Source: Pseudomonadota bacterium (GTDB taxonomy: Bacteria; Desulfobacterota; Desulfobacteria; Desulfobacterales; ETH-SRB1). From it: DNA of 35,129 nucleotides. Positions 1-35,129 of the stretch are shown here, in pieces. The stretch covers positions 1 through 35,129 of the forward strand of contig JAHIKR010000064.1 of assembly GCA_018897415.1 (NCBI GenBank), in the 5' to 3' direction. The position numbers and the translations under genes are program-made. Within the stretch, counting starts at the first letter, position 1. The number at the start of each line of letters is the position of its first letter. The notes below the pieces were generated by a model. The model was not told where the DNA came from. It worked only from the letters and a program-made list of their open reading frames with translations, and ran no database searches.

Positions 1-11
1 TGAGCTGGCAT
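1..11 (-). CDS. 5' end (ATG plus 3 codons) of an unidentified divergently transcribed gene running off the left edge
   Basis: The reverse complement of 1-30 reads AGGAGG-aacaaacc-ATG CCA GCT CA. This is a canonical Shine-Dalgarno 8 nt upstream of an ATG (minus-strand ATG at 11..9). The product cannot be determined from 11 nt. Confidence 0.3.
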
Positions 12-168
12 GGTTTGTTCCTCCTGATAAAATAAATTTTAGTGTAACAGTAGTGACACACCATGTCAAATCTTATTTAACCGAGCACCACTTCGGGCGT
101 CTGGGTGCCCCTGTGAAATGCACTTTCTGCTTGACAGCCATCATTTTTAAAGGCAGCGTTTAAAAATA

Positions 169-1407
169 ATGTATAAAAAGAGATTGATCGAGCAAAAAAT
201 AGACCGGCTTTTGGATATGTTCCCAGTAGTTGCCATTATTGGTTCACGGCAATGTGGAAAATCAACACTGGTTAAAAATGTCCGTCCGGATTGGAAATAC
301 TATGATCTGGAAAGACCAGATGACTATCAACTGATAACAAGTGATCCATTAGGTTTTTTTGCCAGGCAAAGTGAAAAAACTATTATTGATGAGGCCCAGC
401 AATACCCGGAATTATTCAAAGTATTAAGAGGTATCATTGACCAGGACAGAAAAGCAGTCGGCAGGTTTCTGCTTACTGGATCAAGTTCTCCTGATATAGT
501 CAAAGGGTTGTCCGAAAGTATGGCCGGGCGAATTGCAACTATTGAACTTTGGCCATTTAAGGCAGCAGAATTTTATGACAAACCTCTTTTGCAAATTTAC
601 TCCCTGCTTTCTCAGAATAGACCGGATTTAGACCGGATTTCAGGTTTAAAGCCAGAGTTGGATGTCAAGCAAATATACGACCATTGGCAGTTAGGCGGTT
701 ACCCGGAGCCCAGGATAAAAGGTTGTGATACTCCGGAGTTTTACGGTTTATGGATGGATGAATATTTCTCGGATTATATCAGGAGAGATATTCAACGCCT
801 TTTTCCCAGAATCAACACTCATAATTTTCGTCTTTTTATCCAAACTCTGTCCTTTCACTCCGGCAAAATTATTAATCAGTCAGACATAGCCAGGGCATTG
901 GAAGTCAGCTCCGTTACCTCAAAAGAGTATCTTGAAATAATTCATAATACATTTATATGGCGCAATCTGAGAAGTTATGAAAAAAATAAATTAAAGAAAG
1001 TGCAAAAGATGTCCAAAGGTTTTTTCCGTGACCAGGGAATACTGCATCATCTCTTGAAAATTAATAGTCTTGATAACTTATTAGTCCACCCGGTGGCAGG
1101 TTTTTCATTTGAATCTTTTGTTGTAGAGGAAATTATAAGAGGGTTTCAGTGCACATTAACAGCAGGCATTGATTTTTATTTTTACAGAACCAGGGACAAA
1201 TCAGAGATAGATCTTATTATAGACGCTCCTTTTGGTGTTATCCCAATTGAGATCAAGCTGGGCTATAAAATTAAGAAAGGGATGCTGACGGCATTGAAGA
1301 ATTTTTTAAAAGATACTAATGCTCATTTAGGGATATTAGTAAATAACTCAGATAAAATAGAATTTTTGGCCAATAATATTATGCAAATTCCAGTCCACTA
1401 TTTTTGA
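169..1407 (+). CDS. AAA-family ATPase of the AAA_14/DUF4143 type
   Basis: 412-aa ORF with an N-terminal Walker A motif (GSRQCGKST) and Walker-B-like IIDEAQ. The C-terminal half resembles the DUF4143 nuclease-like region (EIDLIID...IEIK). Confidence 0.8.
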   Translation: MYKKRLIEQKIDRLLDMFPVVAIIGSRQCGKSTLVKNVRPDWKYYDLERPDDYQLITSDPLGFFARQSEKTIIDEAQQYPELFKVLRGIIDQDRKAVGRFLLTGSSSPDIVKGLSESMAGRIATIELWPFKAAEFYDKPLLQIYSLLSQNRPDLDRISGLKPELDVKQIYDHWQLGGYPEPRIKGCDTPEFYGLWMDEYFSDYIRRDIQRLFPRINTHNFRLFIQTLSFHSGKIINQSDIARALEVSSVTSKEYLEIIHNTFIWRNLRSYEKNKLKKVQKMSKGFFRDQGILHHLLKINSLDNLLVHPVAGFSFESFVVEEIIRGFQCTLTAGIDFYFYRTRDKSEIDLIIDAPFGVIPIEIKLGYKIKKGMLTALKNFLKDTNAHLGILVNNSDKIEFLANNIMQIPVHYF

Positions 1408-1419
1408 AAACATAGGGGG

Positions 1420-1493
1420 CACGCAGGCGCAAAGATAAAGAAGAAATTATGACGGAGAATGATCCGCAGATTACGCAGATTTTCGCAGATTAA
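1420..1493 (+). repeat. Degenerate copy of the 5' leader and start of the downstream GxxExxY cassette
   Basis: cacgcaggcgcaaagataaagaagaaattATGACGGAGAATGA parallels 1499-1563 (cacgcaaaggcgcaaagacgcc...aaagaaaattATGACTGAAAATGA). It continues as a 14-codon mini-ORF (MTENDPQITQIFAD) containing 3 copies of cgcagatt. Confidence 0.55.
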
Positions 1494-1497
1494 ATAT

Positions 1498-1525
1498 CTC
1501 ACGCAAAGGCGCAAAGACGCCAAGA
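1498..1525 (+). repeat. Left arm of the inverted repeat flanking the GxxExxY gene
   Basis: ctcacgcaaaggcgcaaagacgccaaga matches the reverse complement of 1936-1963 at 27 of 28 positions by eye. Confidence 0.8.
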
Positions 1526-1549
1526 TAAAAAACAATATAAAAGAAAATT

Positions 1550-1927
1550 ATGACTGAAAATGAGATTGCTAAAGAAATTGTTGATGCTGCGTATCATGTT
1601 CACAGAAAGCTTGGCCCAGGGCTTTTGGAAAGCGTGTACGAGGTTATTCTTGCCCATGAGTTGAAGAAGAGGGGGATGAAGGTTGAAAGGCAAGTGCCTG
1701 TGGCAATTGTTTTTGATGGCATAAAATTTGATGAGGGTTTTAGGGCTGATCTTATTGTAGAGAACAAAGTCATTGTTGAATTGAAGTCAGTAGAAAAAAT
1801 ACTGCCTGTCCACAAAAAACAATTGTTGACTTACCTCAGACTGGCAGACAAGAAGTTAGGATTATTAATCAATTTTGGTTCCGAACTAATTCGCGATGGT
1901 ATATCAAGAGTCGTTAATGGGTTATAG
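1550..1927 (+). CDS. GxxExxY family protein (small PD-(D/E)XK-like protein)
   Basis: 125-aa ORF. It has the G-x-x-E-x-x-Y signature (GLLESVY), the ADLIVENKVIVELK core, and a KKQLLTYLRL...GLLINFG tail typical of this family. Confidence 0.85.
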   Translation: MTENEIAKEIVDAAYHVHRKLGPGLLESVYEVILAHELKKRGMKVERQVPVAIVFDGIKFDEGFRADLIVENKVIVELKSVEKILPVHKKQLLTYLRLADKKLGLLINFGSELIRDGISRVVNGL

Positions 1928-1935
1928 CTTTCAAA

Positions 1936-1963
1936 TCTTAGCGTCTTTGCGCCTTTGCGTGAG
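1936..1963 (-). repeat. Right arm of the inverted repeat flanking the GxxExxY gene
   Basis: tcttagcgtctttgcgcctttgcgtgag is the reverse complement of 1498-1525 with one mismatch. Confidence 0.8.
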
Positions 1964-2035
1964 GCAATAAATTCTAAATAAGGAATTCCTGGAAGCACTG
2001 TGGAGCGGAGAGTATTTATAGTTGGCTGCAAAACG

Positions 2036-2060
2036 ATATAAAAGAAAATTATGACTGAAA
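2036..2060 (+). repeat. Exact 25-bp direct copy of the GxxExxY leader and start codon region
   Basis: atataaaagaaaattatgactgaaa is identical to 1535-1559. It lies 20 nt upstream of the ATG of the next gene (2080). Confidence 0.85.
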
Positions 2061-2079
2061 GAGGATGTTTTTGTAATAG

Positions 2080-3972
2080 ATGAAAAAGATACTTATAAGT
2101 AAAAATTTGTTTGTTTTGATTCTGGCCGATGTGGTTCTATTGGCCATTTCTTACTTTTTGGCCTACGTTGTGCGGTTTGAGGCTAAGCTTGGGGCAAGTG
2201 AACTGCTGGTTATAAAGCAGACAATTGTTCCAATCCTCCTATGCAAACTAACAGTGTTTTACTTCTTTAACCTCTACCGGGGTATGTGGCGTTATACCAG
2301 CATAGTTGATCTGCTTAATGTGATCAAAGCTGTAGCGGTGAGTTCTTTAATTATTATTACACTGATTCTCATGCTTAGCAAATTCCAGGGGTTTTCGCGG
2401 TCCATATTTGTCATTGACGCTGTTTTTTCCTTGATATCGATAGCCGGAATCAGACTTGTCATCCGGCTTTTTTTATCTACTACTAGTTTTTCTCGTAATA
2501 AGAATGGCATCAACAGCAACGAACATAAGAAAATGATTATAATCGGCGCTGGTGATGCAGCAGAAAAGGTCGTTCGTGAGATTTATGATAATCCGAAGAT
2601 GAAATATAGAGTCGTTGGTTTTGTTGATGATGATAAAAATAAGGTTGGTAAACAGATCCATGGGATAAAGGTTCTCGGCAGAATCGATGAGCTTAAAGAG
2701 ATTGTAAAAAGCGAAGGTGTGGATGAAATTCTGATCGCCGCGCCTTCTGCAGTGGGAAAAGACATGAGACGTATTGTAGAGATCTGTGATGCGACAAAGA
2801 TTCCCTATAAAACACTGCCGGGGTTGGGGGAAATAATCGACGGCAAAGTCAGCATCAAAACAATTCGAGATATTTCATACAAAGATCTTCTCGGAAGACC
2901 TCCTGTCCGATTAGAAAATGTCAAGATTTCGGATTTCTTGAAAGGCAAGTGTGTGTTAATCACAGGAGCGGGCGGTTCGATAGGTTCTGAACTGTGCCGG
3001 CAGATCTGCAAGTATGGGCCGTCCCTTGTGGTTTTGTTCGATGCAGGCGAAAGTAATCTATATTCGATTCAAATGGAACTCAAGCACTTGGTCACCTATA
3101 TAAAATATCGGGCTGTGCTCGGTCGGATACAGGATAAAGCATTGGTTGATGAGGTCTTCCGGAAATACAAGCCGGATGTAGTCTTTCACGCAGCCGCCTA
3201 TAAGCATGTTCCGTTAGTGGAAAGAAATCCCTGGGAAGCGGTATATTCTAATATCATCGGAACAAATACCATAGTCAAGGCGGCAATTGCCCATAAGGTC
3301 GACCGATTTGTCCTGGTGTCCACGGATAAAGCGGTGCGGCCGACCAACGTAATGGGAGCGTCAAAGCGCATTGCTGAAAAGATTGTGCAATTTCATCCGT
3401 CCGGTTCGACCAAGTTCATGTCTGTGCGTTTTGGGAATGTGATCGGTTCTTCAGGGTCAGTAATTCCCCTTTACCGGCATCAAATCGAAAAAGGTGGCCC
3501 TGTGACTGTTACACATCCAGAGATAACCAGGTTTTTTATGACCATAGAAGAGTCTGCACAACTTATACTTCAGGCATTTACCATGGGCGACGGCGGTGAG
3601 ATTTTTATCCTTGAAATGGGAACACCAGTCAAAATAGTAGATATGGCCAGAGACCTGATTCGTCTTTCCGGCAAAGAACCTGATACGGATATTGAGATAA
3701 AATTTATAGGCCTCAGGCCGGGTGAAAAACTTTACGAGGAGTTGATTACAGAGGGAGAAGGGATTGTAAAGACCGACCATGAAAAAATTCTTGTATTACG
3801 AGATGAGAGTCTAAGCGGTGACATAGAGCATTATAATAAATTAGATAGACTTGATGAACAGATAAGAGAATTGACCCATCTGGCAGACATGCATGATGCA
3901 AAGGGGATTAAATCAAAGTTGAAGGAGATTGTACCTGAGTATGCGATATCAGATGATGAAGCGGTAGTTTAG
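2080..3972 (+). CDS. Membrane-anchored nucleotide-sugar 4,6-dehydratase of the CapD/PglF/WbpM type (polysaccharide biosynthesis protein)
   Basis: 630 aa with about 4 N-terminal hydrophobic helices. It has two Rossmann motifs (IIIGAGDAAEKV; ITGAGGSIGSEL), the SDR catalytic region STDKAVRPTNVMGASKRIAE, and RFGNVIGSSGSVIP. Confidence 0.85.
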   Translation: MKKILISKNLFVLILADVVLLAISYFLAYVVRFEAKLGASELLVIKQTIVPILLCKLTVFYFFNLYRGMWRYTSIVDLLNVIKAVAVSSLIIITLILMLSKFQGFSRSIFVIDAVFSLISIAGIRLVIRLFLSTTSFSRNKNGINSNEHKKMIIIGAGDAAEKVVREIYDNPKMKYRVVGFVDDDKNKVGKQIHGIKVLGRIDELKEIVKSEGVDEILIAAPSAVGKDMRRIVEICDATKIPYKTLPGLGEIIDGKVSIKTIRDISYKDLLGRPPVRLENVKISDFLKGKCVLITGAGGSIGSELCRQICKYGPSLVVLFDAGESNLYSIQMELKHLVTYIKYRAVLGRIQDKALVDEVFRKYKPDVVFHAAAYKHVPLVERNPWEAVYSNIIGTNTIVKAAIAHKVDRFVLVSTDKAVRPTNVMGASKRIAEKIVQFHPSGSTKFMSVRFGNVIGSSGSVIPLYRHQIEKGGPVTVTHPEITRFFMTIEESAQLILQAFTMGDGGEIFILEMGTPVKIVDMARDLIRLSGKEPDTDIEIKFIGLRPGEKLYEELITEGEGIVKTDHEKILVLRDESLSGDIEHYNKLDRLDEQIRELTHLADMHDAKGIKSKLKEIVPEYAISDDEAVV

Positions 3973-4025
3973 GAAGGAGAGATTGGCTATTCGACACTTT
4001 ATGCAGGATTTAGTTTAGATAGATT

Positions 4026-4192
4026 GAGACCTTTGCAAAACGCCCCCTTTTGCCCAATTAGCGCTATAAAGCTTCACTAAAGTGCCTGTGTCAGACTCAA
4101 ATTTTAAGCCTCGAAATACTCAATGTATTCCTACAGTTAAAATTTTCGCCTTCCTTGAACTTGAACAAAATTGAGCATTTTTCAAAGGTCTC
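4026..4192 (+). mobile_element. MITE-like element A (167 bp): terminal inverted repeats GAGACCTTTG(C/A)AAAA and a 5-bp target-site duplication AGATT
   Basis: The ends gagacctttgcaaaa / ttttcaaaggtctc match at 14 of 15 positions as an inverted repeat. The flanking pentamers 4021-4025 and 4193-4197 are both AGATT. A near-identical copy lies inverted at 34796-34962. Confidence 0.85.
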
Positions 4193-4381
4193 AGATTATT
4201 ATACTTGACATTGGTTAAAATATATGTTCAATCTATGAACGTTTAGAAACTGAACACTTGAAGATGATTATTAATTCCCATAAATATCTTTACGTTAAGA
4301 CTTGTCGATTTCATGTAACCCACCAAGCGGAGCTATGCTCTATGTCTAAAAGTTAGCTCTAATTTCTCCCCATTAAATCTT

Positions 4382-4529
4382 GATGAATTCGTAAAAAGGC
4401 AAATTCATCATGTTAAGTGTTAAGTTTTAGGTGTTAAGTTCTGGAATTATATTGTTATAACAAATGCTTAAATCTTAAAACCTAAAACTTAAAACGTTTG
4501 TAAAAATCTGATTTTCAGACTTTTTACGA
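4382..4529. repeat. Long imperfect palindrome / structured repeat upstream of the regulator gene
   Basis: Outer arms tcgtaaaaag (4389-4398) / ctttttacga (4520-4529). Inner arms taagttttaggt / acctaaaactta. Local hairpins gatgaatt...aattcatc (4382-4409) and gtaaaaatctga-ttt-tcagactttttac (about 4499-4527). Confidence 0.6.
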
Positions 4530-4556
4530 GATTGTCAATCTTAACCTGTCACTATT

Positions 4557-5138
4557 ATGGATCATAAAGACATACGGACATTAAAACTCCTTGAAGAGAT
4601 CGAGAAAGACTATTTTCCGAGCCAGAGAGAACTCGCCAGGAAGTTGAATATTTCGCTGGGGCTTGTTAATTCATTTGTCAAGCGCCTTTCTCACAAAGGT
4701 TACTTCAAGATTACAACTATTCCTAAGAATAGGGTAAAATATATACTTATGCCAGAAGGAGCTGTTGAAAAAACAAGGCTGACATATCAGTATATCCAGT
4801 ATTCTTATAATTTTTACAAGGATGCCCGCCACAAACTCCGCAAACTTTATAAAGGACTTGAGGCAGAGGGAGTCAGACATATAGTTTTTTATGGGGCAAG
4901 CGATTTAGCTGAAATCGCATACATCTCTTTGCAGGAGACATCCATTGAAATGGTTGCCGTTGTAGATATGTTAAAGGCAGGGAAACAATTTTTGGGGAAA
5001 TTAGTTTTAGATCCTGTTAATCTTAACTCACTTTCATTTGACAGAATCCTTATTACCACAATTGAATCAAGAGAAAAAAATTTAGATGATATTATAGAAA
5101 ATGGAGTGCCCGATAGCAAGATAGTTACTATTGAATAA
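4557..5138 (+). CDS. EPS-associated MarR-type winged-helix regulator with an extra Rossmann-like C-terminal domain
   Basis: The N-terminus (SQRELARKLNISLGLVNSFVKRLSHKGYFKI...KYILMPEGAVEKTRLT) fits the EPS-locus MarR pattern as I recall it. The C-terminal roughly 90 aa (IVFYGASDLAEIAY...) looks like a small nucleotide/CoA-binding fold. Confidence 0.65.
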   Translation: MDHKDIRTLKLLEEIEKDYFPSQRELARKLNISLGLVNSFVKRLSHKGYFKITTIPKNRVKYILMPEGAVEKTRLTYQYIQYSYNFYKDARHKLRKLYKGLEAEGVRHIVFYGASDLAEIAYISLQETSIEMVAVVDMLKAGKQFLGKLVLDPVNLNSLSFDRILITTIESREKNLDDIIENGVPDSKIVTIE

Positions 5139-5247
5139 AGAGGGAAAAAATATATTATTCGTTATTCTTGAGGGATGGGAAGGGATAAAGGTACTAAGAG
5201 CAATTGAGAAGATTTGTTAAGGACGTGAATCATAGAGAGGGATTATC

Positions 5248-6288
5248 ATGTTAAACGATAAAACAATTTTGATTACCGGGGGAACTGGGTCATTGGGGAA
5301 AAAAATGACCCACATTATTTTGGAGAATTATACACCTGAAAAGCTTATTATCTTCAGCAGGGATGAGCTTAAGCAGTTTGAGATGTCTCAAAGATGGAGT
5401 ATGAAAAAGTATCCATGTATCCGCTATTTTCTGGGTGATGTAAGGGATAAGGATAGGCTCATTAGAGCTTTTAATGGTGTTGATTATGTCATTCATGCTG
5501 CAGCGCTTAAACAGGTTCCTGCGGCTGAGTATAATCCTGCAGAATGTATTAAAACAAACATATATGGTGCAATGAATGTTATTGATGCTGCACTTTTTAA
5601 CAATGTAAAGAAAGTCGTGGCCTTATCCACTGATAAAGCCTGCAATCCTATTAACTTATATGGAGCAACAAAGTTATGTTCAGATAAATTGTTTGTTGCA
5701 GCCAATGTCTATAGAGGATTTGATAAGGAGACAAGTTTTGCTGTCGTACGTTATGGTAATGTGCTTGGTAGTCGTGGCTCAGTGGTTCCATTTTTTAAGG
5801 AACGTTCTAAGACAGGCGTGCTTCCTATTACTGACCCCGACATGACACGCTTTTGGATTACCCTTGACCAGGCAGCTCATTTTGTACTCAAGGTTTTAGA
5901 ATTAGCAAAAGGGGGAGAAATCTTCGTTCCCAAGATTCCTTCCATGAAAATTACAGATCTGGCCAAAGCAATAGCTCCCGAGTGTTCACATAAAACCGTA
6001 GGTATTCGTCCTGGCGAGAAAATTCATGAAACCCTTATCGGAGAAGATGAAGGACGTAATGCTATAGAATATAAAGATTGTTACGTAGTAAGACAAGACC
6101 ACTTTGATGCTGAGAAAAGGCTCGATATCAATAATGGCGGCCGATCATGTCCAAAAGGATTTAGATATAGATCAGATAATAATCCTGAAAGATTAAGTAT
6201 TGAAGAATTAAAACAGACCTTAGAGCAAATCTCTGATGACTATAGTATTGAAAAAACACGTTGGTCAATGGACGATATTCCGCAATAA
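5248..6288 (+). CDS. pseB: UDP-N-acetylglucosamine 4,6-dehydratase, PseB/FlaA1 type (short soluble CapD-like SDR)
   Basis: 346 aa with N-terminal KTILITGGTGSLGKK. The catalytic block LSTDKACNPINLYGATKLCSDKLF has a Tyr-containing YGATK rather than the CapE/FnlA Met variant. Also has RYGNVLGSRGSVVP. Confidence 0.8.
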   Translation: MLNDKTILITGGTGSLGKKMTHIILENYTPEKLIIFSRDELKQFEMSQRWSMKKYPCIRYFLGDVRDKDRLIRAFNGVDYVIHAAALKQVPAAEYNPAECIKTNIYGAMNVIDAALFNNVKKVVALSTDKACNPINLYGATKLCSDKLFVAANVYRGFDKETSFAVVRYGNVLGSRGSVVPFFKERSKTGVLPITDPDMTRFWITLDQAAHFVLKVLELAKGGEIFVPKIPSMKITDLAKAIAPECSHKTVGIRPGEKIHETLIGEDEGRNAIEYKDCYVVRQDHFDAEKRLDINNGGRSCPKGFRYRSDNNPERLSIEELKQTLEQISDDYSIEKTRWSMDDIPQ

Positions 6289-6377
6289 GGAAGTAGTTCT
6301 TAGATTATTGTACCATGATACAAAAATAAATATTCAATGAAAAGTAATAAAATAAAGCGGTTGCTCAGAGGTAACTA

Positions 6378-7694
6378 ATGAAAATAGCAAAAAGTTTGAA
6401 GATGCAGAAGCGGGCAAGAAACAGGATACCCGGCATGACCCAATTGCTGTCAAAGCGTCCCGACATGTTTTCTTCAGGAGCTTGGCCAGGATATTATAGC
6501 AGAGCAAAAGGAGTAGAGATATGGGATTTGGATGGTAATCGGTATATAGATATGAGCCTTTCGGGCATCGGTACATGTATTCTTGGCTATGCCGATCCGG
6601 ACGTAAATCGAGCTGTCAAAGCTGCAATTGACGCAGGTTCAATGTCCACTTTGAATTGTCCCGAAGAAGTAGAGCTAGCAGATCTTCTTTGTAAGTTACA
6701 TCCCTGGGCCGAAATGGCCCGCTTCGCCCGTACGGGAGGCGAGGCAATGGCAATTGCCGTAAGGATAGCTCGTGCATATACTGGTAAGGACAAAATTGCC
6801 TTTTGCGGCTACCACGGGTGGCATGACTGGTATTTGGCTGCTAATTTAGGTACTGAAAATGCTTTAGGGGAACACCTCCTGACAGGGTTGAATCCAACTG
6901 GAGTCCCCAAAGGTTTAACGGGCACAGCTATTCCATTTCGCTACAATCATCTTGAAGAACTGCAAGCTATAGTTGAGAAAAACAGAAAAGACATAGCTGC
7001 TATCATTATGGAACCCATTCGCAATGTCCAACCACAACCCGGTTTTCTGGAAGGGGTAAGAGCTTTAGCTGACGAGATAGGAGCAGTCTTTATCATTGAT
7101 GAAATATCTGCTGCATTCAGAATGAACTCAGGGGGGGCACATCTTGTTTTTGGTATTTTACCCGATGTTGCGGTATTTTCCAAAGCATTGGGGAATGGCT
7201 ATCCAATAGCAGCTATAATAGGGAAGAGCCAGGTCATGGAAGCTGCTCAAAGCACATTTATTAGTAGCACTATGTGGACGGAACGTATAGGCCCTGCCGC
7301 AGCCTTGGCTACCATCAAGAAACATAAAGCTGTTGATGCAGGCAAGCACCTTATGGCTGTCGGAAAACAGATACAAGAAGGATGGACTCGTCTGGCGAAA
7401 AAGAATAACTTGAAAATAGATATTGGCGGGATCCCGCCACTCAGCCATTTTTCTTTTGAATATGATAATGCGCTATCAATGAAGGCTTTATTTGTTCAAT
7501 TGATGCTTGAACTGGGTTTTTTGGCATCGAATCTTTTTTATGCAATGTATGCCCACACAGAAGACCATGTAAGAAGCTATCTTGAAGGAGTTGATAAATC
7601 ATTTGAAAAAATAGCGCGCTCAATTGAGCACAACGATATCGATAAAAAACTCATTGGAGAACCTTCCAGTATCGGCTTTAAAAGACTTGCATAA
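6378..7694 (+). CDS. Class-III PLP aminotransferase (glutamate-1-semialdehyde 2,1-aminomutase-like)
   Basis: 438 aa with motifs ARFARTGGEAMAIAVRIARAYTG, IIDEISAAFR and FSKALGNGYP (candidate PLP lysine). These are typical of the HemL-like class-III family. Confidence 0.8.
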   Translation: MKIAKSLKMQKRARNRIPGMTQLLSKRPDMFSSGAWPGYYSRAKGVEIWDLDGNRYIDMSLSGIGTCILGYADPDVNRAVKAAIDAGSMSTLNCPEEVELADLLCKLHPWAEMARFARTGGEAMAIAVRIARAYTGKDKIAFCGYHGWHDWYLAANLGTENALGEHLLTGLNPTGVPKGLTGTAIPFRYNHLEELQAIVEKNRKDIAAIIMEPIRNVQPQPGFLEGVRALADEIGAVFIIDEISAAFRMNSGGAHLVFGILPDVAVFSKALGNGYPIAAIIGKSQVMEAAQSTFISSTMWTERIGPAAALATIKKHKAVDAGKHLMAVGKQIQEGWTRLAKKNNLKIDIGGIPPLSHFSFEYDNALSMKALFVQLMLELGFLASNLFYAMYAHTEDHVRSYLEGVDKSFEKIARSIEHNDIDKKLIGEPSSIGFKRLA

Positions 7695-7825
7695 CATGTT
7701 ATCATAAAAACTGATAAAAAAATCAAACCGATGCCAGAGAAAACTTTTATAATCAAAATTATTGAAAATGTTTTATCTGACGAGGAGTGGGTAACCCTTG
7801 TTGATGCCCTTAAGGCGATTTTGCA

Positions 7826-8146
7826 ATGGACAAAAAAAGCAAAGATTTGATGGATTTTATTTCCGGGGCTATTGATCACTTAGATGTGAGCGGCTTTGAA
7901 GCGCTTGAAATTCTGGATGTTCGTAGTCGTCTTGCATCAAGGGAGCCTCTTCTTGATGAGCAGGACAGGGCGCGTCTGGAAAGATTGGACCGCCAGTTGC
8001 TGCAAATGGCAGATTCTCTAATAGAATGTATCTCAGAAGTTGCGAATCTGGCAGAAATGCGGAGAAGAGCACATATTCTTCCATCTCATTGGTGGTGGTA
8101 TCTGGATGGAATTACTTCTGACAACCGCAAGGTCGCCGAAGGATAG
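7826..8146 (+). CDS. Hypothetical protein (contains the SHWWWYLD motif)
   Basis: 106-aa ORF with protein-like composition. No family was recognised. An upstream overlapping 39-codon ORF (7731-7850) would fuse to it with +1 A in the A7 tract at 7832-7838. Confidence 0.4.
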   Translation: MDKKSKDLMDFISGAIDHLDVSGFEALEILDVRSRLASREPLLDEQDRARLERLDRQLLQMADSLIECISEVANLAEMRRRAHILPSHWWWYLDGITSDNRKVAEG

Positions 8147-8173
8147 CAGCTATGCTCCAAGCTCTTGCCTCTT

Positions 8174-8203
8174 CACTTAAAACTTAATCACTTAAAACTA
8201 AAA
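8174..8203 (+). repeat. Two units of the 15-bp motif CACTTAAAACTTAAT
   Basis: cacttaaaacttaat cacttaaaactaaaa. The same unit is tandemly repeated at 9000-9059, and the surrounding sequence (8161-8218) is also homologous to 8986-9075. Confidence 0.8.
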
Positions 8204-8296
8204 ACTATGCTTTCTTCCGGTAGGCTGAGGGTCAAAAAATGGAAATTAGTCTGAAAGCGTGTTGCAAGTCATATTTGCAAATGATAAACGGGATTT

Positions 8297-8608
8297 GTGA
8301 TGAAGGAAGTTAAGTTTACAGTAATGCTGACGCGAGAGGACAGATACCGCCACCACCATGTACGATTTAGAAAAGACGTTCTCAGTTTTGTCGTACAATA
8401 TGAGACAAAGGTGGAAGAAAAATGGCTTCCAGTCGTAAGATATGATACAAGGCATGGCTTTGCTCATCGGGATCTTTTGGATAAAAAGGGCGAAAAACAA
8501 AAGACGCCTATTCTTGCCGAAGACTACAGCGAGGCCCTGACATTTGCTGAATACGATATCAAATCTAATTGGAAAATGTACAAACAGCATTTCATGGTAG
8601 GAGGTTAG
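8297..8608 (+). CDS. Small hypothetical protein, first gene of a tightly coupled pair
   Basis: 103-aa ORF whose stop lies 1 nt before the next ATG. The motif VVRYDTRHGFAHRD is faintly reminiscent of the RYDN..HH motif of TumE/DUF6516-type toxins; this is unverified. Confidence 0.55.
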   Translation: MMKEVKFTVMLTREDRYRHHHVRFRKDVLSFVVQYETKVEEKWLPVVRYDTRHGFAHRDLLDKKGEKQKTPILAEDYSEALTFAEYDIKSNWKMYKQHFMVGG

Positions 8609-8609
8609 C

Positions 8610-8903
8610 ATGGAGACACGAGAAAACGAGTTCTTTACCAGGAATTCCGAATTAAGTATGGAGTTCAGCAAATATGTTTTGGAACATCCCGAGATGGACG
8701 ACCTGCTGACAGAAGAAGCGGTAGTTGTGTTCCTGCCAGAATTTGATGCAGAACTGGCGGATTTCAACTCAAGAATGGCAAAGGAAATTGAAGGTGAAGG
8801 CGGCAGGGTGCTTTATGTGAAGGTGAAACAGATGGCCCCGAAGATCTTTTCCAGGCTGATGGGGGTTGAAGTTGGAGTTGCACGGTCACAACTTGAACAT
8901 TGA
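8610..8903 (+). CDS. Small acidic hypothetical protein, second gene of the coupled pair
   Basis: 97-aa ORF starting 1 nt after the stop of the previous ORF, which implies translational coupling. No family was recognised with confidence. Confidence 0.55.
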   Translation: METRENEFFTRNSELSMEFSKYVLEHPEMDDLLTEEAVVVFLPEFDAELADFNSRMAKEIEGEGGRVLYVKVKQMAPKIFSRLMGVEVGVARSQLEH

Positions 8904-8999
8904 GTACTGGTTCCATGATCTTTCACGGCTTACCGCAGATTTCTGTGCGGAAGCATCTTTTTGCTTCCAAGGCTGGATGTCTTTGGCTCTCTTCCTCTT

Positions 9000-9059
9000 G
9001 CCTTAAAACTTAATCACTTAAAACTTAATCACTTAAAACTTAATCACTTAAAACTTAAC
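9000..9059 (+). repeat. Tandem repeat, 4 x 15 bp (CACTTAAAACTTAAT), ending 3 nt before the aldo/keto reductase ATG
   Basis: gccttaaaacttaat / cacttaaaacttaat / cacttaaaacttaat / cacttaaaacttaac, read directly from the sequence. Confidence 0.9.
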
Positions 9060-9062
9060 ACT

Positions 9063-9956
9063 ATGTTCTTTCCTCATCTTGTCTTAGGCACAGCGCAACT
9101 TGGTCTTCCCTATGGCTTAGCCAACAAGGTAGGGCAACCTGACCAGGCTGTTGCAATTACTATAATCCGTGAAGCTTGGAAAAATGGGATTAGGGAATTT
9201 GATACAGCTCAGGCATATGGGGACAGCGAAAAGGTTTTGGGGAAGGCTCTTTACGAATTGGGCATATCAAGCGAAGCAAAAATCATAACTAAATTCCATC
9301 CGAATTTGGATCATCTGAACGCTTCAGATATGTCGAGAGCCTTGGATGAATCTCTCGAAAGGCTTAGGGTCCGAAGTCTTTATGGTATTATGCTGCACAG
9401 GGAGGAAATGCTTTCCTTATGGAATAAAGGTTTAGCGAAAATTCTTCATGCCTTTATTTTGTCCGGTAGAGTTGAAAAAATAGGTATCTCCGTCTATTCA
9501 CCAGATAAAGCTATACAGGCTTTAAACACCGAAGGTATCAGTATGGTTCAACTTCCGACCAATATCGTGGATAGAAGATTTGAAAATACAGGCGTATTTA
9601 AGCTATCAGATGAAAAGAAAAAACAGATTTACATCAGAAGCGTTTTTCTTCAGGGGCTGCTACTAATGAATCCGGAAGAAATTTCGGATAAAATGTCATT
9701 TGTCAGGCCAATAATTAAAGAAATACAAACGATTTCAAATAATATTGGATTGTCACAGCAGGAAATAGCGCTGGGTTACGTGAAATCAGAGATGCCAAAC
9801 GCTCATGTGGTTTTTGGCGCAGAATCTTCTGAGCAGGTAAAGAGCAATATAGCCTGTTGGAGAAAAAACATTCAACAGAATCTGGTTGATATGATTAAAC
9901 GTAAATTTGATGATATTGACGAAGTTATTTTGAATCCTAATTTATGGCCAAAATGA
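9063..9956 (+). CDS. Aldo/keto reductase
   Basis: From the ATG at 9063 the protein reads MFFPHLVLGTAQLGLPYG...REFDTAQAYGDSEKVLGKAL, a typical AKR N-terminus. The ORF-track start at 8961 (TTG) would translate the 15-bp tandem repeat and is unlikely. Confidence 0.8.
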   Translation: MFFPHLVLGTAQLGLPYGLANKVGQPDQAVAITIIREAWKNGIREFDTAQAYGDSEKVLGKALYELGISSEAKIITKFHPNLDHLNASDMSRALDESLERLRVRSLYGIMLHREEMLSLWNKGLAKILHAFILSGRVEKIGISVYSPDKAIQALNTEGISMVQLPTNIVDRRFENTGVFKLSDEKKKQIYIRSVFLQGLLLMNPEEISDKMSFVRPIIKEIQTISNNIGLSQQEIALGYVKSEMPNAHVVFGAESSEQVKSNIACWRKNIQQNLVDMIKRKFDDIDEVILNPNLWPK

Positions 9957-10735
9957 TGAATATTGTTGCAATACTTCAAGCTAGGATGGGATCATCACGC
10001 CTGCCTGGGAAAGTGCTAAAGCCGATACTCGGCCGCCCAATGTTGGAACATCATATAGAGCGGATAAAACTGAGCAGTAAAATTAACCGAATAGTTGTCG
10101 CCACCAGCATTGATCCAGCGGATCAAGCAATTGTTGATCTCTGCCGGCAGATAGGAATAGAATCTTTTGAAGGTGAACTTGAAAATGTCCTAGATCGTTT
10201 TTACCAAGCAGCAAGACTATACAAATCGGATCATGTGGTTCGCTTGACCGGTGATTGTCCATTGGCTGATCCACATTTAATAGACGAATTAATTGATTTT
10301 TACTTCGTTCAGAAATGTGATTATGCCAGCAATTGTTATGAACCAACTCTGCCTGACGGGCTTGACGCCGAAGTTTTCTCCTTTGCAGTTCTGGAACAGG
10401 TATGGAAGGAAGCCGTGTTGCCATCCCATCTGGAACATGTTACCCCTTTTATTTACATGCATCCGGAAAGGTTTAAAATAAAGAGCCATAAGTATCATAC
10501 AGATTTATCACATCTCAGGTGGACGGTTGATGAATATGAGGATCTGGAATTTGTTAGGCGGATATATGAAATACTTTATCCTGTAAAACCAGATTTTTCG
10601 ATGAAAGATATTCTTCTCCTTCTTGAAAAAAATCCAGAACTTGCGGAAATCAACAGGCGTTTTAAAAGAAATGAGGGTGCGAAGAAGTCGATTGAAAAGG
10701 ATAAGCAATTTCTTGCGCAAAAGCACAGCCATTAG
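9944..10735 (+). CDS. SpsF-type cytidylyltransferase (CTP_transf_3 family; candidate CMP-nonulosonate synthetase)
   Basis: N-terminal AILQARMGSSRLPGKVLKPILGRPML, plus RLTGDCPL and a LRWTVDEYEDLEF tail. The start may be ATG 9944, 9953 or 9956, and it overlaps the AKR stop (9954-9956). Confidence 0.75.
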   Translation: MAKMMNIVAILQARMGSSRLPGKVLKPILGRPMLEHHIERIKLSSKINRIVVATSIDPADQAIVDLCRQIGIESFEGELENVLDRFYQAARLYKSDHVVRLTGDCPLADPHLIDELIDFYFVQKCDYASNCYEPTLPDGLDAEVFSFAVLEQVWKEAVLPSHLEHVTPFIYMHPERFKIKSHKYHTDLSHLRWTVDEYEDLEFVRRIYEILYPVKPDFSMKDILLLLEKNPELAEINRRFKRNEGAKKSIEKDKQFLAQKHSH

Positions 10736-10759
10736 TATTGATCAAAATGGAGATTGAAT

Positions 10760-12871
10760 ATGGAAAGAGAAAAAATTACTATATATCTTGCAGAATTGGC
10801 TCACAATGGTTTTGGACTTAGCTTGAATACCATTCCCTTGGGTATAGGAAGTGTTGGAGCCTACAGCAAAAATAAATATGGTAATCAAATTGAAATACGT
10901 TTGTTCAGACAATTTGAAGACTTAATGAATGCTATATCAGATTTGCCGCCACATATTGTTGGCTTAGGATATTTTACATGGAATGACAATTTGACGCTTG
11001 CGGCCTTAAAATGTGTGAGGGAAATCAGTCCCGATACCCTGATTGTTCTCGGTGGCCTCAACATAACTATTAAAGGGTGGGAGAACACAACAAATAACGT
11101 TACCTCTAAAAAAAGGAAACCTTGTGATGAATACGCAAGAAAATATGATTTTACACTGCTTAATAATAATGCAGATATCGATATTATTGTACATGGAGAT
11201 GGGGAGGTTCCCTTTTCAAACATTATAGAAAAAATGATGGATTCCGCAAATCGATTACAAGTAAAAAGCCAGCCTATCGATGGGTGTACTACATTAGTTG
11301 ATGGAAATTTACTTGCAGGCAAAGTGGTTTCACCTTTGCTTGACCTGGATGTTATACCTTCTCCTTATATAATGGGCTTATATGCTGAATTGTTTGAACG
11401 ATATCAGTTAGTCCCTCAAGTTGAGTCTGTAAGGGGATGTCCTTACAATTGCACCTACTGTACGATTGGCGGAAATATTAATAAGCTGAGAAAACATAGT
11501 TTAGAATATATTAAGGAGGAGATCTTATTTCTTAAAGACAACAGCCCTAACAGAATTTTAAGAATAGCGGATTCAAATTGGGGTATTCTGAAAAGAGATG
11601 TCGAGTTGGCCGAGTTTATCAGGGAATTACATAATTCCACTGGCTACCCAAGTTCATTGAGAGTCTATTACGCAGAAAAAGGCCCTTTTGAAAATGTAAG
11701 AAGAATGGCGAAGACACTGAAGACTTTGCTGCCTTTGAATATGAGCTTCCAGACCTTAACAAAGGAAGTTTTGAAAAATGTTAAAAGACAAAACATGCCG
11801 ATTTCTAAGGTTAAGGAAATGGTTAAATTTGCTCATAGCAATAATATATCCGTTTCTACTGAACTTATTTCTGGACTACCAGGAGAAACATATCAGTCTT
11901 TCAGGGATGTATTCTTGGAAACCGTAAAGCTCAACTTTGATAGCGTTTATGTTGGCACCCTTTATTTAACAAAGGGTGCAGAATTATATACGGATAGAGC
12001 TAGGAAACAGTACGGTTTGAAGACAAAATATGTACTTCTCGGCAATAATATTACAAAACTTAATTCTCGTTATGTCATTGACGCAGATGAAGTTGTGACC
12101 GAGTCAAATAGAATATCTCTGAACGATTTTTGGGGACTTCATAAGTTCAATTTTTTTATTTTTTCATGTTATGGTGCAGCGTTCTTGAAAGAGATCATTA
12201 TGCACTGTATCAATTATCAGATAACGCCATTAGACCTATATGATGAATTATGTGAAAGGCCTGATTGTTACCCGTTTTTTAACGAAATCGCCGACAAATA
12301 CATGACAACTGTGAAAACAAAATACTTTGACACGAGAGAAGAACTTGAGGAAGCGGTATCAAAAACTATTAAGAAAAATGGTAATATTAATGAATTCAGC
12401 GTATATAGGCAGTGTTTTTATCGCCTTGGAAGGATTGCTAGTAGCCGATACAAACATTTATTTATCTCTGATTTTGTAAAATCTGCACGCTCAATTTATG
12501 ATAAAAATAGAAACAAGAATGAAGATGATAAATTTCACTCCATTCTGGATATGCTTGGTGATTTAGCAATAGATGTAATAATTTCGCCCCTGGAAGAAGT
12601 AAAAAAGGAAATTGTAAGATCATATAACTATGATTTAATAACATGGGCAAAGGACGATTATAAAAAACCTTTATCGGGATATAATTTAAAAAAAACAAGA
12701 AGGTTTTCGCTATGCGTCAGAAATATAAATGAGCATAGAGAATTATCTAATAAGACAAAAGGTTGGGGTGACTTAGAAAAATATGCATTTTATTTTACAA
12801 CTGTTGTTTCATCTAATATGAGGCGCTTAATTAAATATACTCATCGCGAAGACAGCGCCATCATTGAATAG
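10760..12871 (+). CDS. B12-binding-domain radical SAM enzyme (class B-like), large 700-aa form
   Basis: CxxxCxxC cluster RGCPYNCTYC with a preceding cobalamin-binding-like Rossmann region (IVGLGYFTW...LIVLGG). The ATG at 10760 follows GGAGA (10749-10753); the ORF track begins at TTG 10754. The gene is visibly more AT-rich than its neighbours. Confidence 0.8.
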   Translation: MEREKITIYLAELAHNGFGLSLNTIPLGIGSVGAYSKNKYGNQIEIRLFRQFEDLMNAISDLPPHIVGLGYFTWNDNLTLAALKCVREISPDTLIVLGGLNITIKGWENTTNNVTSKKRKPCDEYARKYDFTLLNNNADIDIIVHGDGEVPFSNIIEKMMDSANRLQVKSQPIDGCTTLVDGNLLAGKVVSPLLDLDVIPSPYIMGLYAELFERYQLVPQVESVRGCPYNCTYCTIGGNINKLRKHSLEYIKEEILFLKDNSPNRILRIADSNWGILKRDVELAEFIRELHNSTGYPSSLRVYYAEKGPFENVRRMAKTLKTLLPLNMSFQTLTKEVLKNVKRQNMPISKVKEMVKFAHSNNISVSTELISGLPGETYQSFRDVFLETVKLNFDSVYVGTLYLTKGAELYTDRARKQYGLKTKYVLLGNNITKLNSRYVIDADEVVTESNRISLNDFWGLHKFNFFIFSCYGAAFLKEIIMHCINYQITPLDLYDELCERPDCYPFFNEIADKYMTTVKTKYFDTREELEEAVSKTIKKNGNINEFSVYRQCFYRLGRIASSRYKHLFISDFVKSARSIYDKNRNKNEDDKFHSILDMLGDLAIDVIISPLEEVKKEIVRSYNYDLITWAKDDYKKPLSGYNLKKTRRFSLCVRNINEHRELSNKTKGWGDLEKYAFYFTTVVSSNMRRLIKYTHREDSAIIE

Positions 12872-12907
12872 CTGGATTTAGATTACATAAAATGCAAGCA
12901 AATTTAA

Positions 12908-13216
12908 TCATCCGCACATGATCAAGGAAAGAATCGACATCGAAGTGAGCTCTGCACGCTTTATATGTGCGAAAATCCGAAAAAGTTTTATCTTCAACGT
13001 CTTCATCCGGAATCGTCTAAGGTCCAGAGGCCTGATATTCGCTTAACCGTAGATTATCCGGAGGATTTAATCGTTGCACGAGAGGTTTATGAATTTCTTA
13101 AAAAACCGGGCGAATACATTAATGTTGCAGACATTATTGATTATATGGATGCCTATCCAAAATTGAAAGAATTGAACGGATGGATTGACGCCGGTATAGG
13201 AAGAATATGGAATTAG
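12908..13216 (+). pseudogene. C-terminal fragment of a second SpsF-type cytidylyltransferase
   Basis: The open frame reads ...SELCTLYMCENPKKFYLQRLHPESSKVQRPDIRLTVDYPEDLIVAREVYEFL. This parallels SHLEHVTPFIYMHPERFKIKSHKYHTDLSHLRWTVDEYEDLEFVRRIYEIL of the intact gene at 9944-10735. The N-terminal two thirds are absent. Confidence 0.65.
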
Positions 13217-13388
13217 AAGAAACAGTTATGACATGCAAGTATATTCTGAAAGACCAGGTAGAAGATGCAATCACTTAAGTATACCACATTAAGATACTCC
13301 ATCTGAACATTTCAAGAACTGATTTGTCAGTTCATAAATACACTTTCAGTGAAAAGATAAGCAATAATAATATTCAGGAAGGGTCATC

Positions 13389-15155
13389 ATGAATTTTAGC
13401 ACTTTTAACATGCATTTCAAAATTAACATGCGTTTCAAAAGATGGGTTAGAAAGTGGATACTCAGCGAGCATCTGTTTCGGAAGATTAGGCTTTATCGTT
13501 ACGACAAACTCCAGAAATTCTGGTTAGGCCACCCCCCGGTACCTGCACCTCCCTTCGAGACAAGCTATTTTAGAAAAGCAAATTTAGACCCACGTGTGGT
13601 TCGTCGTCTGGATGATTATCGATCCGCTGTAGTTGTAACAGGAAAAACCGAATTGCCTATTGAGAAGCGGAACGGAAAATCGTCAATTCAATTTGCAATA
13701 AGTCCGGCAAGAGATTGGGTTCCCGATAAGTTAGTTCGTTTTAAAATTGGTGGACACGAAACTCTTATTCGAGAAATACCGGTGGATCGGTGGTTCGATG
13801 TGCGCTTGGATCTTGAGGATGAAGACAAAACGTTGATTGTTGAACCAGATGCACCGGTTGAAATAACTATGCCGAGGCTCGTAAAAAATCCTATTCTGGA
13901 AAAGAATAGAAAGGAGATACGCCATATAGTCGTTTGCGTACTGGATGCATGGTCAACGGCCACTGTAAATGAAAAACATCCTATGACAGGGGAAAATAGC
14001 TTGACGCCTAATATAGATCGTTTTTTTTCGCAAGGCTTGTGTGCAAGAAAGGGTATATCAAGCGGGCAATGGACGTTGCCGGCTGTTGGTACTCTGTTCA
14101 CCGGGTTGCATGTTTCGCGTCATAAAATGACACATCCATGGCGCTGGCAGGAATTTGATCGTAATCGTCGAACATTGCCTGAATATTTTCAACATGCCGG
14201 TTATCATACCTTGTGTGGGTCCGTTGTGTCGCGGGTTACACCCGCATTTGGTCACAATCGGGGCTTTGATCGCTTCCTGTATCATTTTCCGGGATTTTCA
14301 TACCAGACTTATGATCCCGCTGTCTGGATACAGGAAATTATCGGTCATATGGAGGCACATTATGGAGATCGGACGTTCAGCTATTTCCAGTTTCCTGATA
14401 CCCATCCCTCGTGGGACATTGCCCCCGAAACGAGATATTTTCATTTATGCCGTCGTGGAAACACGTCGTCAAATCTTAAACAGTTGATGACATCAAAGGC
14501 TTCGAAAATTTTTGACATACCTAACCAAGCTCAACAATTATATTCTTTAAGACTCGCTGAGATCGACAGGATGCTTGGCTGCATTTTTGATTATGTAGAA
14601 AGAAAATTCGAAGAAGAAGCCCTTATCGTTGTGACAGCAGATCATGGTATGCGAATGCCGTATATGAGCGAAGCCCATCAAAACGATGAACCTTTCCTGA
14701 CAGATATTCGAGTTAATATCCCTCTATTCATGCGTGGTCTCGGCGTTCCCGTATGCTCTTATGACGGATTATGTCCGCCAAATCTTGATCTGCCTTTAAC
14801 TCTCTTAAATCTGGCAGGTCTAAAACCGGACTTAGATGATTTTGACGGTACAAACGTCCTGGATCGGATCAGTCTCCAAAAAGAATGTGTTATAAGTGAA
14901 TATGTTTACGCAGGAATCTACGAACTTGCAGTTAGAGGCTATGGCCACGCATTATTTTTAAAATTCGAGATCGACGACAAAGCATATAAGATTCTTTCAA
15001 GAGAACCGATATACATAGGACTATATTCGCTTAATACAGCTTCATACGGGAAAGATAACGATTTAATAAACGAAAAACCTGATGTTTTCGAAACTCTTCG
15101 CAAGGTTGCAATTGATCATATTAACAACATAGGTCTGATGGAGAATATCGGATGA
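13389..15155 (+). CDS. Alkaline-phosphatase-superfamily enzyme (phosphodiesterase/NPP- or sulfatase-like) with an N-terminal extension of about 170 aa
   Basis: Metal-site-like VCVLDAWS. The nucleophile region is QWTLPAVGTLFTG (T-x-P, not the C/S-x-P-x-R of FGly sulfatases). VVTADHGM is also present. RBS AGGAAGG. The stop overlaps the next gene's start (ATGA). Confidence 0.7.
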   Translation: MNFSTFNMHFKINMRFKRWVRKWILSEHLFRKIRLYRYDKLQKFWLGHPPVPAPPFETSYFRKANLDPRVVRRLDDYRSAVVVTGKTELPIEKRNGKSSIQFAISPARDWVPDKLVRFKIGGHETLIREIPVDRWFDVRLDLEDEDKTLIVEPDAPVEITMPRLVKNPILEKNRKEIRHIVVCVLDAWSTATVNEKHPMTGENSLTPNIDRFFSQGLCARKGISSGQWTLPAVGTLFTGLHVSRHKMTHPWRWQEFDRNRRTLPEYFQHAGYHTLCGSVVSRVTPAFGHNRGFDRFLYHFPGFSYQTYDPAVWIQEIIGHMEAHYGDRTFSYFQFPDTHPSWDIAPETRYFHLCRRGNTSSNLKQLMTSKASKIFDIPNQAQQLYSLRLAEIDRMLGCIFDYVERKFEEEALIVVTADHGMRMPYMSEAHQNDEPFLTDIRVNIPLFMRGLGVPVCSYDGLCPPNLDLPLTLLNLAGLKPDLDDFDGTNVLDRISLQKECVISEYVYAGIYELAVRGYGHALFLKFEIDDKAYKILSREPIYIGLYSLNTASYGKDNDLINEKPDVFETLRKVAIDHINNIGLMENIG

Positions 15156-15739
15156 CGAAAAATATAGTTCTTCGACCCCTTGCGCAAGAGGATGTCAGCC
15201 AAGCTTATGTAGATTGGCTCAATGATCCTGAAATTTATCATTACCTTGGCATAAGACATAGAAACCGTAATTTTACAAAAGAGGATATCCAGTCATTTCT
15301 CAATGACTGTCTTGCGAATTGTCGATTTCACTGGGGCATATTTTTGAATAATCGGCATGTTGGTAATGTTTCATGTTCTGCATGGAGTAACGAAAATCAT
15401 TGGATCGATGTATCGTATATTATAGGAGACAAAAGCATATGGGGTCGGAGTGTGGCAACCCTTTCGGTTGGCGCTGTTATTGACTATCTTTTTTCGGTCC
15501 ACCACTATCATAAGGTGCAGGCACATTCGACAGTTGATAATTTGGCTTCAATAAAAGTAATGAAAAAACTTGGAATGCGTCAGGATGCCGTACTCCGTGA
15601 GAATGCTTATTTTCCAAATCGGAAACGCTATTCTGATGAAGTAATATATAGTGTTCTTTGCAGAGAATGGGACCCGAAAGTAATTGATATAGATAATGTT
15701 CGGGTTTTTCCGATGCCGTGGGAGAAAGATATTACATGA
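15152..15739 (+). CDS. GNAT-family N-acetyltransferase (RimJ/RimL-like)
   Basis: IVLRPLAQEDVSQAYVDWLNDPEIYHYL N-terminus and a GNAT core (WGRSVATLSVGAVIDYLF...VMKKLGM). ATGA overlaps on both sides. Confidence 0.75.
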   Translation: MTKNIVLRPLAQEDVSQAYVDWLNDPEIYHYLGIRHRNRNFTKEDIQSFLNDCLANCRFHWGIFLNNRHVGNVSCSAWSNENHWIDVSYIIGDKSIWGRSVATLSVGAVIDYLFSVHHYHKVQAHSTVDNLASIKVMKKLGMRQDAVLRENAYFPNRKRYSDEVIYSVLCREWDPKVIDIDNVRVFPMPWEKDIT

Positions 15740-16671
15740 AAGTCGTTATTGCTGGAGTGAGTGGTCTCCTTGGAAGTAATCTGGTCATGACCATGAGGGG
15801 CAAATTCGATACTGTCGGGACATATAATCAAAATAAAATAGGTTTTGATGGTATTTGTATGGAGAACATGGACATTACTTCGGGTGAAGAAGTTAACAGT
15901 ACTATCTTGAGCGCTATGCCAGATATTTTAATCCATTGTGCTGCTGAAACTCGAGTTGATCATTGCGAGGAGTATCCTGGAGACGCCTTCCGTGTTAATG
16001 TTGAAGGTACATCAAACTTAGCTCTTGCAAGTGCCAAGGCAGGTGCAAAAATGATTTATATTTCCACGGATTCTGTATTTGATGGTCTAAAGGGGAACTA
16101 CAGCGAAAAAGACGAGACAAATCCCGTAAATGTTTACGCTCAGACAAAACTTGAGGGAGAAAAAGCCGTAAAAAAATACTGCGATAATTATCTGATCCTC
16201 CGAACCAATATTTACGGTTGGAACGCAAGGTCAAAATCGAGTTTAGCCGAATGGGTTCTAAATCGTTTGAAAAGCGGTGATCGAAAAATTCCTGGCTTCG
16301 GGGATGTTTTTTTTTCACCCATGTTAGTTAATGATCTGGCTCATATTATTGAAAAGATGATAGGAGCTGATTTGCGGGGGCTGTTTCACGTCGGAGCAAG
16401 CGATAAGTGCAGCAAACTCGATTTTGCCAGAATGATCTGCAGGGTCTTTGATGAAAACTCAAGGCGTGTAGTCCCGAGCAATTCGGATACTATTAATTTC
16501 AGAGCTCGCCGTCCCAAAGATACTTCTCTGAATGTTACGAAGGTTACTCTCGAATTGGAAAATGCAATGCCTACTGTTGTAGAAGGATTAAGACATTTTC
16601 GAGAGCTCTTGGATAGTGGTTACGTTGATCAACTGAAGGCGATTGTGATGAATCAGGAGGTTTCATTATGA
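15736..16671 (+). CDS. RmlD-like NAD(P)-dependent sugar 4-ketoreductase (SDR)
   Basis: From the ATG at 15736 it reads MKVVIAGVSGLLGSNL. It also has YISTDSVFDG and YAQTKLEGE (YxxxK). The ORF-track start 15718 lies inside the GNAT gene. There is an ATGA overlap with the GNAT stop. Confidence 0.75.
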   Translation: MKVVIAGVSGLLGSNLVMTMRGKFDTVGTYNQNKIGFDGICMENMDITSGEEVNSTILSAMPDILIHCAAETRVDHCEEYPGDAFRVNVEGTSNLALASAKAGAKMIYISTDSVFDGLKGNYSEKDETNPVNVYAQTKLEGEKAVKKYCDNYLILRTNIYGWNARSKSSLAEWVLNRLKSGDRKIPGFGDVFFSPMLVNDLAHIIEKMIGADLRGLFHVGASDKCSKLDFARMICRVFDENSRRVVPSNSDTINFRARRPKDTSLNVTKVTLELENAMPTVVEGLRHFRELLDSGYVDQLKAIVMNQEVSL

Positions 16672-17744
16672 ATAAAATGCATATCGCCGATCGCTCAATT
16701 GGAGATGGAGAGCCCACTTATTTCATAGCAGATATTGCGGCCAATCACGATGGGAGTCTGGATAGGGCCAAAAAATTGATCTGTCTGGCAAAGGAAGCCG
16801 GGGCAGATGCAGTAAAATTTCAAAATTTCGAAGCCAGGAAAATAGTCAGCAAACAGGGATTTGAATCGCTGGGTGGTCAAGCATCTCATCAGACTAAGTG
16901 GAAGAAGTCTGTCTTCGAAGTTTATGAGGATGCTTCCATTCCCTCCTCGTGGACTGTAAAACTCTGTGAGTTTTGTAAAGATACGGGGATTCATTATTTT
17001 TCTTCTCCCTATGACTTTGAAGCTGTGGATATGTTAGAACCATTTGTGCCGGCTTATAAGATCGGTTCGGGGGACATTACTTGGCCGGAAATGCTTCGAA
17101 AGATTTCAGCTAAAGGCAAGCCGGTTCTTTTAGCTACGGGAGCTTCGGATATAAATGAAGTGCGTGACGCGGTAAATATCATAAAATGTATCAATCCAAA
17201 TTTGGTTTTGATGCAGTGTAATACAAATTATACGGGGAGCCTGGAAAACTTCAGATACATTAATTTAAATGTTCTTAAAACCTTTAAAGACAAGTTCCCA
17301 GATGTAGTATTGGGTTTATCGGATCATACCCTTGGATATGTAACAGTATTGGGGGCTGTTGCATTGGGGGGGCGGGTAATAGAAAAACATTTCACTGACG
17401 ACATGAGTCGAGAAGGACCGGACCATGTTTTTTCAATGATACCTGAGGCATGGGCAGAAATGGTGCTACGTACACGAGAACTTGAAGATGCACTCGGGGG
17501 AAAGGAAAAGCGGGTGGAAGATAATGAACAGGAAACCGTGATCCTGCAGAGACGATGTCTGCGCGCGAAACAAAATCTGAAAATTGGAACAATTCTTACC
17601 AGACACTTGATTGATGTTTTAAGACCGGCACCGAGAGATGCTATTTCCCCTTATGATGTTGATCGGATGATCGGAATGCGGTTAATGGTTGATTTGCCGG
17701 AAGGCGAATATTTTAAATGGTCATATTTAGAAACGGTAAATTAA
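16668..17744 (+). CDS. NeuB-family nonulosonic acid synthase (PseI/LegI/NeuB/SpsE type)
   Basis: YFIADIAANHDGSLDRAKKLICLAKEAGADAVKFQ, a GLSDHT motif, and a C-terminal SAF-like domain. ATGA overlap with the upstream reductase. Confidence 0.85.
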   Translation: MNKMHIADRSIGDGEPTYFIADIAANHDGSLDRAKKLICLAKEAGADAVKFQNFEARKIVSKQGFESLGGQASHQTKWKKSVFEVYEDASIPSSWTVKLCEFCKDTGIHYFSSPYDFEAVDMLEPFVPAYKIGSGDITWPEMLRKISAKGKPVLLATGASDINEVRDAVNIIKCINPNLVLMQCNTNYTGSLENFRYINLNVLKTFKDKFPDVVLGLSDHTLGYVTVLGAVALGGRVIEKHFTDDMSREGPDHVFSMIPEAWAEMVLRTRELEDALGGKEKRVEDNEQETVILQRRCLRAKQNLKIGTILTRHLIDVLRPAPRDAISPYDVDRMIGMRLMVDLPEGEYFKWSYLETVN

Positions 17745-17747
17745 TCT

Positions 17748-18872
17748 ATGCGAGTCCTCTATTTCAGCAGAGATTATACGACCCACGATAGGCGCTTTCT
17801 TCAAAAACTGGCCCAATCTCGACACGAAATATTTTTTTTACGGTTAGAAAATGACAGTATTGATTATGAATCGCGTCTACTGCCGGATAATATTAATGTG
17901 GTAGAATGGAGTGGTGGGCGCGGACAAGTCAAAACGCAGGAGGAGTGCTTGCGTTTAATGCCTGATTTTTCAGCCGTTCTCGAACAAATTAAGCCCGATC
18001 TCATTCATGCCGGTCCTGTTCAATCCTGTGGATTCATGACTGCTATGAGCGGATTTCATCCTTTTCTTGTGATGTCCTGGGGATCCGATATATTGCTGGA
18101 TGCTGATAGAAATGAATTCTGGCGTTGGATAACAAAATATACTCTCGATCGGTCGGATTTTCTCTTTTGTGACTGCACGGCAGTTAGAAACAAGGTGAAA
18201 GAAATATCAAATTATTCAGGCAAGGCAATCCTTCAGTATTCATGGGGTGTCGATATAAAAGAATTTTCTCCAGGTCCGGATAACTCGAATTTTAAAGATT
18301 CTTTACAGTGGAGCGAGAACTGTATTGTTTTGTCGACCCGGAACTGGGAGCCAATATATGGAATGGATGTGCTCCTCAGGGCTTTTCACAAAGCCTATAC
18401 GAAAAATTCAAACCTCAGGCTTGTCTTATTGGGAAACGGTTCTCAGGAAAATGCAATTTGTAATTTTGTCAAAAAGCATGAACTCGATCATGCCGTTTTT
18501 CTGCCGGGTATATTATCCCACGCTAAACTGCCAGACATCTTCAGGGCTTCGGATGTATATTTAAGCTGTTCGTTCAGTGATGGTTCATCCGTATCACTCT
18601 TAGAGGCGATGGCTACGGGACTTCCTGTCATCGTAACAGACGGAGCTGGCAACAGGGAATGGGTTGTCCCAGGCCAAAATGGATGGTTGGCCCCGCCGGG
18701 CGATTTCGAAACATTTTCTGAATTTTTATATCAAGCTTCAATAATGTCGCACGAGGAACGAGAAAGCATAAGGCAGACGAATCGTAATATCATTGAGAGA
18801 TCAGCTGATTGGAATAAAAATGCATCCAAGCTTTTGGAATTGTATGAAAGAATCGAATCTCAATTTATCTGA
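17748..18872 (+). CDS. Glycosyltransferase, GT4-like (GT-B, Glycos_transf_1)
   Basis: C-terminal E-x7-E region SFSDGSSVSLLEAMATGLPVIVTDGAGNREWV. Starts 3 nt after the NeuB-type gene. Confidence 0.8.
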   Translation: MRVLYFSRDYTTHDRRFLQKLAQSRHEIFFLRLENDSIDYESRLLPDNINVVEWSGGRGQVKTQEECLRLMPDFSAVLEQIKPDLIHAGPVQSCGFMTAMSGFHPFLVMSWGSDILLDADRNEFWRWITKYTLDRSDFLFCDCTAVRNKVKEISNYSGKAILQYSWGVDIKEFSPGPDNSNFKDSLQWSENCIVLSTRNWEPIYGMDVLLRAFHKAYTKNSNLRLVLLGNGSQENAICNFVKKHELDHAVFLPGILSHAKLPDIFRASDVYLSCSFSDGSSVSLLEAMATGLPVIVTDGAGNREWVVPGQNGWLAPPGDFETFSEFLYQASIMSHEERESIRQTNRNIIERSADWNKNASKLLELYERIESQFI

Positions 18873-18899
18873 AAATCAGTCTGTTTCTGAAGGGGAAAA

Positions 18900-20822
18900 A
18901 TGATTATTTGCGTCAATTGCAACGGTAATATCACGACAGAGGAAAGTCCGGTCTATCAGTCCAGGAATGTTTTCGTTTTCAGTAAAGAAGACTATGAAAA
19001 ATTTATACTGGCGGATGAGTCCATTCTTTTTCTTTGGGGGGAGGTTTACGCTATATGCATGCCGAATGGTACTTATATTTCCATTGATCTCAAGACACAC
19101 GAAAGGGATATTGTAAATTTTTTTAGTAATTATTCCATCGATCAGGCAATTGATAAAATTGAGGGTAATTTTGTAGGATTGTTGATCAGGAATGGCGAAA
19201 TCGCCATCTTTGGCGATGAATTTAACAGGAAAGAACTTTTCTATAGAAAAATAAATGATGGAATTATTGCTTCCACAAACTTAAAGGCTGTCATAAAAAC
19301 AATTGATACAATCCGTTATTCCCAGAATGTTCTTGTAAATTTGCTTACCATATATGGGTATTATGCACCTAAAAAGCACACGATTTATAGAGATGTTTAT
19401 CGTCTTGGTGTTGGGGAACGATTACATTTTTCGTTAGGGAGCTTGACCGTAGAGAAAAAACCATTTGAGCCACTTAAGACAGGATCTTTTGGAATTAAAG
19501 AACACAATGAATATGTTGAGATTATGAGGAGCGCTGTTGAAATTCGCGCTTCATCACATTGTAACTGGATATTTATGTCCAGTGGATTTGATTCAAGTTC
19601 TATACTTGCTCTTCTCGTAGAAAAGTATGGGCCAGAAAAGGTGCGGTGTGTTGTAGGACGGATGAAATACTCAGAACGCGCCGGAGTCATCAATCAATTC
19701 GAGCTGGATAGAGCACATAAAATTGCTGAGTATTTTGGAGTACGAATTGATCAGGTGGATTTCGACTTTACAGGGCAAAAATCCGTCGAGTCATGGAAGC
19801 AGACGATTCCTCTCTTAAGAGATCAGCATCTATATGCTTATTCGGCTTATAATTTTTATCATTTGGCAAAATATGTCGCTGACAATGGAAATAGCGATGA
19901 TGCGGTCTTTGTCGGTGCTGTCAGCGATGGGGTTCATAATTTAGGTTTTGCCCAGTTTGCCACGATTCTCGAACATCCTGACATCGGATTTCGAGAATAC
20001 AGCGATAAAATGGCCTCTTATCTTTTCGGGCCAAGCTTTTTTAAGCGAATACTCGAAGGTGATATAGAAAATGATTTTGTGTATCAAATCATGAAGAGTC
20101 GTTCGGACGGAGCTGAGTTTTATAATATTAAGAAGATGGATGAATATGAGAAAAAAATAAAATTTCTTGAGTCTTTCTTCCACCGCAATCGTAGGATACC
20201 ATTCCTCAAACTTAAGAACATTTCTCTGGTTACTCAAGGTGGTGCAGAGTCTTTTGAAAATGAAATGGCAAACATATACTTAAAAGAAGTGGCAGAGAAA
20301 TTGATACCCGAAACAGTCTATTCATGCATACTGTATCTTTACAATAGTTATTTTTGGCAGGGAAGCACAGAGAGGTCAACGAACGCAGGGGCGTTGGATG
20401 TAATGGGCAAGACGATTACTTCTCCTTACTGGGATGGACGATTACATCGCTTCTTGAGTAAAATGCCTGAAGACTGGGGACGTGGGCTTGAACTCCGGCC
20501 AACAAAGTACCCCCTAAAGTGGATGTTGCAGAATGCGGTTGATTATCCCCTTCATCTGCAAACTGGACCTCATTCCTATCTATATGATGTGAATCCACAG
20601 TTTAGCCATACGAGCGAGTTTTTGTTTGGCTCGGCCTTAAAATTTTATTTGCAGGAAATCCTCAAAAACCGTCCTTATGAGGAAATTTTAGAGAGCAGCT
20701 ATTTTAATTTGGAATATATCAATTCAATTGTCGATGAATACGTTGCTGGTAGAGAATTCAGCGGTGCCAAAATGAATGACCTTCTCGCAATCGCAAATCT
20801 TTGCCTGATAGGCTGGTATTGA
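18900..20822 (+). CDS. Asparagine-synthetase-B-like ATP-dependent amidotransferase/amidoligase
   Basis: PP-loop variant IFMSSGFDSSSILALL with an AsnB-like layout over 640 aa. The N-terminus (MIICVNC) lacks the usual Met-Cys nucleophile arrangement. Confidence 0.65.
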   Translation: MIICVNCNGNITTEESPVYQSRNVFVFSKEDYEKFILADESILFLWGEVYAICMPNGTYISIDLKTHERDIVNFFSNYSIDQAIDKIEGNFVGLLIRNGEIAIFGDEFNRKELFYRKINDGIIASTNLKAVIKTIDTIRYSQNVLVNLLTIYGYYAPKKHTIYRDVYRLGVGERLHFSLGSLTVEKKPFEPLKTGSFGIKEHNEYVEIMRSAVEIRASSHCNWIFMSSGFDSSSILALLVEKYGPEKVRCVVGRMKYSERAGVINQFELDRAHKIAEYFGVRIDQVDFDFTGQKSVESWKQTIPLLRDQHLYAYSAYNFYHLAKYVADNGNSDDAVFVGAVSDGVHNLGFAQFATILEHPDIGFREYSDKMASYLFGPSFFKRILEGDIENDFVYQIMKSRSDGAEFYNIKKMDEYEKKIKFLESFFHRNRRIPFLKLKNISLVTQGGAESFENEMANIYLKEVAEKLIPETVYSCILYLYNSYFWQGSTERSTNAGALDVMGKTITSPYWDGRLHRFLSKMPEDWGRGLELRPTKYPLKWMLQNAVDYPLHLQTGPHSYLYDVNPQFSHTSEFLFGSALKFYLQEILKNRPYEEILESSYFNLEYINSIVDEYVAGREFSGAKMNDLLAIANLCLIGWY

Positions 20823-20838
20823 TGATGTTTAGCCTCAG

Positions 20839-22821
20839 ATGAAATTGGATTTTTTGTGCAAGATGAAAAACAAAAGAATCTTTTTTGAGAAAGTATCTTT
20901 TATCCATTATCCTCTCTTATTCTATTATTTATGGAGAGGATATGATATATATGTATTTGATTTTACATATAATATGAAAAAATCCAAATTATTACGATCT
21001 CTTATAAATAGAGAAAAGGTTATACGGATTTATATTAAATCCAGTACAAAAGAACATGGACTCGCAATTGATCAAACAGAAGTCATTTACAACCACCTTA
21101 AAAATGAAAAGATAATACGGATATTATCCGATCTTTATAAAACTACAGAAACGGACTTAGCTTTCAAAAAAATATTATTAAATGAGGTATTTAAACATAT
21201 TTATATAAACCAATATCTAAGCGATGAGGAGAAAGAACAAAAAGATTCTTTTGATATATTCTTTGTTCCTCATAATTACAATTTTTATGGGAAAATAATT
21301 AAAGATTACGGTAATTATAATATGAGGCCACTAAGAAAAATAAAAATAAATAAGTGGTTTTCATATATTTTCCCCTTTGTCGAAAGTTACGATAAACTTA
21401 AATGGCGTTTGGTGGCATTGTTTTATATTTTCCCAAAGATAGCATTGTTGTTCTTAGCAAGATTGTGTGCAGCGAAATCTTCATCGAAAGCCCACTTTAA
21501 GTATGCCATTCCCATAGATCAAATATTTCAGATTAAGTTCAATGGCAAAAGAAGCTTTGATTTTCTATTAGATTATGAAGAGATTAATAAAAAAAATACG
21601 ATTTTTATTCTCAACTATGCAGTTGATAAAGATTGGTTGGCTGAGCAGAAAGAAAAGGGATATTATTTTTTGAACACAAAAAATAATTTTAATATTCATC
21701 AGATGACAAAATTTCATTTGTCGGGCAAGTTATTACGCCTTACTTTTATGAGCCTAGTAAAAATGCTATTTGCAAGCACTTCTCACGTGCCATTTTTAAT
21801 TTGCTTCGTATATGGGATGAACATTTTTATTAAATGGAATATAATTTTTAATCAAATTTCCGCTGAAAATTATGTGTATACAAATCAAGAGGGAGTTGCC
21901 CAAATATTGATCAATATTCTTGTCGCAAAACATGGTGGGGCAACCTGGAATTATTCTTCATTCATTGGCGGAGGATTGCTTTATTCTAGGGACAATGATT
22001 TTAATGATTGCAGACATATCCTTTGGGCTTTTCTTAATAGTGATCACTTTCTGGCGGTAAACCGGGATGTTGTTAAGTATTATAGACTGCATCATCAGAA
22101 AATCCGCAATTATCATATCATAGGCAATATTTATTCTGAGATGGTTCGAGAGGAAATGGGAAAAATTAATAAGAAGGAATTCATTATCCAGTATTATCAT
22201 AGGCATTTTGCCAATAATATGAAAATTGTCGTTTACCTTGATACAACTTTTGTCGATGATGACAATGTATTTACTTCTTATGATGACGCAATAGCATCCT
22301 ATCAAGATATGCTTAGATTGCTCGATGAGCGAGAAGAACTTTTAATGATAGTTAAACCTTCCAAGAATGAGGATTTTTTTATCTCACCTTTAAGACAATG
22401 GTCTTCACCTGAAAAAGGAAAAATAATTATCGGCCTGTGGGAAAGTCTTAAGACTCATGAAAGAGTGTATTGGGCGGGCCACGCAGGTGATCTTCCTAAA
22501 ATTATGGCGATTAGCGACCTCGTTATCACGCATTGTATGTCTTCGCCCACGGTTGAAGCCCTTGGAGCAAGAAAAAAAGCCTTCTGGTATGAATCAGGTG
22601 ATAAGCATAGGGGGCTTGCATATGATAAAATTCCACAATTAGTGATTCATGGATACCATGATTTGAAAAAAAGAATTGAATATCTTTTATATGAAATTAA
22701 TGATGATGAATATGATGAATATTTGAACAAAAATATTAAATCCAAGATTGAATACCAACTTGATGGATTAGCTTTAACAAGATTTCGAAAGTTAATCTGC
22801 GCTGAAAAGAATAATCATTAA
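20839..22821 (+). CDS. Large orphan protein with a GT-B-like C-terminal half (candidate acidic-sugar transferase)
   Basis: 660 aa, very AT-rich and Lys/Asn/Ile/Tyr-rich, with a few hydrophobic segments. The C-terminal pattern is LMIVKPSK ... ISDLVITHCMSSPTVEALGARKKAFWYE. Confidence 0.55.
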   Translation: MKLDFLCKMKNKRIFFEKVSFIHYPLLFYYLWRGYDIYVFDFTYNMKKSKLLRSLINREKVIRIYIKSSTKEHGLAIDQTEVIYNHLKNEKIIRILSDLYKTTETDLAFKKILLNEVFKHIYINQYLSDEEKEQKDSFDIFFVPHNYNFYGKIIKDYGNYNMRPLRKIKINKWFSYIFPFVESYDKLKWRLVALFYIFPKIALLFLARLCAAKSSSKAHFKYAIPIDQIFQIKFNGKRSFDFLLDYEEINKKNTIFILNYAVDKDWLAEQKEKGYYFLNTKNNFNIHQMTKFHLSGKLLRLTFMSLVKMLFASTSHVPFLICFVYGMNIFIKWNIIFNQISAENYVYTNQEGVAQILINILVAKHGGATWNYSSFIGGGLLYSRDNDFNDCRHILWAFLNSDHFLAVNRDVVKYYRLHHQKIRNYHIIGNIYSEMVREEMGKINKKEFIIQYYHRHFANNMKIVVYLDTTFVDDDNVFTSYDDAIASYQDMLRLLDEREELLMIVKPSKNEDFFISPLRQWSSPEKGKIIIGLWESLKTHERVYWAGHAGDLPKIMAISDLVITHCMSSPTVEALGARKKAFWYESGDKHRGLAYDKIPQLVIHGYHDLKKRIEYLLYEINDDEYDEYLNKNIKSKIEYQLDGLALTRFRKLICAEKNNH

Positions 22822-22839
22822 TAAAGAAATATCTTAATA

Positions 22840-24324
22840 GTGGCAACTAAAGAACAGCAGATAAAAAACAGTTTTATCTATCTATTGCCCATCATAATTA
22901 GTAATCTACTCCCTTTTATTACATTGCCGATATTTACCAGAATCCTTACCAGGGAAGATTACGGGGTTTTGGCGTTAGCTCAGGTATATGCAATTTTTGT
23001 GACCGGTTTGGCAAATTTCGGAATGACCGTGTCTTACGACCGAAACTATTTTCAATATCGAGATAATCGCGTAGAAACGGCGAAATTATTATATTCCACT
23101 CTCCTCTTTGTAATGTTGAATTTTCTTTTTCTCGCTGGTTTGACTTATTTATTCAAGGGAACTCTCTCAAAGCTCATTATAGGATCTGCTGAACATGCGA
23201 ACATTATGTTCTGGGCGTTTTGTGCACAGTTTTTCAGTAGCGTGAGCTATTACTACTTGGCTTATTTTAAAAACTCCGAATCAGCAAAAAAGTTTGTTGT
23301 TTATACAATCACAGGTAGTCTTATTGCCATTATCATTTCTCTTTATCTGGTAGTTTATCTGCGTATCGGTGTTATTGGAATTGTATATGCGCAGTTGTGC
23401 TCTGGAACCTTAGTTTTTGCTATATTAACTTATAAATTTACAAATATTTTTTCCATTACATTTAGCAAACCGATATTTGTTGAGTCGCTGAAAATAAGTT
23501 ATCCCTTAACACCCAGGATATTTTTGGGTGTTATAGGCTCACAATTTGATAAATACATGATCGGTTTGTTGGCCTCAGTCGGGGGGGTCGGAATATATAG
23601 TATTGGTCAGAAAGTAGCATATGTTACATTTAGTTATATGACGGCGTTGGAAAACGTCTATGCGCCGCAGGTATATAAAAAAATGTTTGATCTTGGGGAT
23701 AAGGGCGGTGAAGCAGTGGGACCGTACCTTACTCCGTTTTTTTATATATCAATTTTGGTTGCGCTGATGATTTCCTTATTTTCTCAAGAGGTTATTACAA
23801 TTTTGACTCCAAGCTCGTATCATGAAGCCATAGATATAGTTACAGTTTTATCTATGCTATATGGGTCGTATTTTTTCGGAAAACAGCCTCAGCTTATCTT
23901 TGCAAAGAAAACATGGATGACCTCTGCTCTTACTCTGGTAAATATTACTCTCAACATTGCGATAAATATCCCGTTCATTATAAAATGGGGAGCCATTGGC
24001 GCTGCCTGGGCTACGCTTACCGCAGGAGTGATCTCCTGTTCGATTTCCTTTGCTATTTCGCAGCACTACTACCGAATCAGGTGGGAGTATGGAAATCTGG
24101 CATACATCTTCTTGACCTTTTTTGGATTTTCAATCCTTATTATATTATTGAGGGACATGAATGCCGCATACTCGGTGCTTTTGGGTGTGAAGATAATTGC
24201 TGTTATGATTTATGTCTTGATCGGTGTAAAAATAAGAGTGATTACTATGAAAAACTGGATGCTCGTGAAGGATATGCTTTTCAACTTAAAGACACGTTCG
24301 CTATTGGGAAATTCTCAATCTTGA
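22840..24324 (+). CDS. wzx: Wzx-type oligosaccharide flippase (MOP superfamily polysaccharide biosynthesis protein)
   Basis: 494 aa with about 12-14 hydrophobic helices and a Wzx-like N-terminus (SFIYLLPIIISNLLPFITLPIFTRILTREDYG). GTG start. Confidence 0.75.
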   Translation: MATKEQQIKNSFIYLLPIIISNLLPFITLPIFTRILTREDYGVLALAQVYAIFVTGLANFGMTVSYDRNYFQYRDNRVETAKLLYSTLLFVMLNFLFLAGLTYLFKGTLSKLIIGSAEHANIMFWAFCAQFFSSVSYYYLAYFKNSESAKKFVVYTITGSLIAIIISLYLVVYLRIGVIGIVYAQLCSGTLVFAILTYKFTNIFSITFSKPIFVESLKISYPLTPRIFLGVIGSQFDKYMIGLLASVGGVGIYSIGQKVAYVTFSYMTALENVYAPQVYKKMFDLGDKGGEAVGPYLTPFFYISILVALMISLFSQEVITILTPSSYHEAIDIVTVLSMLYGSYFFGKQPQLIFAKKTWMTSALTLVNITLNIAINIPFIIKWGAIGAAWATLTAGVISCSISFAISQHYYRIRWEYGNLAYIFLTFFGFSILIILLRDMNAAYSVLLGVKIIAVMIYVLIGVKIRVITMKNWMLVKDMLFNLKTRSLLGNSQS

Positions 24325-24355
24325 GCTAATGGGATTGCTGATGAGTTCTGTTGTG
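24285..24355 (+). repeat. Direct repeat copy 1 (wzx 3' end plus the decayed start of the downstream gene)
   Basis: About 90% identical by eye to 26102-26175. The exact core cgctattgggaaattctcaatcttgag is at 24299-24325 and 26119-26145. Confidence 0.85.
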
Positions 24356-24417
24356 GAAGTAAAACGATTCTTTGAAGCCAGAATGGAGTAACATCGTAAG
24401 ACAGAAAGGGATTTATT

Positions 24418-25437
24418 GTGGATATGAATTGTAGAATATTAGCCACGTTGGGGCCGAGTTCATTGCGGCAGGATATTATCTCGCAGATTGAGAATGAATA
24501 TTTATATCTTTTTCGCATTAATCTATCACATACACCAATCGATTCATTAGCGGATATCATAAGCAAAATTCAAAGCTACACCGAAATTCCTATCTGCTTG
24601 GATTCCGAGGGAGCACAGATTCGGAATCAATCGGTGACCAATGGAAAAATATTCCTTCATAAGGATGACGCAATAAAAATCCATTTCAATGAAATTCTGG
24701 GGGATTCAAAGAATCTATCTTTTACACCTCCTAATATAGCCGAGCAGCTAACTGTGGGTGACGAGATGAGTATTGACTTCAATTCAACTCGCATCAAGAT
24801 CATTGAGAAACACATGAAATACTGTAAGGCTAAGGTAGAACATGGGGGGAAGGTTGGTAGTAACAAGGCTGCCACCCTGAACAGGGAAATTGATATGGAA
24901 GCGATTACTTCCAAAGATAAGAAGGCAATCACGATTGCGAAAGAAATGGGGATCAAATATTTTGCTTTGTCTTTTGCCGGATCAAGTGAAGACGTCAAAA
25001 CGATGCGTGAACTCGCAGGAAGAGATGCGACCATCATTTCAAAAATTGAGAGCAAGAAAGGTGTTCTTAACCTCAATGATATAATAGATGCAAGTGACGA
25101 AATTCTTATTGACCGAGGTGATTTATCCAGAGAGATTAATCTTGAGAAGATTCCATTTCTACAAAGGAGAATAATTGCAATGGCAAGATCAAAAAAAGTG
25201 CCTGTATATGTTGCCACAAATCTCCTCGAGTCAATGGTAAAAGTGCCGGAGCCCACAAGGGCGGAAATTAATGATGTGGTAAGTACATTGTTAATGGGTG
25301 CAAATGGATTGGTTCTAGCCGCTGAAACCGCCATAGGAAAATATCCTGTAAAAGCTGCAAAGATGATTAAAAAGCTCATAAGCCAAACAGAAAAGTGGAC
25401 ATCAAATACCAGTATTACAGAATTACTAGAGAGTTGA
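24418..25437 (+). CDS. Pyruvate-kinase-like enzyme lacking the C-terminal regulatory domain
   Basis: ILATLGPSS...FRINLSHT, DSEGAQIR, KIESKKG, IDRGDLSREI and PTRAEINDVVSTLLMGANGLVLAAETAIGKYPVKA match the pyruvate kinase barrel motifs. It is only 339 aa. The likely true start is the ATG at 24424 (MNCRIL). Confidence 0.75.
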   Translation: MDMNCRILATLGPSSLRQDIISQIENEYLYLFRINLSHTPIDSLADIISKIQSYTEIPICLDSEGAQIRNQSVTNGKIFLHKDDAIKIHFNEILGDSKNLSFTPPNIAEQLTVGDEMSIDFNSTRIKIIEKHMKYCKAKVEHGGKVGSNKAATLNREIDMEAITSKDKKAITIAKEMGIKYFALSFAGSSEDVKTMRELAGRDATIISKIESKKGVLNLNDIIDASDEILIDRGDLSREINLEKIPFLQRRIIAMARSKKVPVYVATNLLESMVKVPEPTRAEINDVVSTLLMGANGLVLAAETAIGKYPVKAAKMIKKLISQTEKWTSNTSITELLES

Positions 25438-25492
25438 CAAAAATAGGCAATATCAACAGTTTTTAAGAAGAACTAACTATAGGTTAATAACT

Positions 25493-26056
25493 ATGTGCCG
25501 GGTGTATAACAACGGTAATAATGTTTTTTGGATAATGGGTCCCACAGCGAGCGGTAAAACGACTTTAGCCAATATCATTCTATCAAAGTTACGGGAAAAT
25601 GATACACTGGCTATTCATTATGATGGCGATGAGGTGCGAGATTTCTTTGGTCTGAGTCTTGGCTTCGAAAAAGCGGACCGGCTGAAGGTTGTCAAGACGA
25701 TTGTTCATCTTTCAAACAAGGCCATTGATGCCGGCCTAAACGTAATTATTTCCGCTTTAACTGCTAACCAGGATGCACGGGATTATGTGATACGGAATGT
25801 GAAAAATTTAATACTTATTTATCTTGAATGTAGCATCAAAAAATGTATGCAAAGGGACACTAAGGGCCTCTACGAAAAAGCGGCAAATAAAGAAATAAAC
25901 ACCGTTATCGGTTATAATGATGAATACTTGGCGCCGGAAAATCCAGATATTATCATTAATACAGATGAGAAATCGGTTGAAAGCAGTGCTCTCGATCTTA
26001 TGGAACGACTTCGCGAGCGTGGAATTATAAAAAAACCTTTCCAGAATTTAATCTAA
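25493..26056 (+). CDS. cysC: Adenylyl-sulfate (APS) kinase family protein
   Basis: P-loop GPTASGKTT, YDGDEVR and ISALTANQDARDYV resemble the CysC motifs (GxSGSGKST, LDGDNxR, SFISP). The substrate cannot be inferred from sequence. Confidence 0.65.
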   Translation: MCRVYNNGNNVFWIMGPTASGKTTLANIILSKLRENDTLAIHYDGDEVRDFFGLSLGFEKADRLKVVKTIVHLSNKAIDAGLNVIISALTANQDARDYVIRNVKNLILIYLECSIKKCMQRDTKGLYEKAANKEINTVIGYNDEYLAPENPDIIINTDEKSVESSALDLMERLRERGIIKKPFQNLI

Positions 26057-26101
26057 ATCTTCCATTAACAACAGGCTGCTAATGAAGAACATTTTTTTAG
26101 A

Positions 26102-26175
26102 CCTAAAGATACGCTCCTCGCTATTGGGAAATTCTCAATCTTGAGTTAATGAGATCGCTGATGAGTTCTATTGTG
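26102..26175 (+). repeat. Direct repeat copy 2 (pseudo wzx 3' end plus the true start of ORF 26149)
   Basis: Reads ...LKIRSSLLGNSQS* followed by ATGAGATCGCTGATGAGTTCT. It mirrors LKTRSLLGNSQS* plus atgggattgctgatgagttct at 24285-24355. Confidence 0.85.
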
Positions 26176-28023
26176 ATTATACATAGTCTATCACGTGCAC
26201 GGCATTTCTTGAGCACTCAGCCGCGTCACTTGCTTGGCAATGGACGTTATTTGGCCTTTCCGACTTCTACTACCCTAATGGTTATCAAGTTTTTGGAAGA
26301 TCTTGGTATAAAGGCGTTTCTTCCATGCCCTATTTCTAAAGAACGGCGCGACAAATTTCTGCGTGATTATATTGATATAATGGATGTACTGGCAGATCAA
26401 AACGGTCATGAGCTGCAATGGTGGGCTACCGATCTGGCTTCAAAAAATCGTTTTACTTCTCCTCTATTTGGGCTTCTAGATGCGCTTGTACGTTGCCATG
26501 ATGCTATAGACAAGGTATCTGGACAAAGACAATTGTTAGTTCTTATCCATCCGCCCTGGCCGGTAGTGCTTTCCCTGGAAAACTCAGCCAAGATTTGTGA
26601 GTGGGACTTGAAGATTCTATCATCGCCTATTTCAAAGTACCTTGCTCGATATCGAGGCAAGGCTAAAACATGGATGAGTGTTCTTATGGGGGGTTTTTCT
26701 TCTCTCTTTCGCATTTGGGAAACAAGACGTTGCTTCGGACTAATGCATAGGAAGAAAGAAAAAAATAAGCCGATTTATTTAATAAAGAGTTTTGTATATC
26801 CTGGCTCATTTTCCAAAGATGGTCTCTTTCATGACCCTTTTTTTGGAAAACTGTCGGAATTCCTCAAAAGGTCGATAGGGGATAAGGTTGACATTCTTAC
26901 TGTAGCTGTTGGCGCAGAAAATAGGAATGAATGTTATCAACGGATGAAGTCTCTTAAAGGACAACAGGTTGTTCCGTTGGAAGCGTTTTTGAGGTATTCT
27001 GATGTCCTTAAGGCGCTTCTGCATATATGGTGGAGTTGTATTACCAAACCGTTTCGGATGGTGACCAAATTGTCTTTTCTTGGAAACGAAATTTCAGGCC
27101 TGGTAAAAGAGTGCCTTTCATCAGGTGGTTGGAGGATTAAGCTTTATCAATATTTACATTTGTTTGCTGCTGAGCAAATTGTCCGGACTTATCGGCTTTA
27201 CGCCTGTGCGTTAACATTTGAAGGGAACCCTTGGGAGCGTATGTTTGTCGAAGGACTGAGACGTCATTTTCCGGAAACGCCTATTTTTGGTTACCAGCAT
27301 TCAGTTGTCCCTCAAGCTGCTGCCGGGGTTTTTATCAGCCCGAGAGAAAAAAAATACTCCCCCTTGCCATCCATTGTATTAACCACGGGTGATGTCCCAG
27401 CCGGCATTATGCGGCATTACGGAATGTTATCCGACGATAGTATTCGGCCATCGTGCGCTTTACGTTATGACTATCTTTATAATATAAATTATAGGGAGAG
27501 TGGGGAGCAGAGTAGATTTCTTGTGCTTGTGGCCTTAGAAGGTGTTCTGGAGGTGCTTCCTCTGCTTGAATATGTGTTTGATCAGGCTCCAAAATGCTCA
27601 GATGCCATTTTCCGCATTCGCGCACATCCGGTAATGCCTTTGCCGGAAATTCTAAGTAAACTAGGCAGGAGGATAGACCCGGAGGGGAATATTGAGACTT
27701 CCTCAGGTGGGACGGTGGCCAGTGATGTAGAGAAGAGTTCTGCAATTCTCTACTGGGGGACAACCGTGGCATTAGAAGCTTTAATGATGGGGAAGCCTCT
27801 AATACACTTTGATCGGGGTGATTTGCTCAGCTATGACCCCTTGTTCGAATTTAACGATTTCAAGTGGACCGTAGGAAAAAACAAGGATCTTCACACTATT
27901 CTGGAAGAAATCCGAAACCTGCCTGATGAAAAGCATGCTGTTTTGAGTGAGATAGGAAGAAACTATATTAGTTCGTATTTTAATAAAGTTAATGAAAAAT
28001 CCATAAGCAAATTCCTTCCTTAA
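26149..28023 (+). CDS. Large orphan protein with a GT-B-like C-terminal half (candidate Kdo/NulO transferase)
   Basis: 624 aa. The pattern TFEGNPWE ... GYQHSV ... FRIRAHPV ... ILYWGTTVALEALMMGKPLIHFD recalls HP-motif sialyl/Kdo-type or capsule-synthesis GT-B enzymes. By eye the layout parallels ORF 20839. Confidence 0.55.
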   Translation: MRSLMSSIVIIHSLSRARHFLSTQPRHLLGNGRYLAFPTSTTLMVIKFLEDLGIKAFLPCPISKERRDKFLRDYIDIMDVLADQNGHELQWWATDLASKNRFTSPLFGLLDALVRCHDAIDKVSGQRQLLVLIHPPWPVVLSLENSAKICEWDLKILSSPISKYLARYRGKAKTWMSVLMGGFSSLFRIWETRRCFGLMHRKKEKNKPIYLIKSFVYPGSFSKDGLFHDPFFGKLSEFLKRSIGDKVDILTVAVGAENRNECYQRMKSLKGQQVVPLEAFLRYSDVLKALLHIWWSCITKPFRMVTKLSFLGNEISGLVKECLSSGGWRIKLYQYLHLFAAEQIVRTYRLYACALTFEGNPWERMFVEGLRRHFPETPIFGYQHSVVPQAAAGVFISPREKKYSPLPSIVLTTGDVPAGIMRHYGMLSDDSIRPSCALRYDYLYNINYRESGEQSRFLVLVALEGVLEVLPLLEYVFDQAPKCSDAIFRIRAHPVMPLPEILSKLGRRIDPEGNIETSSGGTVASDVEKSSAILYWGTTVALEALMMGKPLIHFDRGDLLSYDPLFEFNDFKWTVGKNKDLHTILEEIRNLPDEKHAVLSEIGRNYISSYFNKVNEKSISKFLP

Positions 28024-28051
28024 ATTCATTGGATATTGTTTCCCTTAAGGC

Positions 28052-28081
28052 TTGACAAATCGTTTGGTCTCTTCATATAAG
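28052..28081 (+). promoter_or_regulatory. Candidate sigma70-type promoter (TTGACA-N18-TATAAG) for the CBS-kdsA-kdsB sub-operon
   Basis: TTGACA at 28052-28057 and TATAAG at 28076-28081. It lies in a 290-nt gap after ORF 26149 and about 230 nt upstream of the ATG at 28314. Confidence 0.35.
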
Positions 28082-28313
28082 CTGGATGAATTTTTTTTAC
28101 AATTTTGAGTAGCGGGTGCCACTGATATGAACAAGACATTGAGGGGGAAACACGTTTGTTGAAAAAGTTTCATAAAATGAGACCTTCATTTTCGTACGAG
28201 AAATGGCAAGGAGAGCGAAGTGGATACGCCACTGAGACAATTACATAGGTGGCATCTTAGAACATTAGTTTTAAGGTTTTGGAGTTTGTAAATTAGCTCA
28301 GGAGGTATAGAAT

Positions 28314-28703
28314 ATGAAAAGAATAACTGAGATTATGCGGTCAGGAGAAAATAATGCAGTATCAAATAAGGATGCCTGTTTTAGAGAAGTCTTGGAGATA
28401 ATGGATGCCAAGCGTCTTGGTGTGGTTTGTATTGTGGATGAGGGAAAACTGATAGGAATAGTGACTGACGGAGATCTCAGACGACTCATTCTAAAAACAC
28501 AGGATACCTTGCCTGACCTTTTTATGAAGAAAGTTAACAAGATTATGACTCTAAACCCAAAAGTTATCTCATCTGAGGCAAGTCTTGAAGATTGCCTTAA
28601 TATGTTAAAAAAACACAGATTTTGGGTTATTCCGGTGGTTAATGAAGAGCAGATGCTTCTGGGAGTTGTGCATATGCAGGATCTGCTTGAAGCACTGATA
28701 TAG
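28314..28703 (+). CDS. Stand-alone CBS-pair protein corresponding to the C-terminal part of KdsD/KpsF arabinose-5-phosphate isomerase
   Basis: ITEIMRSGENNAV...LGVVCIVDEGKLIGIVTDGDLRRLIL...IMTLNPKVI...VIPVVNEEQMLLGVVHMQDLLEA matches the KdsD CBS region. There is no SIS domain, and an in-frame stop lies 2 codons upstream of the ATG. Strong RBS AGGAGG. Confidence 0.75.
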   Translation: MKRITEIMRSGENNAVSNKDACFREVLEIMDAKRLGVVCIVDEGKLIGIVTDGDLRRLILKTQDTLPDLFMKKVNKIMTLNPKVISSEASLEDCLNMLKKHRFWVIPVVNEEQMLLGVVHMQDLLEALI

Positions 28704-28712
28704 GGAGAAGAC

Positions 28713-29570
28713 ATGATAAAAGACGTCCATATTGGAAAGGAACGTGTAGAAAAAGTTGTTGTTGGAGAAAACGAGCCATTGACTCTGATTGCCGGTCCGT
28801 GTGCGATTGAATCAGAAGAACATTCGCTACGAATGGCAGAGGCTATTCAGGAAATAACCAAAAGACTCAAAATTCAATTCGTCTTCAAGTCTTGTTATGA
28901 TAAAGATTGCAGAAGTTCTATTAAAAGTTACCATGGGATTGGTGTTACCAAAGGGCTTGCGATATTGAGAAAAGTCCGTGAGACTTTCCATGTTCCGGTC
29001 ACCGCAGATGTAAGCAATGTTGCCTTGGTGAGCGAGGTGGCCGAAGTTGTTGATCTCATACAGATTCCAGCCTATCTCAGCCGTCAAACACATTTACTGG
29101 TCTCCGCCGGCGAAACCGGCCTCCCTATTCATATCAAAAAGGGACAGTTTCTAAGTCCATGGAATATGAAAAATGCGGCCATTAAGGTCGAGTCCACTGG
29201 AAATCGTAACATTATCCTGACGGATCGGGGGACATTTTTCGGATATAACATGCTTGTAACCGATATGCGTTGCTTTAGAATCATGCGAGACTCCGGTTAC
29301 CCCGTGTGTTATGATGCTACGCACAGCATTCAAATGCCTGGTAGCCTTGGAACTTCCAGTGGTGGGCAAAGAGAGTTCATTCCTGATCTTACAAGGGCTG
29401 CCATGGGAGCCGGTGCTAACGCTCTGTTCATTGAAGTGCACGACAATCCTCAAAGTGCCCTGTGCGATGCCACGACACAACTCCCTTTGAAATTTCTGGA
29501 GGCTTTGCTCATACAGGCAAAGGCAATATACGATTTGGTCCGTCAGTTTCCGGAATTAGAAATCAATTAG
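28713..29570 (+). CDS. kdsA: 3-deoxy-8-phosphooctulonate (Kdo-8-P) synthase
   Basis: LTLIAGPCAIESEEH, FKSCYDKDCRSS, IQIPAYLSRQTHLL, DATHSIQMPG. Confidence 0.9.
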   Translation: MIKDVHIGKERVEKVVVGENEPLTLIAGPCAIESEEHSLRMAEAIQEITKRLKIQFVFKSCYDKDCRSSIKSYHGIGVTKGLAILRKVRETFHVPVTADVSNVALVSEVAEVVDLIQIPAYLSRQTHLLVSAGETGLPIHIKKGQFLSPWNMKNAAIKVESTGNRNIILTDRGTFFGYNMLVTDMRCFRIMRDSGYPVCYDATHSIQMPGSLGTSSGGQREFIPDLTRAAMGAGANALFIEVHDNPQSALCDATTQLPLKFLEALLIQAKAIYDLVRQFPELEIN

Positions 29571-29618
29571 TTGCATTTTAAATAAACCATAACGCAGAGA
29601 ACTAGTCGAAGGAGAAAA

Positions 29619-30389
29619 ATGAAAAAAAGAGTTGTAGCTGTTATTCCTGCCCGCATGGGATCATCCAGATTTCCGGGTAAACCGCTAGCTATGATCCTCA
29701 ATTTGCCCATGATCGAGCATGTGCGCAGAAGGGTTTGCCTTTCCGACGTCATAGACGATGTCTATGTAGCTACATGCGACCAAGAGATCTTCGATGTCGT
29801 CATCCGTTTTGGCGGTAAAACGGTCATGACCAAGAATACCCATGAACGCTGTACGGACAGAGTTGAGGAGGCAGCTCACGAGATTGACCTGGATATTGCC
29901 GTTATGGTTCAGGGAGATGAGCCTCTATTTATGCCGGAGGCTCTCGCCAAGCTGGTTGAACCAATGCTTGTTGATGATTTGCTGCCATGCACAAATCTAA
30001 TTTCAGTGATTCATAATGATGAAGATTTATCCGATGTGGATATCGTAAAAACTGTGCTGGATGAGAAGGGCTTTGTTATGTATTTTTCAAGGTCTCCTGT
30101 TCCACATATACGCGTCCAAAACGACTGCCCACTCTTTCGCCAAACGGGAGTTTCTGCCTTTACAAAGTCCTTTCTGCATACCTATTCCAAGCTTCAGCCT
30201 ACGATGCTTGAGGTGGCGGAGTCCGTAGATTTTTTGCGTATTATAGGGCACCGATATCCGATCAAAGGAGTCATATACGATCGCGTCTTAGTAGGAGTGG
30301 ATCGTCCCGATGATATTGGTAAGGTTGAGAAAATTCTGAGCGAGGATCCTGAACAAAAAACACTCTATGAGAGAATACTGAATATATGA
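29619..30389 (+). CDS. kdsB: 3-deoxy-manno-octulosonate cytidylyltransferase (CMP-Kdo synthetase)
   Basis: VAVIPARMGSSRFPGKPLAMI, VMVQGDEPLF, 256 aa, RBS GAAGGAG. Confidence 0.85.
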   Translation: MKKRVVAVIPARMGSSRFPGKPLAMILNLPMIEHVRRRVCLSDVIDDVYVATCDQEIFDVVIRFGGKTVMTKNTHERCTDRVEEAAHEIDLDIAVMVQGDEPLFMPEALAKLVEPMLVDDLLPCTNLISVIHNDEDLSDVDIVKTVLDEKGFVMYFSRSPVPHIRVQNDCPLFRQTGVSAFTKSFLHTYSKLQPTMLEVAESVDFLRIIGHRYPIKGVIYDRVLVGVDRPDDIGKVEKILSEDPEQKTLYERILNI

Positions 30390-30595
30390 ACAAAAAAATA
30401 TTTGTAGCCTTATCAACTTTTGCTGAGTATGGGGATGACCCGTTAAAACTTCTTGAAGAAAGCGGGTTAGAGTATTCTTTGAACTCCTTGGGCCGTCGGA
30501 TTGTCCGGGAGGAAATCATCGAGATGGGCAAAGACGCGACCTGGATTGTTGCTGGAGTTGAGCCTTACAATACCCATATGAGGAGGTATATTTAA
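30386..30595 (+). pseudogene. N-terminal fragment (about 60 aa) of a D-isomer-specific 2-hydroxyacid dehydrogenase (phosphoglycerate-dehydrogenase-like)
   Basis: KIFVALSTFAEYGDDPLKLLEESGLEYSLNSLGRRIVREEIIEMGKDATWIVAGVEPYN fits the N-terminal substrate-binding lobe of this family. The frame then ends after THMRRYI, and the NAD domain is absent. ATGA overlap with the kdsB stop. Confidence 0.5.
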
Positions 30596-30600
30596 ATCGT

Positions 30601-31995
30601 ATGAATATTCTTTTTGTTATCACAAATATTAATGGTACTTATAACGATGCTTATTCTTTTGGATTAGCTTCAATAGCAAGCATTACAAGAGATAAAGGGT
30701 TTAATTATGATATTAAGGTTATTAATAAAATTGAAGATTATGATGACTTATTTGATGCAGTTGAAAGGATAAAACCAAAAGTAATCGGATATTCAAGTGT
30801 ATCTTCTCAATTTATGTTTGTAAAAGATATTTCATCAAAAATAAAGGCAAGATTTCATGATAACATAATACAGGTTTGCGGTGGTATTCATCCAACAATT
30901 TATCCTGAATGTATCCTTGAAACGGAAATGATAGACGGTATTTTTATAGGTGAAGCAGAATATGCATTTTCTGATTTTTTGGATAGGGTATCAAATGGTA
31001 TACCTTACAAAGATGTAAAGAATTTTGCATATAACAATAATGGCACTTTAGTGAAAAATAGTTTGTATCCGCTAGAAACTGAATTAGAAAAGCTCCCATT
31101 TCCTGAAAGGGAAAAATATGGATATGATCGATTCGTAAAGAGAGATGGAATTGCTCATTTCTTATTTGCTAGGGGATGCCCTTACAATTGCAGTTTTTGC
31201 TGTAATCAGGCTAAAGCGCAAACTTACAATATGCGCATAAATACACCAAGATACAGATCTCCTGAAAGCTCCATTGAAGAGATTAAGCGGTTGTTAAAGA
31301 AATTCTCTTTTAGTAAAATTTTTATTTCAGATGATACATTTGGTGTAAATAAAAAATGGATGAGAGAATTTTGCAATAAATATGCTAAAGAAATAAGATT
31401 GCCTCTATGCTGTCAACTGCGTGTTAATATAGTGAACGAAGAAATAATGGAATATCTAAAACTAGCTGGATGTGTTCATGTTACCTGTGGTGTGGAATCA
31501 GGAAATACCTATATAAGAAAAGAAATAATGAAAAAAAACTATAGTGAAAAACAGATTGTCAACGCATATTCTTTATTTAAAAAATATGGAATGACATCAA
31601 ATGTCACAAATATTATAGGAGTTCCACAAGATACTGTTGATACTATTTGGGACACCATCAAATTAAATAGAAAAATTAATCCTACAAGTAGTGGAGTAAA
31701 CATCTTTTATCCGTATCGTGGAACAGAGCTTGGAAATTATTGTTTTAAAAAAGGCTTGATCGATGAAGATATATTTAATAAATTTAGTACAGAACGCAGA
31801 GAGTCTTGTTTGAATTTTCCTGCTGAATTTAAGAAAAAACTTGTCTATTTCCATAGAAATTGGCAATTGCTTGTATATAAACACAGACCATTAAAATTTT
31901 TATATTACTCTTTACTAAAATACATGCCAACACCTTTATTGAATACTCTTAGATTTATAAAAAGAAGGCTCTATATGGTGTTTCCAGGGTGGTGA
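30601..31995 (+). CDS. B12-binding-domain radical SAM enzyme (class B-like), 464-aa form
   Basis: RGCPYNCSFC cluster and an N-terminal cobalamin-binding-like region (KVIGYSSVSSQF...IQVCGGIHPT). The gene is markedly AT-rich. Confidence 0.8.
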   Translation: MNILFVITNINGTYNDAYSFGLASIASITRDKGFNYDIKVINKIEDYDDLFDAVERIKPKVIGYSSVSSQFMFVKDISSKIKARFHDNIIQVCGGIHPTIYPECILETEMIDGIFIGEAEYAFSDFLDRVSNGIPYKDVKNFAYNNNGTLVKNSLYPLETELEKLPFPEREKYGYDRFVKRDGIAHFLFARGCPYNCSFCCNQAKAQTYNMRINTPRYRSPESSIEEIKRLLKKFSFSKIFISDDTFGVNKKWMREFCNKYAKEIRLPLCCQLRVNIVNEEIMEYLKLAGCVHVTCGVESGNTYIRKEIMKKNYSEKQIVNAYSLFKKYGMTSNVTNIIGVPQDTVDTIWDTIKLNRKINPTSSGVNIFYPYRGTELGNYCFKKGLIDEDIFNKFSTERRESCLNFPAEFKKKLVYFHRNWQLLVYKHRPLKFLYYSLLKYMPTPLLNTLRFIKRRLYMVFPGW

Positions 31996-32257
31996 GGTAA
32001 TATCCTCATCCAGCCTATCCAATCCGCCGAGATTATTGTATGTAACCCGTTAGATTATTTATACTTTTTATCCTCTTCCTTAAAGAATACTACGATTATA
32101 GGTAATTATATCCTTATCATCGTTCCATATTATTTTTCCCTTGCACATTCCAGATGGTCGCTGATTGAATCGCATCTTACAAACAAATTGGAATTAGGTG
32201 ACTGACAGACAAAGCGTGATAGAATATGAGCAACATGATAACAAACGATATTGACTC

Positions 32258-33244
32258 ATGAACGATACCAGGCGAAAATATACAGGCAGGGATGTGGCCT
32301 TCATAATCCCTACAAAAGATCGCCCGGAAAAAGTTAAAAATGTTTTAGAGAGTATTGCATCACAGACAATGCTATGTGGCAGGCTAATCGTAGTAGATGG
32401 CGGGCAGAGTGTGAAAGATGTTGTGATGGGCTTTTCCGATAGTTTGCCAGTGGAATATTACGAGTGCCATCCTCCAGGCCAGATTCGTCAGAGAAATATT
32501 GGAATTTCAGTTATTGACGACCGAACACCTCTGGTCGGTTTTCTCGATGATGACATTGTATTGGAGCCGCGGGCGATAGAAGCAATGGTAGCTTTCTGGA
32601 ACAAGTGTGAACCTGATACTGCTGGTGTGTCATTTAATATTATCAATAACCCTTACAGCCATTCATGGATAAGAGCTATTATTGGTATGAGTTCACCACA
32701 ACAAGGTCAGGTGCTTCGTTCTGGATACAATGTTGCCACTTCACCTGTTGCTTCCGATTTAAAAGCCCAATGGCTGTGTGGAGGGGCGACAGTTTGGAAA
32801 AGAGAAATTCTCAGGGAGTATATTAATAAAGAGATATACGCTCGTTGGGCTATTTGTGAGGATCTTATTTTCAGCTACCCGATCGGAAAAAAATACCCCT
32901 TATATGTATGTGCTGATGCTAAGGTTAGACATGAACACGCATATGATCACATGGCTAAAATGAAGTATCGATATTATGGGCGCACTGTTACATTGTGGCG
33001 TTTATATTTTGTAGAGTCTCATATTGAACTTTCCAGAGCGTTCTATTTATGGATGTTGCTGGGTCAGATTACTGCTCGATGTATATCTGGTATCATTTCG
33101 TTTCGGGCAAGTGATATTGAATATGCTATTGGCCAGATAGAAGGTGTCGTAATTGGACTGACAGCAATACTTCGCGGTTCAAACCTCTTGTCCCTCTTGA
33201 ATGAAGATACTATTAGCAAACAAAAATGTCCCCTAAAGTCATAG
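32258..33244 (+). CDS. Glycosyltransferase family 2 (GT-A)
   Basis: VAFIIPTKDRPEKVKNVLESIASQT, VVDGG and a FLDDDIVLEP DxD motif. Confidence 0.8.
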   Translation: MNDTRRKYTGRDVAFIIPTKDRPEKVKNVLESIASQTMLCGRLIVVDGGQSVKDVVMGFSDSLPVEYYECHPPGQIRQRNIGISVIDDRTPLVGFLDDDIVLEPRAIEAMVAFWNKCEPDTAGVSFNIINNPYSHSWIRAIIGMSSPQQGQVLRSGYNVATSPVASDLKAQWLCGGATVWKREILREYINKEIYARWAICEDLIFSYPIGKKYPLYVCADAKVRHEHAYDHMAKMKYRYYGRTVTLWRLYFVESHIELSRAFYLWMLLGQITARCISGIISFRASDIEYAIGQIEGVVIGLTAILRGSNLLSLLNEDTISKQKCPLKS

Positions 33245-33261
33245 ACCACAAGCCATAAAGT

Positions 33262-33461
33262 GAGACCTTTGAAAAACGCTTCCTTTATGTCATTCCCGCG
33301 AAGCTTGTCCTCGACCCGATCGGGGAGCGGGAATCTATAACTGATTGAGAATGCTTGTCCTCGACCTGATCGGGGACTGGATTCCCGTTTTCACGGGAAT
33401 GACGATCTTGTCCTCGACCTGATCGGGGATTAGACTATTTCTGGCAAAATTCAAAGGTCTC
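33262..33461 (+). mobile_element. MITE-like element C (200 bp): same terminal repeats as elements A and B, different interior, TSD AAAGT
   Basis: The ends gagacctttgaa / ttcaaaggtctc form a perfect 12-bp inverted repeat. The flanking pentamers 33257-33261 and 33462-33466 are both AAAGT. The interior holds 3 copies of cttgtcctcgacc(c/t)gatcgggga (33303, 33353, 33406) and attcccg...cgggaat hairpins. Confidence 0.8.
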
Positions 33462-33503
33462 AAAGTATATGACATAGTGAGTAAAACCATTACGGATATT
33501 GAG

Positions 33504-34724
33504 ATGAAGCGTAAGATAAAGATAGTGCAAATCATGGCTCGTCTTAACATAGGGGGGGCTGCGATCCAGGCCATACTCCTCACGCAAGGTCTTGATCCTA
33601 ATCAATTCCAATCAGTTCTCGTTACTGGAAAAGTCTCAGCAAGTGAGGGGGATATGATCTACCTCGCTGATACGTATGGTGTAAAGCCGATCATCATTTC
33701 CAATCTTCAGAGAGATATTGGTATTCTTAATGATGTTAAAGCATTCTTGTGCGTTTTAAGGATCTTGAATAGAGAGAAACCGGATATTGTCCACACACAC
33801 ACAGCAAAGGCCGGCACAATCGGCAGGATAGCGACTTTTATCCACAACTTAGTTAATAGAGACAGAATTCGTGTTGTTCATACCTTTCATGGACATGTAT
33901 TTCACGGCTATTTTAGTAACATAATGTCAACAATGGTTATATTTACCGAGCGTATCCTATCGAAAATTACTGATATCATTATTGCCACAAGTGAAAGCCA
34001 GAAGAAAGAACTTGTATGTAATTACCGGATTGCACAGGCAAGCAAAGTCAGGGTGGTAAAACTTGGCGTTGATCTTGAGCCCTTCCTTTTATCTACACAA
34101 GAGAAAACGGCAATAGCCAAGAAAATAACCTGTCCTGCACTGAGAATTGGAATTGTTGGCAGGCTAGTTCCAATAAAGAATCACAAGATGTTTTTAGATT
34201 CAGCAAAAATTTTCCTCGAACAAAATCCATCAATTAAAGCAGCTTTTATAATTATTGGAGATGGTGAACTAAAACAAGAGCTGATTGACTATTGCCATAG
34301 GCTTGGATTGAGCGATCATGTTCAATTTTGCGGTTGGAAAAAAGAATTTTCGGAGATTTACACTAATCTTGATATAGTTGCCTTAACTTCAAACAATGAG
34401 GGAACTGCTATTGCGCTAATCGAAGCAATGGCATGTTCGGTGCCTGTTATCGCAACCAATGTCGGTGGTGTTCGGGATTTGGTGGGCAATTCGCAATTAG
34501 AGTTTATATCAGATGGCTTTAAAATATTTAAACGGGGCATTCTTTGCAGAGATAATGATGCCAAAGGATTTGCAAAAGGGATGGAATATCTGGTTAAAAA
34601 CAGGCAACTAAGTAAAGATATTGCAAAGGTTGCACAATCATTTGTTGTAGAACACTATTCAAAAGATCGTCTCCTTAGGGATATGGAATCATTTTATACC
34701 GAATTGCTAAATCAAGTCTCTTGA
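33504..34724 (+). CDS. Glycosyltransferase, GT4-like (GT-B)
   Basis: MKRKIKIVQIMARLNIGGAA N-terminus and NNEGTAIALIEAMACSVPVIATNVGGVRDLV. The alternative GTG start at 33477 begins only 16 nt after MITE C. Confidence 0.8.
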   Translation: MKRKIKIVQIMARLNIGGAAIQAILLTQGLDPNQFQSVLVTGKVSASEGDMIYLADTYGVKPIIISNLQRDIGILNDVKAFLCVLRILNREKPDIVHTHTAKAGTIGRIATFIHNLVNRDRIRVVHTFHGHVFHGYFSNIMSTMVIFTERILSKITDIIIATSESQKKELVCNYRIAQASKVRVVKLGVDLEPFLLSTQEKTAIAKKITCPALRIGIVGRLVPIKNHKMFLDSAKIFLEQNPSIKAAFIIIGDGELKQELIDYCHRLGLSDHVQFCGWKKEFSEIYTNLDIVALTSNNEGTAIALIEAMACSVPVIATNVGGVRDLVGNSQLEFISDGFKIFKRGILCRDNDAKGFAKGMEYLVKNRQLSKDIAKVAQSFVVEHYSKDRLLRDMESFYTELLNQVS

Positions 34725-34795
34725 AGCCAAAGCATTTCTCTTTTCAGGTCACTAACGAAATCCACTGCTATGGCCTTCAGCATATAACAGTGATA

Positions 34796-34962
34796 GAGAC
34801 CTTTGAAAAATGTTCAATTTTGTTCAAGTTCAAGGAAGGCGAAAATTTTAAATGCAGGAATACATTGAGTATTTCGAGGCTTAAAATTTGAGTCTGACAC
34901 AGGCACTTTAGTGAAGCTTTATAGCGCTAATTGGGCAAAAGGGGGCGTTTTGCAAAGGTCTC
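34796..34962 (-). mobile_element. MITE-like element B (167 bp), an inverted copy of element A, TSD TGATA
   Basis: Identical to the reverse complement of 4026-4192 at 164 of 167 positions by manual alignment. The flanking pentamers 34791-34795 and 34963-34967 are both TGATA. Confidence 0.85.
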
Positions 34963-34974
34963 TGATAATGTATC

Positions 34975-35129
34975 CTATTTCTTTTTCATATACCTGACAA
35001 TTTTTCTTAGCATTGTATCAAAATCAGTTTTTGGCTCAAAATCTATAATGCCCTTGATTTTTTCAGTACCAGGCACCCTGCGCTGCATATCTTCAAAATC
35101 TTTTCCAAATGCTTCATCATAGGGGATCA
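34975..35129 (-). CDS. 3' end of a convergent NAD-dependent sugar epimerase/dehydratase-like gene (partial; continues past the right edge)
   Basis: The minus-strand frame reads ...IPYDEAFGKDFEDMQRRVPGTEKIKGIIDFEPKTDFDTMLRKIVRYMKKK*. This is a typical C-terminus of extended-SDR epimerases. It is too short (51 codons) to appear in the ORF track. Confidence 0.6.
   Translation of the reverse strand, partial: IPYDEAFGKDFEDMQRRVPGTEKIKGIIDFEPKTDFDTMLRKIVRYMKKK

Follow-up and report, generated by a model that had tools for sequence, protein, structure and literature searches.

Recently mobile MITEs with IS5-family-type ends and 5-bp target-site duplications in a Desulfobacterales polysaccharide cluster

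Introduction

Correia elements (NEMIS) and other hairpin MITEs fold back over their whole length and lie between genes, near coding sequence, where effects at the RNA level are possible; for Correia elements, effects on RNA processing and on promoters are documented. The Neisseria ATR MITE is a non-coding, multi-copy element of 181 bp with a 13-bp perfect inverted repeat, it is almost exclusively intergenic, and both ATR and Correia MITEs have been reported to affect the expression of neighbouring genes (PMC5383966). A published end sequence is available for ISNme1, an IS5-family element of N. meningitidis with the TIR GAGACCTTTGCAAAA/TTTTGCAAAGGTCTC, and near-identical ends are carried by ISPg1, ISPg4 and ISPg9 and by the P. 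gingivalis MITEs BrickBuilt and MITEPgRS (PMC4596501, Table 2). On the few intact copies of these P. gingivalis MITEs, flanking duplications vary between 2, 4 and 5 nt (PMC4596501).

Here we describe three short elements with ends of this type in the window, by which we mean the whole stretch of 35,129 nucleotides that was analysed (GCA_018897415.1, contig JAHIKR010000064.1). The DNA comes from an uncultured Desulfobacterales-type MAG with a G+C content of 39%. The elements are real, recently mobile, non-autonomous MITEs of an ordinary kind. What is novel about them is confined to their sequence family, the termini and the 5-bp footprint being already known from an IS5-family clade and its MITEs; the literature searched contained no description of the family and no MITE described for Desulfobacter*.

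Results and Discussion

Three elements in a polysaccharide biosynthesis cluster

The genes of the region form a cluster for polysaccharide biosynthesis and encode Polysacc_synt_2 dehydratases, glycosyltransferases, radical SAM enzymes and a flippase. Homologues carry the names Deltaproteobacteria or Desulfobacteraceae, and identical proteins are found in GCA_022013515.1, GCA_018895975.1, GCA_018898135.1 and JGI 3300013392. The elements and their flanking duplications are the following.

4021-4025, no strand: left target-site duplication of element A, AGATT (from the sequence and the single AGATT in contig L242)
4026-4192, plus strand: MITE copy A, 167 bp, with TIRs at 4026-4040 and 4178-4192
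4193-4197, no strand: right target-site duplication of element A, AGATT (from the sequence and contig L242)
33257-33261, no strand: left target-site duplication of element C, AAAGT (from the sequence)
33262-33461, plus strand: element C, 200 bp, with the family termini and an unrelated interior
33462-33466, no strand: right target-site duplication of element C, AAAGT (from the sequence)
34791-34795, no strand: left target-site duplication of element B, TGATA (from the sequence)
34796-34962, minus strand: MITE copy B, 167 bp, reverse complement of A
34963-34967, no strand: right target-site duplication of element B, TGATA (from the sequence)

Element B is the reverse complement of element A, and the two are 98% identical over 167 nt. 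Element A is made up of a 142-bp family core and a 25-nt internal insert, AGCGCTATAAAGCTTCACTAAAGTG, at about 4060-4084; in this 167-bp form, which A and B have in common, the insert sits after core position 34. The family HMM recognises element A with E=7e-42, and its RNA fold has an energy of -32.9 kcal/mol (z=-2.9). Five occurrences of the 15-mer GAGACCTTTGMAAAA were counted in the window, where chance predicts 0.27, and none of 100 shuffles reached this count. A sequence-only reading of this DNA had given all three elements a common start and a common end sequence. All of its coordinates are correct. Five of the six ends carry the 15-mer, and the sixth, the right end of element C, has kept only GAGACCTTTGAA. 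The ends measure 15 nt on A and B and 12 nt on C.

The same reading had counted the three as insertions of one family. Three TIR elements are indeed present, but C has only the ends of A and B: about 25 nt are in common on the left and 12 nt on the right, and the match of the family HMM to C is limited to positions 1-38 (E=4e-4). Element C cannot be counted as a further copy of A/B; it is a divergent relative with common ends only. Its unrelated interior is filled by small nested repeats, with CTTGTCCTCGACCYGATCGGGGA present three times (33304-33331, 33354-33381 and 33407-33434) and two small hairpins at 33289-33334 and 33378-33403, and the RNA fold of the whole element reaches -85.1 kcal/mol (z=-6.6). 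The 23-nt repeat of this interior was absent from all other loci compared. Within the interior, at 33289-33434, the hairpin pair is bounded by GTCATTCC...GGAATGAC, and a similar pair with the same boundaries lies in contig L242, between 3562 and 4001 in the intergenic region upstream of an HTH gene; the hairpin pair therefore belongs to a separate small repeat family. A search of the window with the family HMM revealed no further copies or fragments of the family.

As had been noted from the sequence, the three elements occupy intergenic positions near stop codons. Element A lies 48 nt past the stop of a 630-aa Polysacc_synt_2 gene and element C 12 nt past the stop of a GT2 gene. Element B sits between convergent genes, 66 nt past the stop of a GT4 gene, and the convergent ORF has its stop codon 7 nt away. 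The GT4 protein flanking B is on record in one contig only.

Insertion and target-site duplication

The insertion of element A is proven by an exact empty site in contig L242, a syntenic contig of a close relative. A conserved HTH regulator gene lies downstream of A; L242 encodes an orthologue that is 94% identical and has the gene order of the window, and the flanks of site A are about 97% identical. At the site itself, L242 carries a single AGATT and no element (...TTTAGTTTAGAT-AGATT-ATTATCCTTGACATT...); the 172 bp that are absent correspond to the element plus one pentamer. The search for such a site had been named in the sequence-only reading as the check on its own claim of independent transposition, and the result bears that claim out, as do 5-bp duplications at dozens of unrelated loci elsewhere. 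The alignment at site A also shows that the empty site is no assembly artefact and that the flanking pentamers are not part of a longer pre-existing repeat, and the three different perfect 5-bp duplications first read at the three sites of the window (AGATT at A, TGATA at B, AAAGT at C) are all present.

Because A and B are 98% identical yet have different duplications, their transposition must have been recent. Their near-identity, taken together with the polymorphism of site A, further indicates that a source of transposase acted recently in this lineage.

Other repeats lie in the same DNA. Intergenic arrays of a 15-nt unit, TTAAAACTTAATCAC, are present at 4340-4520, 8173-8209 and 8999-9065, with an inverted version at 4417-4495, and in L242 the array-bearing stretch between MITE A and the HTH gene has unrelated sequence in its place. 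A 125-aa PDDEXK_3 (GxxExxY-type) gene at 1550-1927, with its surroundings at 1489-2060, is bracketed both by 38-nt inverted repeats (1489-1526 and 1935-1972, 87% complementary) and by 31-nt direct repeats (1529-1559 and 2030-2060, 97% identical). At this position L242 has AbiEii and 23S_rRNA_IVP genes instead, and the locus looks like a small inserted gene cassette. Finally, pyruvate-kinase-barrel and APS-kinase genes that lie between the flippase gene and a 624-aa ORF without Pfam match are bracketed, at 24298-24382 and 26118-26459, by direct repeats of 58 nt (93% identical) and inverted repeats of 27 nt (96% complementary); these repeats may mark a cassette boundary inside the polysaccharide cluster.

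A 142-bp family across Desulfobacterales

One genome for each species was scanned with a degenerate 25-nt pattern of the element end, which revealed at least 115 loci of the family. The 80 matches listed come from at least 54 different species-level assemblies, and among these matches the assemblies are nearly all named Desulfobacterales, Desulfobacteraceae, Deltaproteobacteria or Thermodesulfobacteriota. Element sizes range from 142 to 310 bp, with 142 bp the usual size of complete elements (33 of 69 among the matches listed). Of the 65 complete copies that lie outside duplicate contigs, again among the matches listed, 32 have the same pentamer on both sides and 15 have pentamers with one mismatch, and the pentamers have no evident consensus. 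The family is also mostly intergenic, with 53 of 64 copies between genes and a median distance of 35 nt to a gene's 3' end among the matches listed. A set of 36 copies of 142 bp, taken from different species, shows 91% mean column identity and 87% mean pairwise identity, and the first 10 and last 10 columns of its alignment are invariant. The elements are thus found inserted, with a 5-bp duplication, at many unrelated loci in many species. They have no coding capacity, and the earlier statement that no transposase is encoded stands, as the elements contain neither a transposase ORF nor a tblastn match. In the plasmid collection, blastn found no match to element A.

Longer copies consist of the 142-bp core and recurrent nested GC-rich hairpin modules. 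Such modules, 17-75 nt in size, occur in loci L031, L035, L053, L070, L096, L101, L119 and others, one example being GCCTGCCCCGTAGGTCCGGAAGATCGTACGGGG. In different genomes, one module type sits at two different places in the core (about 36-39 and 82). It may therefore be a mobile palindromic element itself, smaller still, that leaves no obvious duplication when it inserts.

Ends and footprint of an IS5-family clade

The family TIR, GAGACCTTTG(C/A)AAAA, is identical over 15 nt to the published TIR of ISNme1 and over 12 nt to the ends of all ISs of the clade that we recovered. A scan of viral contigs yielded a 1340-bp IS with these ends (L203), whose transposase matches NF033581 transpos_IS5_4 with E=4e-68, and two non-coding elements of 181 bp that share these ends and have the 5-bp duplications GGATT and TGGAT (L185), in agreement with what has been published on the Neisseria ATR MITE. 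When metagenome contigs were scanned with a pattern combining the TIR with two conserved transposase motifs, E..FG and D.GY, the matches listed included 120 full-length ISs with these ends, 1.2-1.34 kb in size, and their lengths clustered at 1217-1219 bp and at about 1325-1338 bp. The names of protein matches confirmed that the 1217-1219-bp ISs are of the Neisseria IS1106 type. An exact 5-bp duplication flanks 23 of 55 unique insertions with both ends intact, and duplications of 3, 4, 6, 7 or 8 bp flank none. ISs that had been chosen solely for the similarity of their proteins likewise have the ends GAGACCTTTGCA or GAGAGCTTTGCA and are flanked by 5-bp duplications (GTCTC, GTCGA and AACAG). The ends of our elements are identical to those of IS5-family elements that make 5-bp duplications, and since end sequence and duplication length both match, both defining footprints are those of the ISNme1/IS1106-ISPg1 clade.

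In the Neisseria-type ISs of 1217-1219 bp (metagenome loci L249-L368) the duplications often read AGGCC, GGCCT or AGCCT, which suggests a preferred target. This preference is a feature of the Neisseria-type ISs and not of the duplications of the Desulfobacterales MITEs.

The best explanation, and in our judgement a very probable one, is that the elements are non-autonomous and are moved in trans by an IS5-family DDE transposase. Short and non-coding, they carry only the TIRs that a transposase needs. A transposase of the clade to which Neisseria IS1106/ISNme1 and Porphyromonas ISPg1 belong (transpos_IS5_4), supplied in trans from a full-length IS elsewhere in the cell, would bind the 12-15-bp ends; the element would be excised or copied and then inserted at a 5-bp staggered cut, the repair of which would leave the 5-bp duplication.

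Hairpin structure

As had been predicted from the terminal repeats, the consensus of 142 nt adopts the fold of a single long hairpin (-38.1 kcal/mol, z=-4.7). In the 36-copy alignment 98.3% of cells pair, and double compensatory changes are seen in 11 of 38 pairs, compared to 4.8 +/- 1.4 in shuffles (none of 500 reached 11) and 0-3 in slid controls. Examples are pair 69-76, which is CG in 27 copies and UA in 9, and pair 55-90, which is UA in 29 and CG in 5. The excess of compensatory change over shuffles indicates that the fold-back has been maintained and not merely inherited. This maintenance may stem from template switching between the arms of the DNA palindrome, from the spread of a small number of subfamilies or from a need for the fold-back in mobility.

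A maintained hairpin raises the alternative that the elements are, mainly or additionally, a functional structured nucleic acid, with selection on structure and not selfish spread alone. Candidates would be a hairpin in 3'-UTR RNA that serves as terminator, stabiliser or RNase target, or a DNA hairpin used for the element's own mobility. The compensatory changes in 11 of 38 pairs speak for this account, together with the 91% column identity across species, the placement a median 35 nt from gene 3' ends and the effects on neighbouring-gene expression reported for Neisseria ATR and Correia MITEs (PMC5383966). However, template switching in a DNA palindrome or few-subfamily spread would also yield compensatory change, and copies tolerate large nested insertions. 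Where a gene has its 3' end towards the element, 21 copies are oriented opposite to that gene and 14 in the same way, which is no bias, and G-U and A-C counts of 6 and 12, apart from one conserved T:G position, show no clear strand preference. Neither a stem with U-tract typical of a terminator nor a promoter signal was found above shuffles in or at the elements, and the window has no Rfam match at gathering score. We consider this alternative unlikely.

Three more specific roles were rejected: a terminator or promoter, for want of a signature above shuffles; a strand-specific RNA function, given the lack of orientation bias and of a clear G-U/A-C asymmetry; and membership of a known RNA family, given the lack of an Rfam match. 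The proposal in the sequence-only reading that the elements may act as terminators is consequently unsupported by U-tract signature or orientation, and a role as transcript stabilisers is speculation.

A further conjecture, which we regard as doubtful, takes the whole-length hairpin to be under selection while the family moves across the order without a resident IS in most genomes. The fold-back, as a single strand or cruciform, would then be the substrate of transposition, or else the element would have been co-opted as an intergenic regulatory module, and the nested GC-rich hairpins would form a second, smaller mobile layer.

The mobilising transposase

Transposition in trans by an IS5-family enzyme, the reading that we prefer, brings up the autonomous partner that the sequence-only reading had postulated. 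Full-length ISs with the same ends and 5-bp duplications were recovered, as described above, but none in Desulfobacterales: a search for autonomous ISs with these ends found none, among the matches listed, in 789 kb of Desulfobacterales DNA; MAGs are incomplete and assemble IS copies poorly. The end pair expected of such a partner is GAGACCTTTG...CAAAGGTCTC. At the 115 loci listed, relaxed TIR pairs 500-3500 bp apart enclose only helicase, glycosyltransferase and similar ORFs, and unpaired ends that diverge from the core run into ordinary genes. Searches of the 789 kb by tblastn with one and then six transposases of the clade gave no match. The 120 metagenome ISs listed are of Neisseria type or of Bacteroidota/environmental types, and none has MITE-like subterminal sequence, while a composite pattern with an extended TIR had no matches on viral contigs. 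Named matches in two protein searches (a six-transposase profile and P0127) were only from Neisseria or Bacteroidota, the four top protein matches that were inspected have Bacteroidota-like contexts, and tblastn of the transposase against plasmids was saturated by enterobacterial IS5/ISKpn26. The resemblance of the MITE to IS ends extends over no more than about 15-18 nt, and the family is therefore not an obvious deletion derivative of any sampled IS; at most about 17 of 30 subterminal positions match, and blastn of the 142-bp core against the IS loci gave no matches.

Several IS families other than IS5 are described as making 5-bp duplications. If one of these supplied the enzyme (candidates are Tn3-family, ISAba11/IS701-like, IS1202-group, IS1634 and IS1380 transposases), the match to IS5-family ends would be coincidental, and the failure to find an IS5-family partner in the 789 kb of Desulfobacterales DNA would be accounted for. 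We hold this to be quite improbable. Over 15 nt the end agrees fully with a published IS5-family TIR, and its first 12 nt recur, across phyla and always with 5-bp duplications, on every IS of the clade examined. Moreover, the ends described for Tn3 (GGGG), IS1380 (CC) and IS1202 (TGT) do not match GAGACC. We infer that, in Desulfobacterales, the elements are mobilised by an IS5-family transposase.

That the copies are instead dispersed repeats left by segmental duplication or recombination, with pentamers that arose by chance or belong to a longer repeat, can be dismissed almost completely: no supporting point was found for it, the exact empty site with a single pentamer in L242 led us to reject it, the three window sites have three different pentamers, and among the matches listed 32 of 65 unrelated sites, with flanks that are unrelated beyond the duplications, have a perfect 5-bp duplication, for which chance alone would give a probability of about 1/1024 at each site.

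Assembly breaks and significance

Contigs of the same organism from other assemblies stop at these elements. Two of them, L003 and L004, end 12-22 nt past copy A, and contig JAKLQD010000251.1 of GCA_022013515.1 ends inside copy B, at window position about 34904. Since independent assemblies break in or just after MITE copies, the repeat limits the contiguity of these MAGs, which is the usual behaviour of a multi-copy repeat. Besides breaking assemblies, the repeat could be mistaken for a regulatory motif or a small RNA. For uncultured sulfate-reducer lineages it also provides a ready marker of recent changes in the genome, as seen in the 98% identity of A and B and the polymorphism of site A. 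The insertions lie inside a polysaccharide biosynthesis cluster, and such elements may contribute to the reshuffling of clusters of this kind.

For the specialist, interest lies in the breadth of the family across an order, in the maintained hairpin and in the nested mini-hairpins; the current understanding of MITEs is unchanged by these elements. One 12-15-bp end and one 5-bp footprint are common to IS5-family elements and MITEs in Neisseria, Bacteroidota and Desulfobacterales, which points to a recognition of ends by the transposase that may be conserved across phyla.

Comparison with known systems

The ISs of the ISNme1/IS1106 and ISPg1 (IS1126) clade (NF033581) have the same terminal 12-15 nt and 5-bp duplication as the present elements. 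They are autonomous, 1.2-1.34 kb in size, and encode a DDE transposase of 335-363 aa, whereas the present elements are 142-200 bp and have no ORF. Correia elements resemble our family as whole-length hairpins, but their termini and duplication differ and the sequences are unrelated.

Among non-coding elements, Neisseria ATR has a TIR beginning with GAGACCTTTGCAA and 5-bp duplications, as in the two L185 copies. It differs from our family in being AT-rich and 181 bp long, compared to a core of 142 bp, and in its host, since the matching IS (IS1106/ISNme1 type, 1217-1219 bp) is abundant in Neisseria while no partner was found for the present family. The interior of ATR has no significant similarity to the 142-bp core, no better than shuffles (z <= 2). 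With the TIR alone in common, membership of the ATR family was rejected. BrickBuilt and MITEPgRS/MITE464 of P. gingivalis have the TIRs GAGACCTTTGCA / GAGACTGTTGCA, are matched to the IS5-family elements ISPg1, ISPg4 and ISPg9, and are non-coding with nested internal repeats (PMC4596501). Element C likewise has internal repeats. Interiors and host phylum differ, however, and the 5-bp duplication that is consistent in the present family is variable in the P. gingivalis MITEs.

Judged by ends and footprint, Neisseria ATR and P. gingivalis BrickBuilt/MITEPgRS are the closest known relatives. As their interior is unrelated to that of ATR, the present elements form a separate sequence family, which leaves the earlier description of a new MITE family valid for the sequence but not for the ends and footprint, known already from ISNme1/IS1106, ISPg1, ATR and BrickBuilt/MITEPgRS. 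On the features compared, the elements would class as bacterial MITEs that depend on an IS5-family transposase.

Follow-up and report, generated by a model that had tools for sequence, protein, structure and literature searches.

Two inverted repeats at a Desulfobacterales glycan locus are probably independent insertions of an IS5-family-derived MITE

Two near-identical elements in inverted orientation, A and B, flank a co-directional block of glycan genes in the 35,129-nt stretch of DNA analysed here (the window). With a probability of about 0.9, A and B were judged to be independent insertions of an IS5-family-derived MITE, a third copy of which (C) was found inside the operon. This reading was based on the anatomy of the elements, empty sites in related strains, the copy number and spread of the family, unbiased neighbouring genes, and a match to full-length IS5-family elements in ends and duplication length. 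The family is small, non-coding and multi-copy, and is spread over intergenic DNA of sulfate-reducing Desulfobacterales.

Element A (167 bp, no ORF) was located at 4026–4192 on the + strand, in the same orientation as the parent IS, and B (167 bp) at 34796–34962 on the - strand, inverted with respect to A. Element C (200 bp) was located at 33262–33461, between the GT2 and GT4 genes, which are the two final glycosyltransferase genes of the block. A CapD/PglF-like polysaccharide biosynthesis gene (2080–3972, + strand; Pfam Polysacc_synt_2, 404 bits) lies upstream of A and is a member of the glycan locus. The co-directional block, as annotated with Pfam, spans 4557–34724 on the + strand, opens with an HTH regulator, and includes nonulosonic-acid-type genes (NeuB, cytidylyltransferases), a KdsA-like DAHP_synth_1 gene, and aminotransferase, radical SAM, Wzx-like, GT4 and GT2 genes. 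An earlier note on this DNA had described one co-directional glycan block, and this was upheld: between 4557 and 34724 every major ORF lies on the + strand, and the majority of the ORFs with a Pfam match fall into glycan-pathway families. Two large ORFs (20839–22821 and 26149–28023) had no Pfam match at all. The window closes with the 3' end of a convergent gene (34975–35129, - strand), a fragment without Pfam match; the gene encodes 326 aa in L152, and its homologue in L138 showed 37–40% amino-acid identity (tblastx) to the window's CapD-like gene. Measured distances agreed with those noted earlier: A starts 54 nt past the CapD/PglF-like stop (ORF end 3972), B starts 72 nt past the last glycosyltransferase (GT4 ORF end 34724), and B ends 12 nt short of the convergent stop codon (34975–34977). 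The elements had also been placed at the exact borders of the glycan locus; A does not mark such a border, since the CapD-like gene upstream of it is itself a glycan gene.

Direct comparison of A with the reverse complement of B gave 164 identities in 167 positions, as previously counted, with mismatches at element positions 108, 111 and 150 and a longest uninterrupted identity of 107 nt. A repeat search of the window returned one inverted pair (167 nt, 98% complementary, 30603 nt apart). The pair said to bracket the operon is thus real, but it does not stand alone, element C having been overlooked. A and B each carry their own terminal inverted repeats of 15–17 nt (GAGACCTTTGMAAAA), and C has matching ends. 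The left end of A reads GAGACCTTTGCAAAAC and its right end, as reverse complement, GAGACCTTTGAAAAATG. Both termini of A and of B carry GAGACCTTTG(C/A)AAAA. In C, both termini (GAGACCTTTG...CAAAGGTCTC) have the core GAGACCTTTG, and the interior is built from a 28-nt unit (CTTGTCCTCGACCTGATCGGGGA) present in three copies. The 15-nt end motif was matched five times in the window (0.27 expected). Each element is flanked by a perfect 5-bp duplication, different in each case: AGATT for A (4021–4025 and 4193–4197), TGATA for B (34791–34795 and 34963–34967) and AAAGT for C (33257–33261 and 33462–33466). The only ORF of 80 aa or more that overlapped A, B or C was a spurious 82-aa reverse-strand ORF (33335–33583) across C. 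Lengths of 167 bp (A, B), 200 bp (C) and 142 bp (the common form of the family), with no transposase coding, fall within the size range of MITEs (about 50–1000 bp).

Filled and empty sites were compared in related strains. A was 100% identical and at the same site in the six contigs holding the whole element (L001/L125, L002, L003/L137, L004, L126 and L157). A precise empty site for A was found in L129, which is 99.9% identical to the window: position 4025 is joined to 4193, with a single AGATT. L152, a 92–94% relative, is without B and without C; at the B site it carries an extra ATA relative to a precise empty site. Insertion polymorphism was thereby observed for A (L129) and for B and C (L152). 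B was present in the window's own contig only; judged from the sequence, its perfect target duplication and private variants argue against an assembly artefact. The third option of the earlier note, independent insertions at the operon ends, was supported by these separate duplications, the empty sites and the multi-copy, widespread family described below.

The ends of the present family are also listed for the BrickBuilt MITE and for two IS5-family elements, ISNme1 and ISPg1 (PMC4596501). IS5-family elements with GAGACCTTTGCA ends measured 1.33–1.53 kb; those of Desulfosarcina, which agree with the MITE in ends and in the 5-bp duplication, are about 1.4–1.5 kb long. A 1333-bp IS in L030 had matching ends and an IS5 transposase (NF033581, 235 bits). 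A 1529-bp IS copy in Desulfosarcina widdelii was flanked by ACAAC/ACAAC, a duplication of the same 5-bp length as in the MITE, and 15 of the 16 positions compared at its left end agreed with the MITE. The single IS5 fragment found in a related sample, Ga0180007 (same Ga0180xxx series), is disrupted (L143). Among the individual contigs searched, no intact autonomous IS copy was found in the source population, and the closest transposase homologues in the protein database were split or N-terminal ORFs. All three independent full-length IS copies examined lay within glycan clusters, and the IS lineage may be biased towards glycan loci.

The MITE would be an internally deleted derivative of a Desulfobacterales IS5-family insertion sequence. 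Coding for nothing, it would be moved in trans by the DDE transposase of the parent IS, which presumably also acts in trans in the source genome. The transposase would recognise the GAGACCTTTG(C/A)AAAA ends and cut with a 5-bp stagger, typically within A+T-rich intergenic sequence; such a cut leaves a 5-bp direct duplication. Insertion at the operon ends would be explained by the tolerance of non-coding gaps for insertions and by local clustering of family copies. The inverted orientation of A and B would be a coin-flip outcome, and their near identity a property of a young subfamily and not of the pair.

The end motif was scanned in species-representative genomes and was present at more than 119 loci among the matches listed (a lower bound), nearly all in Desulfobacterales or Syntrophales MAGs. 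Family copies were mostly 142 bp long, versus 167 bp for A and B. Among full-length copies elsewhere (n = 52), 5-bp duplications were perfect in 27 and had one mismatch in 15. The 167-bp subfamily, counted in metagenomes with the same glycan locus, occupied 24 metagenome loci and no fewer than 13 distinct sites, with about 11 in one metagenome. B differed from an unlinked copy (L141/L145/L147) at two positions and from A at three. The low divergence of A and B had been ascribed to recent insertion or ongoing gene conversion; recent insertion was retained, and conversion was found unneeded, B being nearer to the unlinked copy (2 versus 3 differences). Variants T62 and T64 were common to A and B and occurred in no other 167-bp copy, a pattern that would fit a sister relationship and would also fit partial gene conversion. 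A and B may be sister copies produced by local hopping.

Proteins adjoining copies of the element (n = 124) matched 213 Pfam families. No glycan enrichment was detected among these neighbours: no glycosyltransferase family had as many as two members, and there were two members each of RmlD_sub_bind, Epimerase and GDP_Man_Dehyd, which are epimerase families. Copy clusters were found near housekeeping genes too (L131, and L144 beside Lon), and further nearby ORFs were in conserved synteny with L089 and L142. The enrichment at glycan-locus borders for which the earlier note proposed a test found no support among these neighbours. Three copies in 35 kb, with a fourth in relatives about 1.5 kb past the window, look denser than the subfamily count predicts for an assumed genome of about 5 Mb, so that some regional insertion preference around the window is likely.

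Inversion of the whole operon was considered as an alternative. RecA-mediated recombination between A and B would flip the 30.6-kb block and thereby link it to, or cut it off from, transcription reading through from the dehydratase gene upstream. The length, identity and inverted orientation of the arms (167 nt, 107 nt of it unbroken identity) make homologous recombination physically possible, and several contigs break in or beside A and B, as assembly ambiguity would look; such breaks are, however, expected anyway at a multi-copy 167-bp repeat. Since neither target duplication is disrupted, the arrangement seen in the window is the original one, without inversion. At the left junction, all nine contigs that cover or abut it (L001/L125, L002, L003/L137, L004, L126, L127, L128, L157 and the window), from at least six samples, ran into the uninverted flank, these being consensus assemblies in which a rare subpopulation could go unseen. 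The left-junction copies were pure A type, and A/B chimeras were never seen. No recombinase or invertase family was found among the 30 window ORFs scanned with Pfam. Even without A, the CapD-to-HTH gap measures 412 nt, which makes a separate promoter for the first gene of the block probable. With a single orientation, pure A copies and intact duplications, the inversion suggested earlier was not sustained and is considered very unlikely. Capsule promoters of Bacteroides fragilis are inverted by the Mpi invertase as a phase switch of polysaccharide loci; switches of this type have repeats of tens of nt, a promoter segment of a few hundred bp and a dedicated site-specific recombinase. As in those switches, the present inverted repeats accompany a surface-glycan locus. 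Unlike them, these repeats are copies of a transposon separated by 30.6 kb, a recombinase gene was not found, and only one orientation was seen.

Exchange of whole cassettes between strains by homologous recombination, with A and B as conserved flanks, was assessed from the strain breakpoints. Cassette polymorphism does exist at the locus. L157 is identical to the window from about 250 to 4750, A included, and is 10–28% divergent beyond. L127 is 96% identical up to 6291, with different genes after. In L152, the genes ahead of GT2 differ from those of the window, identity is 92–94% across GT2 and GT4, and it reaches 100% over the 165 nt right of the B site. The breakpoints nevertheless fall at about 4750–5000 (within the HTH gene, about 560–800 nt right of A), at 6291, in L124 at 34768, which is 28 nt short of B, and at flanking-gene ends, the L138 breakpoint being the stop codon of the convergent gene; none is inside A or B. 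The alternative right junctions (L152, L138, L124) all lack B, and dozens of unrelated loci carry the element as well. At surface-glycan loci, homology for exchange usually comes from conserved flanking genes, and here too it comes from such genes instead of the MITEs. Cassettes vary between strains without breakpoints in A or B, and a role of the elements as portable homology handles, offered in the earlier note, was judged highly improbable.

A composite transposon, with A and B as the ends of a 30.9-kb unit that IS5 transposase moved, or could move, whole, was also weighed. Each MITE offers transposase-binding ends whichever its orientation, and MITE pairs acting like composite transposons around large segments have been documented, namely an NFM2-type MITE flanking class 1 integrons and MITE-297 on either side of a 76-kb mer region in pA297-3 (PMC6382973). 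In those cases, as with A and B, two near-identical MITEs surround a multi-gene block. Those structures are described as comparable to composite transposons (PMC6382973), whereas A and B have separate duplications and independent presence or absence. The outer flanks are unequal (AGATT left of A, TGATA right of B) with no shared duplication; because A and B are each bordered by a separate one, the block did not come in as a single piece. Moreover, A occurs without B, or is missing, regardless of cassette type, and in relatives without B the CapD-like and convergent genes are still contiguous with the locus. A composite origin was therefore regarded as extremely unlikely.

Independent MITE insertion would leave room for a role in RNA, and the MITE copies may affect expression. 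Transcribed in one orientation, the MITE could fold into a long RNA hairpin and so influence how stable neighbouring transcripts are or how their 3' ends form, a reading judged less likely than not, which would add to the MITE explanation rather than replace it. B, 72 nt past the last gene, would then be a 3' hairpin or an insulator between convergent genes. One strand folded far better in all 26 copies (mean -59 versus -38.5 kcal/mol), and the strong-strand consensus has 52 pairs with 98.4% of cells paired. Compensatory changes were present at 10 pairs (reached in 0 of 500 shuffles; slid controls 0–4), and one-sided pairing-preserving changes in 32 cells on the strong strand versus 7 on the other, cell counts that overstate independent events because the copies are related. 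Of the 28 de-duplicated sites that lie between co-directional genes, 22 had the strong strand as the sense strand (binomial p = 0.004), a bias that may follow replication direction and not transcription. In B, the strongly folding strand (about -56 kcal/mol) is the window + strand and so the operon sense strand; A, however, is in the minority orientation. Hairpin symmetry is also partly inherent to two inverted ends, no promoter-like or intrinsic-terminator-like sites were found in A or B, and no Rfam family matched. It is rather improbable that the family is a domesticated, strand-specific RNA hairpin module and that the A/B pair, in addition, occasionally flips or mobilises the block in a rare subpopulation; if so, a rightly oriented copy such as B would determine where transcripts end or how stable they are, or act as an insulator between convergent genes. 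The domesticated-module reading leans on 94% conservation across many Desulfobacterales species, the covariation and the sense-strand bias.

ERIC/IRU of enterobacteria and Correia/CREE of Neisseria are hairpin-forming intergenic repeats that are co-transcribed with neighbour genes. They resemble the present family in size (about 100–170 bp), terminal inverted repeats, a long whole-element hairpin, intergenic position and high conservation across species. Orientation-dependent mRNA effects have been proposed for ERIC/IRU and Correia; for the present family, RNA-level effects are hypothetical. Correia elements make a TA duplication and carry promoters; in the present family 5 bp are duplicated, and a search of A and B for sigma-70-like promoters found none.

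Also comparable to the present family are BrickBuilt and MITEPgRS, IS5-family-derived MITEs of Porphyromonas gingivalis with parents ISPg1/ISPg4, and ISNme1 from Neisseria (PMC4596501). The end listed for ISNme1 (GAGACCTTTGCAAAA) equals the left end of A (PMC4596501). BrickBuilt-type MITEs and the present family alike have GAGACCTTTGCA ends and no coding capacity, occur in multiple copies between genes, and are filled or empty at a given site depending on the strain; internal short-repeat arrays are found in some copies of both, as a 23-nt minisatellite in BrickBuilt (PMC4596501) and three 28-nt units in C. Their interiors are unrelated, and the hosts differ (Desulfobacterales here, Bacteroidota or Neisseria for BrickBuilt-type elements). 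The duplication is consistently 5 bp here and 2–5 nt in BrickBuilt (PMC4596501), and the 142-bp core is far more uniform between species than BrickBuilt, with 94% mean column identity.

A repeat search of the window returned one single long inverted pair, at 4026-4192 (A) and 34796-34962 (B), 98% complementary and with 30,603 nt between the two copies, as the earlier note had described. Base-by-base comparison placed A and B at 164/167 identical positions, with mismatches at element positions 108, 111 and 150, and the distances quoted from each to its adjoining genes were correct. ORFs between A and B formed one co-directional run on the + strand, and those matching Pfam were mostly glycan-pathway genes: a PseB/CapD-like dehydratase, an aminotransferase, cytidylyltransferases, NeuB, a KdsA-like enzyme, radical SAM enzymes, a Wzx-like flippase and GT4 and GT2 transferases. 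Placement of the pair at the locus borders did not hold for A, which sits within the glycan locus, since the CapD-like gene on its left (2080-3972, + strand) is itself a glycan gene. The pair was also not alone, since a third, 200-bp element (C, 33262-33461) lies in the operon, in the gap that separates the GT2 gene from the GT4 gene.

A and B begin with GAGACCTTTG(C/A)AAAA and end with the reverse complement of the same sequence. This end motif was matched 5 times in the window (0.27 expected); the fifth match belongs to C, which shares its terminal core with A and B and has an interior made up of a 28-nt unit, CTTGTCCTCGACCTGATCGGGGA, present three times and set in hairpins. A MITE (a small non-coding transposon) of a Syntrophales MAG also carried one copy of this unit (L056; L numbers denote other genome and metagenome sequences compared with the window). 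Each element is flanked by a perfect 5-bp target direct repeat, different in each case: AGATT (A), TGATA (B) and AAAGT (C). None of the three contains a real ORF; a mini-ORF in B (MQEYIEYFEA) was discarded, being conserved neither in A nor in the family consensus. Promoter and terminator scans identified no such sites inside A or B, and an Rfam scan of the window gave nothing at gathering threshold and no match for the MITE family, its sole sub-threshold matches, plant miRNA-precursor hairpins, being dismissed. A cyanobacterial origin, to which the A+T-rich sequence and small repeats had pointed, was dropped: HIP1 sites numbered 0 in the 35 kb window, and the source records are Desulfobacteraceae or Pseudomonadota MAGs. 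The element was without a match in the plasmid collection, and viral contigs gave only 3 chance matches, which lay within genes of G+C-rich contigs bearing no relation to the MITE. The anatomy of A, B and C is that of a MITE.

Because each element carries its own, differing duplication, A, B and C represent three separate insertion events and not duplicated border sequence. Strain comparison gave the corresponding empty sites. Contigs carrying the window's proteins came from MAGs named Desulfobacteraceae or Pseudomonadota bacterium and from JGI, ENA and Logan metagenomes. Metagenome contig L129 (JGI 3300015048) differed from the window by 1 mismatch in 1576 nt and joined 4025 straight to 4193 with one AGATT, a precise empty site for A. 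L152, a segment of a 44.5-kb contig of a related strain (GT2 and GT4 genes 92-94% identical to those of the window), was without C and without B; its B site, CAGTGATAATAATGTATCC, is longer than the expected empty site by an additional ATA. Independent and recent insertion, the last of the three explanations offered for the pair, was thus right.

The same data bear on the proposal that A and B are substrates for inversion of the whole operon, which was not supported. The inverted pair that such a switch calls for is real; recombination between A and B would, however, have swapped their inner flanks, and both duplications are intact, which makes the window's arrangement the original one. Nine contigs, drawn from six or more samples, crossed or abutted the left junction (the window, L001/L125, L002, L003/L137, L004, L126, L127, L128 and L157), and 9/9 ran into the uninverted flank with a pure A-type copy. 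Seven contigs began or ended within A, at most 30 nt from A, or just short of B, as is expected at a multi-copy repeat. The MITE thus breaks metagenome assemblies exactly at loci such as this one, and its insertion polymorphism is a source of strain-level markers.

A second proposal was that A and B serve as homology handles through which the cassette is exchanged between strains. Cassettes at this locus do differ between strains; their breakpoints, however, fell outside A and B, and B was absent from all alternatives compared (L157, L127, L152, L124 and L138), so handles were not supported either. L157 (compared with window 1-5786) matched the window without a difference over ~250 to 4750, A included, beyond which it was 10-28% divergent, with a breakpoint within an HTH gene, 560-800 nt right of A. 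L127 kept 96% identity until 6291 before continuing into other genes. L152 (compared with 32279-35129) had other genes upstream of GT2, 92-94% identity over GT2-GT4 and 100% identity over 165 nt right of the B site. L138 departed from the window where the convergent gene has its stop codon (34975-34977, - strand). L124, from the same strain (1 mismatch in 11.3 kb), left the window at 34768, 28 nt before B. The sharp divergence steps in L157 and L152 are recombination tracts ending in flanking genes. The locus behaves as hypervariable glycan loci ordinarily do, recombining in its conserved flanks, and its strain-to-strain variation arises by ordinary recombination in the flanking genes. In L124 (JAKLQD010000251.1) the last 137 nt before the contig end (11292-11428) were unrelated to the window and matched none of the sequences compared; this tail may represent a further insertion, or a structural or strain variant at the operon 3' end.

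The origin of the element was traced through its ends. Table 2 of PMC4596501 gives the MITE end sequence among the terminal repeats of IS5-family elements (ISNme1, GAGACCTTTGCAAAA; ISPg1, GAGACCATTGCA) and also includes the BrickBuilt MITE of P. gingivalis. L030 contained a 1333-bp IS with MITE-type ends and a 368-aa IS5 transposase (NF033581, 235 bits, cut-off 140; DDE_Tnp_1 and DUF772). Desulfosarcina widdelii, D. alkanivorans and metagenome contigs contained related elements of 1.44-1.53 kb. The left end of these elements, GAGACCTTTGCACAAC, matches the MITE at 14-15/16 positions, the right end, GAGACCTTTGAAAAT, shows the same left/right asymmetry as the MITE, and the D. widdelii copy has a 5-bp duplication (ACAAC/ACAAC). 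Since ends, asymmetry and 5-bp duplication all match IS5-type elements, the MITE family is IS5-derived. A disrupted homologue of the IS5-type element was present in L143 (Ga0180007, a related sample; the metagenomes with this glycan locus also belong to the Ga0180xxx series). The source population itself yielded no intact transposase of an IS5-family element with GAGACCTTTGCA ends. Two kinds of candidate autonomous copy were rejected: among the end-motif loci listed, solo ends adjoined housekeeping genes (NtrC-type regulators, SerS, LeuA, CO dehydrogenase and others) and no transposases, and end pairs 0.7-3 kb apart were merely adjacent MITEs.

In species-representative genomes the exact 18-nt end motif occurred at more than 119 loci, a lower bound; among the matches listed, nearly all were in Desulfobacterales, Desulfobacteraceae or Syntrophales MAGs. 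Uncultured sulfate reducers from groundwater and marine sediments carry the family in abundance, and no published description of it was found in the literature. The element is an IS5-family-derived MITE of Desulfobacterales. Among 52 full-length copies, 27 had perfect 5-bp duplications and 15 had duplications with one mismatch, the duplicated targets being rich in T and A. The usual form measures 142 bp; in A and B one arm has an additional 25-nt module (element positions 35-59). Variants of ~190 bp (L051, 950-1137; L081, 5922-6109) carried the module in both arms as reverse complements, so that it lengthens the hairpin symmetrically in some copies and one-sidedly in A and B.

A 20-mer specific to the 167-bp subfamily was found on 24 JGI metagenome contigs, representing at least 13 distinct insertion sites, ~11 of those in a single metagenome. 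B differs by 2 nt from the copy in L141/L145/L147 and by 3 nt from A; the low divergence hence belongs to the family as a whole. Variants T62 and T64, common to A and B and found in no other 167-bp copy, suggest that the two are sister copies, which probably arose by local hopping. Copies were often clustered (3 in 5 kb in L131; 4 in 14 kb in L144), and L152 and L138 had a further copy ~1.5 kb right of the B site. The A/B bracket itself is ordinary, and the main value of the result is negative: repeats that resemble a switch around a surface-glycan locus are two insertions of a multi-copy transposon.

Enrichment of the family near glycan genes was not borne out. The 124 proteins adjoining copies matched 213 Pfam families, none dominant, the commonest being ABC transporters, methyltransferases, TPR, Lon, LeuA, ETF and PAS domains; RmlD_sub_bind, Epimerase and GDP_Man_Dehyd had 2 members each, and no glycosyltransferase family had two or more. 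In contrast to these unenriched neighbours, 3/3 independent full-length IS5-type relatives, a small sample, lay inside polysaccharide clusters (L158, 2824-4352; L160, 2810-4248; L162, 2824-4259; also L163), with GT2, GT4, Wzy_C, sulfotransferase and DegT-type aminotransferase genes around those in L158, L160 and L162.

The entire element folds as one long hairpin. A 142-bp alignment of 26 copies (25 different contigs, at least 22 different MAGs; mean column identity across species 94%) was examined on both strands. One strand folded far better in 26/26 copies (mean -59 vs -38.5 kcal/mol); at B this is the window + strand (34796-34962). The strong-strand consensus had 52 pairs with 98.4% of cells paired. 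Compensatory changes were present at 10 pairs, a value reached in 0/500 shuffles (slid controls, 0-4), the copies being related and the symmetry being partly inherent to inverted ends. Six conserved wobble pairs (5 U·G and 1 G·U) correspond to C·A mismatches on the opposite strand, and one-sided changes that preserve pairing numbered 32 cells on the strong strand vs 7 on the other. Of 28 de-duplicated sites lying between co-directional genes, 22 had the strong strand as the sense strand (p = 0.004, with crude gene calls). A MITE hairpin with such an orientation bias resembles ERIC and Correia elements and suggests a candidate ERIC-/Correia-like effect on transcripts at the RNA level; the strand-specific hairpin is a modest lead.

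Other repeats were noted within the locus. A PDDEXK_3 (GxxExxY-type) gene at 1550-1927 has a 38-nt inverted repeat on either side (1489-1526 / 1935-1972) and a 31-nt direct repeat (1529-1559 / 2030-2060) that takes in the ribosome-binding region and ATGACTGAAA; 1489-2060 looks like a ~500-bp cassette inserted directly upstream of the CapD-like gene. A DUF7718 and DUF5647 gene pair (8297-8903) lies between arrays of a 15-nt unit, CACTTAAAACTTAAT (8173-8209 / 8999-9065), each stopping right before an ATG, and 8173-9065 is a second small module inserted in the operon, with the gene-start region duplicated. The genes for the pyruvate-kinase-barrel-like protein and the APS kinase are surrounded by a direct repeat of 58 nt (24298-24355 / 26118-26175, 93% identical) and by an inverted repeat of 27 nt (24356-24382 / 26433-26459), which suggests a further inserted or duplicated segment at 24298-26459.

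Follow-up and report, generated by a model that had tools for sequence, protein, structure and literature searches.

The CMP-pseudaminic acid pathway of Campylobacter and Helicobacter comprises six enzymes, PseB, PseC, PseH, PseG, PseI and PseF. The pathways to UDP-2-acetamido-2,6-dideoxy-L-hexoses (FnlA/B/C, WbjB/C/D and WbvB/R/D, of which WbvR is an RmlD homologue) start with a UDP-GlcNAc 4,6-dehydratase/5-epimerase, followed by an RmlD-type 4-ketoreductase. In aminoglycoside C-6' amination, the dehydrogenase GenQ and the class-III aminotransferase GenB1 act alongside the B12-radical-SAM C-methylase GenK, and WbpB/WbpE/WbpD likewise follow a dehydrogenase and aminotransferase logic. Trideoxy fusaminic acid, a nine-carbon acidic sugar (nonulosonic acid, NulO), carries a 5-acetimidoyl group. 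Fusaminic acid of F. nucleatum occurs as a trideoxy NulO and as a 5,7-diamino tetradeoxy form of the L-gluco series (PMC7371886); a literature search on the compound name found no paper on its biosynthetic genes. Another natural product, 8-amino-3,5,7,8,9-pentadeoxy-manno-nonulosonic acid, is part of the Tenacibaculum (Flexibacter) maritimum O-antigen (PMC3210612). In the sps legionaminic acid (Leg) pathway of B. subtilis, which includes SpsC (DegT) and SpsG (PseG-like), an SpsF-type cytidylyltransferase takes the place of NeuA, PseF or LegF, and Leg transfer, though not Leg synthesis, depends on spsF (PMC7439481).

Here we analyzed a 35-kb stretch of DNA (the window), a single metagenome-assembled genome (MAG) contig that carries part of a bacterial surface-polysaccharide locus. 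The locus is a patchwork of two NulO pathways, from which the usual aminotransferase gene has recently been deleted, leaving a visible scar.

Gene content of the locus

Pfam and NCBIfam searches confirmed the gene content proposed in a sequence-only reading of this DNA, with intact genes for PseB, a HemL-like class-III aminotransferase, an aldo/keto reductase (AKR), an SpsF-type cytidylyltransferase, a GNAT, an RmlD-like reductase and NeuB (Table 1). The gene coupling described there was also seen, with ATGA overlaps at 9953 (AKR/SpsF), 15736 (GNAT/RmlD-like) and 16668 (RmlD-like/NeuB), and a further one at 15152 (sulfatase-like/GNAT). The start codon of the AKR is ATG 9063, giving 297 aa as in relatives, rather than TTG 8961, and that of the RmlD-like gene is ATG 15736.

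The same reading had held that the locus lacks the canonical PseBCHGIF route, including DegT/PseC and PseG homologues. This was upheld by six-frame searches of the window, using tblastn (E ≤ 1) with the PseC and PseG-like proteins of relatives as queries and self-built HMMs (E ≤ 10), which detected no DegT, PseG-like, AP_endonuc_2 or GFO similarity in any frame. Like the pseudaminic acid pathway, the window has a bona fide PseB (TIGR03589, 499.9 bits against a cutoff of 407.75), a NeuB-family synthase and a CMP-activating enzyme. It differs in lacking PseC and PseG and in having additional RmlD-like, AKR, class-III aminotransferase and GT4 proteins; its cytidylyltransferase is SpsF-type rather than PseF (31 bits against 205.7 with the PseF model), and its GNAT had no PseH match in NCBIfam. 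Its NeuB scored below cutoff with both the NeuB (277.5 versus 399.65) and PseI (243.6 versus 340.25) models, scores that indicate a clade distinct from either equivalog.

Table 1. Features of the NulO locus, with positions in the window
Feature	Position	Strand	Basis or remark
PseB, inverting UDP-GlcNAc 4,6-dehydratase	5248..6288	+	TIGR03589; first step common to both cassettes
Deletion scar (~90 nt) of ~2.1-kb rmlD-pseC fusion gene	6289..6377	+	Alignment with L007/L009, BLAST
HemL-like class-III PLP aminotransferase, not HemL	6378..7694	+	PF00202
1.3-kb insertion, hemL-like/AKR interval	7695..9062	+	Pfam, TRF, gene spacing in relatives
Aldo/keto reductase, oxidoreductase slot of accessory module	9063..9956	+	PF00248
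SpsF-type cytidylyltransferase, presumed CMP-NulO synthetase	9953..10735	+	PF02348
B12-binding radical-SAM protein, KedN5-type C-methyltransferase-like	10754..12871	+	PF04055/PF02310
Cytidylyltransferase gene remnant, L007/L174-type, C-terminal 100 codons	12914..13215	+	tblastn, blastn
Alkaline-phosphatase-superfamily ("Sulfatase") protein	13389..15155	+	PF00884/PF01663
GNAT N-acetyltransferase, module-companion type	15152..15739	+	PF13302
RmlD-like SDR, presumed 4-ketoreductase on PseB product	15736..16671	+	PF04321
NeuB-family NulO synthase	16668..17744	+	PF03102 + SAF
GT4-fold protein (GT4c), candidate UDP-sugar hydrolase	17748..18872	+	Synteny, mutual exclusion with PseG-like
Asparagine-synthase-like (PP-loop) protein	18900..20822	+	PF00733

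Recent deletion of the PseC gene

The related loci L007 and L009/L010 share the flank of the window (a PglF-like gene, an HTH gene and PseB; PseB of L007/L009 is 94–95% identical to that of the window), and carry a gene encoding an RmlD-like~DegT fusion of 706–719 aa between pseB and hemL. The PseC model TIGR03588 gave 503 bits for a fusion of the same kind in L003 and 495 bits for the DegT gene of L006, and scores of 495–503 bits in the three relatives tested identify a true PseC beside the HemL-like gene. The ancestral cassette (seen in L007/L009/L012) had a true PseC, as in the pseudaminic acid pathway. The PseC of relatives carries a fused RmlD-like domain.

In the window, alignment and BLAST revealed only the first and last few codons of the fusion gene. 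Positions 5209–6352 correspond to L007 6714–7857, and 6346–7555 to L007 9969–11181, showing that PseC is absent because a clean deletion of 2.1 kb removed the rmlD-pseC fusion gene that had separated pseB from the hemL-like gene. The scar consists of the 5' leader and first 12–13 nt of the fusion gene (ATGAAAAGTAAT, from 6337), joined to its final ~30 nt at an AATGAAA/AATAAAA microhomology (6346–6352), and contains a 13-codon mini-ORF (MKSNKIKRLLRGN). Three further contigs among those fetched carry the identical scar (L001, L002 and L011, from two MAG assemblies and a metagenome assembly). The deletion is secondary, and recent because the flanks of these contigs and the window are 100% identical.

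Other parts of the ancestral cassette have also eroded. The cytidylyltransferase remnant matches residues 149–248 of the L007 CTP_transf_3 protein (75% amino acid identity by tblastn; 73.6% by blastn), and different stages of erosion were found in relatives, including L011 with a NeuB fragment and L174 without HemL.

Complementation in trans, with canonical pseC and pseG (or leg genes) elsewhere in the genome directing synthesis of ordinary pseudaminic acid, is compatible with the window being one MAG contig and with relatives such as L007 and L009 having long clusters with two NeuB genes each. We regard it as unlikely, since the missing gene was once in the locus and was deleted rather than moved, the NeuB falls short of the PseI cutoff, and the neighborhoods of its clade almost never include PseC or PseG.

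The HemL-like aminotransferase belongs to an accessory module

The best-scoring models for the HemL-like protein were of HemL type, but all were below cutoff (TIGR00713, 206.9 versus 527.3); the protein is not a housekeeping HemL. Its PLP lysine aligned with that of GSAM, and its PDB relatives include aminoglycoside C-6' aminotransferases. More than 8000 homologs were found, the 120 best (72–100% identity) being from several phyla.

The HemL-like/AKR/SpsF trio, with at least 570 species hits, is an accessory module normally residing in clusters where genuine PseC and PseG-like genes are also present, and was therefore rejected as a replacement for these two enzymes. Its genes are coupled or fused with one another (SpsF-HemL, AKR-SpsF and GFO-SpsF-aminotransferase fusions), linking the HemL-like gene to the cytidylyltransferase and oxidoreductase and not to PseB. 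GFO/IDH/MocA stood in for the AKR in nine of ten AKR-less loci tested, and the HemL slot was held by a DegT-like aminotransferase in L097 and L154. Several of the best matches to the GNAT adjoin AKR/SpsF/HemL genes (L032, L067, L018, L042 and L044). The module would be a portable set for oxidation, transamination, N-acetylation and CMP activation (HemL-like/AKR, SpsF and GNAT); it most likely converts a NulO side-chain hydroxyl to an (acetyl)amino group, C8 being the favored position.

The sequence-only reading had also considered that the HemL-like enzyme performs the role of PseC, aminating the 4-keto product of PseB or a later intermediate at the future C7 to give a 5,7-diamino NulO. The window encodes no other PLP aminotransferase, HemL occurs without a strong PseC in a few loci, and a late conversion of 7-OH to 7-NH2 would fit the two fusaminic acid forms reported for F. 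nucleatum (PMC7371886). This role is nonetheless improbable, given that the HemL-like gene lies beside a real PseC in 51 of the 87 typed HemL-survey loci, that the window protein is 81–90% identical to those of L007/L009/L011/L012, including ones working alongside PseC, and that coupling to a cytidylyltransferase and dehydrogenase would be unneeded for a 4-keto nucleotide-sugar substrate. Moreover, the HemL-like proteins of type-B loci (described below) formed no separate group in a nearest-neighbor comparison, their nearest neighbors including those of type-A loci (61–68% identity).

As in aminoglycoside C-6' amination, a dehydrogenase and a HemL-like class-III aminotransferase would turn a sugar side-chain alcohol into an amine; the substrates differ, and here the pair is tied, sometimes by fusion, to a cytidylyltransferase. 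We take this resemblance as a lead rather than a test. The SpsF-type protein matched the PDB entry 6oew, annotated "cytidylyltransferase" (E 6e-42), and is 39–47% identical to SpsF of L003/L004/L006; unlike here, SpsF of B. subtilis has no AKR or HemL-like partners.

The trio is not contiguous in the window, where a 1.3-kb insertion parts the HemL-like gene from the AKR, compared with a 5-nt gap in relatives. The insertion contains ORFs at 7826–8146 (no family), 8297–8608 (DUF7718) and 8610–8903 (DUF5647), the latter pair bordered by CTTAAAACTTAATCA-type direct repeats (TRF and sequence inspection). The AKR is 75–78% identical to those of L007/L009 from residue 38. Its 3' end is recombinant, as nucleotide similarity to L007/L009 ends at ~9823–9838, ~120 nt before the stop codon; reading frame and ATGA coupling to SpsF were preserved. 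Downstream of SpsF, the radical-SAM protein (NF033712, 150 bits, below cutoff) is a possible tailoring enzyme. B12-radical-SAM genes recur among the HemL-survey loci, adjoining NulO genes in several; the fetched loci contained four weak relatives of this protein and 12 of the other B12-radical-SAM protein of the window (30601–31995).

A widespread cassette lacking PseC and PseG

The window NeuB has at least 595 metagenome relatives, 80 of which (60–72% identity) were kept. In the 19 well-flanked loci of this clade (≥6 kb on each side), PseB was present in 18, RmlD-like in 17, GT4c in 18 and SpsF in 17, with strong PseC in two and PseG-like in none. The RmlD-like gene was directly upstream of NeuB in 17 and GT4c directly downstream in 18. 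Across 72 loci, GT4c (24 loci) and PseG-like/AP_endonuc_2 (31 loci) never overlapped, and standalone RmlD-like (27) and PseC (33) overlapped once. RmlD-like, NeuB and GT4c, with PseB and SpsF, therefore constitute a second conserved cassette (type B), whose PseB proteins clear the PseB cutoff (496 and 531 bits). Because in these 72 loci this cassette never occurs with PseG-like/AP_endonuc_2 and almost never with PseC, it supports the proposed 4-ketoreductase route after PseB to a 7-hydroxy, 9-deoxy NulO.

The RmlD-like protein has GxxGxxG and YxxxK motifs and matches PF04321 (201 bits), with TIGR01214 below cutoff (206.4 versus 224.05). The dehydratase and reductase pairing resembles that of the UDP-2-acetamido-2,6-dideoxy-L-hexose pathways; here, however, the dehydratase is PseB rather than FnlA (246 bits against a cutoff of 730), a 2-epimerase is absent from the window, and with the reductase coupled to a NeuB synthase, the 6-deoxy-HexNAc presumably feeds NulO formation rather than being an end product.

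The GT4c gene begins 3 nt past NeuB, beyond the region covered by the earlier reading, and is a pathway member. That reading had found no recognizable PseG-like gene, which stands as regards homologs; it overlooked GT4c, a conserved candidate for the PseG-type function. The 119 best GT4c homologs (49–69% identity) include Verrucomicrobiota and Methanoperedenaceae. Its AF2 model (pLDDT 93.8) is closest in fold to BshA/MshA, UDP-GlcNAc enzymes with small acceptors; a D-x7-E motif is invariant, and conservation is stronger in the N-domain than in the C-domain. Synteny and mutual exclusion with PseG-like genes point to GT4c as a candidate UDP-sugar hydrolase functionally analogous to PseG, although its modeled fold looks like that of an ordinary retaining GT4, and it could act as a transferase instead.

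The right-hand block of the window recurs in L174 and L176 at 65–70% nucleotide identity. Its first gene, syntenic in L174, encodes the sulfatase-like protein, which has no hydrophobic segments or predicted transmembrane segment. The AsnB-like protein, syntenic in L174, L176 and L094, travels with RmlD-NeuB-GT4c and is a possible amidotransferase for tailoring; by analogy with fusaminic acid, it could make a 5-acetimidoyl-type group.

Proposed pathway

In our view the region is probably a mosaic that recombination assembled from two NulO cassettes with one common PseB. Cassette 1, ancestral and Pse-type, would have comprised PseB, the RmlD-like~PseC fusion, the HemL-like aminotransferase, AKR, NeuB and cytidylyltransferase; in the window it has lost the fusion gene, its own NeuB and the 5' part of the cytidylyltransferase gene, and gained the SpsF and B12-radical-SAM genes. 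Cassette 2, which is intact, consists of the cytosolic sulfatase-family protein, GNAT, RmlD-like reductase, NeuB, GT4c and AsnB-like protein.

By family-level assignment, PseB would form UDP-2-acetamido-2,6-dideoxy-L-arabino-hexos-4-ulose, which the RmlD-like enzyme would reduce at C4. GT4c may then release UDP, as its synteny and exclusion of PseG-like genes suggest, and NeuB would condense the free 6-deoxy-HexNAc with PEP to a 5-acetamido-3,5,9-trideoxy NulO with a 7-hydroxyl, which SpsF, by analogy with B. subtilis, would activate as the CMP-sugar. Predicted here from genes, this product is of the same chemical type as fusaminic acid (9-deoxy, 7-hydroxy, 5-acylamino). The HemL-like/AKR pair, if active, would probably replace a hydroxyl by an amine like that found in the 8-amino NulO of Tenacibaculum, a Pse-type sugar whose extra side-chain amine is that expected of a Pse front end plus dehydrogenase/class-III module. 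As the window lacks PseC, its product would differ in carrying 7-OH rather than 7-NHAcyl.

Since the lack of DegT reflects a recent secondary deletion, the pair is possibly a leftover and not part of a designed pathway; activity in this locus and leftover status from cassette 1 have about equal chances. That both proteins are non-functional passengers, not yet decayed, and that the 7-hydroxy 9-deoxy NulO is formed alone by PseB/RmlD-like/GT4c/NeuB/SpsF with GNAT, AsnB-like and sulfatase-like additions, is a serious possibility falling somewhat short of probable. It accords with the recency of the deletion, the loss or truncation of the cassette 1 partners (NeuB1 and cytidylyltransferase), the other erosion states in L011 and L174, the insertion breaking HemL-AKR coupling, and the lack of an aminotransferase in most type-B loci (HemL in 2 of 19). 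Against it, both ORFs are intact with the PLP lysine retained, recombination in the AKR kept frame and coupling, no component of the module is missing from the window (oxidoreductase, SpsF, aminotransferase and module-type GNAT), and type B recurs with the module in unrelated lineages (L046, L089, L112, L127, L096 and L133).

Overall, a mosaic combining a type-B front end with a side-chain amination module, whose chemistry beyond family level we infer, is a rather likely explanation of the locus. Cassette 2 together with PseB and SpsF would make up a widespread five-enzyme front end with no need for PseC or PseG, and the remaining genes match this uncharacterized route, which lacks PseC and the usual hydrolase.

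Gene content and the canonical pseudaminic acid pathway

The 29 large ORFs of the window, all on the + strand, together form one surface-polysaccharide locus, and the gene arrangement is shared with GCA_022013515.1 and GCA_018897055.1. The nonulosonic acid (NulO) genes that the sequence-only reading had listed for 5248-17744 (PseB, class-III aminotransferase, aldo/keto reductase (AKR), SpsF-like protein, GNAT, RmlD-like SDR, and NeuB) are real, and the same stretch also encodes a B12-radical-SAM protein and a sulfatase-family protein. The ATGA overlaps reported there were found in the sequence. The AKR start is corrected to ATG 9063 and the RmlD-like start to 15736, and a further gene, for a GT4 protein, begins 3 nt past NeuB.

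Five of the six defining enzymes of the canonical CMP-pseudaminic acid (Pse) pathway failed their tests, placing the locus outside that pathway. PseB passed TIGR03589 (499.9 bits against a cutoff of 407.75). For PseC, the DegT-type 4-aminotransferase, PF01041 had no match in the window; PseG-like queries from the relatives L003 and L004 (80-131 bits on TIGR03590) matched no frame of the window; and the GNAT, in the place of PseH, had no TIGR03585 match at E<=1e-3. NeuB scored below the PseI cutoff (243.6 versus 340.25) and also below the NeuB equivalog cutoff, and the SpsF-like cytidylyltransferase failed the PseF cutoff (31.2 versus 205.7). The claimed absence of DegT and PseG held for the window, as tblastn and HMM searches across all six frames gave no similarity to DegT, PseG-like, AP_endonuc_2, or GFO (GFO/IDH/MocA) proteins.

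The HemL-like protein is not HemL: it scored 206.9 on TIGR00713 (cutoff 527.3), fell below the cutoffs of all five HemL-type models, and is encoded among NulO genes in most fetched relatives' loci, which answers the objection that it might be a housekeeping HemL. It has the class-III PLP aminotransferase fold (PF00202, 153.9 bits) and keeps the Schiff-base lysine, that of SKALGNG aligning with the lysine of GK(I/V)IGGG in GSAM. The RmlD-like protein, encoded between GNAT and NeuB, narrowly failed the RmlD equivalog test (206.4 against 224.05), the family search found no RmlA, RmlB, or RmlC in the window, and the protein is not RmlD.

Further along the window, KdsA (360 bits against 242) and KdsB (262.8 against 255) are both bona fide; a CBS-pair protein is encoded ahead of them and a second B12-radical-SAM enzyme after them. 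Their presence indicates that the locus produces, in addition, CMP-Kdo or a modified octulosonic acid. Genes for such C-methyltransferase-like B12-radical-SAM enzymes recur in the loci surveyed with the HemL-like protein (L011, L014, L028, L031, L059, L071, and L079), lying directly among the NulO genes in L014, L028, and L059. A 2026 preprint (10.64898/2026.04.20.719630) describes ten-carbon ulosonic acids, activated with CMP, in Magnetospirillum, and, speculatively, C-methylation of the NulO chain by these enzymes could be one route to such sugars. The window also encodes a 339-aa protein that consists of a pyruvate-kinase (PK) barrel alone and scores below every PK cutoff; an APS-kinase-like protein comes next. 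The syntenic L174 has a fusion of a PK domain with PUA_2 and ATP-sulfurylase (15238-17499), which suggests that the polysaccharide locus includes a unit for sulfate activation (PAPS) containing a PK-like domain. A sulfotransferase is present in the L117 cluster.

Coordinates of the features discussed in the window
Feature	Position	Strand	Description
HemL-like gene	6378-7694		class-III aminotransferase
Insertion between hemL-like gene and AKR	7695-9062	+	1.3 kb, three small ORFs: no family, DUF7718, DUF5647
Repeat left of the DUF pair	8175-8206		7-bp ACTTAAA array
Repeat right of the DUF pair	9002-9062		15-bp CTTAAAACTTAATCA unit x4.1
AKR	9063-9956
SpsF	9953-10735
B12-radical-SAM gene	10754-12871
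Cytidylyltransferase remnant	12914-13215	+	83-aa ORF 12965-13216, no family; C-terminal 100 codons of L007/L174-type gene, 75% aa identity
Sulfatase/alkaline-phosphatase-superfamily gene	13389-15155		588 aa
GNAT	15152-15739
NeuB	16668-17744
GT4c	17748-18872		GT4-fold protein
PK-like and APS-kinase-like genes	24418-26056
KdsA/KdsB region	28314-31995
Second B12-radical-SAM gene	30601-31995
Short non-coding stretches	1-151, 1356-1419, 4024-4341, 33261-33469, 34796-34962		83-98% identity with L007/L009

A PseB/RmlD-like/NeuB/GT4c/SpsF cassette

The window NeuB shares just 24-36% identity with its counterparts in HemL-type relatives and belongs to a clade with at least 595 confirmed metagenome matches, of which 80, at 60-72% identity, were kept. 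Neighbours were counted in the 19 loci of this clade that are flanked by 6 kb or more on each side. PseB lay upstream of NeuB in 18 of the 19, the RmlD-like gene directly upstream in 17, and a GT4 gene directly downstream in 18; SpsF was present in 17 and GFO in 14, strong PseC and HemL-like genes in two each, and a PseG-like gene in none. The PseBs of such type-B loci scored above the PseB cutoff (496 and 531 bits). All five cassette genes are in the window, dispersed rather than contiguous, with PseC and PseG-like genes absent.

Across 72 NeuB-containing loci, each of at least 14 kb, GT4c (24 loci) and PseG-like or AP_endonuc_2 genes (31 loci) never overlapped, and standalone RmlD-like genes (27 loci) overlapped PseC (33 loci) once; because the queries that seeded the two surveys differed, these counts describe alternatives, not population frequencies. 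In L174 and L176 the order sulfatase-like, GNAT, RmlD-like, NeuB, GT4c, AsnB-like is kept in synteny at 65-70% nucleotide identity, which marks this run as an old block.

In L003, L004, L007, L009, and L012, a gene upstream of the hemL-like gene encodes a protein of about 700-720 aa that joins an RmlD-like SDR domain to a bona fide PseC, and the fusion also occurs in L006, L014, L030, L031, and L033; the joined activities would be competitors for a single 4-keto substrate. L007 and L009, close relatives of the window, each carry two NeuB genes, which may make two NulOs from one PseB.

The UDP-release step

The 119 best homologues of GT4c, including proteins from Verrucomicrobiota and Methanoperedenaceae, are 49-69% identical to it, with the N-domain more conserved than the C-domain, and GT4c is unusually conserved for a polysaccharide glycosyltransferase. 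It has the GT-B fold and a Glycos_transf_1 domain, with an invariant D-x7-E where retaining GT4 glycosyltransferases have E-x7-E. A confident AF2 model had BshA and MshA as its nearest folds, both UDP-GlcNAc enzymes acting on small acceptors, and also matched sucrose-phosphate synthase and other GT4s; PseG was absent from the top 50 fold matches, and the fold search fits a hydrolase or a transferase alike. A NulO pathway that begins from a UDP-sugar requires a step that frees the sugar. Since GT4c is the sole conserved candidate for UDP release and excludes PseG-like genes, we propose it as a candidate UDP-sugar hydrolase.

The sulfatase-family protein, whose gene is translationally coupled to GNAT-RmlD-NeuB and keeps its synteny in L174, gave a faint nucleotide-pyrophosphatase (Phosphodiest) match and may be a second, weaker candidate for UDP-sugar cleavage. 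A role as a membrane transferase of the LtaS/EptA type was ruled out for it, as it has no hydrophobic segments and is therefore cytosolic. In the Pse-type loci L006, L007, L011, L029, L030, and L059, an AP_endonuc_2 (xylose-isomerase-like TIM barrel) gene occupies the PseG-like position, and the search of the stretches fetched turned up no PseG-like gene; the L006 cluster also contains a metallophosphoesterase. The UDP-release step thus seems to have several non-homologous solutions.

A widespread HemL-like/AKR/SpsF module

Homologues of the HemL-like protein number more than 8000, the best 120 at 72-100% identity and from several phyla, and relatives are encoded in at least 570 stretches or species of a species-representative genome collection, with carriers including Leptospira adleri, Halovenus rubra, Methanoregula, Sulfurimonas, and Asaia. 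Loci from Phycisphaerales, Chloroflexi, and Thermodesulfovibrionia are arranged as PseB, PseC, HemL-like, AKR, SpsF, PseG-like or AP_endonuc_2, NeuB, with PseC often fused behind an RmlD-like domain. When 80 genome loci were annotated with HMMs built for this analysis, most of those with enough flank had a similar arrangement. Unannotated proteins of 340-370 aa in HemL-type relatives matched PseG at 80-131 bits, and the PseC proteins of these relatives scored 495-503 bits on TIGR03588 (cutoff 423.5). This coexistence with real PseC indicates that the module adds to the Pse-type pathway rather than replacing PseC.

The composition of the module varies. In AKR-less loci a GFO/IDH/MocA oxidoreductase lies upstream of SpsF (9 of 10), and in the NeuB-seeded survey a DegT-like enzyme occupies the aminotransferase slot in some loci. 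Fusions of SpsF to HemL (Desulfobacterium N47, Leptospira), of AKR to SpsF, and, in the NeuB-seeded survey, of GFO, SpsF, and aminotransferase were seen. The swappable oxidoreductase and aminotransferase slots and the cytidylyltransferase fusions argue for one chemistry, in which a hydroxyl of the sugar that SpsF activates would be oxidized, transaminated, and N-acetylated. Among its structural relatives in the PDB the HemL-like protein has aminoglycoside C-6' aminotransferases, and the window GNAT matches GNATs adjoining module genes in several loci. The window itself contains AKR, SpsF, HemL-like protein, and module-type GNAT, with AKR and SpsF overlapping by ATGA and the HemL-like gene 1.3 kb apart.

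The same set of gene types is found in the gene table of the Legionella pneumophila Sg6/12 O-antigen cluster (PMC3694923), and an SpsF-AKR fusion occurs in a Vibrio Pse cluster (PMC7371886). Mapping the stereochemistry of Legionella 4-epi-legionaminic acid onto a Pse-type front end plus module gave no consistent route.

A deletion scar in a mosaic locus

The window, L007, L009, and L010 share a left flank of PglF-like dehydratase, HTH protein, and PseB at 94-95% amino acid identity. Between pseB and hemL the three relatives carry a 706-719-aa RmlD-like~DegT gene, of the kind that passes the PseC cutoff in L003; the window has a 90-nt spacer. In alignment, this spacer consists of the leader and first 12-13 nt of the fusion gene followed directly by its final ~30 nt; the junction lies at a microhomology of the AATGAAA type, and a 13-codon ORF is left. 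The identical scar was found in three other fetched contigs, which come from two MAG assemblies and one metagenome assembly (L001, L002, and L011). L011 matches the window at 100% identity between 4907 and ~7000 before diverging inside hemL into a different downstream region. The shared scar and this identity indicate that the rmlD-pseC deletion is real and recent.

Other junctions are also disturbed. The last ~120 nt of AKR do not align to L007 or L009, and the cytidylyltransferase remnant marks a gene replacement. Of the three small ORFs inserted between hemL and AKR, those of DUF7718 and DUF5647 are possibly a toxin-antitoxin-like pair, and both direct repeats bracketing this DUF pair terminate in ...ACTATG. 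At this junction L012 carries another pair (UPF0175 and DUF3368), and the site therefore looks like an insertion hot spot. Some of the short non-coding stretches shared with L007 and L009 are inverted (e.g., window 33261-33469 versus L009 6061-5851); they are repeated intergenic elements, scattered over related polysaccharide loci, that may mediate the recombination seen here.

This history bears on whether the module is still active in the window or whether the HemL-like and AKR genes are relics left after the loss of pseC, two readings that we consider about equally probable. The module's own NeuB and cytidylyltransferase have been lost, the insertion interrupts the hemL-AKR coupling, relatives show other states of erosion (a NeuB fragment in L011, AKR without HemL in L174), and the deletion is too young to reveal selection, the window and L011 being identical up to ~7000 and differing through recombination beyond it. 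Against relic status, both ORFs are intact, the recombinant AKR remains in frame and still overlaps SpsF, each of the four module functions is represented, and the combination of type-B cassette and module recurs independently in L046, L089, L112, L127, L096, and L133, with PseB-RmlD-NeuB-GT4c-GFO-SpsF-HemL contiguous in L046. The window is a mosaic with a fresh deletion and an instructive if somewhat damaged example, less interesting than the general biology it exposes, and its scar is a caution that a missing pathway gene can reflect a recent accident and not design.

Proposed pathway and product

By its family, PseB would convert UDP-GlcNAc to the 4-keto-6-deoxy L-arabino intermediate, and the RmlD-like enzyme would reduce C4 of this product; the RmlD homologue WbvR reportedly acts on UDP-4-keto-6-deoxy-L-HexNAc, a precedent for such a reduction. 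GT4c would release UDP, NeuB would condense the free 6-deoxy-HexNAc with PEP to a 5-acetamido-3,5,9-trideoxy NulO with a 7-hydroxyl, and SpsF would make the CMP-sugar. In Bacillus subtilis, spsF is required for transfer of legionaminic acid (Leg), not for its synthesis (PMC7439481). AKR, HemL-like enzyme, and GNAT, if active, would replace a hydroxyl of the side chain with an acetamido group. The fusaminic-acid-like route of the sequence-only reading has thereby gained comparative support and a hydrolase candidate in GT4c, with a chemistry that we infer. Among known systems, the locus resembles a hybrid of the 2-acetamido-2,6-dideoxy-L-hexose pathways, in its dehydratase and RmlD-type reductase, and a NeuB/CMP-activation back end, to which an amination module like GenQ/GenB1 or WbpB/WbpE/WbpD is attached.

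We favour C8 as the site aminated by the module. C7 already bears nitrogen in Pse-type loci, and the HemL-like proteins of the two locus types are intermixed in a nearest-neighbour comparison (61-68% identity), suggesting that the enzyme recognizes a part of the sugar that the two have in common. The CH3-CH(OH)- motif at this position is the one that the gentamicin GenQ/GenB1 pair aminates. An 8-amino NulO is also known, the O-antigen of Tenacibaculum maritimum containing 8-amino-3,5,7,8,9-pentadeoxy-manno-NulO (PMC3210612).

Tentatively, and with more doubt than confidence, the observations may be read jointly as a PseC- and PseG-independent front end (RmlD-like 4-reductase, GT4-derived UDP-sugar hydrolase, and distinct NeuB clade) leading to 7-hydroxy-9-deoxy, fusaminic-type NulOs, plus a portable dehydrogenase/SpsF/class-III aminotransferase/GNAT module that adds a side-chain acetamido group, probably at C8. 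If this is true, the product of the window would be an undescribed 5,8-diacylamino-7-hydroxy NulO, and the Tenacibaculum 8-amino NulO would be explained.

Significance

Both the type-B cassette and the module are widespread, and full-text literature searches returned gene-table mentions only, with no functional study of the HemL-like/AKR/SpsF trio or of the PseB/RmlD-like/NeuB/GT4/SpsF cassette. Nonulosonic acids occur on flagella, capsules, LPS, and S-layers, where they shape immune and phage recognition; to our knowledge, the enzymology is understood only for the routes to Neu, Leg, and Pse. The type-B cassette, if it acts as proposed, would add a fourth front end to these, one that uses a new kind of UDP-sugar hydrolase, in a NeuB clade with at least 595 matches. 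Both hypotheses, if borne out, would improve the prediction of NulO structures from genomes.

What the first reader, a model, noticed from the sequence alone, without database searches (positions are those of the whole stretch)
10760..13216. Large B12-radical SAM gene sits where most of a second SpsF-type cytidylyltransferase gene used to be
Immediately after the intact cytidylyltransferase (9944-10735) comes a 704-aa cobalamin-type radical SAM gene that is more AT-rich than its neighbours. After that comes only the C-terminal third of another SpsF-type gene (12908-13216). This fragment is recognisable by ...CTLYMCENPKKF...IRLTVDYPEDL, compared with ...HVTPFIYMHPERF...LRWTVDEYEDL in the intact gene. 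It is too diverged to be a recent copy of the intact gene. This implies a recombination event that brought the radical SAM gene in and deleted the 5' part of a resident or incoming paralogue. A class-B radical SAM enzyme in a nonulosonic-acid operon suggests unusual chemistry on the sugar or its N-acyl group, such as C-methylation or other radical tailoring. To my knowledge this is not part of any characterised NulO pathway.
Basis: partly seen in the sequence, partly recalled or inferred. Interest (0 to 1): 0.7.

Follow-up and report, generated by a model that had tools for sequence, protein, structure and literature searches.

The report
Radical SAM cassette with SpsF scar
A vitamin-B12-type radical SAM methylase gene, found elsewhere only inside gene clusters that make sialic-acid-like nine-carbon sugars, has here replaced most of a second sugar-activating gene and left its last ~100 codons as a scar; the enzyme probably methylates the sugar, a step not yet described for this sugar class.

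Summary
Bases 10760-12871 encode an intact 703-aa radical SAM protein. Bases 12914-13216 are the last ~100 codons of a second SpsF-type cytidylyltransferase (75% identical to full-length 248-aa relatives, 32% to the intact neighbour).

The radical SAM protein is a full-length sequence and fold relative of TokK and CysS, which are cobalamin-dependent, iterative sp3 C-methylases. It keeps their Trp under the corrin and TokK's carboxylate-binding Arg.

Its close homologues (44-79% identity) lie in seven independent loci. All seven sit in the same NeuB / SpsF / class-III aminotransferase / aldo-keto reductase clusters. More distant relatives do not (2 of 80).

Comparative loci show two alternative cassettes in one slot: [SpsF1-rSAM] or [NeuB'-SpsF2]. 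None of 80 SpsF2 loci carries this rSAM. The window has the SpsF1-rSAM cassette plus the 3' stump of SpsF2, still joined to SpsF2's native downstream sulfatase-family gene.

The AT-richness of the rSAM gene is a family trait, not evidence of recent arrival.

The chemistry (C-methylation of a nonulosonic acid or its acyl group) is inferred, not shown. I found no paper linking radical SAM enzymes to these sugars.

The parts
6378..7694 (+). Class-III (GSA-aminomutase-like) aminotransferase; left-flank member of the conserved cassette context
   Evidence: PF00202, 153.9 bits. 81% identical to the L101 orthologue and 72-74% to L001/L004.
9063..9956 (+). Aldo-keto reductase; left flank. A possible left crossover lies near its 3' end.
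   Evidence: PF00248, 115.9 bits. 75% identical to L101 overall, falling from ~85% to 50% towards the C-terminus.
9944..10735 (+). Intact SpsF1-type cytidylyltransferase (putative CMP-nonulosonate synthetase), the conserved partner of the rSAM gene
   Evidence: PF02348, 112.7 bits. 69% identical to the SpsF gene immediately upstream of the rSAM gene in L001-L006. Belongs to a clade separate from SpsF2.
10760..12871 (+). TokK/CysS-like cobalamin-type radical SAM protein, 703 aa (putative sp3 C-methyltransferase)
   Evidence: The AF2 model has pLDDT 90. Foldseek gives TokK TMq 0.73 / TMt 0.77 and CysS 0.68 / 0.75.
10979..10981 (+). Trp74 codon, equivalent to TokK Trp76, which lies under the corrin
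   Evidence: Invariant in all 26 family members of alignment A1. The TokK preprint (doi 10.1101/2021.07.10.451909) reports this Trp as conserved only in TokK, ThnK and CysS.
11438..11461 (+). CX3CX2C [4Fe-4S]-cluster motif (Cys227, Cys231, Cys234)
   Evidence: Invariant columns in alignment A1. Codons verified.
11660..11662 (+). Arg301 codon, aligned with TokK Arg280, which binds the substrate carboxylate
   Evidence: Alignments. Invariant in the 17 closest family members, variable in distant ones, and Trp in CysS. The role of Arg280 comes from the TokK preprint.
12872..12913 (.). Recombination junction between the end of the rSAM gene and the start of detectable SpsF2 homology. It contains an in-frame TAA at 12905-12907.
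   Evidence: DNA similarity to five full-length SpsF2 genes begins at 12914 in every case and is at random level upstream.
12914..13216 (+). 3' remnant of an SpsF2-type cytidylyltransferase gene (codons ~149-248 of ~248). The residual ATG ORF 12965-13216 (83 aa) has no Shine-Dalgarno sequence.
13389..15155 (+). Sulfatase / alkaline-phosphatase-superfamily gene, the native downstream neighbour of SpsF2
   Evidence: PF00884, 66.1 bits. In L099 and L100 a 62-63% identical gene directly follows a full-length SpsF2.
16668..17744 (+). NeuB-type nonulosonate synthase, which defines the pathway context
   Evidence: PF03102, 244.7 bits. 65% identical to the L007 NeuB.
5248..6288 (+). PseB-type UDP-GlcNAc 4,6-dehydratase (inverting); pathway entry step
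   Evidence: TIGR03589, 499.9 bits against a cut-off of 407.75.

Best explanation
The window is a surface-polysaccharide locus built around a nonulosonic-acid (NulO) pathway. It contains PseB, a class-III aminotransferase, an aldo-keto reductase, a GNAT acetyltransferase, an RmlD-like reductase, NeuB and an SpsF-type CMP-sugar synthetase.

In this type of locus, the slot after the aldo-keto reductase holds one of two alternative cassettes: [NeuB'-SpsF2] or [SpsF1-rSAM].

Proposed event (inferred): the ancestor of this contig had the NeuB'-SpsF2-sulfatase arrangement. A recombination then put SpsF1-rSAM in its place. The right-hand crossover fell inside SpsF2 just after the rSAM stop codon. Codons ~149-248 of SpsF2 were left as a non-functional stump, still attached to the sulfatase-family gene.

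The rSAM protein (fold shown, chemistry inferred): it is a three-domain cobalamin-dependent radical SAM enzyme of the TokK/ThnK/CysS/KedN5 type. By analogy, one SAM methylates cob(I)alamin. A second SAM is cleaved at the [4Fe-4S] cluster to 5'-deoxyadenosyl radical, which abstracts a hydrogen from an unactivated sp3 carbon. That carbon then takes a methyl from methylcobalamin, possibly more than once.

The substrate is most likely the carboxylate-bearing nonulosonic acid (free or CMP-linked) or its N-acyl group. The product would then be activated by the co-inherited SpsF1.
For: Shown: fold and family of the rSAM protein.
- The family profile hits TokK at E=2.9e-80 and CysS at E=7e-73.
- The AF2 model (pLDDT 90) superposes on TokK and CysS over all three domains (TM 0.68-0.77). 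The next-best structures (OxsB, TsrM) reach only ~0.45.
- The best NCBIfam match is the KedN5 family.
- CX3CX2C and the TokK-Trp76 equivalent are invariant. The TokK-Arg280 equivalent is invariant in the NulO-linked subfamily.

Shown: linkage of the rSAM gene to NulO clusters.
- Seven independent loci carry close homologues: the window, L001-3, L004-6, L007, L093, L094 (an Elusimicrobia genome) and L095.
- All seven contain ATIII, AKR, an SpsF1-type gene and NeuB.
- Only 2 of 80 loci with relatives at <=31% identity have NeuB.

Shown: cassette logic.
- L001 reads ATIII-AKR-SpsF1-rSAM-AP_endonuc_2-NeuB.
- L118 and L101 read ATIII-AKR-(x)-NeuB'-SpsF2-AP_endonuc_2-...-NeuB.
- None of 80 SpsF2 loci has this rSAM.
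- SpsF1 and SpsF2 are distinct clades, 22-30% identical between them.

Shown: the scar.
- The stump is 75% identical to full-length SpsF2 genes, and homology begins at 12914 in all five comparisons.
- SpsF2 followed by the sulfatase gene is a native adjacency in L099 and L100.
- The stump has no internal stops. pN is 0.19 against a saturated pS of 0.8-0.9. It has no Shine-Dalgarno sequence.

Inferred: the direction of the event, methyl transfer, and the identity of the substrate.
Against: - No biochemical data exist for any member of this subfamily.
- Class-B radical SAM enzymes also catalyse non-methylating reactions (OxsB, BchE, HpnJ, AprD4-like enzymes).
- TokK Trp215 is not conserved; the window has Ile.
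- The KedN5 NCBIfam cut-off is missed by a wide margin (150 bits against 700).
- The Pfam B12-binding match is below threshold.
- TokK and CysS act on pantetheine-linked substrates (descriptions). I recognised no carrier-protein gene in the window.
- In L007, L093 and L095 the rSAM gene sits after NeuB, next to an Asn-synthase-like gene and a PFTS-motif gene. Its target could therefore be another part of the glycan.
- The left crossover is not resolved. AKR similarity to L101 only fades towards the 3' end.
- The closest rSAM homologues (P0002-P0004, 70-79% identity) could not be examined for the same scar.
Confidence: 0.62

Rival explanations
1. Local deletion, not import. An ancestor carried both modules in tandem (…SpsF1-rSAM-…-NeuB'-SpsF2-sulfatase…). 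A single deletion then removed everything from just after the rSAM gene to the middle of SpsF2.
For: A deletion leaves the same stump and the same single junction (12872-13913 region). The left crossover expected for a replacement is not sharply visible. L094 shows that two SpsF-type genes and extra NeuB copies can coexist in one locus.
Against: None of 80 SpsF2 loci and none of 7 rSAM loci shows SpsF1-rSAM and an intact SpsF2 of this clade side by side. Both flanks of the window resemble SpsF2-type loci most closely (L101 on the left, L099/L100 on the right). That pattern is the signature of a replaced middle segment.
Confidence: 0.2
2. The rSAM protein is not a NulO C-methylase. Either it carries out another class-B reaction (rearrangement, dehydration, cyclisation), or it methylates a different substrate of the same polysaccharide pathway. 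That substrate could be another sugar, an acyl side chain on a carrier, or an O-methyl group as in CysS/KedN5.
For: Class-B enzymes are functionally diverse (family list; OxsB and AprD4). TokK Trp215 is not conserved. The gene's position varies and is often next to the Asn-synthase-like and PFTS genes. The related loci carry varied acyl- and methyl-modifying genes, such as FkbH, TylF-type methyltransferases and formyltransferases.
Against: The only close structural and sequence relatives are the iterative methylases TokK and CysS, with a large gap to non-methylases. Trp74 and the carboxylate-binding Arg301 are conserved. The only genes present in all seven loci are the NulO core genes and SpsF1.
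Confidence: 0.25
3. The 83-aa ORF (12965-13216) is a functional small protein, a stand-alone SpsF C-terminal domain, rather than a dead remnant.
For: The ORF is intact. pN (0.14-0.19) is far below pS. An 83-aa ORF with the same start (P0124, 72% identical) occurs in L008-L010, where the sequence upstream of it has decayed. Several other short forms break near the same HRSELCTLYM motif.
Against: There is no Shine-Dalgarno sequence. The nucleotide-binding N-terminal 60% of the protein is missing. Nearly all of the 80 SpsF2 loci carry the full 248-aa gene. Many of the 'short' database entries are artefacts of contig ends, scaffold gaps or long-read frameshifts. The low pN/pS can equally reflect constraint that acted before a recent truncation. 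The ORF itself was not found as a called protein in the database search.
Confidence: 0.07
4. The junction is a metagenome-assembly chimera that joins two strains' loci.
For: The window is a MAG contig. Polysaccharide loci vary between strains.
Against: Graph assemblers join sequences at shared k-mers, which would give intact or hybrid genes. Here an rSAM 3' end is fused to the middle of an unrelated gene, with no shared sequence at the join. The identical rSAM protein is recorded on 5 contigs from four sources.
Confidence: 0.05

Closest known systems
TokK / ThnK (carbapenem C6 alkylation; PDB 7KDX, 7KDY)
   Same: Three-domain architecture: Cbl-binding Rossmann domain, radical SAM core, and the large C-terminal domain. 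Profile E=2.9e-80. TMq 0.73 / TMt 0.77 over the full length. The CX3CX2C motif, the Trp under the corrin (TokK W76 = W74 here) and the substrate-carboxylate Arg (R280 = R301 here) are all present.
   Different: Only ~20% identity in the structural alignment. TokK Trp215 is replaced by Ile/Val. The genomic context is a surface-sugar (NulO) cluster, not a beta-lactam pathway. No pantetheinylated substrate is evident. Activity is untested.
CysS (cystobactamid) and KedN5 (kedarcidin): iterative methylation of an O-methyl group; PDB 9N1B-D; NCBIfam NF033712
   Same: E=7e-73. TM 0.68/0.75. KedN5 is the best NCBIfam family, at 150 bits over residues 136-387. The Trp74 equivalent is shared.
   Different: The score is far below the NF033712 cut-off (700). 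CysS has Trp where this family and TokK have Arg. The loci have no aromatic or PCP-bound substrate genes.
Class-B radical SAM methylases acting on sugars and phosphonates (GenK, GenD1, Fom3). This comparison rests on my own knowledge.
   Same: The same general chemistry: cobalamin-mediated methylation of an unactivated sp3 carbon, on a carbohydrate-type substrate.
   Different: These enzymes were not retrieved as close relatives here. PhpK- and Sden_1168-type matches are weak. They act in antibiotic pathways, not in cell-surface NulO pathways.
SpsF / LegF / PseF-type CMP-nonulosonate synthetases (CTP_transf_3, PF02348). B. subtilis SpsF is required for transfer of legionaminic acid to the spore surface (PMC7439481).
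   Same: The intact 9944-10735 gene is a full member. The stump aligns with residues 151-242 of that fold. Its parent clade includes full-length 248-aa proteins and NeuB-SpsF fusions.
   Different: The stump lacks the whole nucleotide-binding N-terminal part, so it cannot be a cytidylyltransferase. SpsF1 and SpsF2 are only 22-30% identical. Their sugar specificities are unknown.
Gene remnants at cassette junctions in O-antigen and capsule loci. This is general knowledge of polysaccharide-locus evolution, not tested here.
   Same: A mosaic locus in which conserved flanks surround alternative central cassettes, with a truncated gene marking the crossover.
   Different: No IS element or repeat was seen at this junction. 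The exchanged unit pairs a sugar-activating enzyme with a radical SAM tailoring enzyme.

Membership tests
Radical SAM superfamily (PF04055) | CX3CX2C motif ligating a [4Fe-4S] cluster, and a Pfam score above the gathering threshold | tested here: met
   Cys227, Cys231 and Cys234 are invariant. PF04055 scores 55.4 bits against a cut-off of 29.5.
Class B (cobalamin-dependent) radical SAM enzymes | N-terminal Rossmann-type cobalamin-binding domain | tested here: met
   Pfam B12-binding scores only 24.7 bits against a cut-off of 32.1, so Pfam alone is inconclusive. However, the AF2 model superposes on TokK and CysS including the N-terminal domain, and the profile alignment covers TokK residues 65-480.
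Class B (cobalamin-dependent) radical SAM enzymes | Actually binds cobalamin and uses methylcobalamin as the methyl donor | not testable with these tools
   This needs purified protein, UV-vis/EPR spectroscopy and activity assays.
TokK/ThnK/CysS clade of iterative methylases | Trp on the lower face of the corrin (TokK Trp76), reported as conserved only in this clade | tested here: met
   Trp74 aligns with TokK Trp76 and is invariant in 26 of 26 sequences.
TokK/ThnK/CysS clade of iterative methylases | Active-site Trp after the cluster motif (TokK Trp215, CxxCDW) | tested here: not met
   The window has CTYCTIG. Ile or Val occupies this position in the NulO-linked subfamily. Trp appears only in some distant members.
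TokK/ThnK/CysS clade of iterative methylases | Shared large C-terminal substrate-binding domain | tested here: met
   The Foldseek alignment spans ~733 columns with TMt 0.75-0.77. OxsB and TsrM, whose C-terminal domains differ, reach only 0.43-0.59.
KedN5 family (NCBIfam NF033712) | Score above the curated cut-off of 700 bits | tested here: not met
   150.4 bits, covering only residues 136-387. The protein is related to this family but is not a member.
CTP_transf_3 / SpsF cytidylyltransferase (for the 12914-13216 fragment) | Homology to the family | tested here: met
   hhalign gives 99.8% probability, E=2.9e-29. The full-length relative P0143 passes PF02348 (30.2 bits against 22.6). The fragment alone gives no Pfam hit.
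CTP_transf_3 / SpsF cytidylyltransferase (for the 12914-13216 fragment) | Complete catalytic fold with the N-terminal nucleotide-binding region | tested here: not met
   Only residues equivalent to ~149-248 of 248 remain. The upstream DNA is the rSAM gene and is unrelated. The fragment is therefore a remnant, not a functional member.
Canonical pseudaminic-acid pathway (PseB, C, H, G, I, F) | All six enzymes present | tested here: not met
   PseB is met (TIGR03589, 499.9 bits against 407.75). NeuB-type and GNAT genes are present. No DegT-type PseC or PseG-type gene was found among the large ORFs of the window. The PseF model matches SpsF1 only weakly (E=1.6e-7). This is a NulO-type pathway of uncharacterised variant composition.
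NulO-cluster-associated rSAM subfamily (as defined here) | Conserved neighbourhood with NeuB, SpsF1, a class-III aminotransferase and an aldo-keto reductase | tested here: met
   7 of 7 independent loci at >=44% identity show this neighbourhood. Only 2 of 80 distant relatives have NeuB.

The most novel reading that the evidence does not exclude
This ~700-aa subfamily is the first radical SAM enzyme of nonulosonic-acid biosynthesis. It would be a cobalamin-dependent, possibly iterative, C-methylase. It would build a C-methylated or chain-extended sugar or N-acyl group (for example acetyl to propionyl to isobutyryl, or methylation at C3 or C9) on a sialic-acid-like sugar. It would travel with its own dedicated CMP-sugar synthetase (SpsF1) as an exchangeable cassette. 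Such a cassette would let anaerobic sediment bacteria from several phyla swap surface-sugar chemistry.
Probability: 0.45. Interest if true: 0.7.

Novelty: new variant of a known kind. Interest (0 to 1): 0.55.

Why it matters
Nonulosonic acids (sialic, pseudaminic and legionaminic acids and their relatives) decorate flagella, capsules, LPS and S-layers. They shape recognition by immune systems and by phages. As far as I know and could find, every known tailoring step uses polar chemistry: N-acylation, amidination, O-acetylation or O-methylation.

A conserved TokK/CysS-type cobalamin radical SAM enzyme in these clusters predicts carbon-carbon bond formation on the sugar or its acyl group. That would mean a new family of NulO structures and a new substrate class for a group of enzymes so far known from antibiotic pathways.

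The scar also gives a clear example of how such loci diversify. A tailoring enzyme and its matched activating enzyme move together and displace an alternative synthase-plus-activator pair.

The truncated gene itself is an ordinary recombination remnant.

Tried and rejected
- **Direct Pfam and NCBIfam scans of the fragment.** These gave no hit. The Pfam model barely covers the C-terminal third of the protein. Pairwise, profile-profile and full-length-relative tests settled the question instead.

- **Genome-contig scan with the rSAM alignment.** It returned only relatives at <=31% identity. These served only as a negative control for NeuB linkage.

- **A natural family of short (83-177 aa) SpsF-C-terminal proteins.** All 22 word-index hits were short, which suggested this idea. 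I rejected it because:
  - L012 is cut by a contig end;
  - L008 has a run of N;
  - L097 and L098 are long-read assemblies with frameshifts whose N-terminal parts lie in other frames;
  - L011 is frameshifted;
  - the exhaustive search and the metagenome scan found full-length 248-aa genes.

- **AT-richness as a sign of recent transfer.** Rejected, because the rSAM gene is lower in GC than its locus in all six related loci.

- **The rSAM gene next to SpsF2 in L114.** It is HpnJ-like and belongs to an unrelated subfamily.

- **Promoter and terminator scan around the junction.** Nothing exceeded shuffled expectation.

- **dN/dS.** Synonymous sites are saturated, so only the statement that pN is far below pS is usable.

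- **Literature.** 'radical SAM' plus 'nonulosonic' returned 0 papers. 'radical SAM' plus 'pseudaminic' returned 5 papers, none of which looked relevant from their titles and abstract openings (not read). A search on the SpsF / GSA-aminotransferase / aldo-keto triad and a search on cobalamin radical SAM plus polysaccharide both returned nothing relevant.


Full report
**1. What is in the sequence**

The window is one whole 35,129-bp MAG contig. The identical rSAM protein, P0001, is recorded as 'radical SAM protein [Proteobacteria bacterium]' with a longest contig of 35,129 bp. Nearly all large ORFs lie on the + strand and form a surface-polysaccharide locus. The genes, in order, are:

- a MarR-EPS regulator;
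- a PglF-like dehydratase;
- PseB (TIGR03589, 499.9 bits against a cut-off of 407.75);
- a class-III aminotransferase;
- an aldo-keto reductase;
- an SpsF-type cytidylyltransferase (9944-10735; PF02348, 112.7 bits);
- the radical SAM gene;
- the fragment;
- a sulfatase-family gene;
- a GNAT acetyltransferase;
- an RmlD-like reductase;
- NeuB (PF03102, 244.7 bits);
- glycosyltransferases;
- an Asn-synthase-like protein;
- a PFTS-motif protein;
- a flippase;
- a Kdo-like module further on.

The rSAM ORF runs 10760-12871 (703 aa) and has a GGAG Shine-Dalgarno sequence. The fragment's frame is open over 12908-13216. Its first ATG is at 12965 (83 aa) and has no Shine-Dalgarno sequence.

**2. The fragment is a real remnant of a second SpsF paralogue**

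The evidence runs from weakest to strongest:

- It gives no direct Pfam hit.
- It matches the intact neighbour at 32% identity, E=6e-7. It matches the SpsF genes of seven other loci at a similar level.
- Its nearest relatives are 75% identical, E=3e-45.
- An exhaustive HMMER search places it on residues 149-248 of a 248-aa protein, P0143. P0143 passes the CTP_transf_3 threshold and aligns end to end with the intact neighbour.
- A profile-profile comparison of the fragment's family with the SpsF1 family gives 99.8% probability, E=2.9e-29. Fragment residues 1-95 align with SpsF residues 151-242.
- At the DNA level, similarity to five full-length genes starts at 12914 in every case. Upstream it is at random level.
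- There are no internal stops. pN is 0.19 while pS is saturated. Either the truncation is recent relative to the clade's divergence, or the stump is still constrained. I favour a recent truncation because there is no ribosome-binding site and the catalytic N-terminus is missing.

**3. What the radical SAM protein is**

The Pfam Radical_SAM match is clear. The Pfam B12-binding match is sub-threshold. The best NCBIfam family is KedN5, a methylcobalamin-dependent C-methyltransferase family. The score is 150 bits, far below the family's cut-off of 700.

Comparison with solved structures is more informative:

- A 26-sequence family profile hits TokK at E=2.9e-80 and CysS at E=7e-73. Nothing else scores better than 1e-10.
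- The AlphaFold model (pLDDT 90, pTM 0.88) superposes on TokK (TMq 0.73 / TMt 0.77) and on CysS (0.68 / 0.75) over all three domains. OxsB and TsrM reach only ~0.45.

The TokK structure paper (bioRxiv 10.1101/2021.07.10.451909) highlights three residues:

- Trp76 lies under the corrin and is conserved only in TokK, ThnK and CysS. Here the equivalent is Trp74, invariant in 26 of 26 sequences.
- Arg280 binds the substrate carboxylate. Here the equivalent is Arg301. It is invariant in the 17 closest members and variable in distant ones. CysS has Trp at this position.
- Trp215 is not conserved here. The equivalent position is Ile or Val.

The protein is therefore a new subfamily within the TokK/CysS/KedN5-type cobalamin methylases. 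It is not a member of any named family.

**4. Linkage to nonulosonic-acid genes**

Close homologues (44-79% identity) were located on contigs from seven independent lineages. One of these is a 2.76-Mb Elusimicrobia contig (GCA_016721625.1). Every one of the seven lies within 10 kb of NeuB, an SpsF1-type gene, the class-III aminotransferase and the aldo-keto reductase.

The position of the rSAM gene varies between two arrangements:

- directly after SpsF1 (the window and L001-L006);
- after NeuB and before the trio of Asn-synthase-like gene, PFTS gene and flippase (L007, L093, L095).

Of 80 relatives at <=31% identity from GTDB genomes, only two have a NeuB gene nearby.

**5. How the stump arose**

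A metagenome scan with the fragment's family returned 80 loci. Local tblastn on them shows three things.

(a) Nearly all of the 80 carry the full-length 248-aa SpsF2 gene, usually next to a NeuB paralogue (NeuB') and a class-III aminotransferase.

(b) None carries the TokK-like rSAM. The one rSAM seen, in L114, is HpnJ-like.

(c) In L099 and L100 a full-length SpsF2, 73-75% identical to the stump, is followed directly by a sulfatase-family gene. That gene is 62-63% identical to the one downstream of the stump in the window.

Gene orders in related loci:

| Locus | Gene order |
|---|---|
| L101 | DegT - ATIII (81% to window) - AKR (75%) - acyltransferase - NeuB' - SpsF2 - AP_endonuc_2 - … - NeuB |
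| L118 (L103 and L104 look similar by tblastn) | ATIII - AKR - x - NeuB' - SpsF2 - AP_endonuc_2 - NeuB |
| L001 | ATIII - AKR - SpsF1 - rSAM - AP_endonuc_2 - NeuB |

Between the same flanks, then, the slot holds either [NeuB'-SpsF2] or [SpsF1-rSAM]. SpsF1 and SpsF2 are separate clades: 37-69% and 39-82% identical within each, 22-30% between them.

The window has SpsF1-rSAM plus the last 40% of SpsF2, still attached to SpsF2's native neighbour. The simplest reading is a cassette replacement whose right-hand crossover fell inside SpsF2, 1-42 bp after the rSAM stop codon. The left crossover is not sharp. AKR identity to L101 falls from ~85% to 50% towards its 3' end, without switching to any sampled donor. 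A single deletion in a locus that once held both cassettes cannot be excluded.

The lower GC of the rSAM gene (0.349 against 0.391 for the window) recurs in all six related loci. It says nothing about timing.

**6. Mechanism**

Shown: the fold, the cofactor-site residues, the conserved pathway context, and the pairing with a dedicated SpsF1.

Inferred from TokK and CysS: one SAM methylates cob(I)alamin. A second SAM gives 5'-deoxyadenosyl radical at the [4Fe-4S] cluster. This radical abstracts a hydrogen from an sp3 carbon of the substrate. The substrate radical then takes a methyl from methylcobalamin. The closest characterised relatives all repeat this step two or three times.

The conserved Arg301 fits a carboxylate-bearing substrate, and every nonulosonic acid has a carboxylate. 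Candidate positions are:

- the N-acetyl methyl group, which is alpha to a carbonyl like C6 in TokK's substrate;
- C3;
- the C9 methyl group.

I cannot discriminate among these. Alternative targets are the glycan's other sugars or an acyl chain on a carrier.

**7. Novelty**

No paper in the library combines 'radical SAM' with 'nonulosonic'. Five combine it with 'pseudaminic', and none looked relevant from their titles and abstract openings; I did not read them.

The enzyme class is well known. Its recruitment to sialic-acid-like sugar pathways appears undescribed, and so does the mobile SpsF1-rSAM pairing. The truncated gene is an ordinary recombination scar, though a usefully informative one.

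**Verdict:** observation confirmed; interpretation supported, with the corrections above; interest moderate (0.55).

Noticed in passing
window 28314-31995: A second, unrelated B12-binding radical SAM gene lies at 30601-31995 (464 aa; PF02310 58.5 bits and PF04055 81.2 bits; weakly HpnJ/BchE-like). Its GC is very low (0.30). It sits directly after a CBS-domain gene, a KdsA-like DAHP_synth_1 gene (28713-29570) and a KdsB-like CTP_transf_3 gene (29619-30389). The locus therefore pairs two different cobalamin radical SAM enzymes with two different ulosonic-acid modules. L095 also has CBS, DAHP_synth_1 and CTP_transf_3 downstream, and L093 has another rSAM gene after the flippase.
   Followed up: partly
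window 9002-9062 and 8175-8206: A 15-bp tandem repeat (CTTAAAACTTAATCA, 4.1 copies, 97% match) lies immediately upstream of the aldo-keto reductase ATG at 9063. It reads as LKLNH repeats in the TTG-extended ORF. A related 7-bp repeat (ACTTAAA, 4.4 copies) lies at 8175-8206. These could be a phase-variation or regulatory element.
   Followed up: no
window 7826-8903: Three small genes are inserted between the aminotransferase and the aldo-keto reductase: orf106, DUF7718 (8297-8608) and DUF5647 (8610-8903). In L001-L006, L101 and L118 those two genes are adjacent. The insert has no PADLOC hit. It may be a small mobile or toxin-antitoxin-like module.
   Followed up: partly
window 13389-15155, 24418-25437, 25493-26056: The same locus holds a sulfatase / alkaline-phosphatase-family protein, a pyruvate-kinase barrel-only protein and an APS kinase. 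Together they hint at sulfation or phospho-group modification of the glycan.
   Followed up: no
window 169-1927: The left end carries an AAA_14/DUF4143 ATPase that matches the PADLOC candidate system PDC-S01 (297.8 bits). A PD-(D/E)XK (PDDEXK_3) protein follows it.
   Followed up: no
window 18900-24324; L001, L007, L093, L095: A trio recurs downstream of the rSAM-type NulO clusters: an Asn-synthase-like protein (~640 aa), a PFTS-motif polysaccharide protein (~660 aa, TIGR04417) and a Polysacc_synt flippase. It sometimes lies directly after the rSAM gene. A functional tie to the rSAM enzyme is possible.
   Followed up: partly
P0144, P0146 and other ~576-600-aa hits: The SpsF2 clade includes natural fusions of NeuB (N-terminal) and SpsF (C-terminal); for example, P0144 is 585 aa. 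This supports the idea that NeuB' and SpsF2 form a functional pair.
   Followed up: partly
L008-L010 (83-aa ORF at L008 3589-3840); L011 2052-2520; P0128: Other loci hold degraded SpsF2 copies. L008-L010 keep an 83-aa ORF with the same MCENP start, while the upstream sequence is unrelated or decayed. The N-terminus of P0128 also stops matching just before SELCTLYM. L011 is truncated at its 5' end and frameshifted, and it lies near a DDE transposase. Breakpoints cluster within ~10 codons of the HRSELCTLYM motif, and I have no explanation for this.
   Followed up: partly
L096 7758-8534: The 3' part of SpsF2 occurs twice in inverted orientation: 8010-8501 on the + strand and 7994-7758 on the - strand. 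This is either an assembly palindrome or a real inverted duplication.
   Followed up: no

Follow-up and report, generated by a model that had tools for sequence, protein, structure and literature searches.

A threonine-nucleophile enzyme of the sulfatase fold as a candidate sulfotransferase in a bacterial surface-glycan cluster

Sulfate addition by enzymes of the sulfatase fold has so far been shown in archaea only. Agl7 of Haloferax volcanii has an alkaline-phosphatase/sulfatase fold. Its deletion (HVO_2046) gives an unsulfated glycan (PMC3892788, available sections). In Halobacterium salinarum, glycan sulfation in vivo requires Agl30 (VNG1056C) and Agl31 (VNG1057C), and the two also suffice for it; Agl31 is soluble, and both proteins have the sulfatase fold with 5G2U and 6HHM as best structural neighbours (PMC11980604). 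The available sections of that paper name neither a donor (PAPS does not appear) nor a nucleophile (threonine does not appear) for the two proteins. Among bacteria, extra PAPS-synthesis genes within the polysaccharide clusters of Cobetia marina KMM 1449 and Vibrio sp. KMM 8419 are a sign that the glycan is sulfated (available sections of PMC11766843 and PMC11641403). No sulfatase-fold class is seen in the available sections of a review of polysaccharide sulfotransferases (PMC11625862), and literature searches of limited coverage returned no example of a bacterial sulfatase-fold sulfotransferase. Nor does the searchable literature describe covalent sulfuryl transfer through sulfo-threonine in this superfamily.

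Here we describe a 588-aa ORF (13389..15155, + strand) in a window of 35,129 nucleotides, the whole stretch of DNA analysed, which encodes a Thr-nucleophile sulfatase-fold enzyme and candidate glycan sulfotransferase. It shares with Agl30/31 the sulfatase fold, a place in a glycosylation cluster and the neighbours 5G2U and 6HHM, a likeness of fold and context. Agl30/31 serve archaeal N-glycans, whereas the 588-aa protein is bacterial, carries an N-terminal beta-sandwich and is linked to an APS kinase. The KMM 1449 and KMM 8419 clusters contain CysDNC and annotated sulfotransferases, whereas loci of the window's type contain a Sat/pyruvate-kinase-type module and no canonical sulfotransferase was found in them, several of their proteins having no Pfam family.

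Fold, active site and sequence family

The fold of the 588-aa protein is that of sulfatases, metal site included, and structural comparison places it nearer to sulfatases than to nucleotide pyrophosphatases/phosphodiesterases (NPPs). When aligned by phmmer with solved sulfatase-fold enzymes, Thr229 falls on the Ser/Cys nucleophile and Val233 on the signature Arg, in agreement with a first-pass annotation that had placed Thr at the sulfatase nucleophile position. Thr229 lies in the motif QWTLPAVGTLFTG (14067..14105, +), which begins at residue 227 and is defined by the alignments and by family conservation; the DHGM motif, also reported at first pass, is found within VVTADHGM, beginning at residue 414. 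Thr229, Asp186, Asp418 and His419 are predicted to form a single-metal site.

A family search gave 84 proteins with a sharp fall past 65 (E 2.6e-62, then 7.5e-16), and the family alignment was made of 65 sequences, the query and 64 matches, with the self match excluded. Position 229 is Thr in 63 of these, Ser in one and a gap in one, and since W228 is kept in 64/65 and P231 in 65/65 the Thr motif is not a chance feature. Full or almost full conservation is seen at D186, D337, H339, D418, H419, H245, R282, R291, H299 and R441. In a wider group of 141 further proteins found by representative search, the nucleophile position holds Thr in 127 and Ser in 10, and R282 and R441 are kept in 108 and 98, respectively. 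The Thr-type family is rare among the sampled genomes, and members appeared in the family search annotated as arylsulfatases.

Judged by these residues, the 588-aa protein is not a formylglycine sulfatase, in line with the first pass, which had thought a true sulfatase unlikely, since the nucleophile is Thr in 63/65 members and an Arg at +4 occurs in none (0/65). The S1 sulfatases (PF00884; SulfAtlas S1) share its fold, but their signature is C/S-x-P-x-R, and Thr cannot yield formylglycine (PMC5066984). Of PS00149 (G-Y-x-T-x3-G-K-x-H) the G-K-x-H is also missing (G271-Y-H-T is retained, with no Lys or His at 278-281 in 65/65), and no equivalent of the S1 Lys375 is conserved in the Thr-type family. 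A Thr nucleophile with a metal site is found in YejM/PbgA, LtaS and EptA/MCR-1 as well; however, these are membrane-anchored with extracytoplasmic domains, whereas the Thr-type family has no TM helix, no signal and no conserved His after DHG.

In NPPs the nucleophile motif is T-x-P-N-H and the second metal site is Asp/His/His. The 588-aa protein matches PF01663 (Phosphodiest) weakly, just above the cut-off (30.3 vs 23 bits), and has in common with NPPs the Thr nucleophile, T-x-P and DHG but not the N-H at +3/+4, which is present in 0/65 family members. D337 and H339 are kept in 64/65, and no His is conserved between 419 and 441, both by sequence alignment only. Given the missing N-H and a fold nearer to sulfatases, the likeness to T-F-P-N-H is superficial, and the NPP-type assignment made at first pass is not sustained. 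The protein has no Pfam match to the canonical PAPS sulfotransferases (PF00685/PF13469), its fold being that of sulfatases, and no NCBIfam match to PseG (TIGR03590), from whose GT-B fold it differs.

No TM helix was found in the 588-aa protein (peak 19-residue hydropathy 1.03), so that the earlier description of an N-terminal region free of TM helices stands; the same description had seen no known motif there, but approximately residues 69-166 (13593..13886, +) form a jelly-roll beta-sandwich, whose CBM-like shape hints that it may bind sugar. A signal-like or hydrophobic N-terminus was predicted in 0/65 family members, and the one member that reaches a hydropathy of 1.61 (19-residue window) does so away from the N-terminus. 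The absence of signal and TM helix suggests that the candidate enzyme is soluble and cytoplasmic.

The glycan cluster and its sulfate-activation genes

The large surface-glycan cluster comprises PseB, a class III aminotransferase, an aldo-keto reductase, an SpsF-type cytidylyltransferase and a B12 radical SAM protein, then the 588-aa gene, GNAT, RmlD-like reductase, NeuB-like synthase, GT4, asparagine-synthase-like protein and flippase, and also a pyruvate-kinase barrel, an APS kinase, Kdo genes and glycosyltransferases. The PseB dehydratase (TIGR03589, over cut-off) and the aminotransferase (PF00202) at 5248..7694 (+) open a non-canonical NulO core, to which the aldo-keto reductase (PF00248) and cytidylyltransferase (PF02348) at 8961..10735 (+) also belong. 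This core (5248-17744; PseB, AKR, SpsF, class III aminotransferase, RmlD-like, NeuB-like) is without PseC and PseG and is present in genome G017 (L134) too. Small ORFs with the look of inserted toxin-antitoxin-type or mobile genes break the cluster between aminotransferase and aldo-keto reductase (7826-8608). A second SpsF-type cytidylyltransferase is represented just upstream of the 588-aa gene by a start-less remnant of its C-terminal portion (12908-13216, +), matched at 27% over 73 aa (E 6e-6) in a pairwise comparison.

The GNAT acetyltransferase (15152..15739, +; PF13302, E 4.7e-24), RmlD-like reductase (15736..16671, +; PF04321, E 1.9e-59) and NeuB-family nonulosonate-synthase-like gene (16668..17744, +; PF03102, E 1.2e-72) begin in ATGA overlaps at 15152, 15736 and 16668, and the GT4 glycosyltransferase (17748..18872, +; PF00534, E 2.3e-27) starts at 17748 after a 3-nt gap, exactly the four-gene chain that had been described. 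Because of its ATGA overlap, we take the ATG at 15736 as the RmlD-like start and not the GTG at 15718 upstream given in the ORF list. The NeuB-family gene scores under both the NeuB and the PseI cut-offs; one idea is that such a synthase, with no PseG, performs its condensation on a nucleotide-linked keto sugar.

Twelve close homologous loci were recovered (2/6 in one search, 10/79 in another), which with the window makes 13; seven, including the window, are large (at least 13 kb) and six are shorter. Neighbouring genes vary among them, which leaves the proposed tie of the family to a GNAT-reductase-synthase order unsupported, and several have two or three NeuB-like genes. The asparagine-synthase-like PP-loop protein of about 640 aa (18900..20822, +; PF00733, E 6.1e-7) is found in 4/7 large loci, with close relatives in the Kiloniella locus L002 and in L003 and L015, and is missing from L008, L011 and L013, all three kinase-bearing. 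Two large proteins without a Pfam family (20839-22821 and 26149-28023) have relatives in most family loci; from matches below cut-off to TIGR04417 and TIGR04326, they are probable NulO/Kdo-type glycosyltransferases. B12-dependent radical SAM proteins are encoded at 10754-12871 and 30601-31995, and L008 and L012 have relatives of the former close to their family gene. The family gene of L014 is split over three frames (6285-7335), and in L011 a short second fragment also fits the family profile (16637-17173).

The pyruvate-kinase barrel of the window (24418..25437, +; PF00224, E 3.6e-64) lacks the C-terminal domain and is a member of a PAPS-supply module in homologous loci, and the divergent APS kinase (25493..26056, +; PF01583, E 3.5e-32) is the predicted source of PAPS. 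Both lie 9-10 kb downstream of the 588-aa gene, the kinase at 10.3 kb. In the large loci, APS kinase is present in 6/7 (5/7 within 10 kb), pyruvate kinase in 4/7, ATP sulfurylase in 3/7 and CysQ in 1/7; NeuB, class III aminotransferase and cytidylyltransferase are each present in 7/7, an even tighter association. The large locus L015 has no APS kinase within about 10 kb on either side. Of the six shorter loci, L017 carries APS kinase, pyruvate kinase and TauE, L016 carries pyruvate kinase, and four carry none of these. The PAPS module often abuts the family gene. ATP sulfurylases over cut-off adjoin the kinase in L003, L008 and L011, the L008 enzyme being fused to the pyruvate-kinase barrel, and a CysQ over cut-off is found in L003. 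The locus kinases are divergent: only that of L008 passes the apsK cut-off, while those of L003, L011 and L013 pass that of PRK05541, a family which we take to include the non-APS kinase Cj1415. The closest plasmid matches of the window kinase (51-52%) directly follow a pyruvate kinase-ATP sulfurylase fusion, supporting APS as its substrate. The Thr-type family tracks sulfate activation, and the APS kinase and pyruvate-kinase-barrel genes point to sulfate, not phosphate, as the group handled. The barrel probably regenerates ATP for PAPS synthesis.

A pyruvate-kinase barrel joined or adjacent to ATP sulfurylase and a divergent APS kinase was noted in L008 (4805-6979), L144 (14953-17163) and the window (24418-25437). 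In L144 (11711-21250, Ensifer adhaerens) the PAPS module, which there and in L003 includes a cation/proton antiporter-like gene, is flanked on one side by an O-antigen-ligase-like gene and on the other by PqqD/HPr-kinase-like and nucleotidyltransferase genes. Neither a family gene nor a recognised sulfotransferase lies within 15 kb of this Ensifer module (10 proteins scanned). The module is therefore not exclusive to the Thr-type family, and a missing canonical sulfotransferase nearby is weak evidence.

Several controls bear on this association, which rests on 13 loci that are related and not phylogenetically independent. APS kinase or ATP sulfurylase was found in 0/73 more distant loci; L020, the only one with both pyruvate kinase and NeuB, retains R282 and lies at the border of the family. 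A canonical APS kinase was present in 1/36 control genome regions (35 chosen from 77 non-self matches and one from another search; 33 of at least 10 kb), a comparison limited by the fact that a 10-kb flank would miss the window's own kinase at 10.3 kb. The kinase profile was seeded from the family loci and also detects housekeeping kinases, and Pfam confirms the locus kinases independently (that of L011 via NCBIfam). In the reverse direction, five genomes and one plasmid with a related NeuB had no family gene and no module in stretches of 3.5 to 72 kb, the close NeuB relatives being those of G017 and the plasmid only. The core operon PseB-AKR-SpsF-class III aminotransferase-RmlD-NeuB is found again in G017, a one-contig genome of 99% completeness, where PseG gave no match, the family has no member and no APS kinase lies nearby. 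The window's genome (81% complete) has three ATP sulfurylase genes, no PF00685/PF13469 match and a single PF00884 gene, that of the 588-aa protein. Two ATP sulfurylase-APS kinase fusion genes were noted in G000 (C246 and C128; L088, L089), each adjoining an epimerase/reductase-like gene, and a stand-alone Sat is present besides.

Proposed function and alternatives

Within the glycan pathway, the 588-aa protein probably acts as a transferase-type enzyme of the alkaline-phosphatase superfamily. We suggest, with some confidence, that it is a glycan sulfotransferase dependent on PAPS and comparable in its action to haloarchaeal Agl30/Agl31, and infer its donor, acceptor, direction and covalent chemistry as follows. 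The enzyme would be a sulfotransferase with the sulfatase fold that is soluble, cytoplasmic and dependent on metal. ATP sulfurylases, encoded elsewhere in this genome or, in relatives, within the cluster itself, would provide APS; the cluster APS kinase would turn this into PAPS, with ATP probably regenerated by the pyruvate-kinase barrel. Invariant basic residues specific to the family (R282, R441, H299 and others) would bind PAPS, and the sulfuryl group would be moved to one of the sugars that make up the NulO-containing surface glycan, on either a nucleotide-sugar precursor or the lipid-linked repeat unit before flipping. The route may be a sulfo-Thr229 or sulfo-His intermediate or direct transfer; sulfuryl-Ser intermediates in C-to-S sulfatase mutants are dead ends, hence the carrier may be a His or the transfer direct. 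Our more specific proposal, a group of bacterial sulfatase-fold PAPS sulfotransferases that modify a nonulosonic-acid-type sugar or nucleotide-activated precursor through a sulfo-threonine intermediate, supplied by a pyruvate-kinase-coupled PAPS module, is tentative.

The first-pass annotation favoured a phosphoester substrate; the APS kinase link speaks for sulfate, yet phospho-transfer is still a live rival, if an unlikely one. Here a phospho-Thr229 would move or remove a phospho-substituent of the glycan in the manner of LtaS/EptA/YejM, the donor being, for example, a 3'-phospho-CDP adduct made by a cytidylyltransferase and a Cj1415-like kinase. YejM, the closest Thr-bearing solved structure, is indeed a phosphatase (PMC7576196), and the kinases are divergent, three of them over the PRK05541 cut-off. 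However, bona fide ATP sulfurylases lie beside the kinase in L003, L008 and L011, with CysQ in L003 and TauE in L017, and the nearest plasmid matches of the window kinase come after a pyruvate kinase-ATP sulfurylase fusion. The phosphoramidate pathway gene set includes a PEP-utiliser and a C26 peptidase, neither of which was among the locus proteins scanned. A hydrolase independent of formylglycine, trimming glycan sulfate or cleaving APS/PAPS at phosphorus so as to edit or limit sulfation by another enzyme (e.g. the asparagine-synthase-like protein or another ORF), would fit the fold and the link to sulfate activation, and proteins without a Pfam family could hide a sulfotransferase, none being recognised at the Ensifer module either. 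We consider it improbable: of the two PROSITE sulfatase signatures, the Arg, Lys and His residues are all lacking, a Thr is not convertible to formylglycine (PMC5066984), and the asparagine-synthase-like gene is absent from three kinase-bearing loci.

That the protein is a nucleotide-sugar pyrophosphatase replacing PseG in NulO synthesis, as the first pass had proposed, seems very improbable. No PseG over cut-off was found in the window's genome, G401 or G402, the family gene co-occurs tightly and is translationally coupled with NeuB, and there is the weak Phosphodiest match. Yet the G017 operon shows that the NulO core exists with neither PseG nor a family gene, which undercuts such a role, the NPP motif is absent, and no second-metal His is apparent in the alignment. 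Pyrophosphate cleavage would moreover give the wrong product, since it leaves a sugar 1-phosphate and not the free sugar needed by the synthase, and the APS kinase link would go unexplained.

Arylsulfatase is the annotation routinely given to 'sulfatase-like' genes of the Thr type. If the family adds sulfate, as we suggest, this would account for the many glycan clusters in which PAPS genes occur and no sulfotransferase can be recognised, and sulfated sialic-acid-like surface sugars would be predicted in uncultured bacteria. An enzyme that is soluble and whose donor supply is encoded alongside it would make the mechanism of sulfatase-fold sulfotransferases directly testable in vitro at a time when new polysaccharide sulfotransferases are sought as tools, and the sulfo-threonine reading, if true, would fill in which donor and chemistry the archaeal Agl30/31 use.

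Follow-up and report, generated by a model that had tools for sequence, protein, structure and literature searches.

Stepwise module shuffling as the probable origin of a duplicated wzx junction around a two-gene cassette in a surface-polysaccharide locus

The O-antigen loci of E. coli and Salmonella and the pneumococcal cps loci are mosaic clusters in which remnant gene fragments are left at module boundaries. The locus described here, part of the 35,129-nt stretch of DNA that we analysed (the window), resembles mosaic O-antigen and capsule clusters in its breakpoints at gene boundaries, in the different nearest relatives of its modules, in the truncated remnants at old joints and in the conserved flanking sequence that would have served as crossover site; it differs from them in that the anchor lies inside the cluster, at the wzx/glycosyltransferase junction, and not at its edge, that its joint carries inverted templated filler, and that the host is an uncultured bacterium. 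In classical homology-facilitated illegitimate recombination the illegitimate joint shows 3-10 nt of microhomology. The process is said to have been described for natural transformation by de Vries and Wackernagel 2002 and by Prudhomme et al. 2002. Our locus shares with it a homologous side (the junction and ORF26149) and an opposite side joined illegitimately with filler, but has no microhomology at the joint. Direct repeats around an inserted gene set also recall transposon target-site duplications and integron cassettes, but the repeats here measure 58-106 nt, differ in age and consist of the ends of host genes. A transposon, insertion sequence or integron cassette was rejected, since no transposase or integrase Pfam domain was present in the 28 window open reading frames (ORFs) scanned. 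The cassette ends carry no terminal inverted repeats, and there is no attC-like site; the sole inverted repeat is a 27-nt snippet that pairs with a stretch within ORF26149.

For the cassette genes, the closest described parallels are loci that supply activated donors for glycan modification. PAPS-supply genes lie inside such a locus in rhizobia (NodPQ with NodH), and papers on sulfated-capsule gene clusters (PMC11641403, PMC11766843) reportedly carry the terms adenylylsulfate kinase and sulfotransferase. The window likewise places an APS-kinase-type gene within a polysaccharide locus, and sulfotransferase genes adjoin the same gene pair in L009, L012 and L064, half of its other contexts; it differs in having a pyruvate-kinase (PK)-like protein instead of an ATP sulfurylase, in an APS-kinase-like protein that falls just under the NCBIfam cut-off, and in that no sulfotransferase was recognised in its 35 kb. 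In the O-methyl phosphoramidate pathway of the Campylobacter jejuni capsule, the APS-kinase homologue Cj1415 acts on a 3'-hydroxyl. Cj1415 is reportedly named cytidine diphosphoramidate kinase (PMC11800397). By description it is comparable, as an APS-kinase-like enzyme of a capsule locus with a nucleotide-linked donor other than APS, and L012 has a phosphoramidate-type gene set beside the PK-like and APS-kinase-like pair; in Campylobacter, however, a glutamine kinase, a cytidylyltransferase and an amidase take the partner role that falls to a PK-like protein here.

Nonulosonic acid and Kdo are products of this surface-polysaccharide locus, in which the junction between wzx and ORF26149 is present twice (Table 1). 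The two copies (24298-24355 and 26118-26175) are identical at 54 of 58 nt (93%) and share an exact 27-nt core, CGCTATTGGGAAATTCTCAATCTTGAG, which occurs twice in 35 kb (none expected, from 100 shuffles); upstream of the repeat a weaker match continues between 24247-24297 and 26064-26117 (36 matches, 15 mismatches and three gap columns, with a 3-nt indel). Copy 1 carries the real wzx end, which reads ...LKTRSLLGNSQS before its stop, and copy 2 carries a pseudo wzx end, ...LKIRSSLLGNSQS, also closed by a stop, 5' of the real ORF26149 start (placed by NCBI at the second ATG, 26161, as seen in P0241). Between the copies there are two genes and no others. The initial annotation had described this arrangement, with its exact core, its weaker upstream extension and its real and pseudo wzx ends, and reading both translations bears it out, as does an independent contig: Logan contig L007 (run SRR7080180) matches window positions 23774-26506 at 100%, spanning both copies. 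The same wzx, PK-like and ORF26149 proteins recur in several metagenome-assembled genomes (MAGs) and on a 26-kb JGI contig. The window contig belongs to a MAG labelled Proteobacteria, and an identical PK protein is listed for a Desulfobacteraceae MAG as well. The repeat is no dispersed element, the possibility that the initial annotation had set against its own reading: it is confined to the wzx/ORF26149 junction, with a single copy in each related locus and none elsewhere in the window. Nine related loci each have a single copy of the right half of the core, invariably 5' of an ORF26149 homologue, and two core copies occur only in the window and its twin L007. Searches for further copies gave one match in metagenome_contigs (the L001 contig) and none in genome_contigs.

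Table 1. Positions of the genes, repeat copies and gene fragments around the duplicated junction
Feature	Position	Strand	Remarks
wzx flippase gene (Polysacc_synt), L003-type allele	22840-24324	+	Pfam PF01943, E = 4e-19
Junction copy 1: real wzx 3' end, stop and ORF26149-type start (25-27 nt)	24247-24355	+	
ORF26149 stub	24331-24355		Gene fragment without function
Inverted 27-nt ORF26149 snippet (codons of the conserved IASKNRF motif)	24356-24382	-	Directly 3' of copy 1
Filler ATGGAGTAACATC	24383-24395	.	L008 homology from about 24388-24396
PK-like gene (A and B domains, no C-terminal domain), first cassette gene	24418-25437	+	
APS-kinase-like P-loop kinase gene, second cassette gene	25493-26056	+	Pfam PF01583, E = 3.5e-32
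Old decayed pseudo-wzx tail	26064-26117	+	
Junction copy 2, high-identity part: core, former wzx stop and real ORF26149 start	26118-26175	+	
ORF26149, TIGR04326-related surface-carbohydrate protein, GT-B fold	26149-28023	+	
Snippet source inside ORF26149	26433-26459	+	

Orthologous loci bear out the earlier proposal that wzx once led directly into ORF26149. Relatives of the L001/L002/L014, L003-L006 and L062/L063 types (ORF26149 homologues at 92-93%, 62% and 59% amino acid identity, respectively) have a PFTS protein, wzx and an ORF26149 homologue in that order, without the cassette and with a gap of 16-50 nt between the last two, and wzx adjoins an ORF26149 homologue in other phyla as well (L020, L024, L026, L033 and L053). 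These loci show, on sequence comparison, the ancestral order, namely PFTS protein, wzx and ORF26149 at that spacing. ORF26149 itself matches NCBIfam TIGR04326 at E = 2e-11, with 42.8 bits against a cut-off of 250 and over residues 326-587 only, and membership of TIGR04326 was ruled out because the score is below the curated cut-off and the match is not full-length (some of the 224 homologues have been given that name by JGI). Its AlphaFold model (pLDDT 90.5) has GT-B UDP-GlcNAc 2-epimerases and glycosyltransferases as best Foldseek matches (E = 1e-10), and the protein is of a family related to TIGR04326, with a predicted GT-B fold.

The window falls into three segments with different nearest relatives, and the switch points coincide with the repeat copies, in support of the recombination scar that the initial annotation had proposed. 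Homology to L003 begins at 22831, 9 nt 5' of the wzx start codon, and the wzx gene is 88.9% identical to L003 8488-10015 at the nucleotide level, versus 75.5% to L001 (88% versus 75% in amino acids, by tblastn); the cassette is about 96% identical to L008 (PK-like gene 95.6%, APS-kinase-like gene 97.2%, in nucleotides); and from ORF26149 through KdsB the window is 91.2% identical to L001, versus 72% to L003. That the two genes arrived as a unit with a piece of a wzx tail is likewise supported by L008, which has the same cassette, pseudo tail and ORF26149 behind a different left flank (a distant wzx and two unrelated ORFs). The GC content of the cassette (39%) is similar to that of its flanks, and the donor was therefore a compositionally similar genome. 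The change from L003-like to L001-like sequence falls within a conserved island of about 270 nt (L001 9750-10020, comprising the last 230 or so nt of wzx and the first 20 or so of ORF26149), over which the L001 and L003 types are 85-97% identical, versus 52-77% elsewhere. Crossovers in such exchanges are likely to be anchored in this island.

The duplication consists of two halves that differ in age. The tail in copy 1 differs from that of L001 by 1 nt and one 3-nt indel, and the stub that follows, ATGGGATTGCTGATGAGTTCTGTTGTG, is L001-like, with two differences to L001 and six to L003 (counted on alignment A1); over the full 58-nt repeat copy 1 has four differences to L001, versus nine to L003. 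The start at copy 1 had been taken for a decayed one: a stub is indeed present, but rather than decayed it is young, with two to three changes. The pseudo tail, in contrast, differs from the L001 tail at 18 of 54 nt and from the L003 tail at 16 of 54, and conserved wzx residues are gone from it (W to R, V to M, D to N); the whole pseudo-wzx fragment, 26064-26144, is non-functional. Measured against L001 over about 55 nt per side, divergence is 33% in the pseudo tail (18/54) versus 4% in the stub and snippet (2/55; Fisher p = 4.7e-5). The pseudo tail is common to L008 (window 26057-26105 is 87% identical), which shares the copy 2 remnant only, no trace of copy 1, stub or snippet being found there; at the copy 2 position L008 lacks 47 nt, including the core and the first ATG. 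L061 holds a third junction remnant, still attached to ORF26149 after an upstream rearrangement, and keeps the right half of the core alone. Copy 2 (26118-26175) matches L001 at 56 of 58 nt, and the chance of an intact 27-nt core in it, had its divergence equalled that of the adjacent tail, is 2e-5; the exact core could reflect selection on the start region of ORF26149 and not a recent crossover.

A further fragment lies at the left joint and was overlooked in the first reading of the sequence. The inverted snippet is the reverse complement of the stretch within ORF26149 listed in Table 1 at 26 of 27 nt (none expected by chance), and of L001 10273-10299 at 27 of 27. Its source lies near the right edge of a tract, from 26118 to about 26450-26515, that is 98% identical to L001 (about 93% beyond). 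The snippet sits at the exact point where direct homology stops, no microhomology of more than 1 nt was found at either side of it, and the blastn alignment with L008 begins at 24396; we read it as filler that would mark an illegitimate left joint.

We consider the repeat to be a scar of stepwise module shuffling in a surface-polysaccharide locus, with a probability of about three in four, the order and number of events being those suggested by five or six related contigs. In an older step, all sequence to the left of a site some 85 nt 5' of the wzx stop would have given way to a segment with the PK-like and APS-kinase-like genes at its end, leaving a stub of the wzx tail 5' of ORF26149 that decayed except just upstream of the start codon; the resulting state (cassette, pseudo tail and ORF26149) would be the part common to the window and L008. 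In a younger step, an intact L003-type wzx would have been joined illegitimately at a site some 30 nt 5' of the PK-like gene. With this wzx would have come its conserved junction and, from an L001-type ORF26149, the initial 27 nt, and the joint would have captured the inverted 27-nt ORF26149 snippet and about 7-13 nt of filler. The end state would be copy 1 (real wzx end and young stub), the cassette, and copy 2 (old pseudo tail and real start). No intermediate with a full junction 5' of the cassette was found among the five or six related contigs.

A single replication-based (template-switching) insertion of the cassette into an intact wzx/ORF26149 junction, duplicating a target of about 106 nt, with L008 derived by left-flank replacement and a 47-nt deletion, would also give this layout: in L001 coordinates the window runs 8483-10015, inverted 10299-10273, cassette and 9910-14361, with a clean 106-nt overlap; inverted fillers are typical of template switching, and the 27-nt core is the same in both copies. 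The pseudo tail would on this account have decayed afterwards. Neutral remnants of one event should nevertheless share one age, and because the two remnants differ in age (33% versus 4% diverged, p = 5e-5) we hold such a one-step insertion with target duplication to be unlikely; moreover, L008 has the decayed tail (87%) without copy 1, stub or snippet, and the switch points are without microhomology. A one-event tandem or target-site duplication was rejected on the same unequal ages (18/54 versus 2/55). Had the cassette been ancestral here and been lost from the L001 and L003 types by direct-repeat recombination, a crossover within the 58-nt repeats would restore exactly the junction that those types have. 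The repeats, however, are fragments of wzx and ORF26149, so an earlier intact junction must have existed; the cassette-free adjacency spans several phyla, and the pair lies directly upstream of ORF26149 only in the window, L007 and L008 and otherwise in unrelated contexts (L009, L012, L064 and L066), all of which makes an ancestral cassette very improbable.

The same 58-nt direct repeats, between which a precise deletion would be scarless, together with the 27-nt inverted repeats flanking 24383-26432, might suggest a working device for programmed excision and re-insertion, or inversion, of the cassette to vary the surface glycan. We give this little credence: no recombinase or integrase is among the window ORFs scanned, inversion would cut ORF26149, a cassette-free variant of the same strain was not found, as RNA the joint folds no more stably than shuffled sequence does (z = 0.14), and promoter and terminator matches are not enriched. 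A site-specific invertible element was likewise rejected, no invertase having been found and inversion between 24356-24382 and 26433-26459 severing ORF26149. An assembly chimera of two strains at shared junction sequence is barely credible. Sequence 90-97% identical between lineages, as in the island, can confuse assemblers, but a join at a shared repeat would create no second copy, inverted snippet or filler, the copies differ at four positions, L007 spans both at 100%, and several MAGs and the 26-kb JGI contig agree.

The first cassette gene encodes a protein of 339 residues that ends after the barrel. The Pfam PK barrel covers positions 4-327 of 328 (E = 4e-64), PDB pyruvate kinases align to residues 2-328 only, and all NCBIfam pyruvate kinase models score below cut-off (TIGR01064, 258.6 versus 306.4). 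The barrel has the catalytic Arg, Lys, Glu, Asp and Thr of the A and B domains, with FRINLSH, SKIES, RGDL, ATN and PTRAE conserved, and 120 homologues show conservation of three family-specific motifs, DSEGAQIRN, IDRGDLSR and ATNLLESM. Assignment as pyruvate kinase proper (EC 2.7.1.40) was rejected because the C-terminal alpha/beta domain is absent and the scores are below the cut-offs; the protein is therefore called PK-like. The APS-kinase-like protein stays below the cut-offs of TIGR00455 (130.7 versus 138.7 bits) and PRK05541 (118.6 versus 127), has the motifs GPTASGKTT, YDGDEVR and RDTKGLYEKA in its translation, and has an adenylyl-sulfate kinase (7yq0, E = 4e-28) as best PDB match. The pair is widespread, and all six contexts in which it was seen are glycan loci. 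A probable role for the cassette, to which we attach low confidence, is to provide a 3'-phosphorylated nucleotide donor, for example PAPS, for glycan modification. It is quite unlikely that the island is a dedicated, portable recombination anchor with which related bacteria make scarless swaps of modification cassettes in their surface-glycan loci, and the pair an undescribed two-enzyme sulfate- or phosphate-donor route; in the latter, the PK-like enzyme, with its altered active-site motifs, would take the place of ATP sulfurylase.

The phenomenon is an ordinary one, a surface-sugar gene cluster rebuilt by recombination, of which this locus is a clean example, and it leaves the understanding of how such loci evolve unchanged. 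What it offers is a base-level record of the rebuilding (which piece, from which lineage, in what order and with what type of joint), which helps in reading metagenome mosaics and guards against taking gene stubs for small genes. Worth separate study are the widespread PK-like and APS-kinase-like pair and the over-conserved junction sequence. Conservation of the latter goes far beyond coding needs. A crossover within the 58-nt repeats would excise the cassette tracelessly and bring back the ancestral junction. With the ORF26149 start region that it retains, copy 1 opens a reading frame of 20 codons, which ends 24 nt short of the start of the PK-like gene and may deliver ribosomes to that gene.

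The junction between wzx, a flippase gene, and the gene that follows it in related loci, the TIGR04326-related ORF26149, occurs twice in the window as a direct repeat in which 54 of 58 nt are identical, and weaker similarity with a 3-nt indel extends a further 50 nt or so upstream. Of the exact 27-nt core shared by the two copies, the 35-kb window contains just these two occurrences, with zero expected from shuffles. The initial annotation had assigned the real wzx end to copy 1 and a pseudo end plus the real ORF26149 start to copy 2, with exactly two genes between them (a pyruvate-kinase-like, or PK-like, gene and an APS-kinase-like gene, together the cassette), and this arrangement holds. 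It did not describe an inverted snippet of ORF26149 lying directly after copy 1, whose match to its source is far beyond chance. The repeat structure is not an assembly artefact, because a Logan contig (L007) is 100% identical to window positions 23774-26506 and several MAGs and one JGI contig encode the same wzx, PK-like, APS-kinase-like and ORF26149 proteins. Nor is the repeat dispersed: each related locus carries one core motif, always ahead of the ORF26149 homologue. Scanning for the core pattern gave a sole match in metagenome_contigs (the contig of origin of L001, a related locus) and no match in genome_contigs, and DNA scans returned no further junction variants. We consider the observation confirmed and its interpretation supported, with refinements.

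Features of the repeated junction and of the surrounding locus (window coordinates)
Feature	Position	Description
167-nt element, left copy	4026-4192	
Palindromic pair	4417-4495	related to the 15-nt units
15-nt tandem units	8173-8209; 8999-9065	TCACTTAAAACTTAA; intergenic or gene-start regions
PFTS-motif gene	20839-22821	GC 31%
wzx	22840-24324	Polysacc_synt
Copy 1 of repeat	24298-24355	true wzx 3' end, then stub of the next gene's start
Core palindrome, copy 1	24302-24318	ATTGGGA-AAT-TCTCAAT
Stub	24331-24355	start of ORF26149 type
Inverted snippet	24356-24382	reverse complement (26/27) of 26433-26459 inside ORF26149
PK-like gene	24418-25437	pyruvate-kinase barrel without C-terminal domain
APS-kinase-like gene	25493-26056	
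Pseudo tail	26064-26117	decayed wzx end
Copy 2 of repeat	26118-26175	pseudo-wzx end, then true ORF26149 start
Core palindrome, copy 2	26122-26138	as in copy 1
ORF26149	26149-28023 (+)	TIGR04326-related
B12-binding radical-SAM gene	30601-31995	GC 30% (third codon positions 22%); between KdsB and GT2 genes
167-nt element, partial copy	33255-33286	
28-nt direct repeats	33304-33434	three (CTTGTCCTCGACCTGATCGGGGA...), spacing 50-53 nt
167-nt element, right copy	34796-34962	inverted, 98% complementary to left copy

An ancestral order with wzx directly before ORF26149, as had been proposed, is supported by cassette-free adjacency both in the closest relatives and in other phyla. The closest relatives have the order PFTS protein, wzx and ORF26149 homologue, with a gap of 16-50 nt and no cassette; adjacency without the cassette is seen where the homologue is 92-93% identical at the amino acid level (L001, L002 and L014), 62% (L003-L006) and 59% (L062 and L063), and wzx is followed by the homologue in loci of other phyla as well (L020, L024, L026, L033 and L053). 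GTDB species representatives hold ORF26149 homologues at 43% identity or less only, and none of these genomes is from a closely related species. In L061 (positions 1-116) the homologue is 74% identical, and upstream of it lie a terminator-like hairpin and some 50 nt of pseudo-junction with GAAATTCTCAATCTTGAGTTAATG still intact, another independent case in which a junction remnant has remained with the gene.

The window is a mosaic with respect to these relatives. The wzx region (22831-24355) is closer to the L003 type (88.9% identity) than to the L001 type (75.5%), whereas ORF26149 through KdsB (26070-30577) is 91.2% identical to L001 versus 72% to L003, and the PFTS gene ahead of wzx is unlike both (22-25% amino acid identity). 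The nearest relative of the cassette is found in L008 (95.6% nucleotide identity for the PK-like and 97.2% for the APS-kinase-like gene), with homology that begins at about 24396, covers the pseudo tail and continues into ORF26149. In L008, 47 nt containing the core and the first ATG are missing, and the left flank is different (a distant wzx, 55% identical in amino acids, and two unrelated ORFs); the 247-aa ORF upstream of the L008 cassette was considered as a sulfotransferase and is not recognizable as one. Because L008 shares this block beside a different left flank, the cassette, decayed wzx tail and ORF26149 form a unit existing independently of copy 1, in agreement with the earlier proposal that the two kinase-like genes arrived as a unit with a piece of a wzx junction. 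A foreign composition of the cassette was rejected (its GC is not distinct from that of its flanks). The low-GC radical-SAM gene, an insertion relative to L001, and the low-GC PFTS gene are further acquired modules.

How the scar was formed can be judged from the ages of its remnants. A single insertion event duplicating 106 nt of target would leave remnants of equal age on the two sides. The pseudo tail differs from real wzx tails at 16-18 of 54 positions and has lost conserved wzx residues; by contrast, the stub and snippet beside copy 1, both neutral sequence, show only 2 differences to L001 in 55 positions (18/54 versus 2/55, Fisher p = 4.7e-5), and 1 nt and a 3-nt indel are all that separates the real tail in copy 1 from L001. 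Moreover, L008 has the pseudo tail as well, at 87% identity, and the tail is therefore older than the divergence of the window from L008. This age contrast, together with the early origin of the pseudo tail, makes a single 106-nt duplication unlikely: the idea of a recombination scar stands, but a one-step insertion with target duplication probably does not, and the left joint appears to be younger than the pseudo tail. At that joint the end of the stub (24355) is followed by the snippet, 7-13 nt of filler and L008-like sequence beginning about 30 nt before the PK-like start. Template switching, which we checked through microhomology at the snippet joints, was rejected (1 nt at most), and the left joint is best described as an illegitimate join with captured or templated filler. 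Module shuffling that leaves gene remnants is well known in surface-glycan loci, and the window provides a clean new example from an uncultured bacterium, with two side leads in the kinase-like gene pair and a conserved junction island.

The core of copy 2 is too well preserved to have drifted as the tail next to it has (P about 2e-5); either it is under constraint, being the start region of ORF26149, or recombination has refreshed it. Constraint is favored by L061, where the right half of the core has survived an unrelated rearrangement upstream. Refreshment, on the other hand, is favored by the identity between the window and L001, which is 98% from the core to about 26450-26515 and about 93% beyond (p = 0.001), the best change point being 26445-26517; a three-way site analysis of the window, L008 and L001 beside copy 2 (9:2 versus 5:9 sites, p = 0.04) is only suggestive of a crossover. 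The source of the snippet lies near, not at, the edge of the 98% tract, which is likewise suggestive. Across wzx and ORF26149 the L001 and L003 types are 52-77% identical, as against 85-97% over L001 positions 9750-10020, an island made up of roughly the final 230 nt of wzx and the initial 20 nt or so of the gene after it, and the switch of parentage in the window falls inside it. We read this island as a probable homologous crossover anchor for exchanging the left and right halves of the locus. The small palindrome within the core lies 12 nt before the ORF26149 start and may represent either a hairpin or a site for a protein; in L003 it is a perfect palindrome of 7 bp owing to a G to A change (ATTGAGA-AAT-TCTCAAT), and in L061 it has been lost.

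If the 58-nt repeats recombined with each other, the cassette would be deleted and the ancestral junction exactly re-formed. Copy 1 still has the ORF26149 start region, which opens a 20-codon ORF that ends 24 nt before the PK-like start and could couple translation to that gene. In our view the repeats are not a device, because we found no recombinase among the window ORFs scanned, no Rfam match in the window, promoter and terminator scans at or below chance, and an RNA fold at the joint whose stability does not exceed that of shuffled sequences.

The PK-like protein is a member of a large family, tightly conserved and about 337 aa long, in which the pyruvate kinase catalytic motifs are retained. 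Neighboring motifs have been altered (DSEGAQIRN and IDRGDLSR, where canonical pyruvate kinase has DTKGPEIR and ARGDLGVE, and also ATNLLESM), and the protein scores below every NCBIfam pyruvate kinase cut-off. Its partner retains the P-loop, DGD and KGLY motifs and scores just under the cut-off. The two genes are adjacent in all six contexts seen, all of them glycan loci; a sulfotransferase gene accompanies the pair in L009, L012/L013 and L064/L065, and none was recognized beside it in L008, L066 or the 35 kb of the window. Our best guess, of low confidence and by analogy with NodPQ with NodH and with Cj1415, is a role of the cassette in supplying PAPS or a comparable 3'-phosphonucleotide donor. 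A literature search for a PK-like partner of APS kinase returned nothing relevant. At NCBI full-length PK-like copies are named "pyruvate kinase", and two partial copies from a sister MAG (MBU4185241.1 and MBU4185464.1) "sulfate adenylyltransferase, partial", an odd naming given that the gene occupies the spot expected for ATP sulfurylase beside APS kinase. In L012 (1339-11376) and L013 the pair lies directly upstream of a 633-aa LIC12162-like protein, in a locus with two sulfotransferases and a separate phosphoramidate-type set (a 947-aa fusion of cytidylyltransferase, PPDK_N and PEP-utilizer domains, an APS-kinase-like gene and a GATase).

The window is a polysaccharide locus with its genes on one strand, encoding NeuB, two cytidylyltransferases, KdsA and KdsB with a CBS protein, glycosyltransferases, B12-radical-SAM enzymes, a sulfatase-family transferase, an asparagine-synthase-like protein and the PFTS-motif protein. 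NCBI labels the contig "Proteobacteria bacterium", and an identical PK-like protein is also listed under a Desulfobacteraceae MAG. ORF26149 is weakly related to TIGR04326 and has 224 homologues, mostly from Desulfobacterota-like metagenomes; its database entries begin at another start codon, and P0243, P0249 and P0255 are alternative gene calls of one same sequence. It is confidently predicted to adopt a GT-B fold (pLDDT 90.5) resembling UDP-GlcNAc 2-epimerases and glycosyltransferases in a fold search; a PDB sequence-profile search gave noise only, and a literature search for TIGR04326 nothing relevant. The CBS, KdsA and KdsB genes that usually follow members of the family suggest a Kdo-type or ulosonic-acid-type transferase.

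Other repeats lie elsewhere in the window. Two copies of a 167-nt element, each with terminal inverted repeats (TGAGACCTTTG...), bracket the whole 30-kb locus, and the element looks like a MITE; its right copy falls within a stretch (34767-34975) absent from L001. The 28-nt direct repeats likewise lie inside a 200-nt stretch (33259-33462) that L001 lacks.

Follow-up and report, generated by a model that had tools for sequence, protein, structure and literature searches.

The 35,129-nucleotide stretch of DNA analyzed here (the window, ~35 kb) carries a Kdo/nonulosonic-acid (NulO) glycan locus in which a pyruvate kinase (PK)-like gene (24418–25437, forward strand) and an APS-kinase homologue (25493–26056, forward strand) form a 1.8-kb cassette between 58-nt direct repeats. 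The left repeat copy (24298–24355) spans the stop codon of the Wzx gene (24322–24324), and the right copy (26118–26175, 93% identical) spans the ATG at 26149 that starts the gene of a 624-aa protein (c144). Both copies, to which no strand applies, were delimited by repeat search and three-way alignment with the empty site of a related locus, L091. The inserted segment (24356–26117, forward strand) comprises the two genes and a degenerate duplicate of the 3' end of Wzx, and is absent from L091, where Wzx ends at 9984 and the homologue of the 624-aa protein (93% identical) starts at 10001 with nothing between. L091 shares the genes PFTS–Wzx–c144–CBS–KdsA–KdsB with the window and has a NeuB gene upstream. 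Apart from the inserted cassette, the Kdo/NulO locus is complete, and the cassette was probably acquired horizontally. Its GC content (38–40%, against 27–48% across the locus) gave no distinctive composition profile, and a promoter and terminator scan around it returned nothing above shuffled background.

The window also encodes two PEP-consuming synthases, NeuB (16668–17744) and KdsA (28713–29570), both identified by Pfam and NCBIfam and both named in the initial annotation, which had in addition seen neither an ATP sulfurylase nor a sulfotransferase here. Scans of window open reading frames (ORFs) ≥100 aa with Pfam, NCBIfam, and custom HMMs agreed, detecting no ATP sulfurylase, CysD/N, or sulfotransferase. 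No window ORF matched the Pfam sulfotransferase models PF00685 and PF13469, which match many related loci, or HMMs trained on four groups of sulfotransferases from related loci, and CysQ was not found in the 35-kb window. The 624-aa protein and the PFTS-motif protein were considered as cassette-dependent partners and rejected, since both are present in the empty-site locus L091. Neither the 660-aa nor the 624-aa protein had a PDB sequence match at E-values up to 10, and when the 624-, 660-, 640-, and 588-aa proteins were compared iteratively with the related loci retrieved, relatives emerged for the 624-aa and 588-aa proteins only.

The two cassette proteins

The initial annotation had described a truncated PK beside an APS-kinase homologue at 24418–26056, and this observation was confirmed by Pfam and NCBIfam profiles and AlphaFold2 models: the comparison of profiles and structures it had proposed recovered a PK fold of A and B domains and an APS-kinase fold. 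The PK-like ORF starts at a GTG and encodes 339 aa; an alternative ATG at 24424 gives 337 aa, the usual length in the family. PF00224 matched residues 5–313 with 217 bits (profile positions 4–327 of 328), and Pfam found no PK_C match, the C-terminal regulatory domain. NCBIfam pyruvate-kinase models stayed below cut-off and aligned over only the first ~340 of ~476 positions (e.g. TIGR01064, 258.6 against a cut-off of 306.4, model positions 3–341 of 476). The predicted structure (pLDDT 90.1) superimposed on solved PKs with query-normalized TM scores of 0.82–0.89 over ~340 columns, which take in the TIM barrel (A domain) and the cap (B domain) but no other domain. The motifs previously listed for this protein (KIESKKG, DRGDL, PTRAE, and AAETAIGKYP) were all found. 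Its catalytic residues R33, N35, S37, D62, R69, K150, K209, E211, D235, and T267 are conserved and correspond to R32, N34, S36, D66, R73, K156, K220, E222, D246, and T278 of PykF. The protein is predicted from these residues to keep the full PEP/Mg/K/nucleotide site, with the allosteric C domain lost.

Identity to ~337-aa relatives was 55–96%, and 55–68% to most of the family members listed; the identical protein turned up only on a 2.7-kb Logan contig. Seven changes near the active site relative to PykF are invariant in this family (K68E, E71Q, A243D, G248S, V249R, Q279N, and S312A), and the family-specific invariant residues (E64, Q67, D232, S237, R238, N268, and A301) all occur in the window protein. 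The family thus shares with canonical PKs (PykF, PKM) the A and B domains and the catalytic Arg/Asn/Ser/Asp/Lys/Glu/Asp/Thr set, but differs from them in the missing C-terminal allosteric/tetramerization domain, in the seven invariant substitutions, and in a genomic context of glycan sulfation rather than glycolysis.

The adjacent 187-aa protein matched PF01583 (APS_kinase) with 112 bits and fell just under the equivalog cut-off of TIGR00455 (130.7 against 138.7). The P-loop (GPTASGKTT) and the DGDxxR motif (YDGDEVRD) reported earlier are both present. Its model (pLDDT 90.1) had APS kinases as all 50 of its top 50 PDB fold matches, the best being the Archaeoglobus fulgidus enzyme 7yq1 (TM 0.85/0.93, rmsd 1.6 Å). 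The protein belongs to a PK-linked subtype, being 50–60% identical to kinases beside PK-like genes compared with 27–28% to kinases in modules resembling that for O-methyl phosphoramidate (MeOPN). Where canonical kinases have "FISP", it has "SALTA", and at least 90% of the subtype keeps the ALTA; in the KENIRR helix, Val takes the place of Asn. In canonical enzymes, both positions are part of the lining of the APS site.

Genomic neighborhoods of the PK-like family

The PK-like protein belongs to a large, unnamed, tightly conserved family present in at least 554 GTDB species. Neighborhoods were counted over 82 non-redundant loci, with representative neighbor genes checked against Pfam. The PK-like domain was fused N-terminally to PUA_2 plus ATP-sulfurylase (Sat) in 33/82 loci, an APS kinase was its immediate neighbor in 40/82, and a sulfotransferase lay at most two genes away in 27/82. 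At least one gene of sulfate activation or sulfate transfer was present in 70 of the 82 loci; the remaining 12 had no sulfur gene nearby, about half of them flanked on one or both sides by <2 kb of sequence. Among 109 close neighbors of stand-alone members, Sulfotransfer_1/3, Sulfatase, and TauE were recurrent, and the recurrent neighbor clusters c36, c54, c74, and c66 had no Pfam match. The pairing with APS kinase recurs in dozens of unrelated genomes and is therefore more than chance.

The fused Sat domains keep the HRxH and GRDH motifs, with HTRNVAHRxHE and GRDHTG in place of the consensus QTRNPxHRxH and GRDHAG, and the Sat part of one fusion (L041) passed its NCBIfam cut-offs (407 against 387; 333 against 323). 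Split PK and Sat gene pairs also occur (L050, L056). Stand-alone and fused PK-like domains have the invariant catalytic and family-specific residues in common. In the tree they fall into a single clade, which a long branch separates from PykF and within which stand-alone forms arose in at least two places; the window protein groups inside the stand-alone clade. Judged by its sequence and by the PK-linked kinase beside it, it is a member of the PK-like family tied to sulfate activation as defined here.

In several genomes, the window's kinase subtype lies among sulfur genes. In Ensifer sp. MJa1 (JAKUMO010000002.1), a kinase of this subtype, 51–55% identical to that of the window (about 513,652–514,230), lies directly downstream of a PK–PUA–Sat fusion (about 511,424–513,628) and is followed by a transporter. 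Desulfomarina profundi (AP024086.1; PK-like gene at about 1,465,273–1,466,295) carries a sulfotransferase–PK–APSK trio with the same subtype, which also occurs, in sulfotransferase–PK–APSK or APSK–PK–x–sulfotransferase order, in Ca. Magnetomoraceae and a JGI contig. Acidobacteria have PK-like genes that adjoin sulfotransferase genes, and neither a kinase nor Sat is adjacent there. Across the ~100 loci searched, the sulfurylase was of the uncoupled Sat type only, and the GTPase-coupled CysD/CysN was not found.

These neighborhoods bear on a PEP-related role for the PK-like protein, one of three roles raised by the initial annotation. In a housekeeping form of this role, the enzyme would keep PEP or pyruvate in balance for the locus, whether for NeuB, for KdsA, or for a step that depends on pyruvate, and its neighbor, the kinase, would have no part in it. 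The two PEP-consuming synthases of the window fit such a housekeeping function, as do HpcH/HpaI pyruvate aldolases in two related loci. Yet PK uses PEP and does not make it, and across phyla the distribution of the family follows that of Sat, CysC, and sulfotransferases and shows no such link with NeuB or KdsA. Since L091 keeps the window's KdsA, KdsB, and c144 genes and carries a NeuB gene but lacks the cassette, a PEP-supply role is not supported, and we regard the housekeeping reading as very improbable.

Putative PAPS supply for glycan sulfation

We consider it probable (roughly 60%) that the cassette supplies PAPS for sulfating the nonulosonic-acid/Kdo glycan of this locus. Among the roles proposed earlier, PAPS formation is the one favored, because of the Sat fusions, the adjoining sulfotransferases, and the Ensifer locus with its PK–Sat fusion and window-type kinase. 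The 187-aa kinase would phosphorylate the 3'-OH of APS with ATP to yield PAPS and ADP, and the PK-like enzyme would convert this ADP and PEP to ATP, so that the net reaction would be APS + PEP to PAPS + pyruvate. Removal of ADP would free the kinase from a dead-end E-ADP-APS complex. An ATP sulfurylase from another part of the genome would furnish the APS; many relatives have this enzyme fused to the PK-like domain. The kinase is thus a putative APS kinase, ADP and PEP are the probable substrates of its partner, and the glycan is a candidate sulfated glycan. An in vitro precedent exists: PAPS synthesis needed ATP regeneration by PK and PEP because APS kinase forms the dead-end E-ADP-APS complex (PMC9885120). 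Such cascades likewise combine sulfurylase, APS kinase, and PK/PEP, with ADP removal relieving the complex, but they are engineered and use commercial PK (PMC9885120), whereas the module proposed here would be a natural one.

Several observations speak against PAPS supply. No ATP sulfurylase, sulfotransferase, or CysQ gene lies within the 35-kb window, and 12/82 related loci lack a nearby sulfur gene. The kinase scores just below the APS-kinase equivalog cut-off, and its FISP-to-ALTA and Asn-to-Val changes fall at positions of the canonical APS site. Given that cells possess a housekeeping PK anyway and keep ATP/ADP high, it is not evident why they should require an enzyme devoted to ATP regeneration. 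The seven family-invariant substitutions could reflect a different nucleotide substrate or coupling mode.

An alternative is a sulfate-related module in which the PK-like enzyme would be no plain ADP-to-ATP recycler. It would instead couple PEP energy to sulfate activation, as an analogue of the CysN GTPase, or phosphorylate a pathway nucleotide, e.g. a PAP-derived species for donor salvage. Consistent with this, the fusion partner is Sat itself and not APS kinase, CysDN is never found with the family, E64, Q67, D232, S237-R238, N268, and A301 adjoin the Mg/K and PEP ligands, and the Acidobacteria genes stand beside sulfotransferases with neither kinase nor Sat adjoining. Against it, all canonical PK catalytic residues are retained, which fits the canonical reaction, and we know of no PK that phosphorylates a nucleoside monophosphate or sulfate. 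We consider a non-recycling enzyme unlikely.

The best candidate partner of the cassette is probably a 588-aa protein of alkaline-phosphatase/sulfatase fold (13389–15155, forward strand; PF00884, 66 bits). As the initial annotation had read it, Thr stands at the nucleophile position, where sulfatases have the formylglycine Cys/Ser ("QWTLPAV" aligned to the sulfatase "SGPSR"). No hydrophobic N-terminal segment was evident, and the protein appears from its sequence to be cytoplasmic. Relatives lie beside or near PK–APSK pairs in L008, L011, L086, and L090 (the last a weak Pfam hit), and the 10 kb that precede the empty-site locus L091 showed none. Others lie near MeOPN-type kinases (L094, L096, L098), which counts against PAPS supply. 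Because the family accompanies 3'-kinases of both kinds, the glycan may carry a phospho-type substituent.

Such a substituent would be expected if the kinase, like Cj1415 of Campylobacter jejuni, 3'-phosphorylated a non-APS donor resembling CDP-amidate and the 588-aa protein transferred the phospho-type group to the glycan. Cj1415–Cj1418 make CDP-phosphoramidate 3'-phosphate (PMC11800397), a pathway precedent for this reading. Cj1415, the cytidine diphosphoramidate 3'-kinase of MeOPN synthesis, is likewise homologous to CysC; its gene belongs to a capsule locus, and it yields a 3'-phosphorylated nucleotide donor. The window's "SALT" loop is nearer the "CS(A/I/V)LS" of kinases in MeOPN-like modules than "FISP", and the relatives of the 588-aa protein in L094, L096, and L098 point the same way. 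However, Cj1415 works with Cj1416, Cj1417, and Cj1418, and the window has no counterpart to any of the three: the glutamine kinase (PPDK_N/PEP-utilizers), the Peptidase_C26 amidase, and the PF01467 cytidylyltransferase are absent from window ORFs ≥100 aa. In L087 and L088, glutamine kinase, cytidylyltransferase, and Peptidase_C26 domains form a separate module, and L087 holds both kinase types as separate modules. The kinase is of a different subfamily, given its 27–28% identity to MeOPN-context kinases against 50–60% to PK-linked ones, and in Ensifer its subtype partners a PK–Sat fusion. A Cj1415-type role is consequently improbable in our judgment; of the phospho-substituent pathway suggested earlier, the Thr of the 588-aa protein was confirmed.

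Known systems and wider meaning

Dedicated PAPS synthesis within glycoconjugate-modification loci is known from rhizobial NodP/NodQ with the NodH sulfotransferase, in which the NodPQ sulfurylase is the GTPase-coupled CysD/CysN. As there, locus-specific sulfate-activation genes would give PAPS for a surface or secreted glycoconjugate, with a homologous APS-kinase step. In contrast to NodPQ, the PK-like loci have a sulfurylase, if any, of the Sat type, and they add a PK-like protein or domain. Of this set, the window holds just two genes, those of the PK-like protein and the kinase. Bifunctional PAPS synthases that join Sat and CysC (2gks of Aquifex, PAPSS of fungi and animals) also fuse or link successive activities around a Sat of PUA_2 plus ATP-sulfurylase, but their fusion partner is the APS kinase, whereas here it is an N-terminal PK barrel and the kinase is usually a separate adjoining gene.

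In a bolder reading, which we hold to be distinctly doubtful, sulfate activation would have a new energy-coupling part in the PK-like protein, which would join Sat and CysC in a PAPS synthase driven by PEP and serve Sat-type sulfurylases as the CysN GTPase serves CysD. Under this reading, the 588-aa cytoplasmic Thr-type protein would represent a new enzyme class that uses sulfuryl or phosphoramidyl donors activated by 3'-phosphonucleotides or clears their by-products.

A full-text literature search found no description of PK-like proteins or PK–Sat fusions in sulfation, and no earlier description of the pairing with sulfate activation was found in the literature searched. A role in PAPS supply would give a function to thousands of genes now labeled merely "pyruvate kinase" and would make the family a source of natural parts for PAPS regeneration, and the cultured hosts Desulfomarina profundi and Ensifer sp. 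MJa1 are available for direct tests. Sulfate activation is thermodynamically uphill, and the known solutions are pyrophosphate removal, the pull of APS kinase, and the CysN GTPase. A PK-like paralogue widespread across phyla together with Sat, CysC, and sulfotransferases points to a further solution, PEP-driven PAPS production for glycan sulfation, and flags many bacterial surface-glycan loci, including those for nonulosonic acids and Kdo, as probably sulfated.

A truncated pyruvate-kinase barrel and its family

The ORF at 24418–25437 (forward strand) encodes a 339-aa protein from a GTG start; an alternative ATG at 24424 yields 337 aa, the usual length among its relatives. Profile and structure comparisons confirmed the initial annotation of a truncated pyruvate kinase (PK): the PF00224 barrel was the sole Pfam match (residues 5–313, 217 bits), NCBIfam PK models aligned over the first ~340 of ~476 positions with scores below cut-off, and PKs in the PDB (470–590 residues) were alignable only to about residue 333–340. 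An AlphaFold2 model (pLDDT 90.1), for which 29 family members were used, superposed on solved PKs with TM-scores of 0.82–0.89 (query-normalised) and ~0.6 (target-normalised). The match comprises the A barrel and the B cap and lacks the C domain.

The best 120 database relatives (319–371 aa, PF00224 only, 55–96% identity) are called 'pyruvate kinase' if named at all. Searching GTDB species representatives with two family-specific peptides recovered at least 554 relatives, whose hosts include Pseudomonadota, Desulfobacterota, Planctomycetota, Omnitrophota, Chloroflexota, Acidobacteriota, Actinomycetota, Verrucomicrobiota, Nitrospinaceae, and Calditrichaceae. The protein is thus a member of a large, conserved family without a name. 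Compared with E. coli PykF (sequence matched to its database record), R32, N34, S36, D66, R73, K156, K220, E222, D246, and T278, which we take to be catalytic or metal-binding, are all invariant in the family, as are seven nearby substitutions (K68E, E71Q, A243D, G248S, V249R, Q279N, and S312A). In a neighbour-joining tree the family formed a single clade, with a long branch separating PykF. Stand-alone forms arose in at least two separate places in this tree, so fusion or fission occurred more than once.

Genomic company of the PK-like family

We surveyed 80 GTDB loci plus loci from an exact protein look-up, called ORFs, and reduced the set to 82 non-redundant loci, labelling the ORFs with locus-derived HMMs and checking representatives against Pfam. 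Among these loci, picked by similarity to the PK-like protein of the window and annotated by simple ORF calling, the PK-like domain was fused with PUA_2 and ATP-sulfurylase domains in 33 of 82, an APS kinase lay immediately beside the PK-like gene in 40, and a Pfam-verified sulfotransferase family, detected with HMMs derived from the surveyed loci themselves, occurred within two genes of it in 27. At least one of these features was present in 70/82 loci; of the other 12, about six have flanking sequence shorter than 2 kb on one or both sides. Of the three roles initially proposed, PAPS formation for glycan sulfation is the best supported. The PK-like part forms the N-terminal third of the fusions (670–810 aa), the rest being PUA_2 and an uncoupled-type ATP sulfurylase (Sat) that retains the HRxH and GRDH motifs and, in one fusion (locus L041), exceeds the NCBIfam sulfate adenylyltransferase cut-offs. 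Two loci (L050 and L056) carry PK-like and Sat together as separate genes, and the GTPase-coupled CysD/CysN type was absent from every surveyed locus. TauE permeases recur near stand-alone PK-like members, many of whose hosts are sulfate reducers.

Other neighbours recur as well. In several phyla, the gene immediately after PK-Sat(-APSK) encodes a membrane protein of the Na_H_Exchanger family (L101:10663–11883, L056, L044, L055, L075, and others), possibly the sulfate importer of that module. A 640–740-aa family without a Pfam match, a candidate PAPS-using enzyme, is found beside PK-Sat/APSK (L046:12163–14379, where it carries an APS-kinase domain fused at its N-terminus, L041:7962–10004, and L063:12693–14840) and is absent from the window. 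Four loci (L012, L022, L027, and L034) hold stand-alone PK-like genes with no kinase, Sat or sulfotransferase nearby; with their heparinase II/III-like, UDP-glucose dehydrogenase, carbamoyltransferase, and SxtJ-like genes, they look like glycosaminoglycan-type polymer loci.

The adjacent kinase and the glycan locus

The neighbouring ORF (25493–26056, forward strand, 187 aa) matches PF01583 APS_kinase with 112 bits. Its P-loop (GPTASGKTT) and DGDEVR motif, with Archaeoglobus fulgidus APS kinase as top match by sequence and by fold, corroborate the initial CysC-like call, and its score of 130.7 is slightly under the NCBIfam equivalog cut-off (138.7). Kinases beside stand-alone PK-like genes constitute a subtype of their own (GPTSSGKTT, DGDEVRDFF, RLRVV, SALTA), set apart by a drop in bit score from 157 to 110 past roughly the first 110 clusters. 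Canonical CysC (verified E. coli sequence) has FISP in place of SALTA and also an Asn in KENIRR, differences that leave room for a non-APS substrate such as that of Cj1415, the CysC homologue of the Campylobacter jejuni O-methyl phosphoramidate (MeOPN) pathway (summarised in PMC11800397). Three comparisons argue for APS instead, and the Cj1415-like role is therefore not supported. In Ensifer sp. MJa1, a kinase 51–55% identical to that of the window (depending on the alignment) and bearing every subtype motif comes directly after a PK-PUA-Sat fusion and before a transporter. The window subtype also occurs in sulfotransferase-PK-APSK or APSK-PK-x-sulfotransferase order in D. profundi, within a two-NeuB nonulosonic-acid locus, in Ca. 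Magnetomoraceae, and in a JGI contig. Finally, loci L087 and L088 carry a complete MeOPN-like module (CTP_transf_like + PPDK_N + PEP-utilizers fusion, 172-aa kinase, Peptidase_C26) and, a few genes away, a distinct pair of PK-like and window-type kinase genes; identity to the window kinase is 60% for the PK-linked kinase of that locus and 28% for the MeOPN-context one. The fusion there (947 aa; L087:1339–6330, L088:950–5917), Cj1416-like plus Cj1418-like, neighbours a Cj1415-like kinase, Peptidase_C26, and a Sulfotransfer_1-family gene, which hints that a sulfotransferase-fold enzyme may act as phosphoramidate transferase.

The remainder of the window is, from its gene content, a surface-glycan locus: PglF-like and PseB-like dehydratases, a class-III aminotransferase, an aldo/keto reductase, two CMP-sugar synthetases, two B12-radical-SAM enzymes, GNAT, an RmlD-like reductase, NeuB, glycosyltransferases, an Asn-synthase-like protein, a PFTS-motif protein, Wzx, a TIGR04326-like 624-aa protein, a CBS protein, KdsA, and KdsB. 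As initially noted, ATP sulfurylase and sulfotransferase are missing: no ORF of ≥100 aa matched these, CysD/N or a MeOPN-pathway partner. A housekeeping Sat or CysDN encoded outside the window could supply the APS.

A 58-nt direct repeat (copies 93% identical) flanks the pair at 24298–24355, covering the Wzx stop codon, and at 26118–26175, covering the start of the 624-aa gene. In the metagenome scaffold L091, Wzx is followed directly by a homologue of the 624-aa protein (93% identical) and CBS-KdsA-KdsB-GT2-GT4, with no PK or kinase; in a three-way alignment its junction (L091:9900–10080) is colinear first with the left repeat copy, then with the right. The pair is therefore a cassette that was inserted recently, with duplication of the junction; the base composition of the cassette is not distinctive. 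Since L091 retains the NulO/Kdo backbone genes, the cassette is dispensable for that backbone, and since PK consumes PEP, the initially suggested supply of PEP to NeuB and KdsA is ruled out. The 624-aa and PFTS proteins, both present in L091, are excluded as cassette-specific transferases. A second gene-content difference is a B12-binding radical-SAM gene between KdsB and GT2 (30601–31995), replaced by a 66-aa ORF at L091:14168–14368. The 129-aa CBS protein (28314–28703) consists of a CBS pair only and most closely resembles the C-terminal part of KpsF/KdsD arabinose-5-phosphate isomerases; the 290-nt spacer upstream holds no SIS domain. The same stand-alone gene precedes KdsA-KdsB in L091 and L092, which marks it as conserved rather than a fresh pseudogene.

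The cassette-bearing locus most syntenic to the window, L086 (PK-like proteins 67% identical), shares the Asn-synthase-like protein (18900) and a 588-aa sulfatase-fold protein (13389–15155, forward strand); neither gene appeared in the 10 kb preceding the L091 empty site. Three genes downstream of its PK-APSK pair, L086 carries an Inositol_P-family gene (13581–14351); this family includes the PAP phosphatase CysQ, and the product could equally be a sugar-phosphate phosphatase. The 13389 protein has the metal-ligand motifs LDAW and DHG and no evident hydrophobic N-terminal segment, and appears cytoplasmic. The Thr reported at its nucleophile position was borne out: that of 'WTLP' occupies the place of the formylglycine Cys/Ser of sulfatases, without the Arg of CxPxR. 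Relatives adjoin PK-APSK in L008 and L011 and lie close by in L086; a weak Sulfatase match sits directly upstream of the PK-like gene in L090. Only eight relatives turned up in a reciprocal metagenome scan, and three of these lie near MeOPN-type kinases (L094, where the kinase has an additional segment fused at its N-terminus, L096, which also has an 803-aa PEP-utilizer-type protein alongside, and L098). The family thus tracks 3'-kinases of both kinds; we speculate that it comprises transferases using 3'-phosphonucleotide donors or phosphatases clearing the PAP/pCp by-product.

A proposed PAPS supply module

We consider the pair probably PAPS-related. In the simplest mechanism fitting intact PK chemistry, the APS kinase would form PAPS and ADP, the PK-like enzyme would use PEP to convert ADP to ATP, and the regenerated ATP would feed both Sat and the kinase; the recycling step is inferred. 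PK/PEP regeneration was likewise needed in vitro for PAPS synthesis by human PAPSS1, because APS kinase gets stuck as a dead-end E-ADP-APS complex (PMC9885120). That the allosteric C domain has been lost would be in keeping with an enzyme that is unregulated and dedicated to this pathway. The invariant substitutions surrounding the K+/Mg2+/PEP site, the choice of Sat and not the kinase as fusion partner, and the exclusive association with uncoupled Sat would also be compatible with closer energy coupling or another nucleotide as substrate, and ADP recycling as the specific role of the PK-like protein is tentative, at slightly less than even odds. For the combined reading, PAPS supply with ADP-to-ATP recycling by the PK-like enzyme, we estimate a probability of about 0.6. 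We found no description of a PK-like component of PAPS supply in the literature. Like NodPQ, the pair would constitute a PAPS supply module dedicated to its locus, distinguished by its PK-like component.
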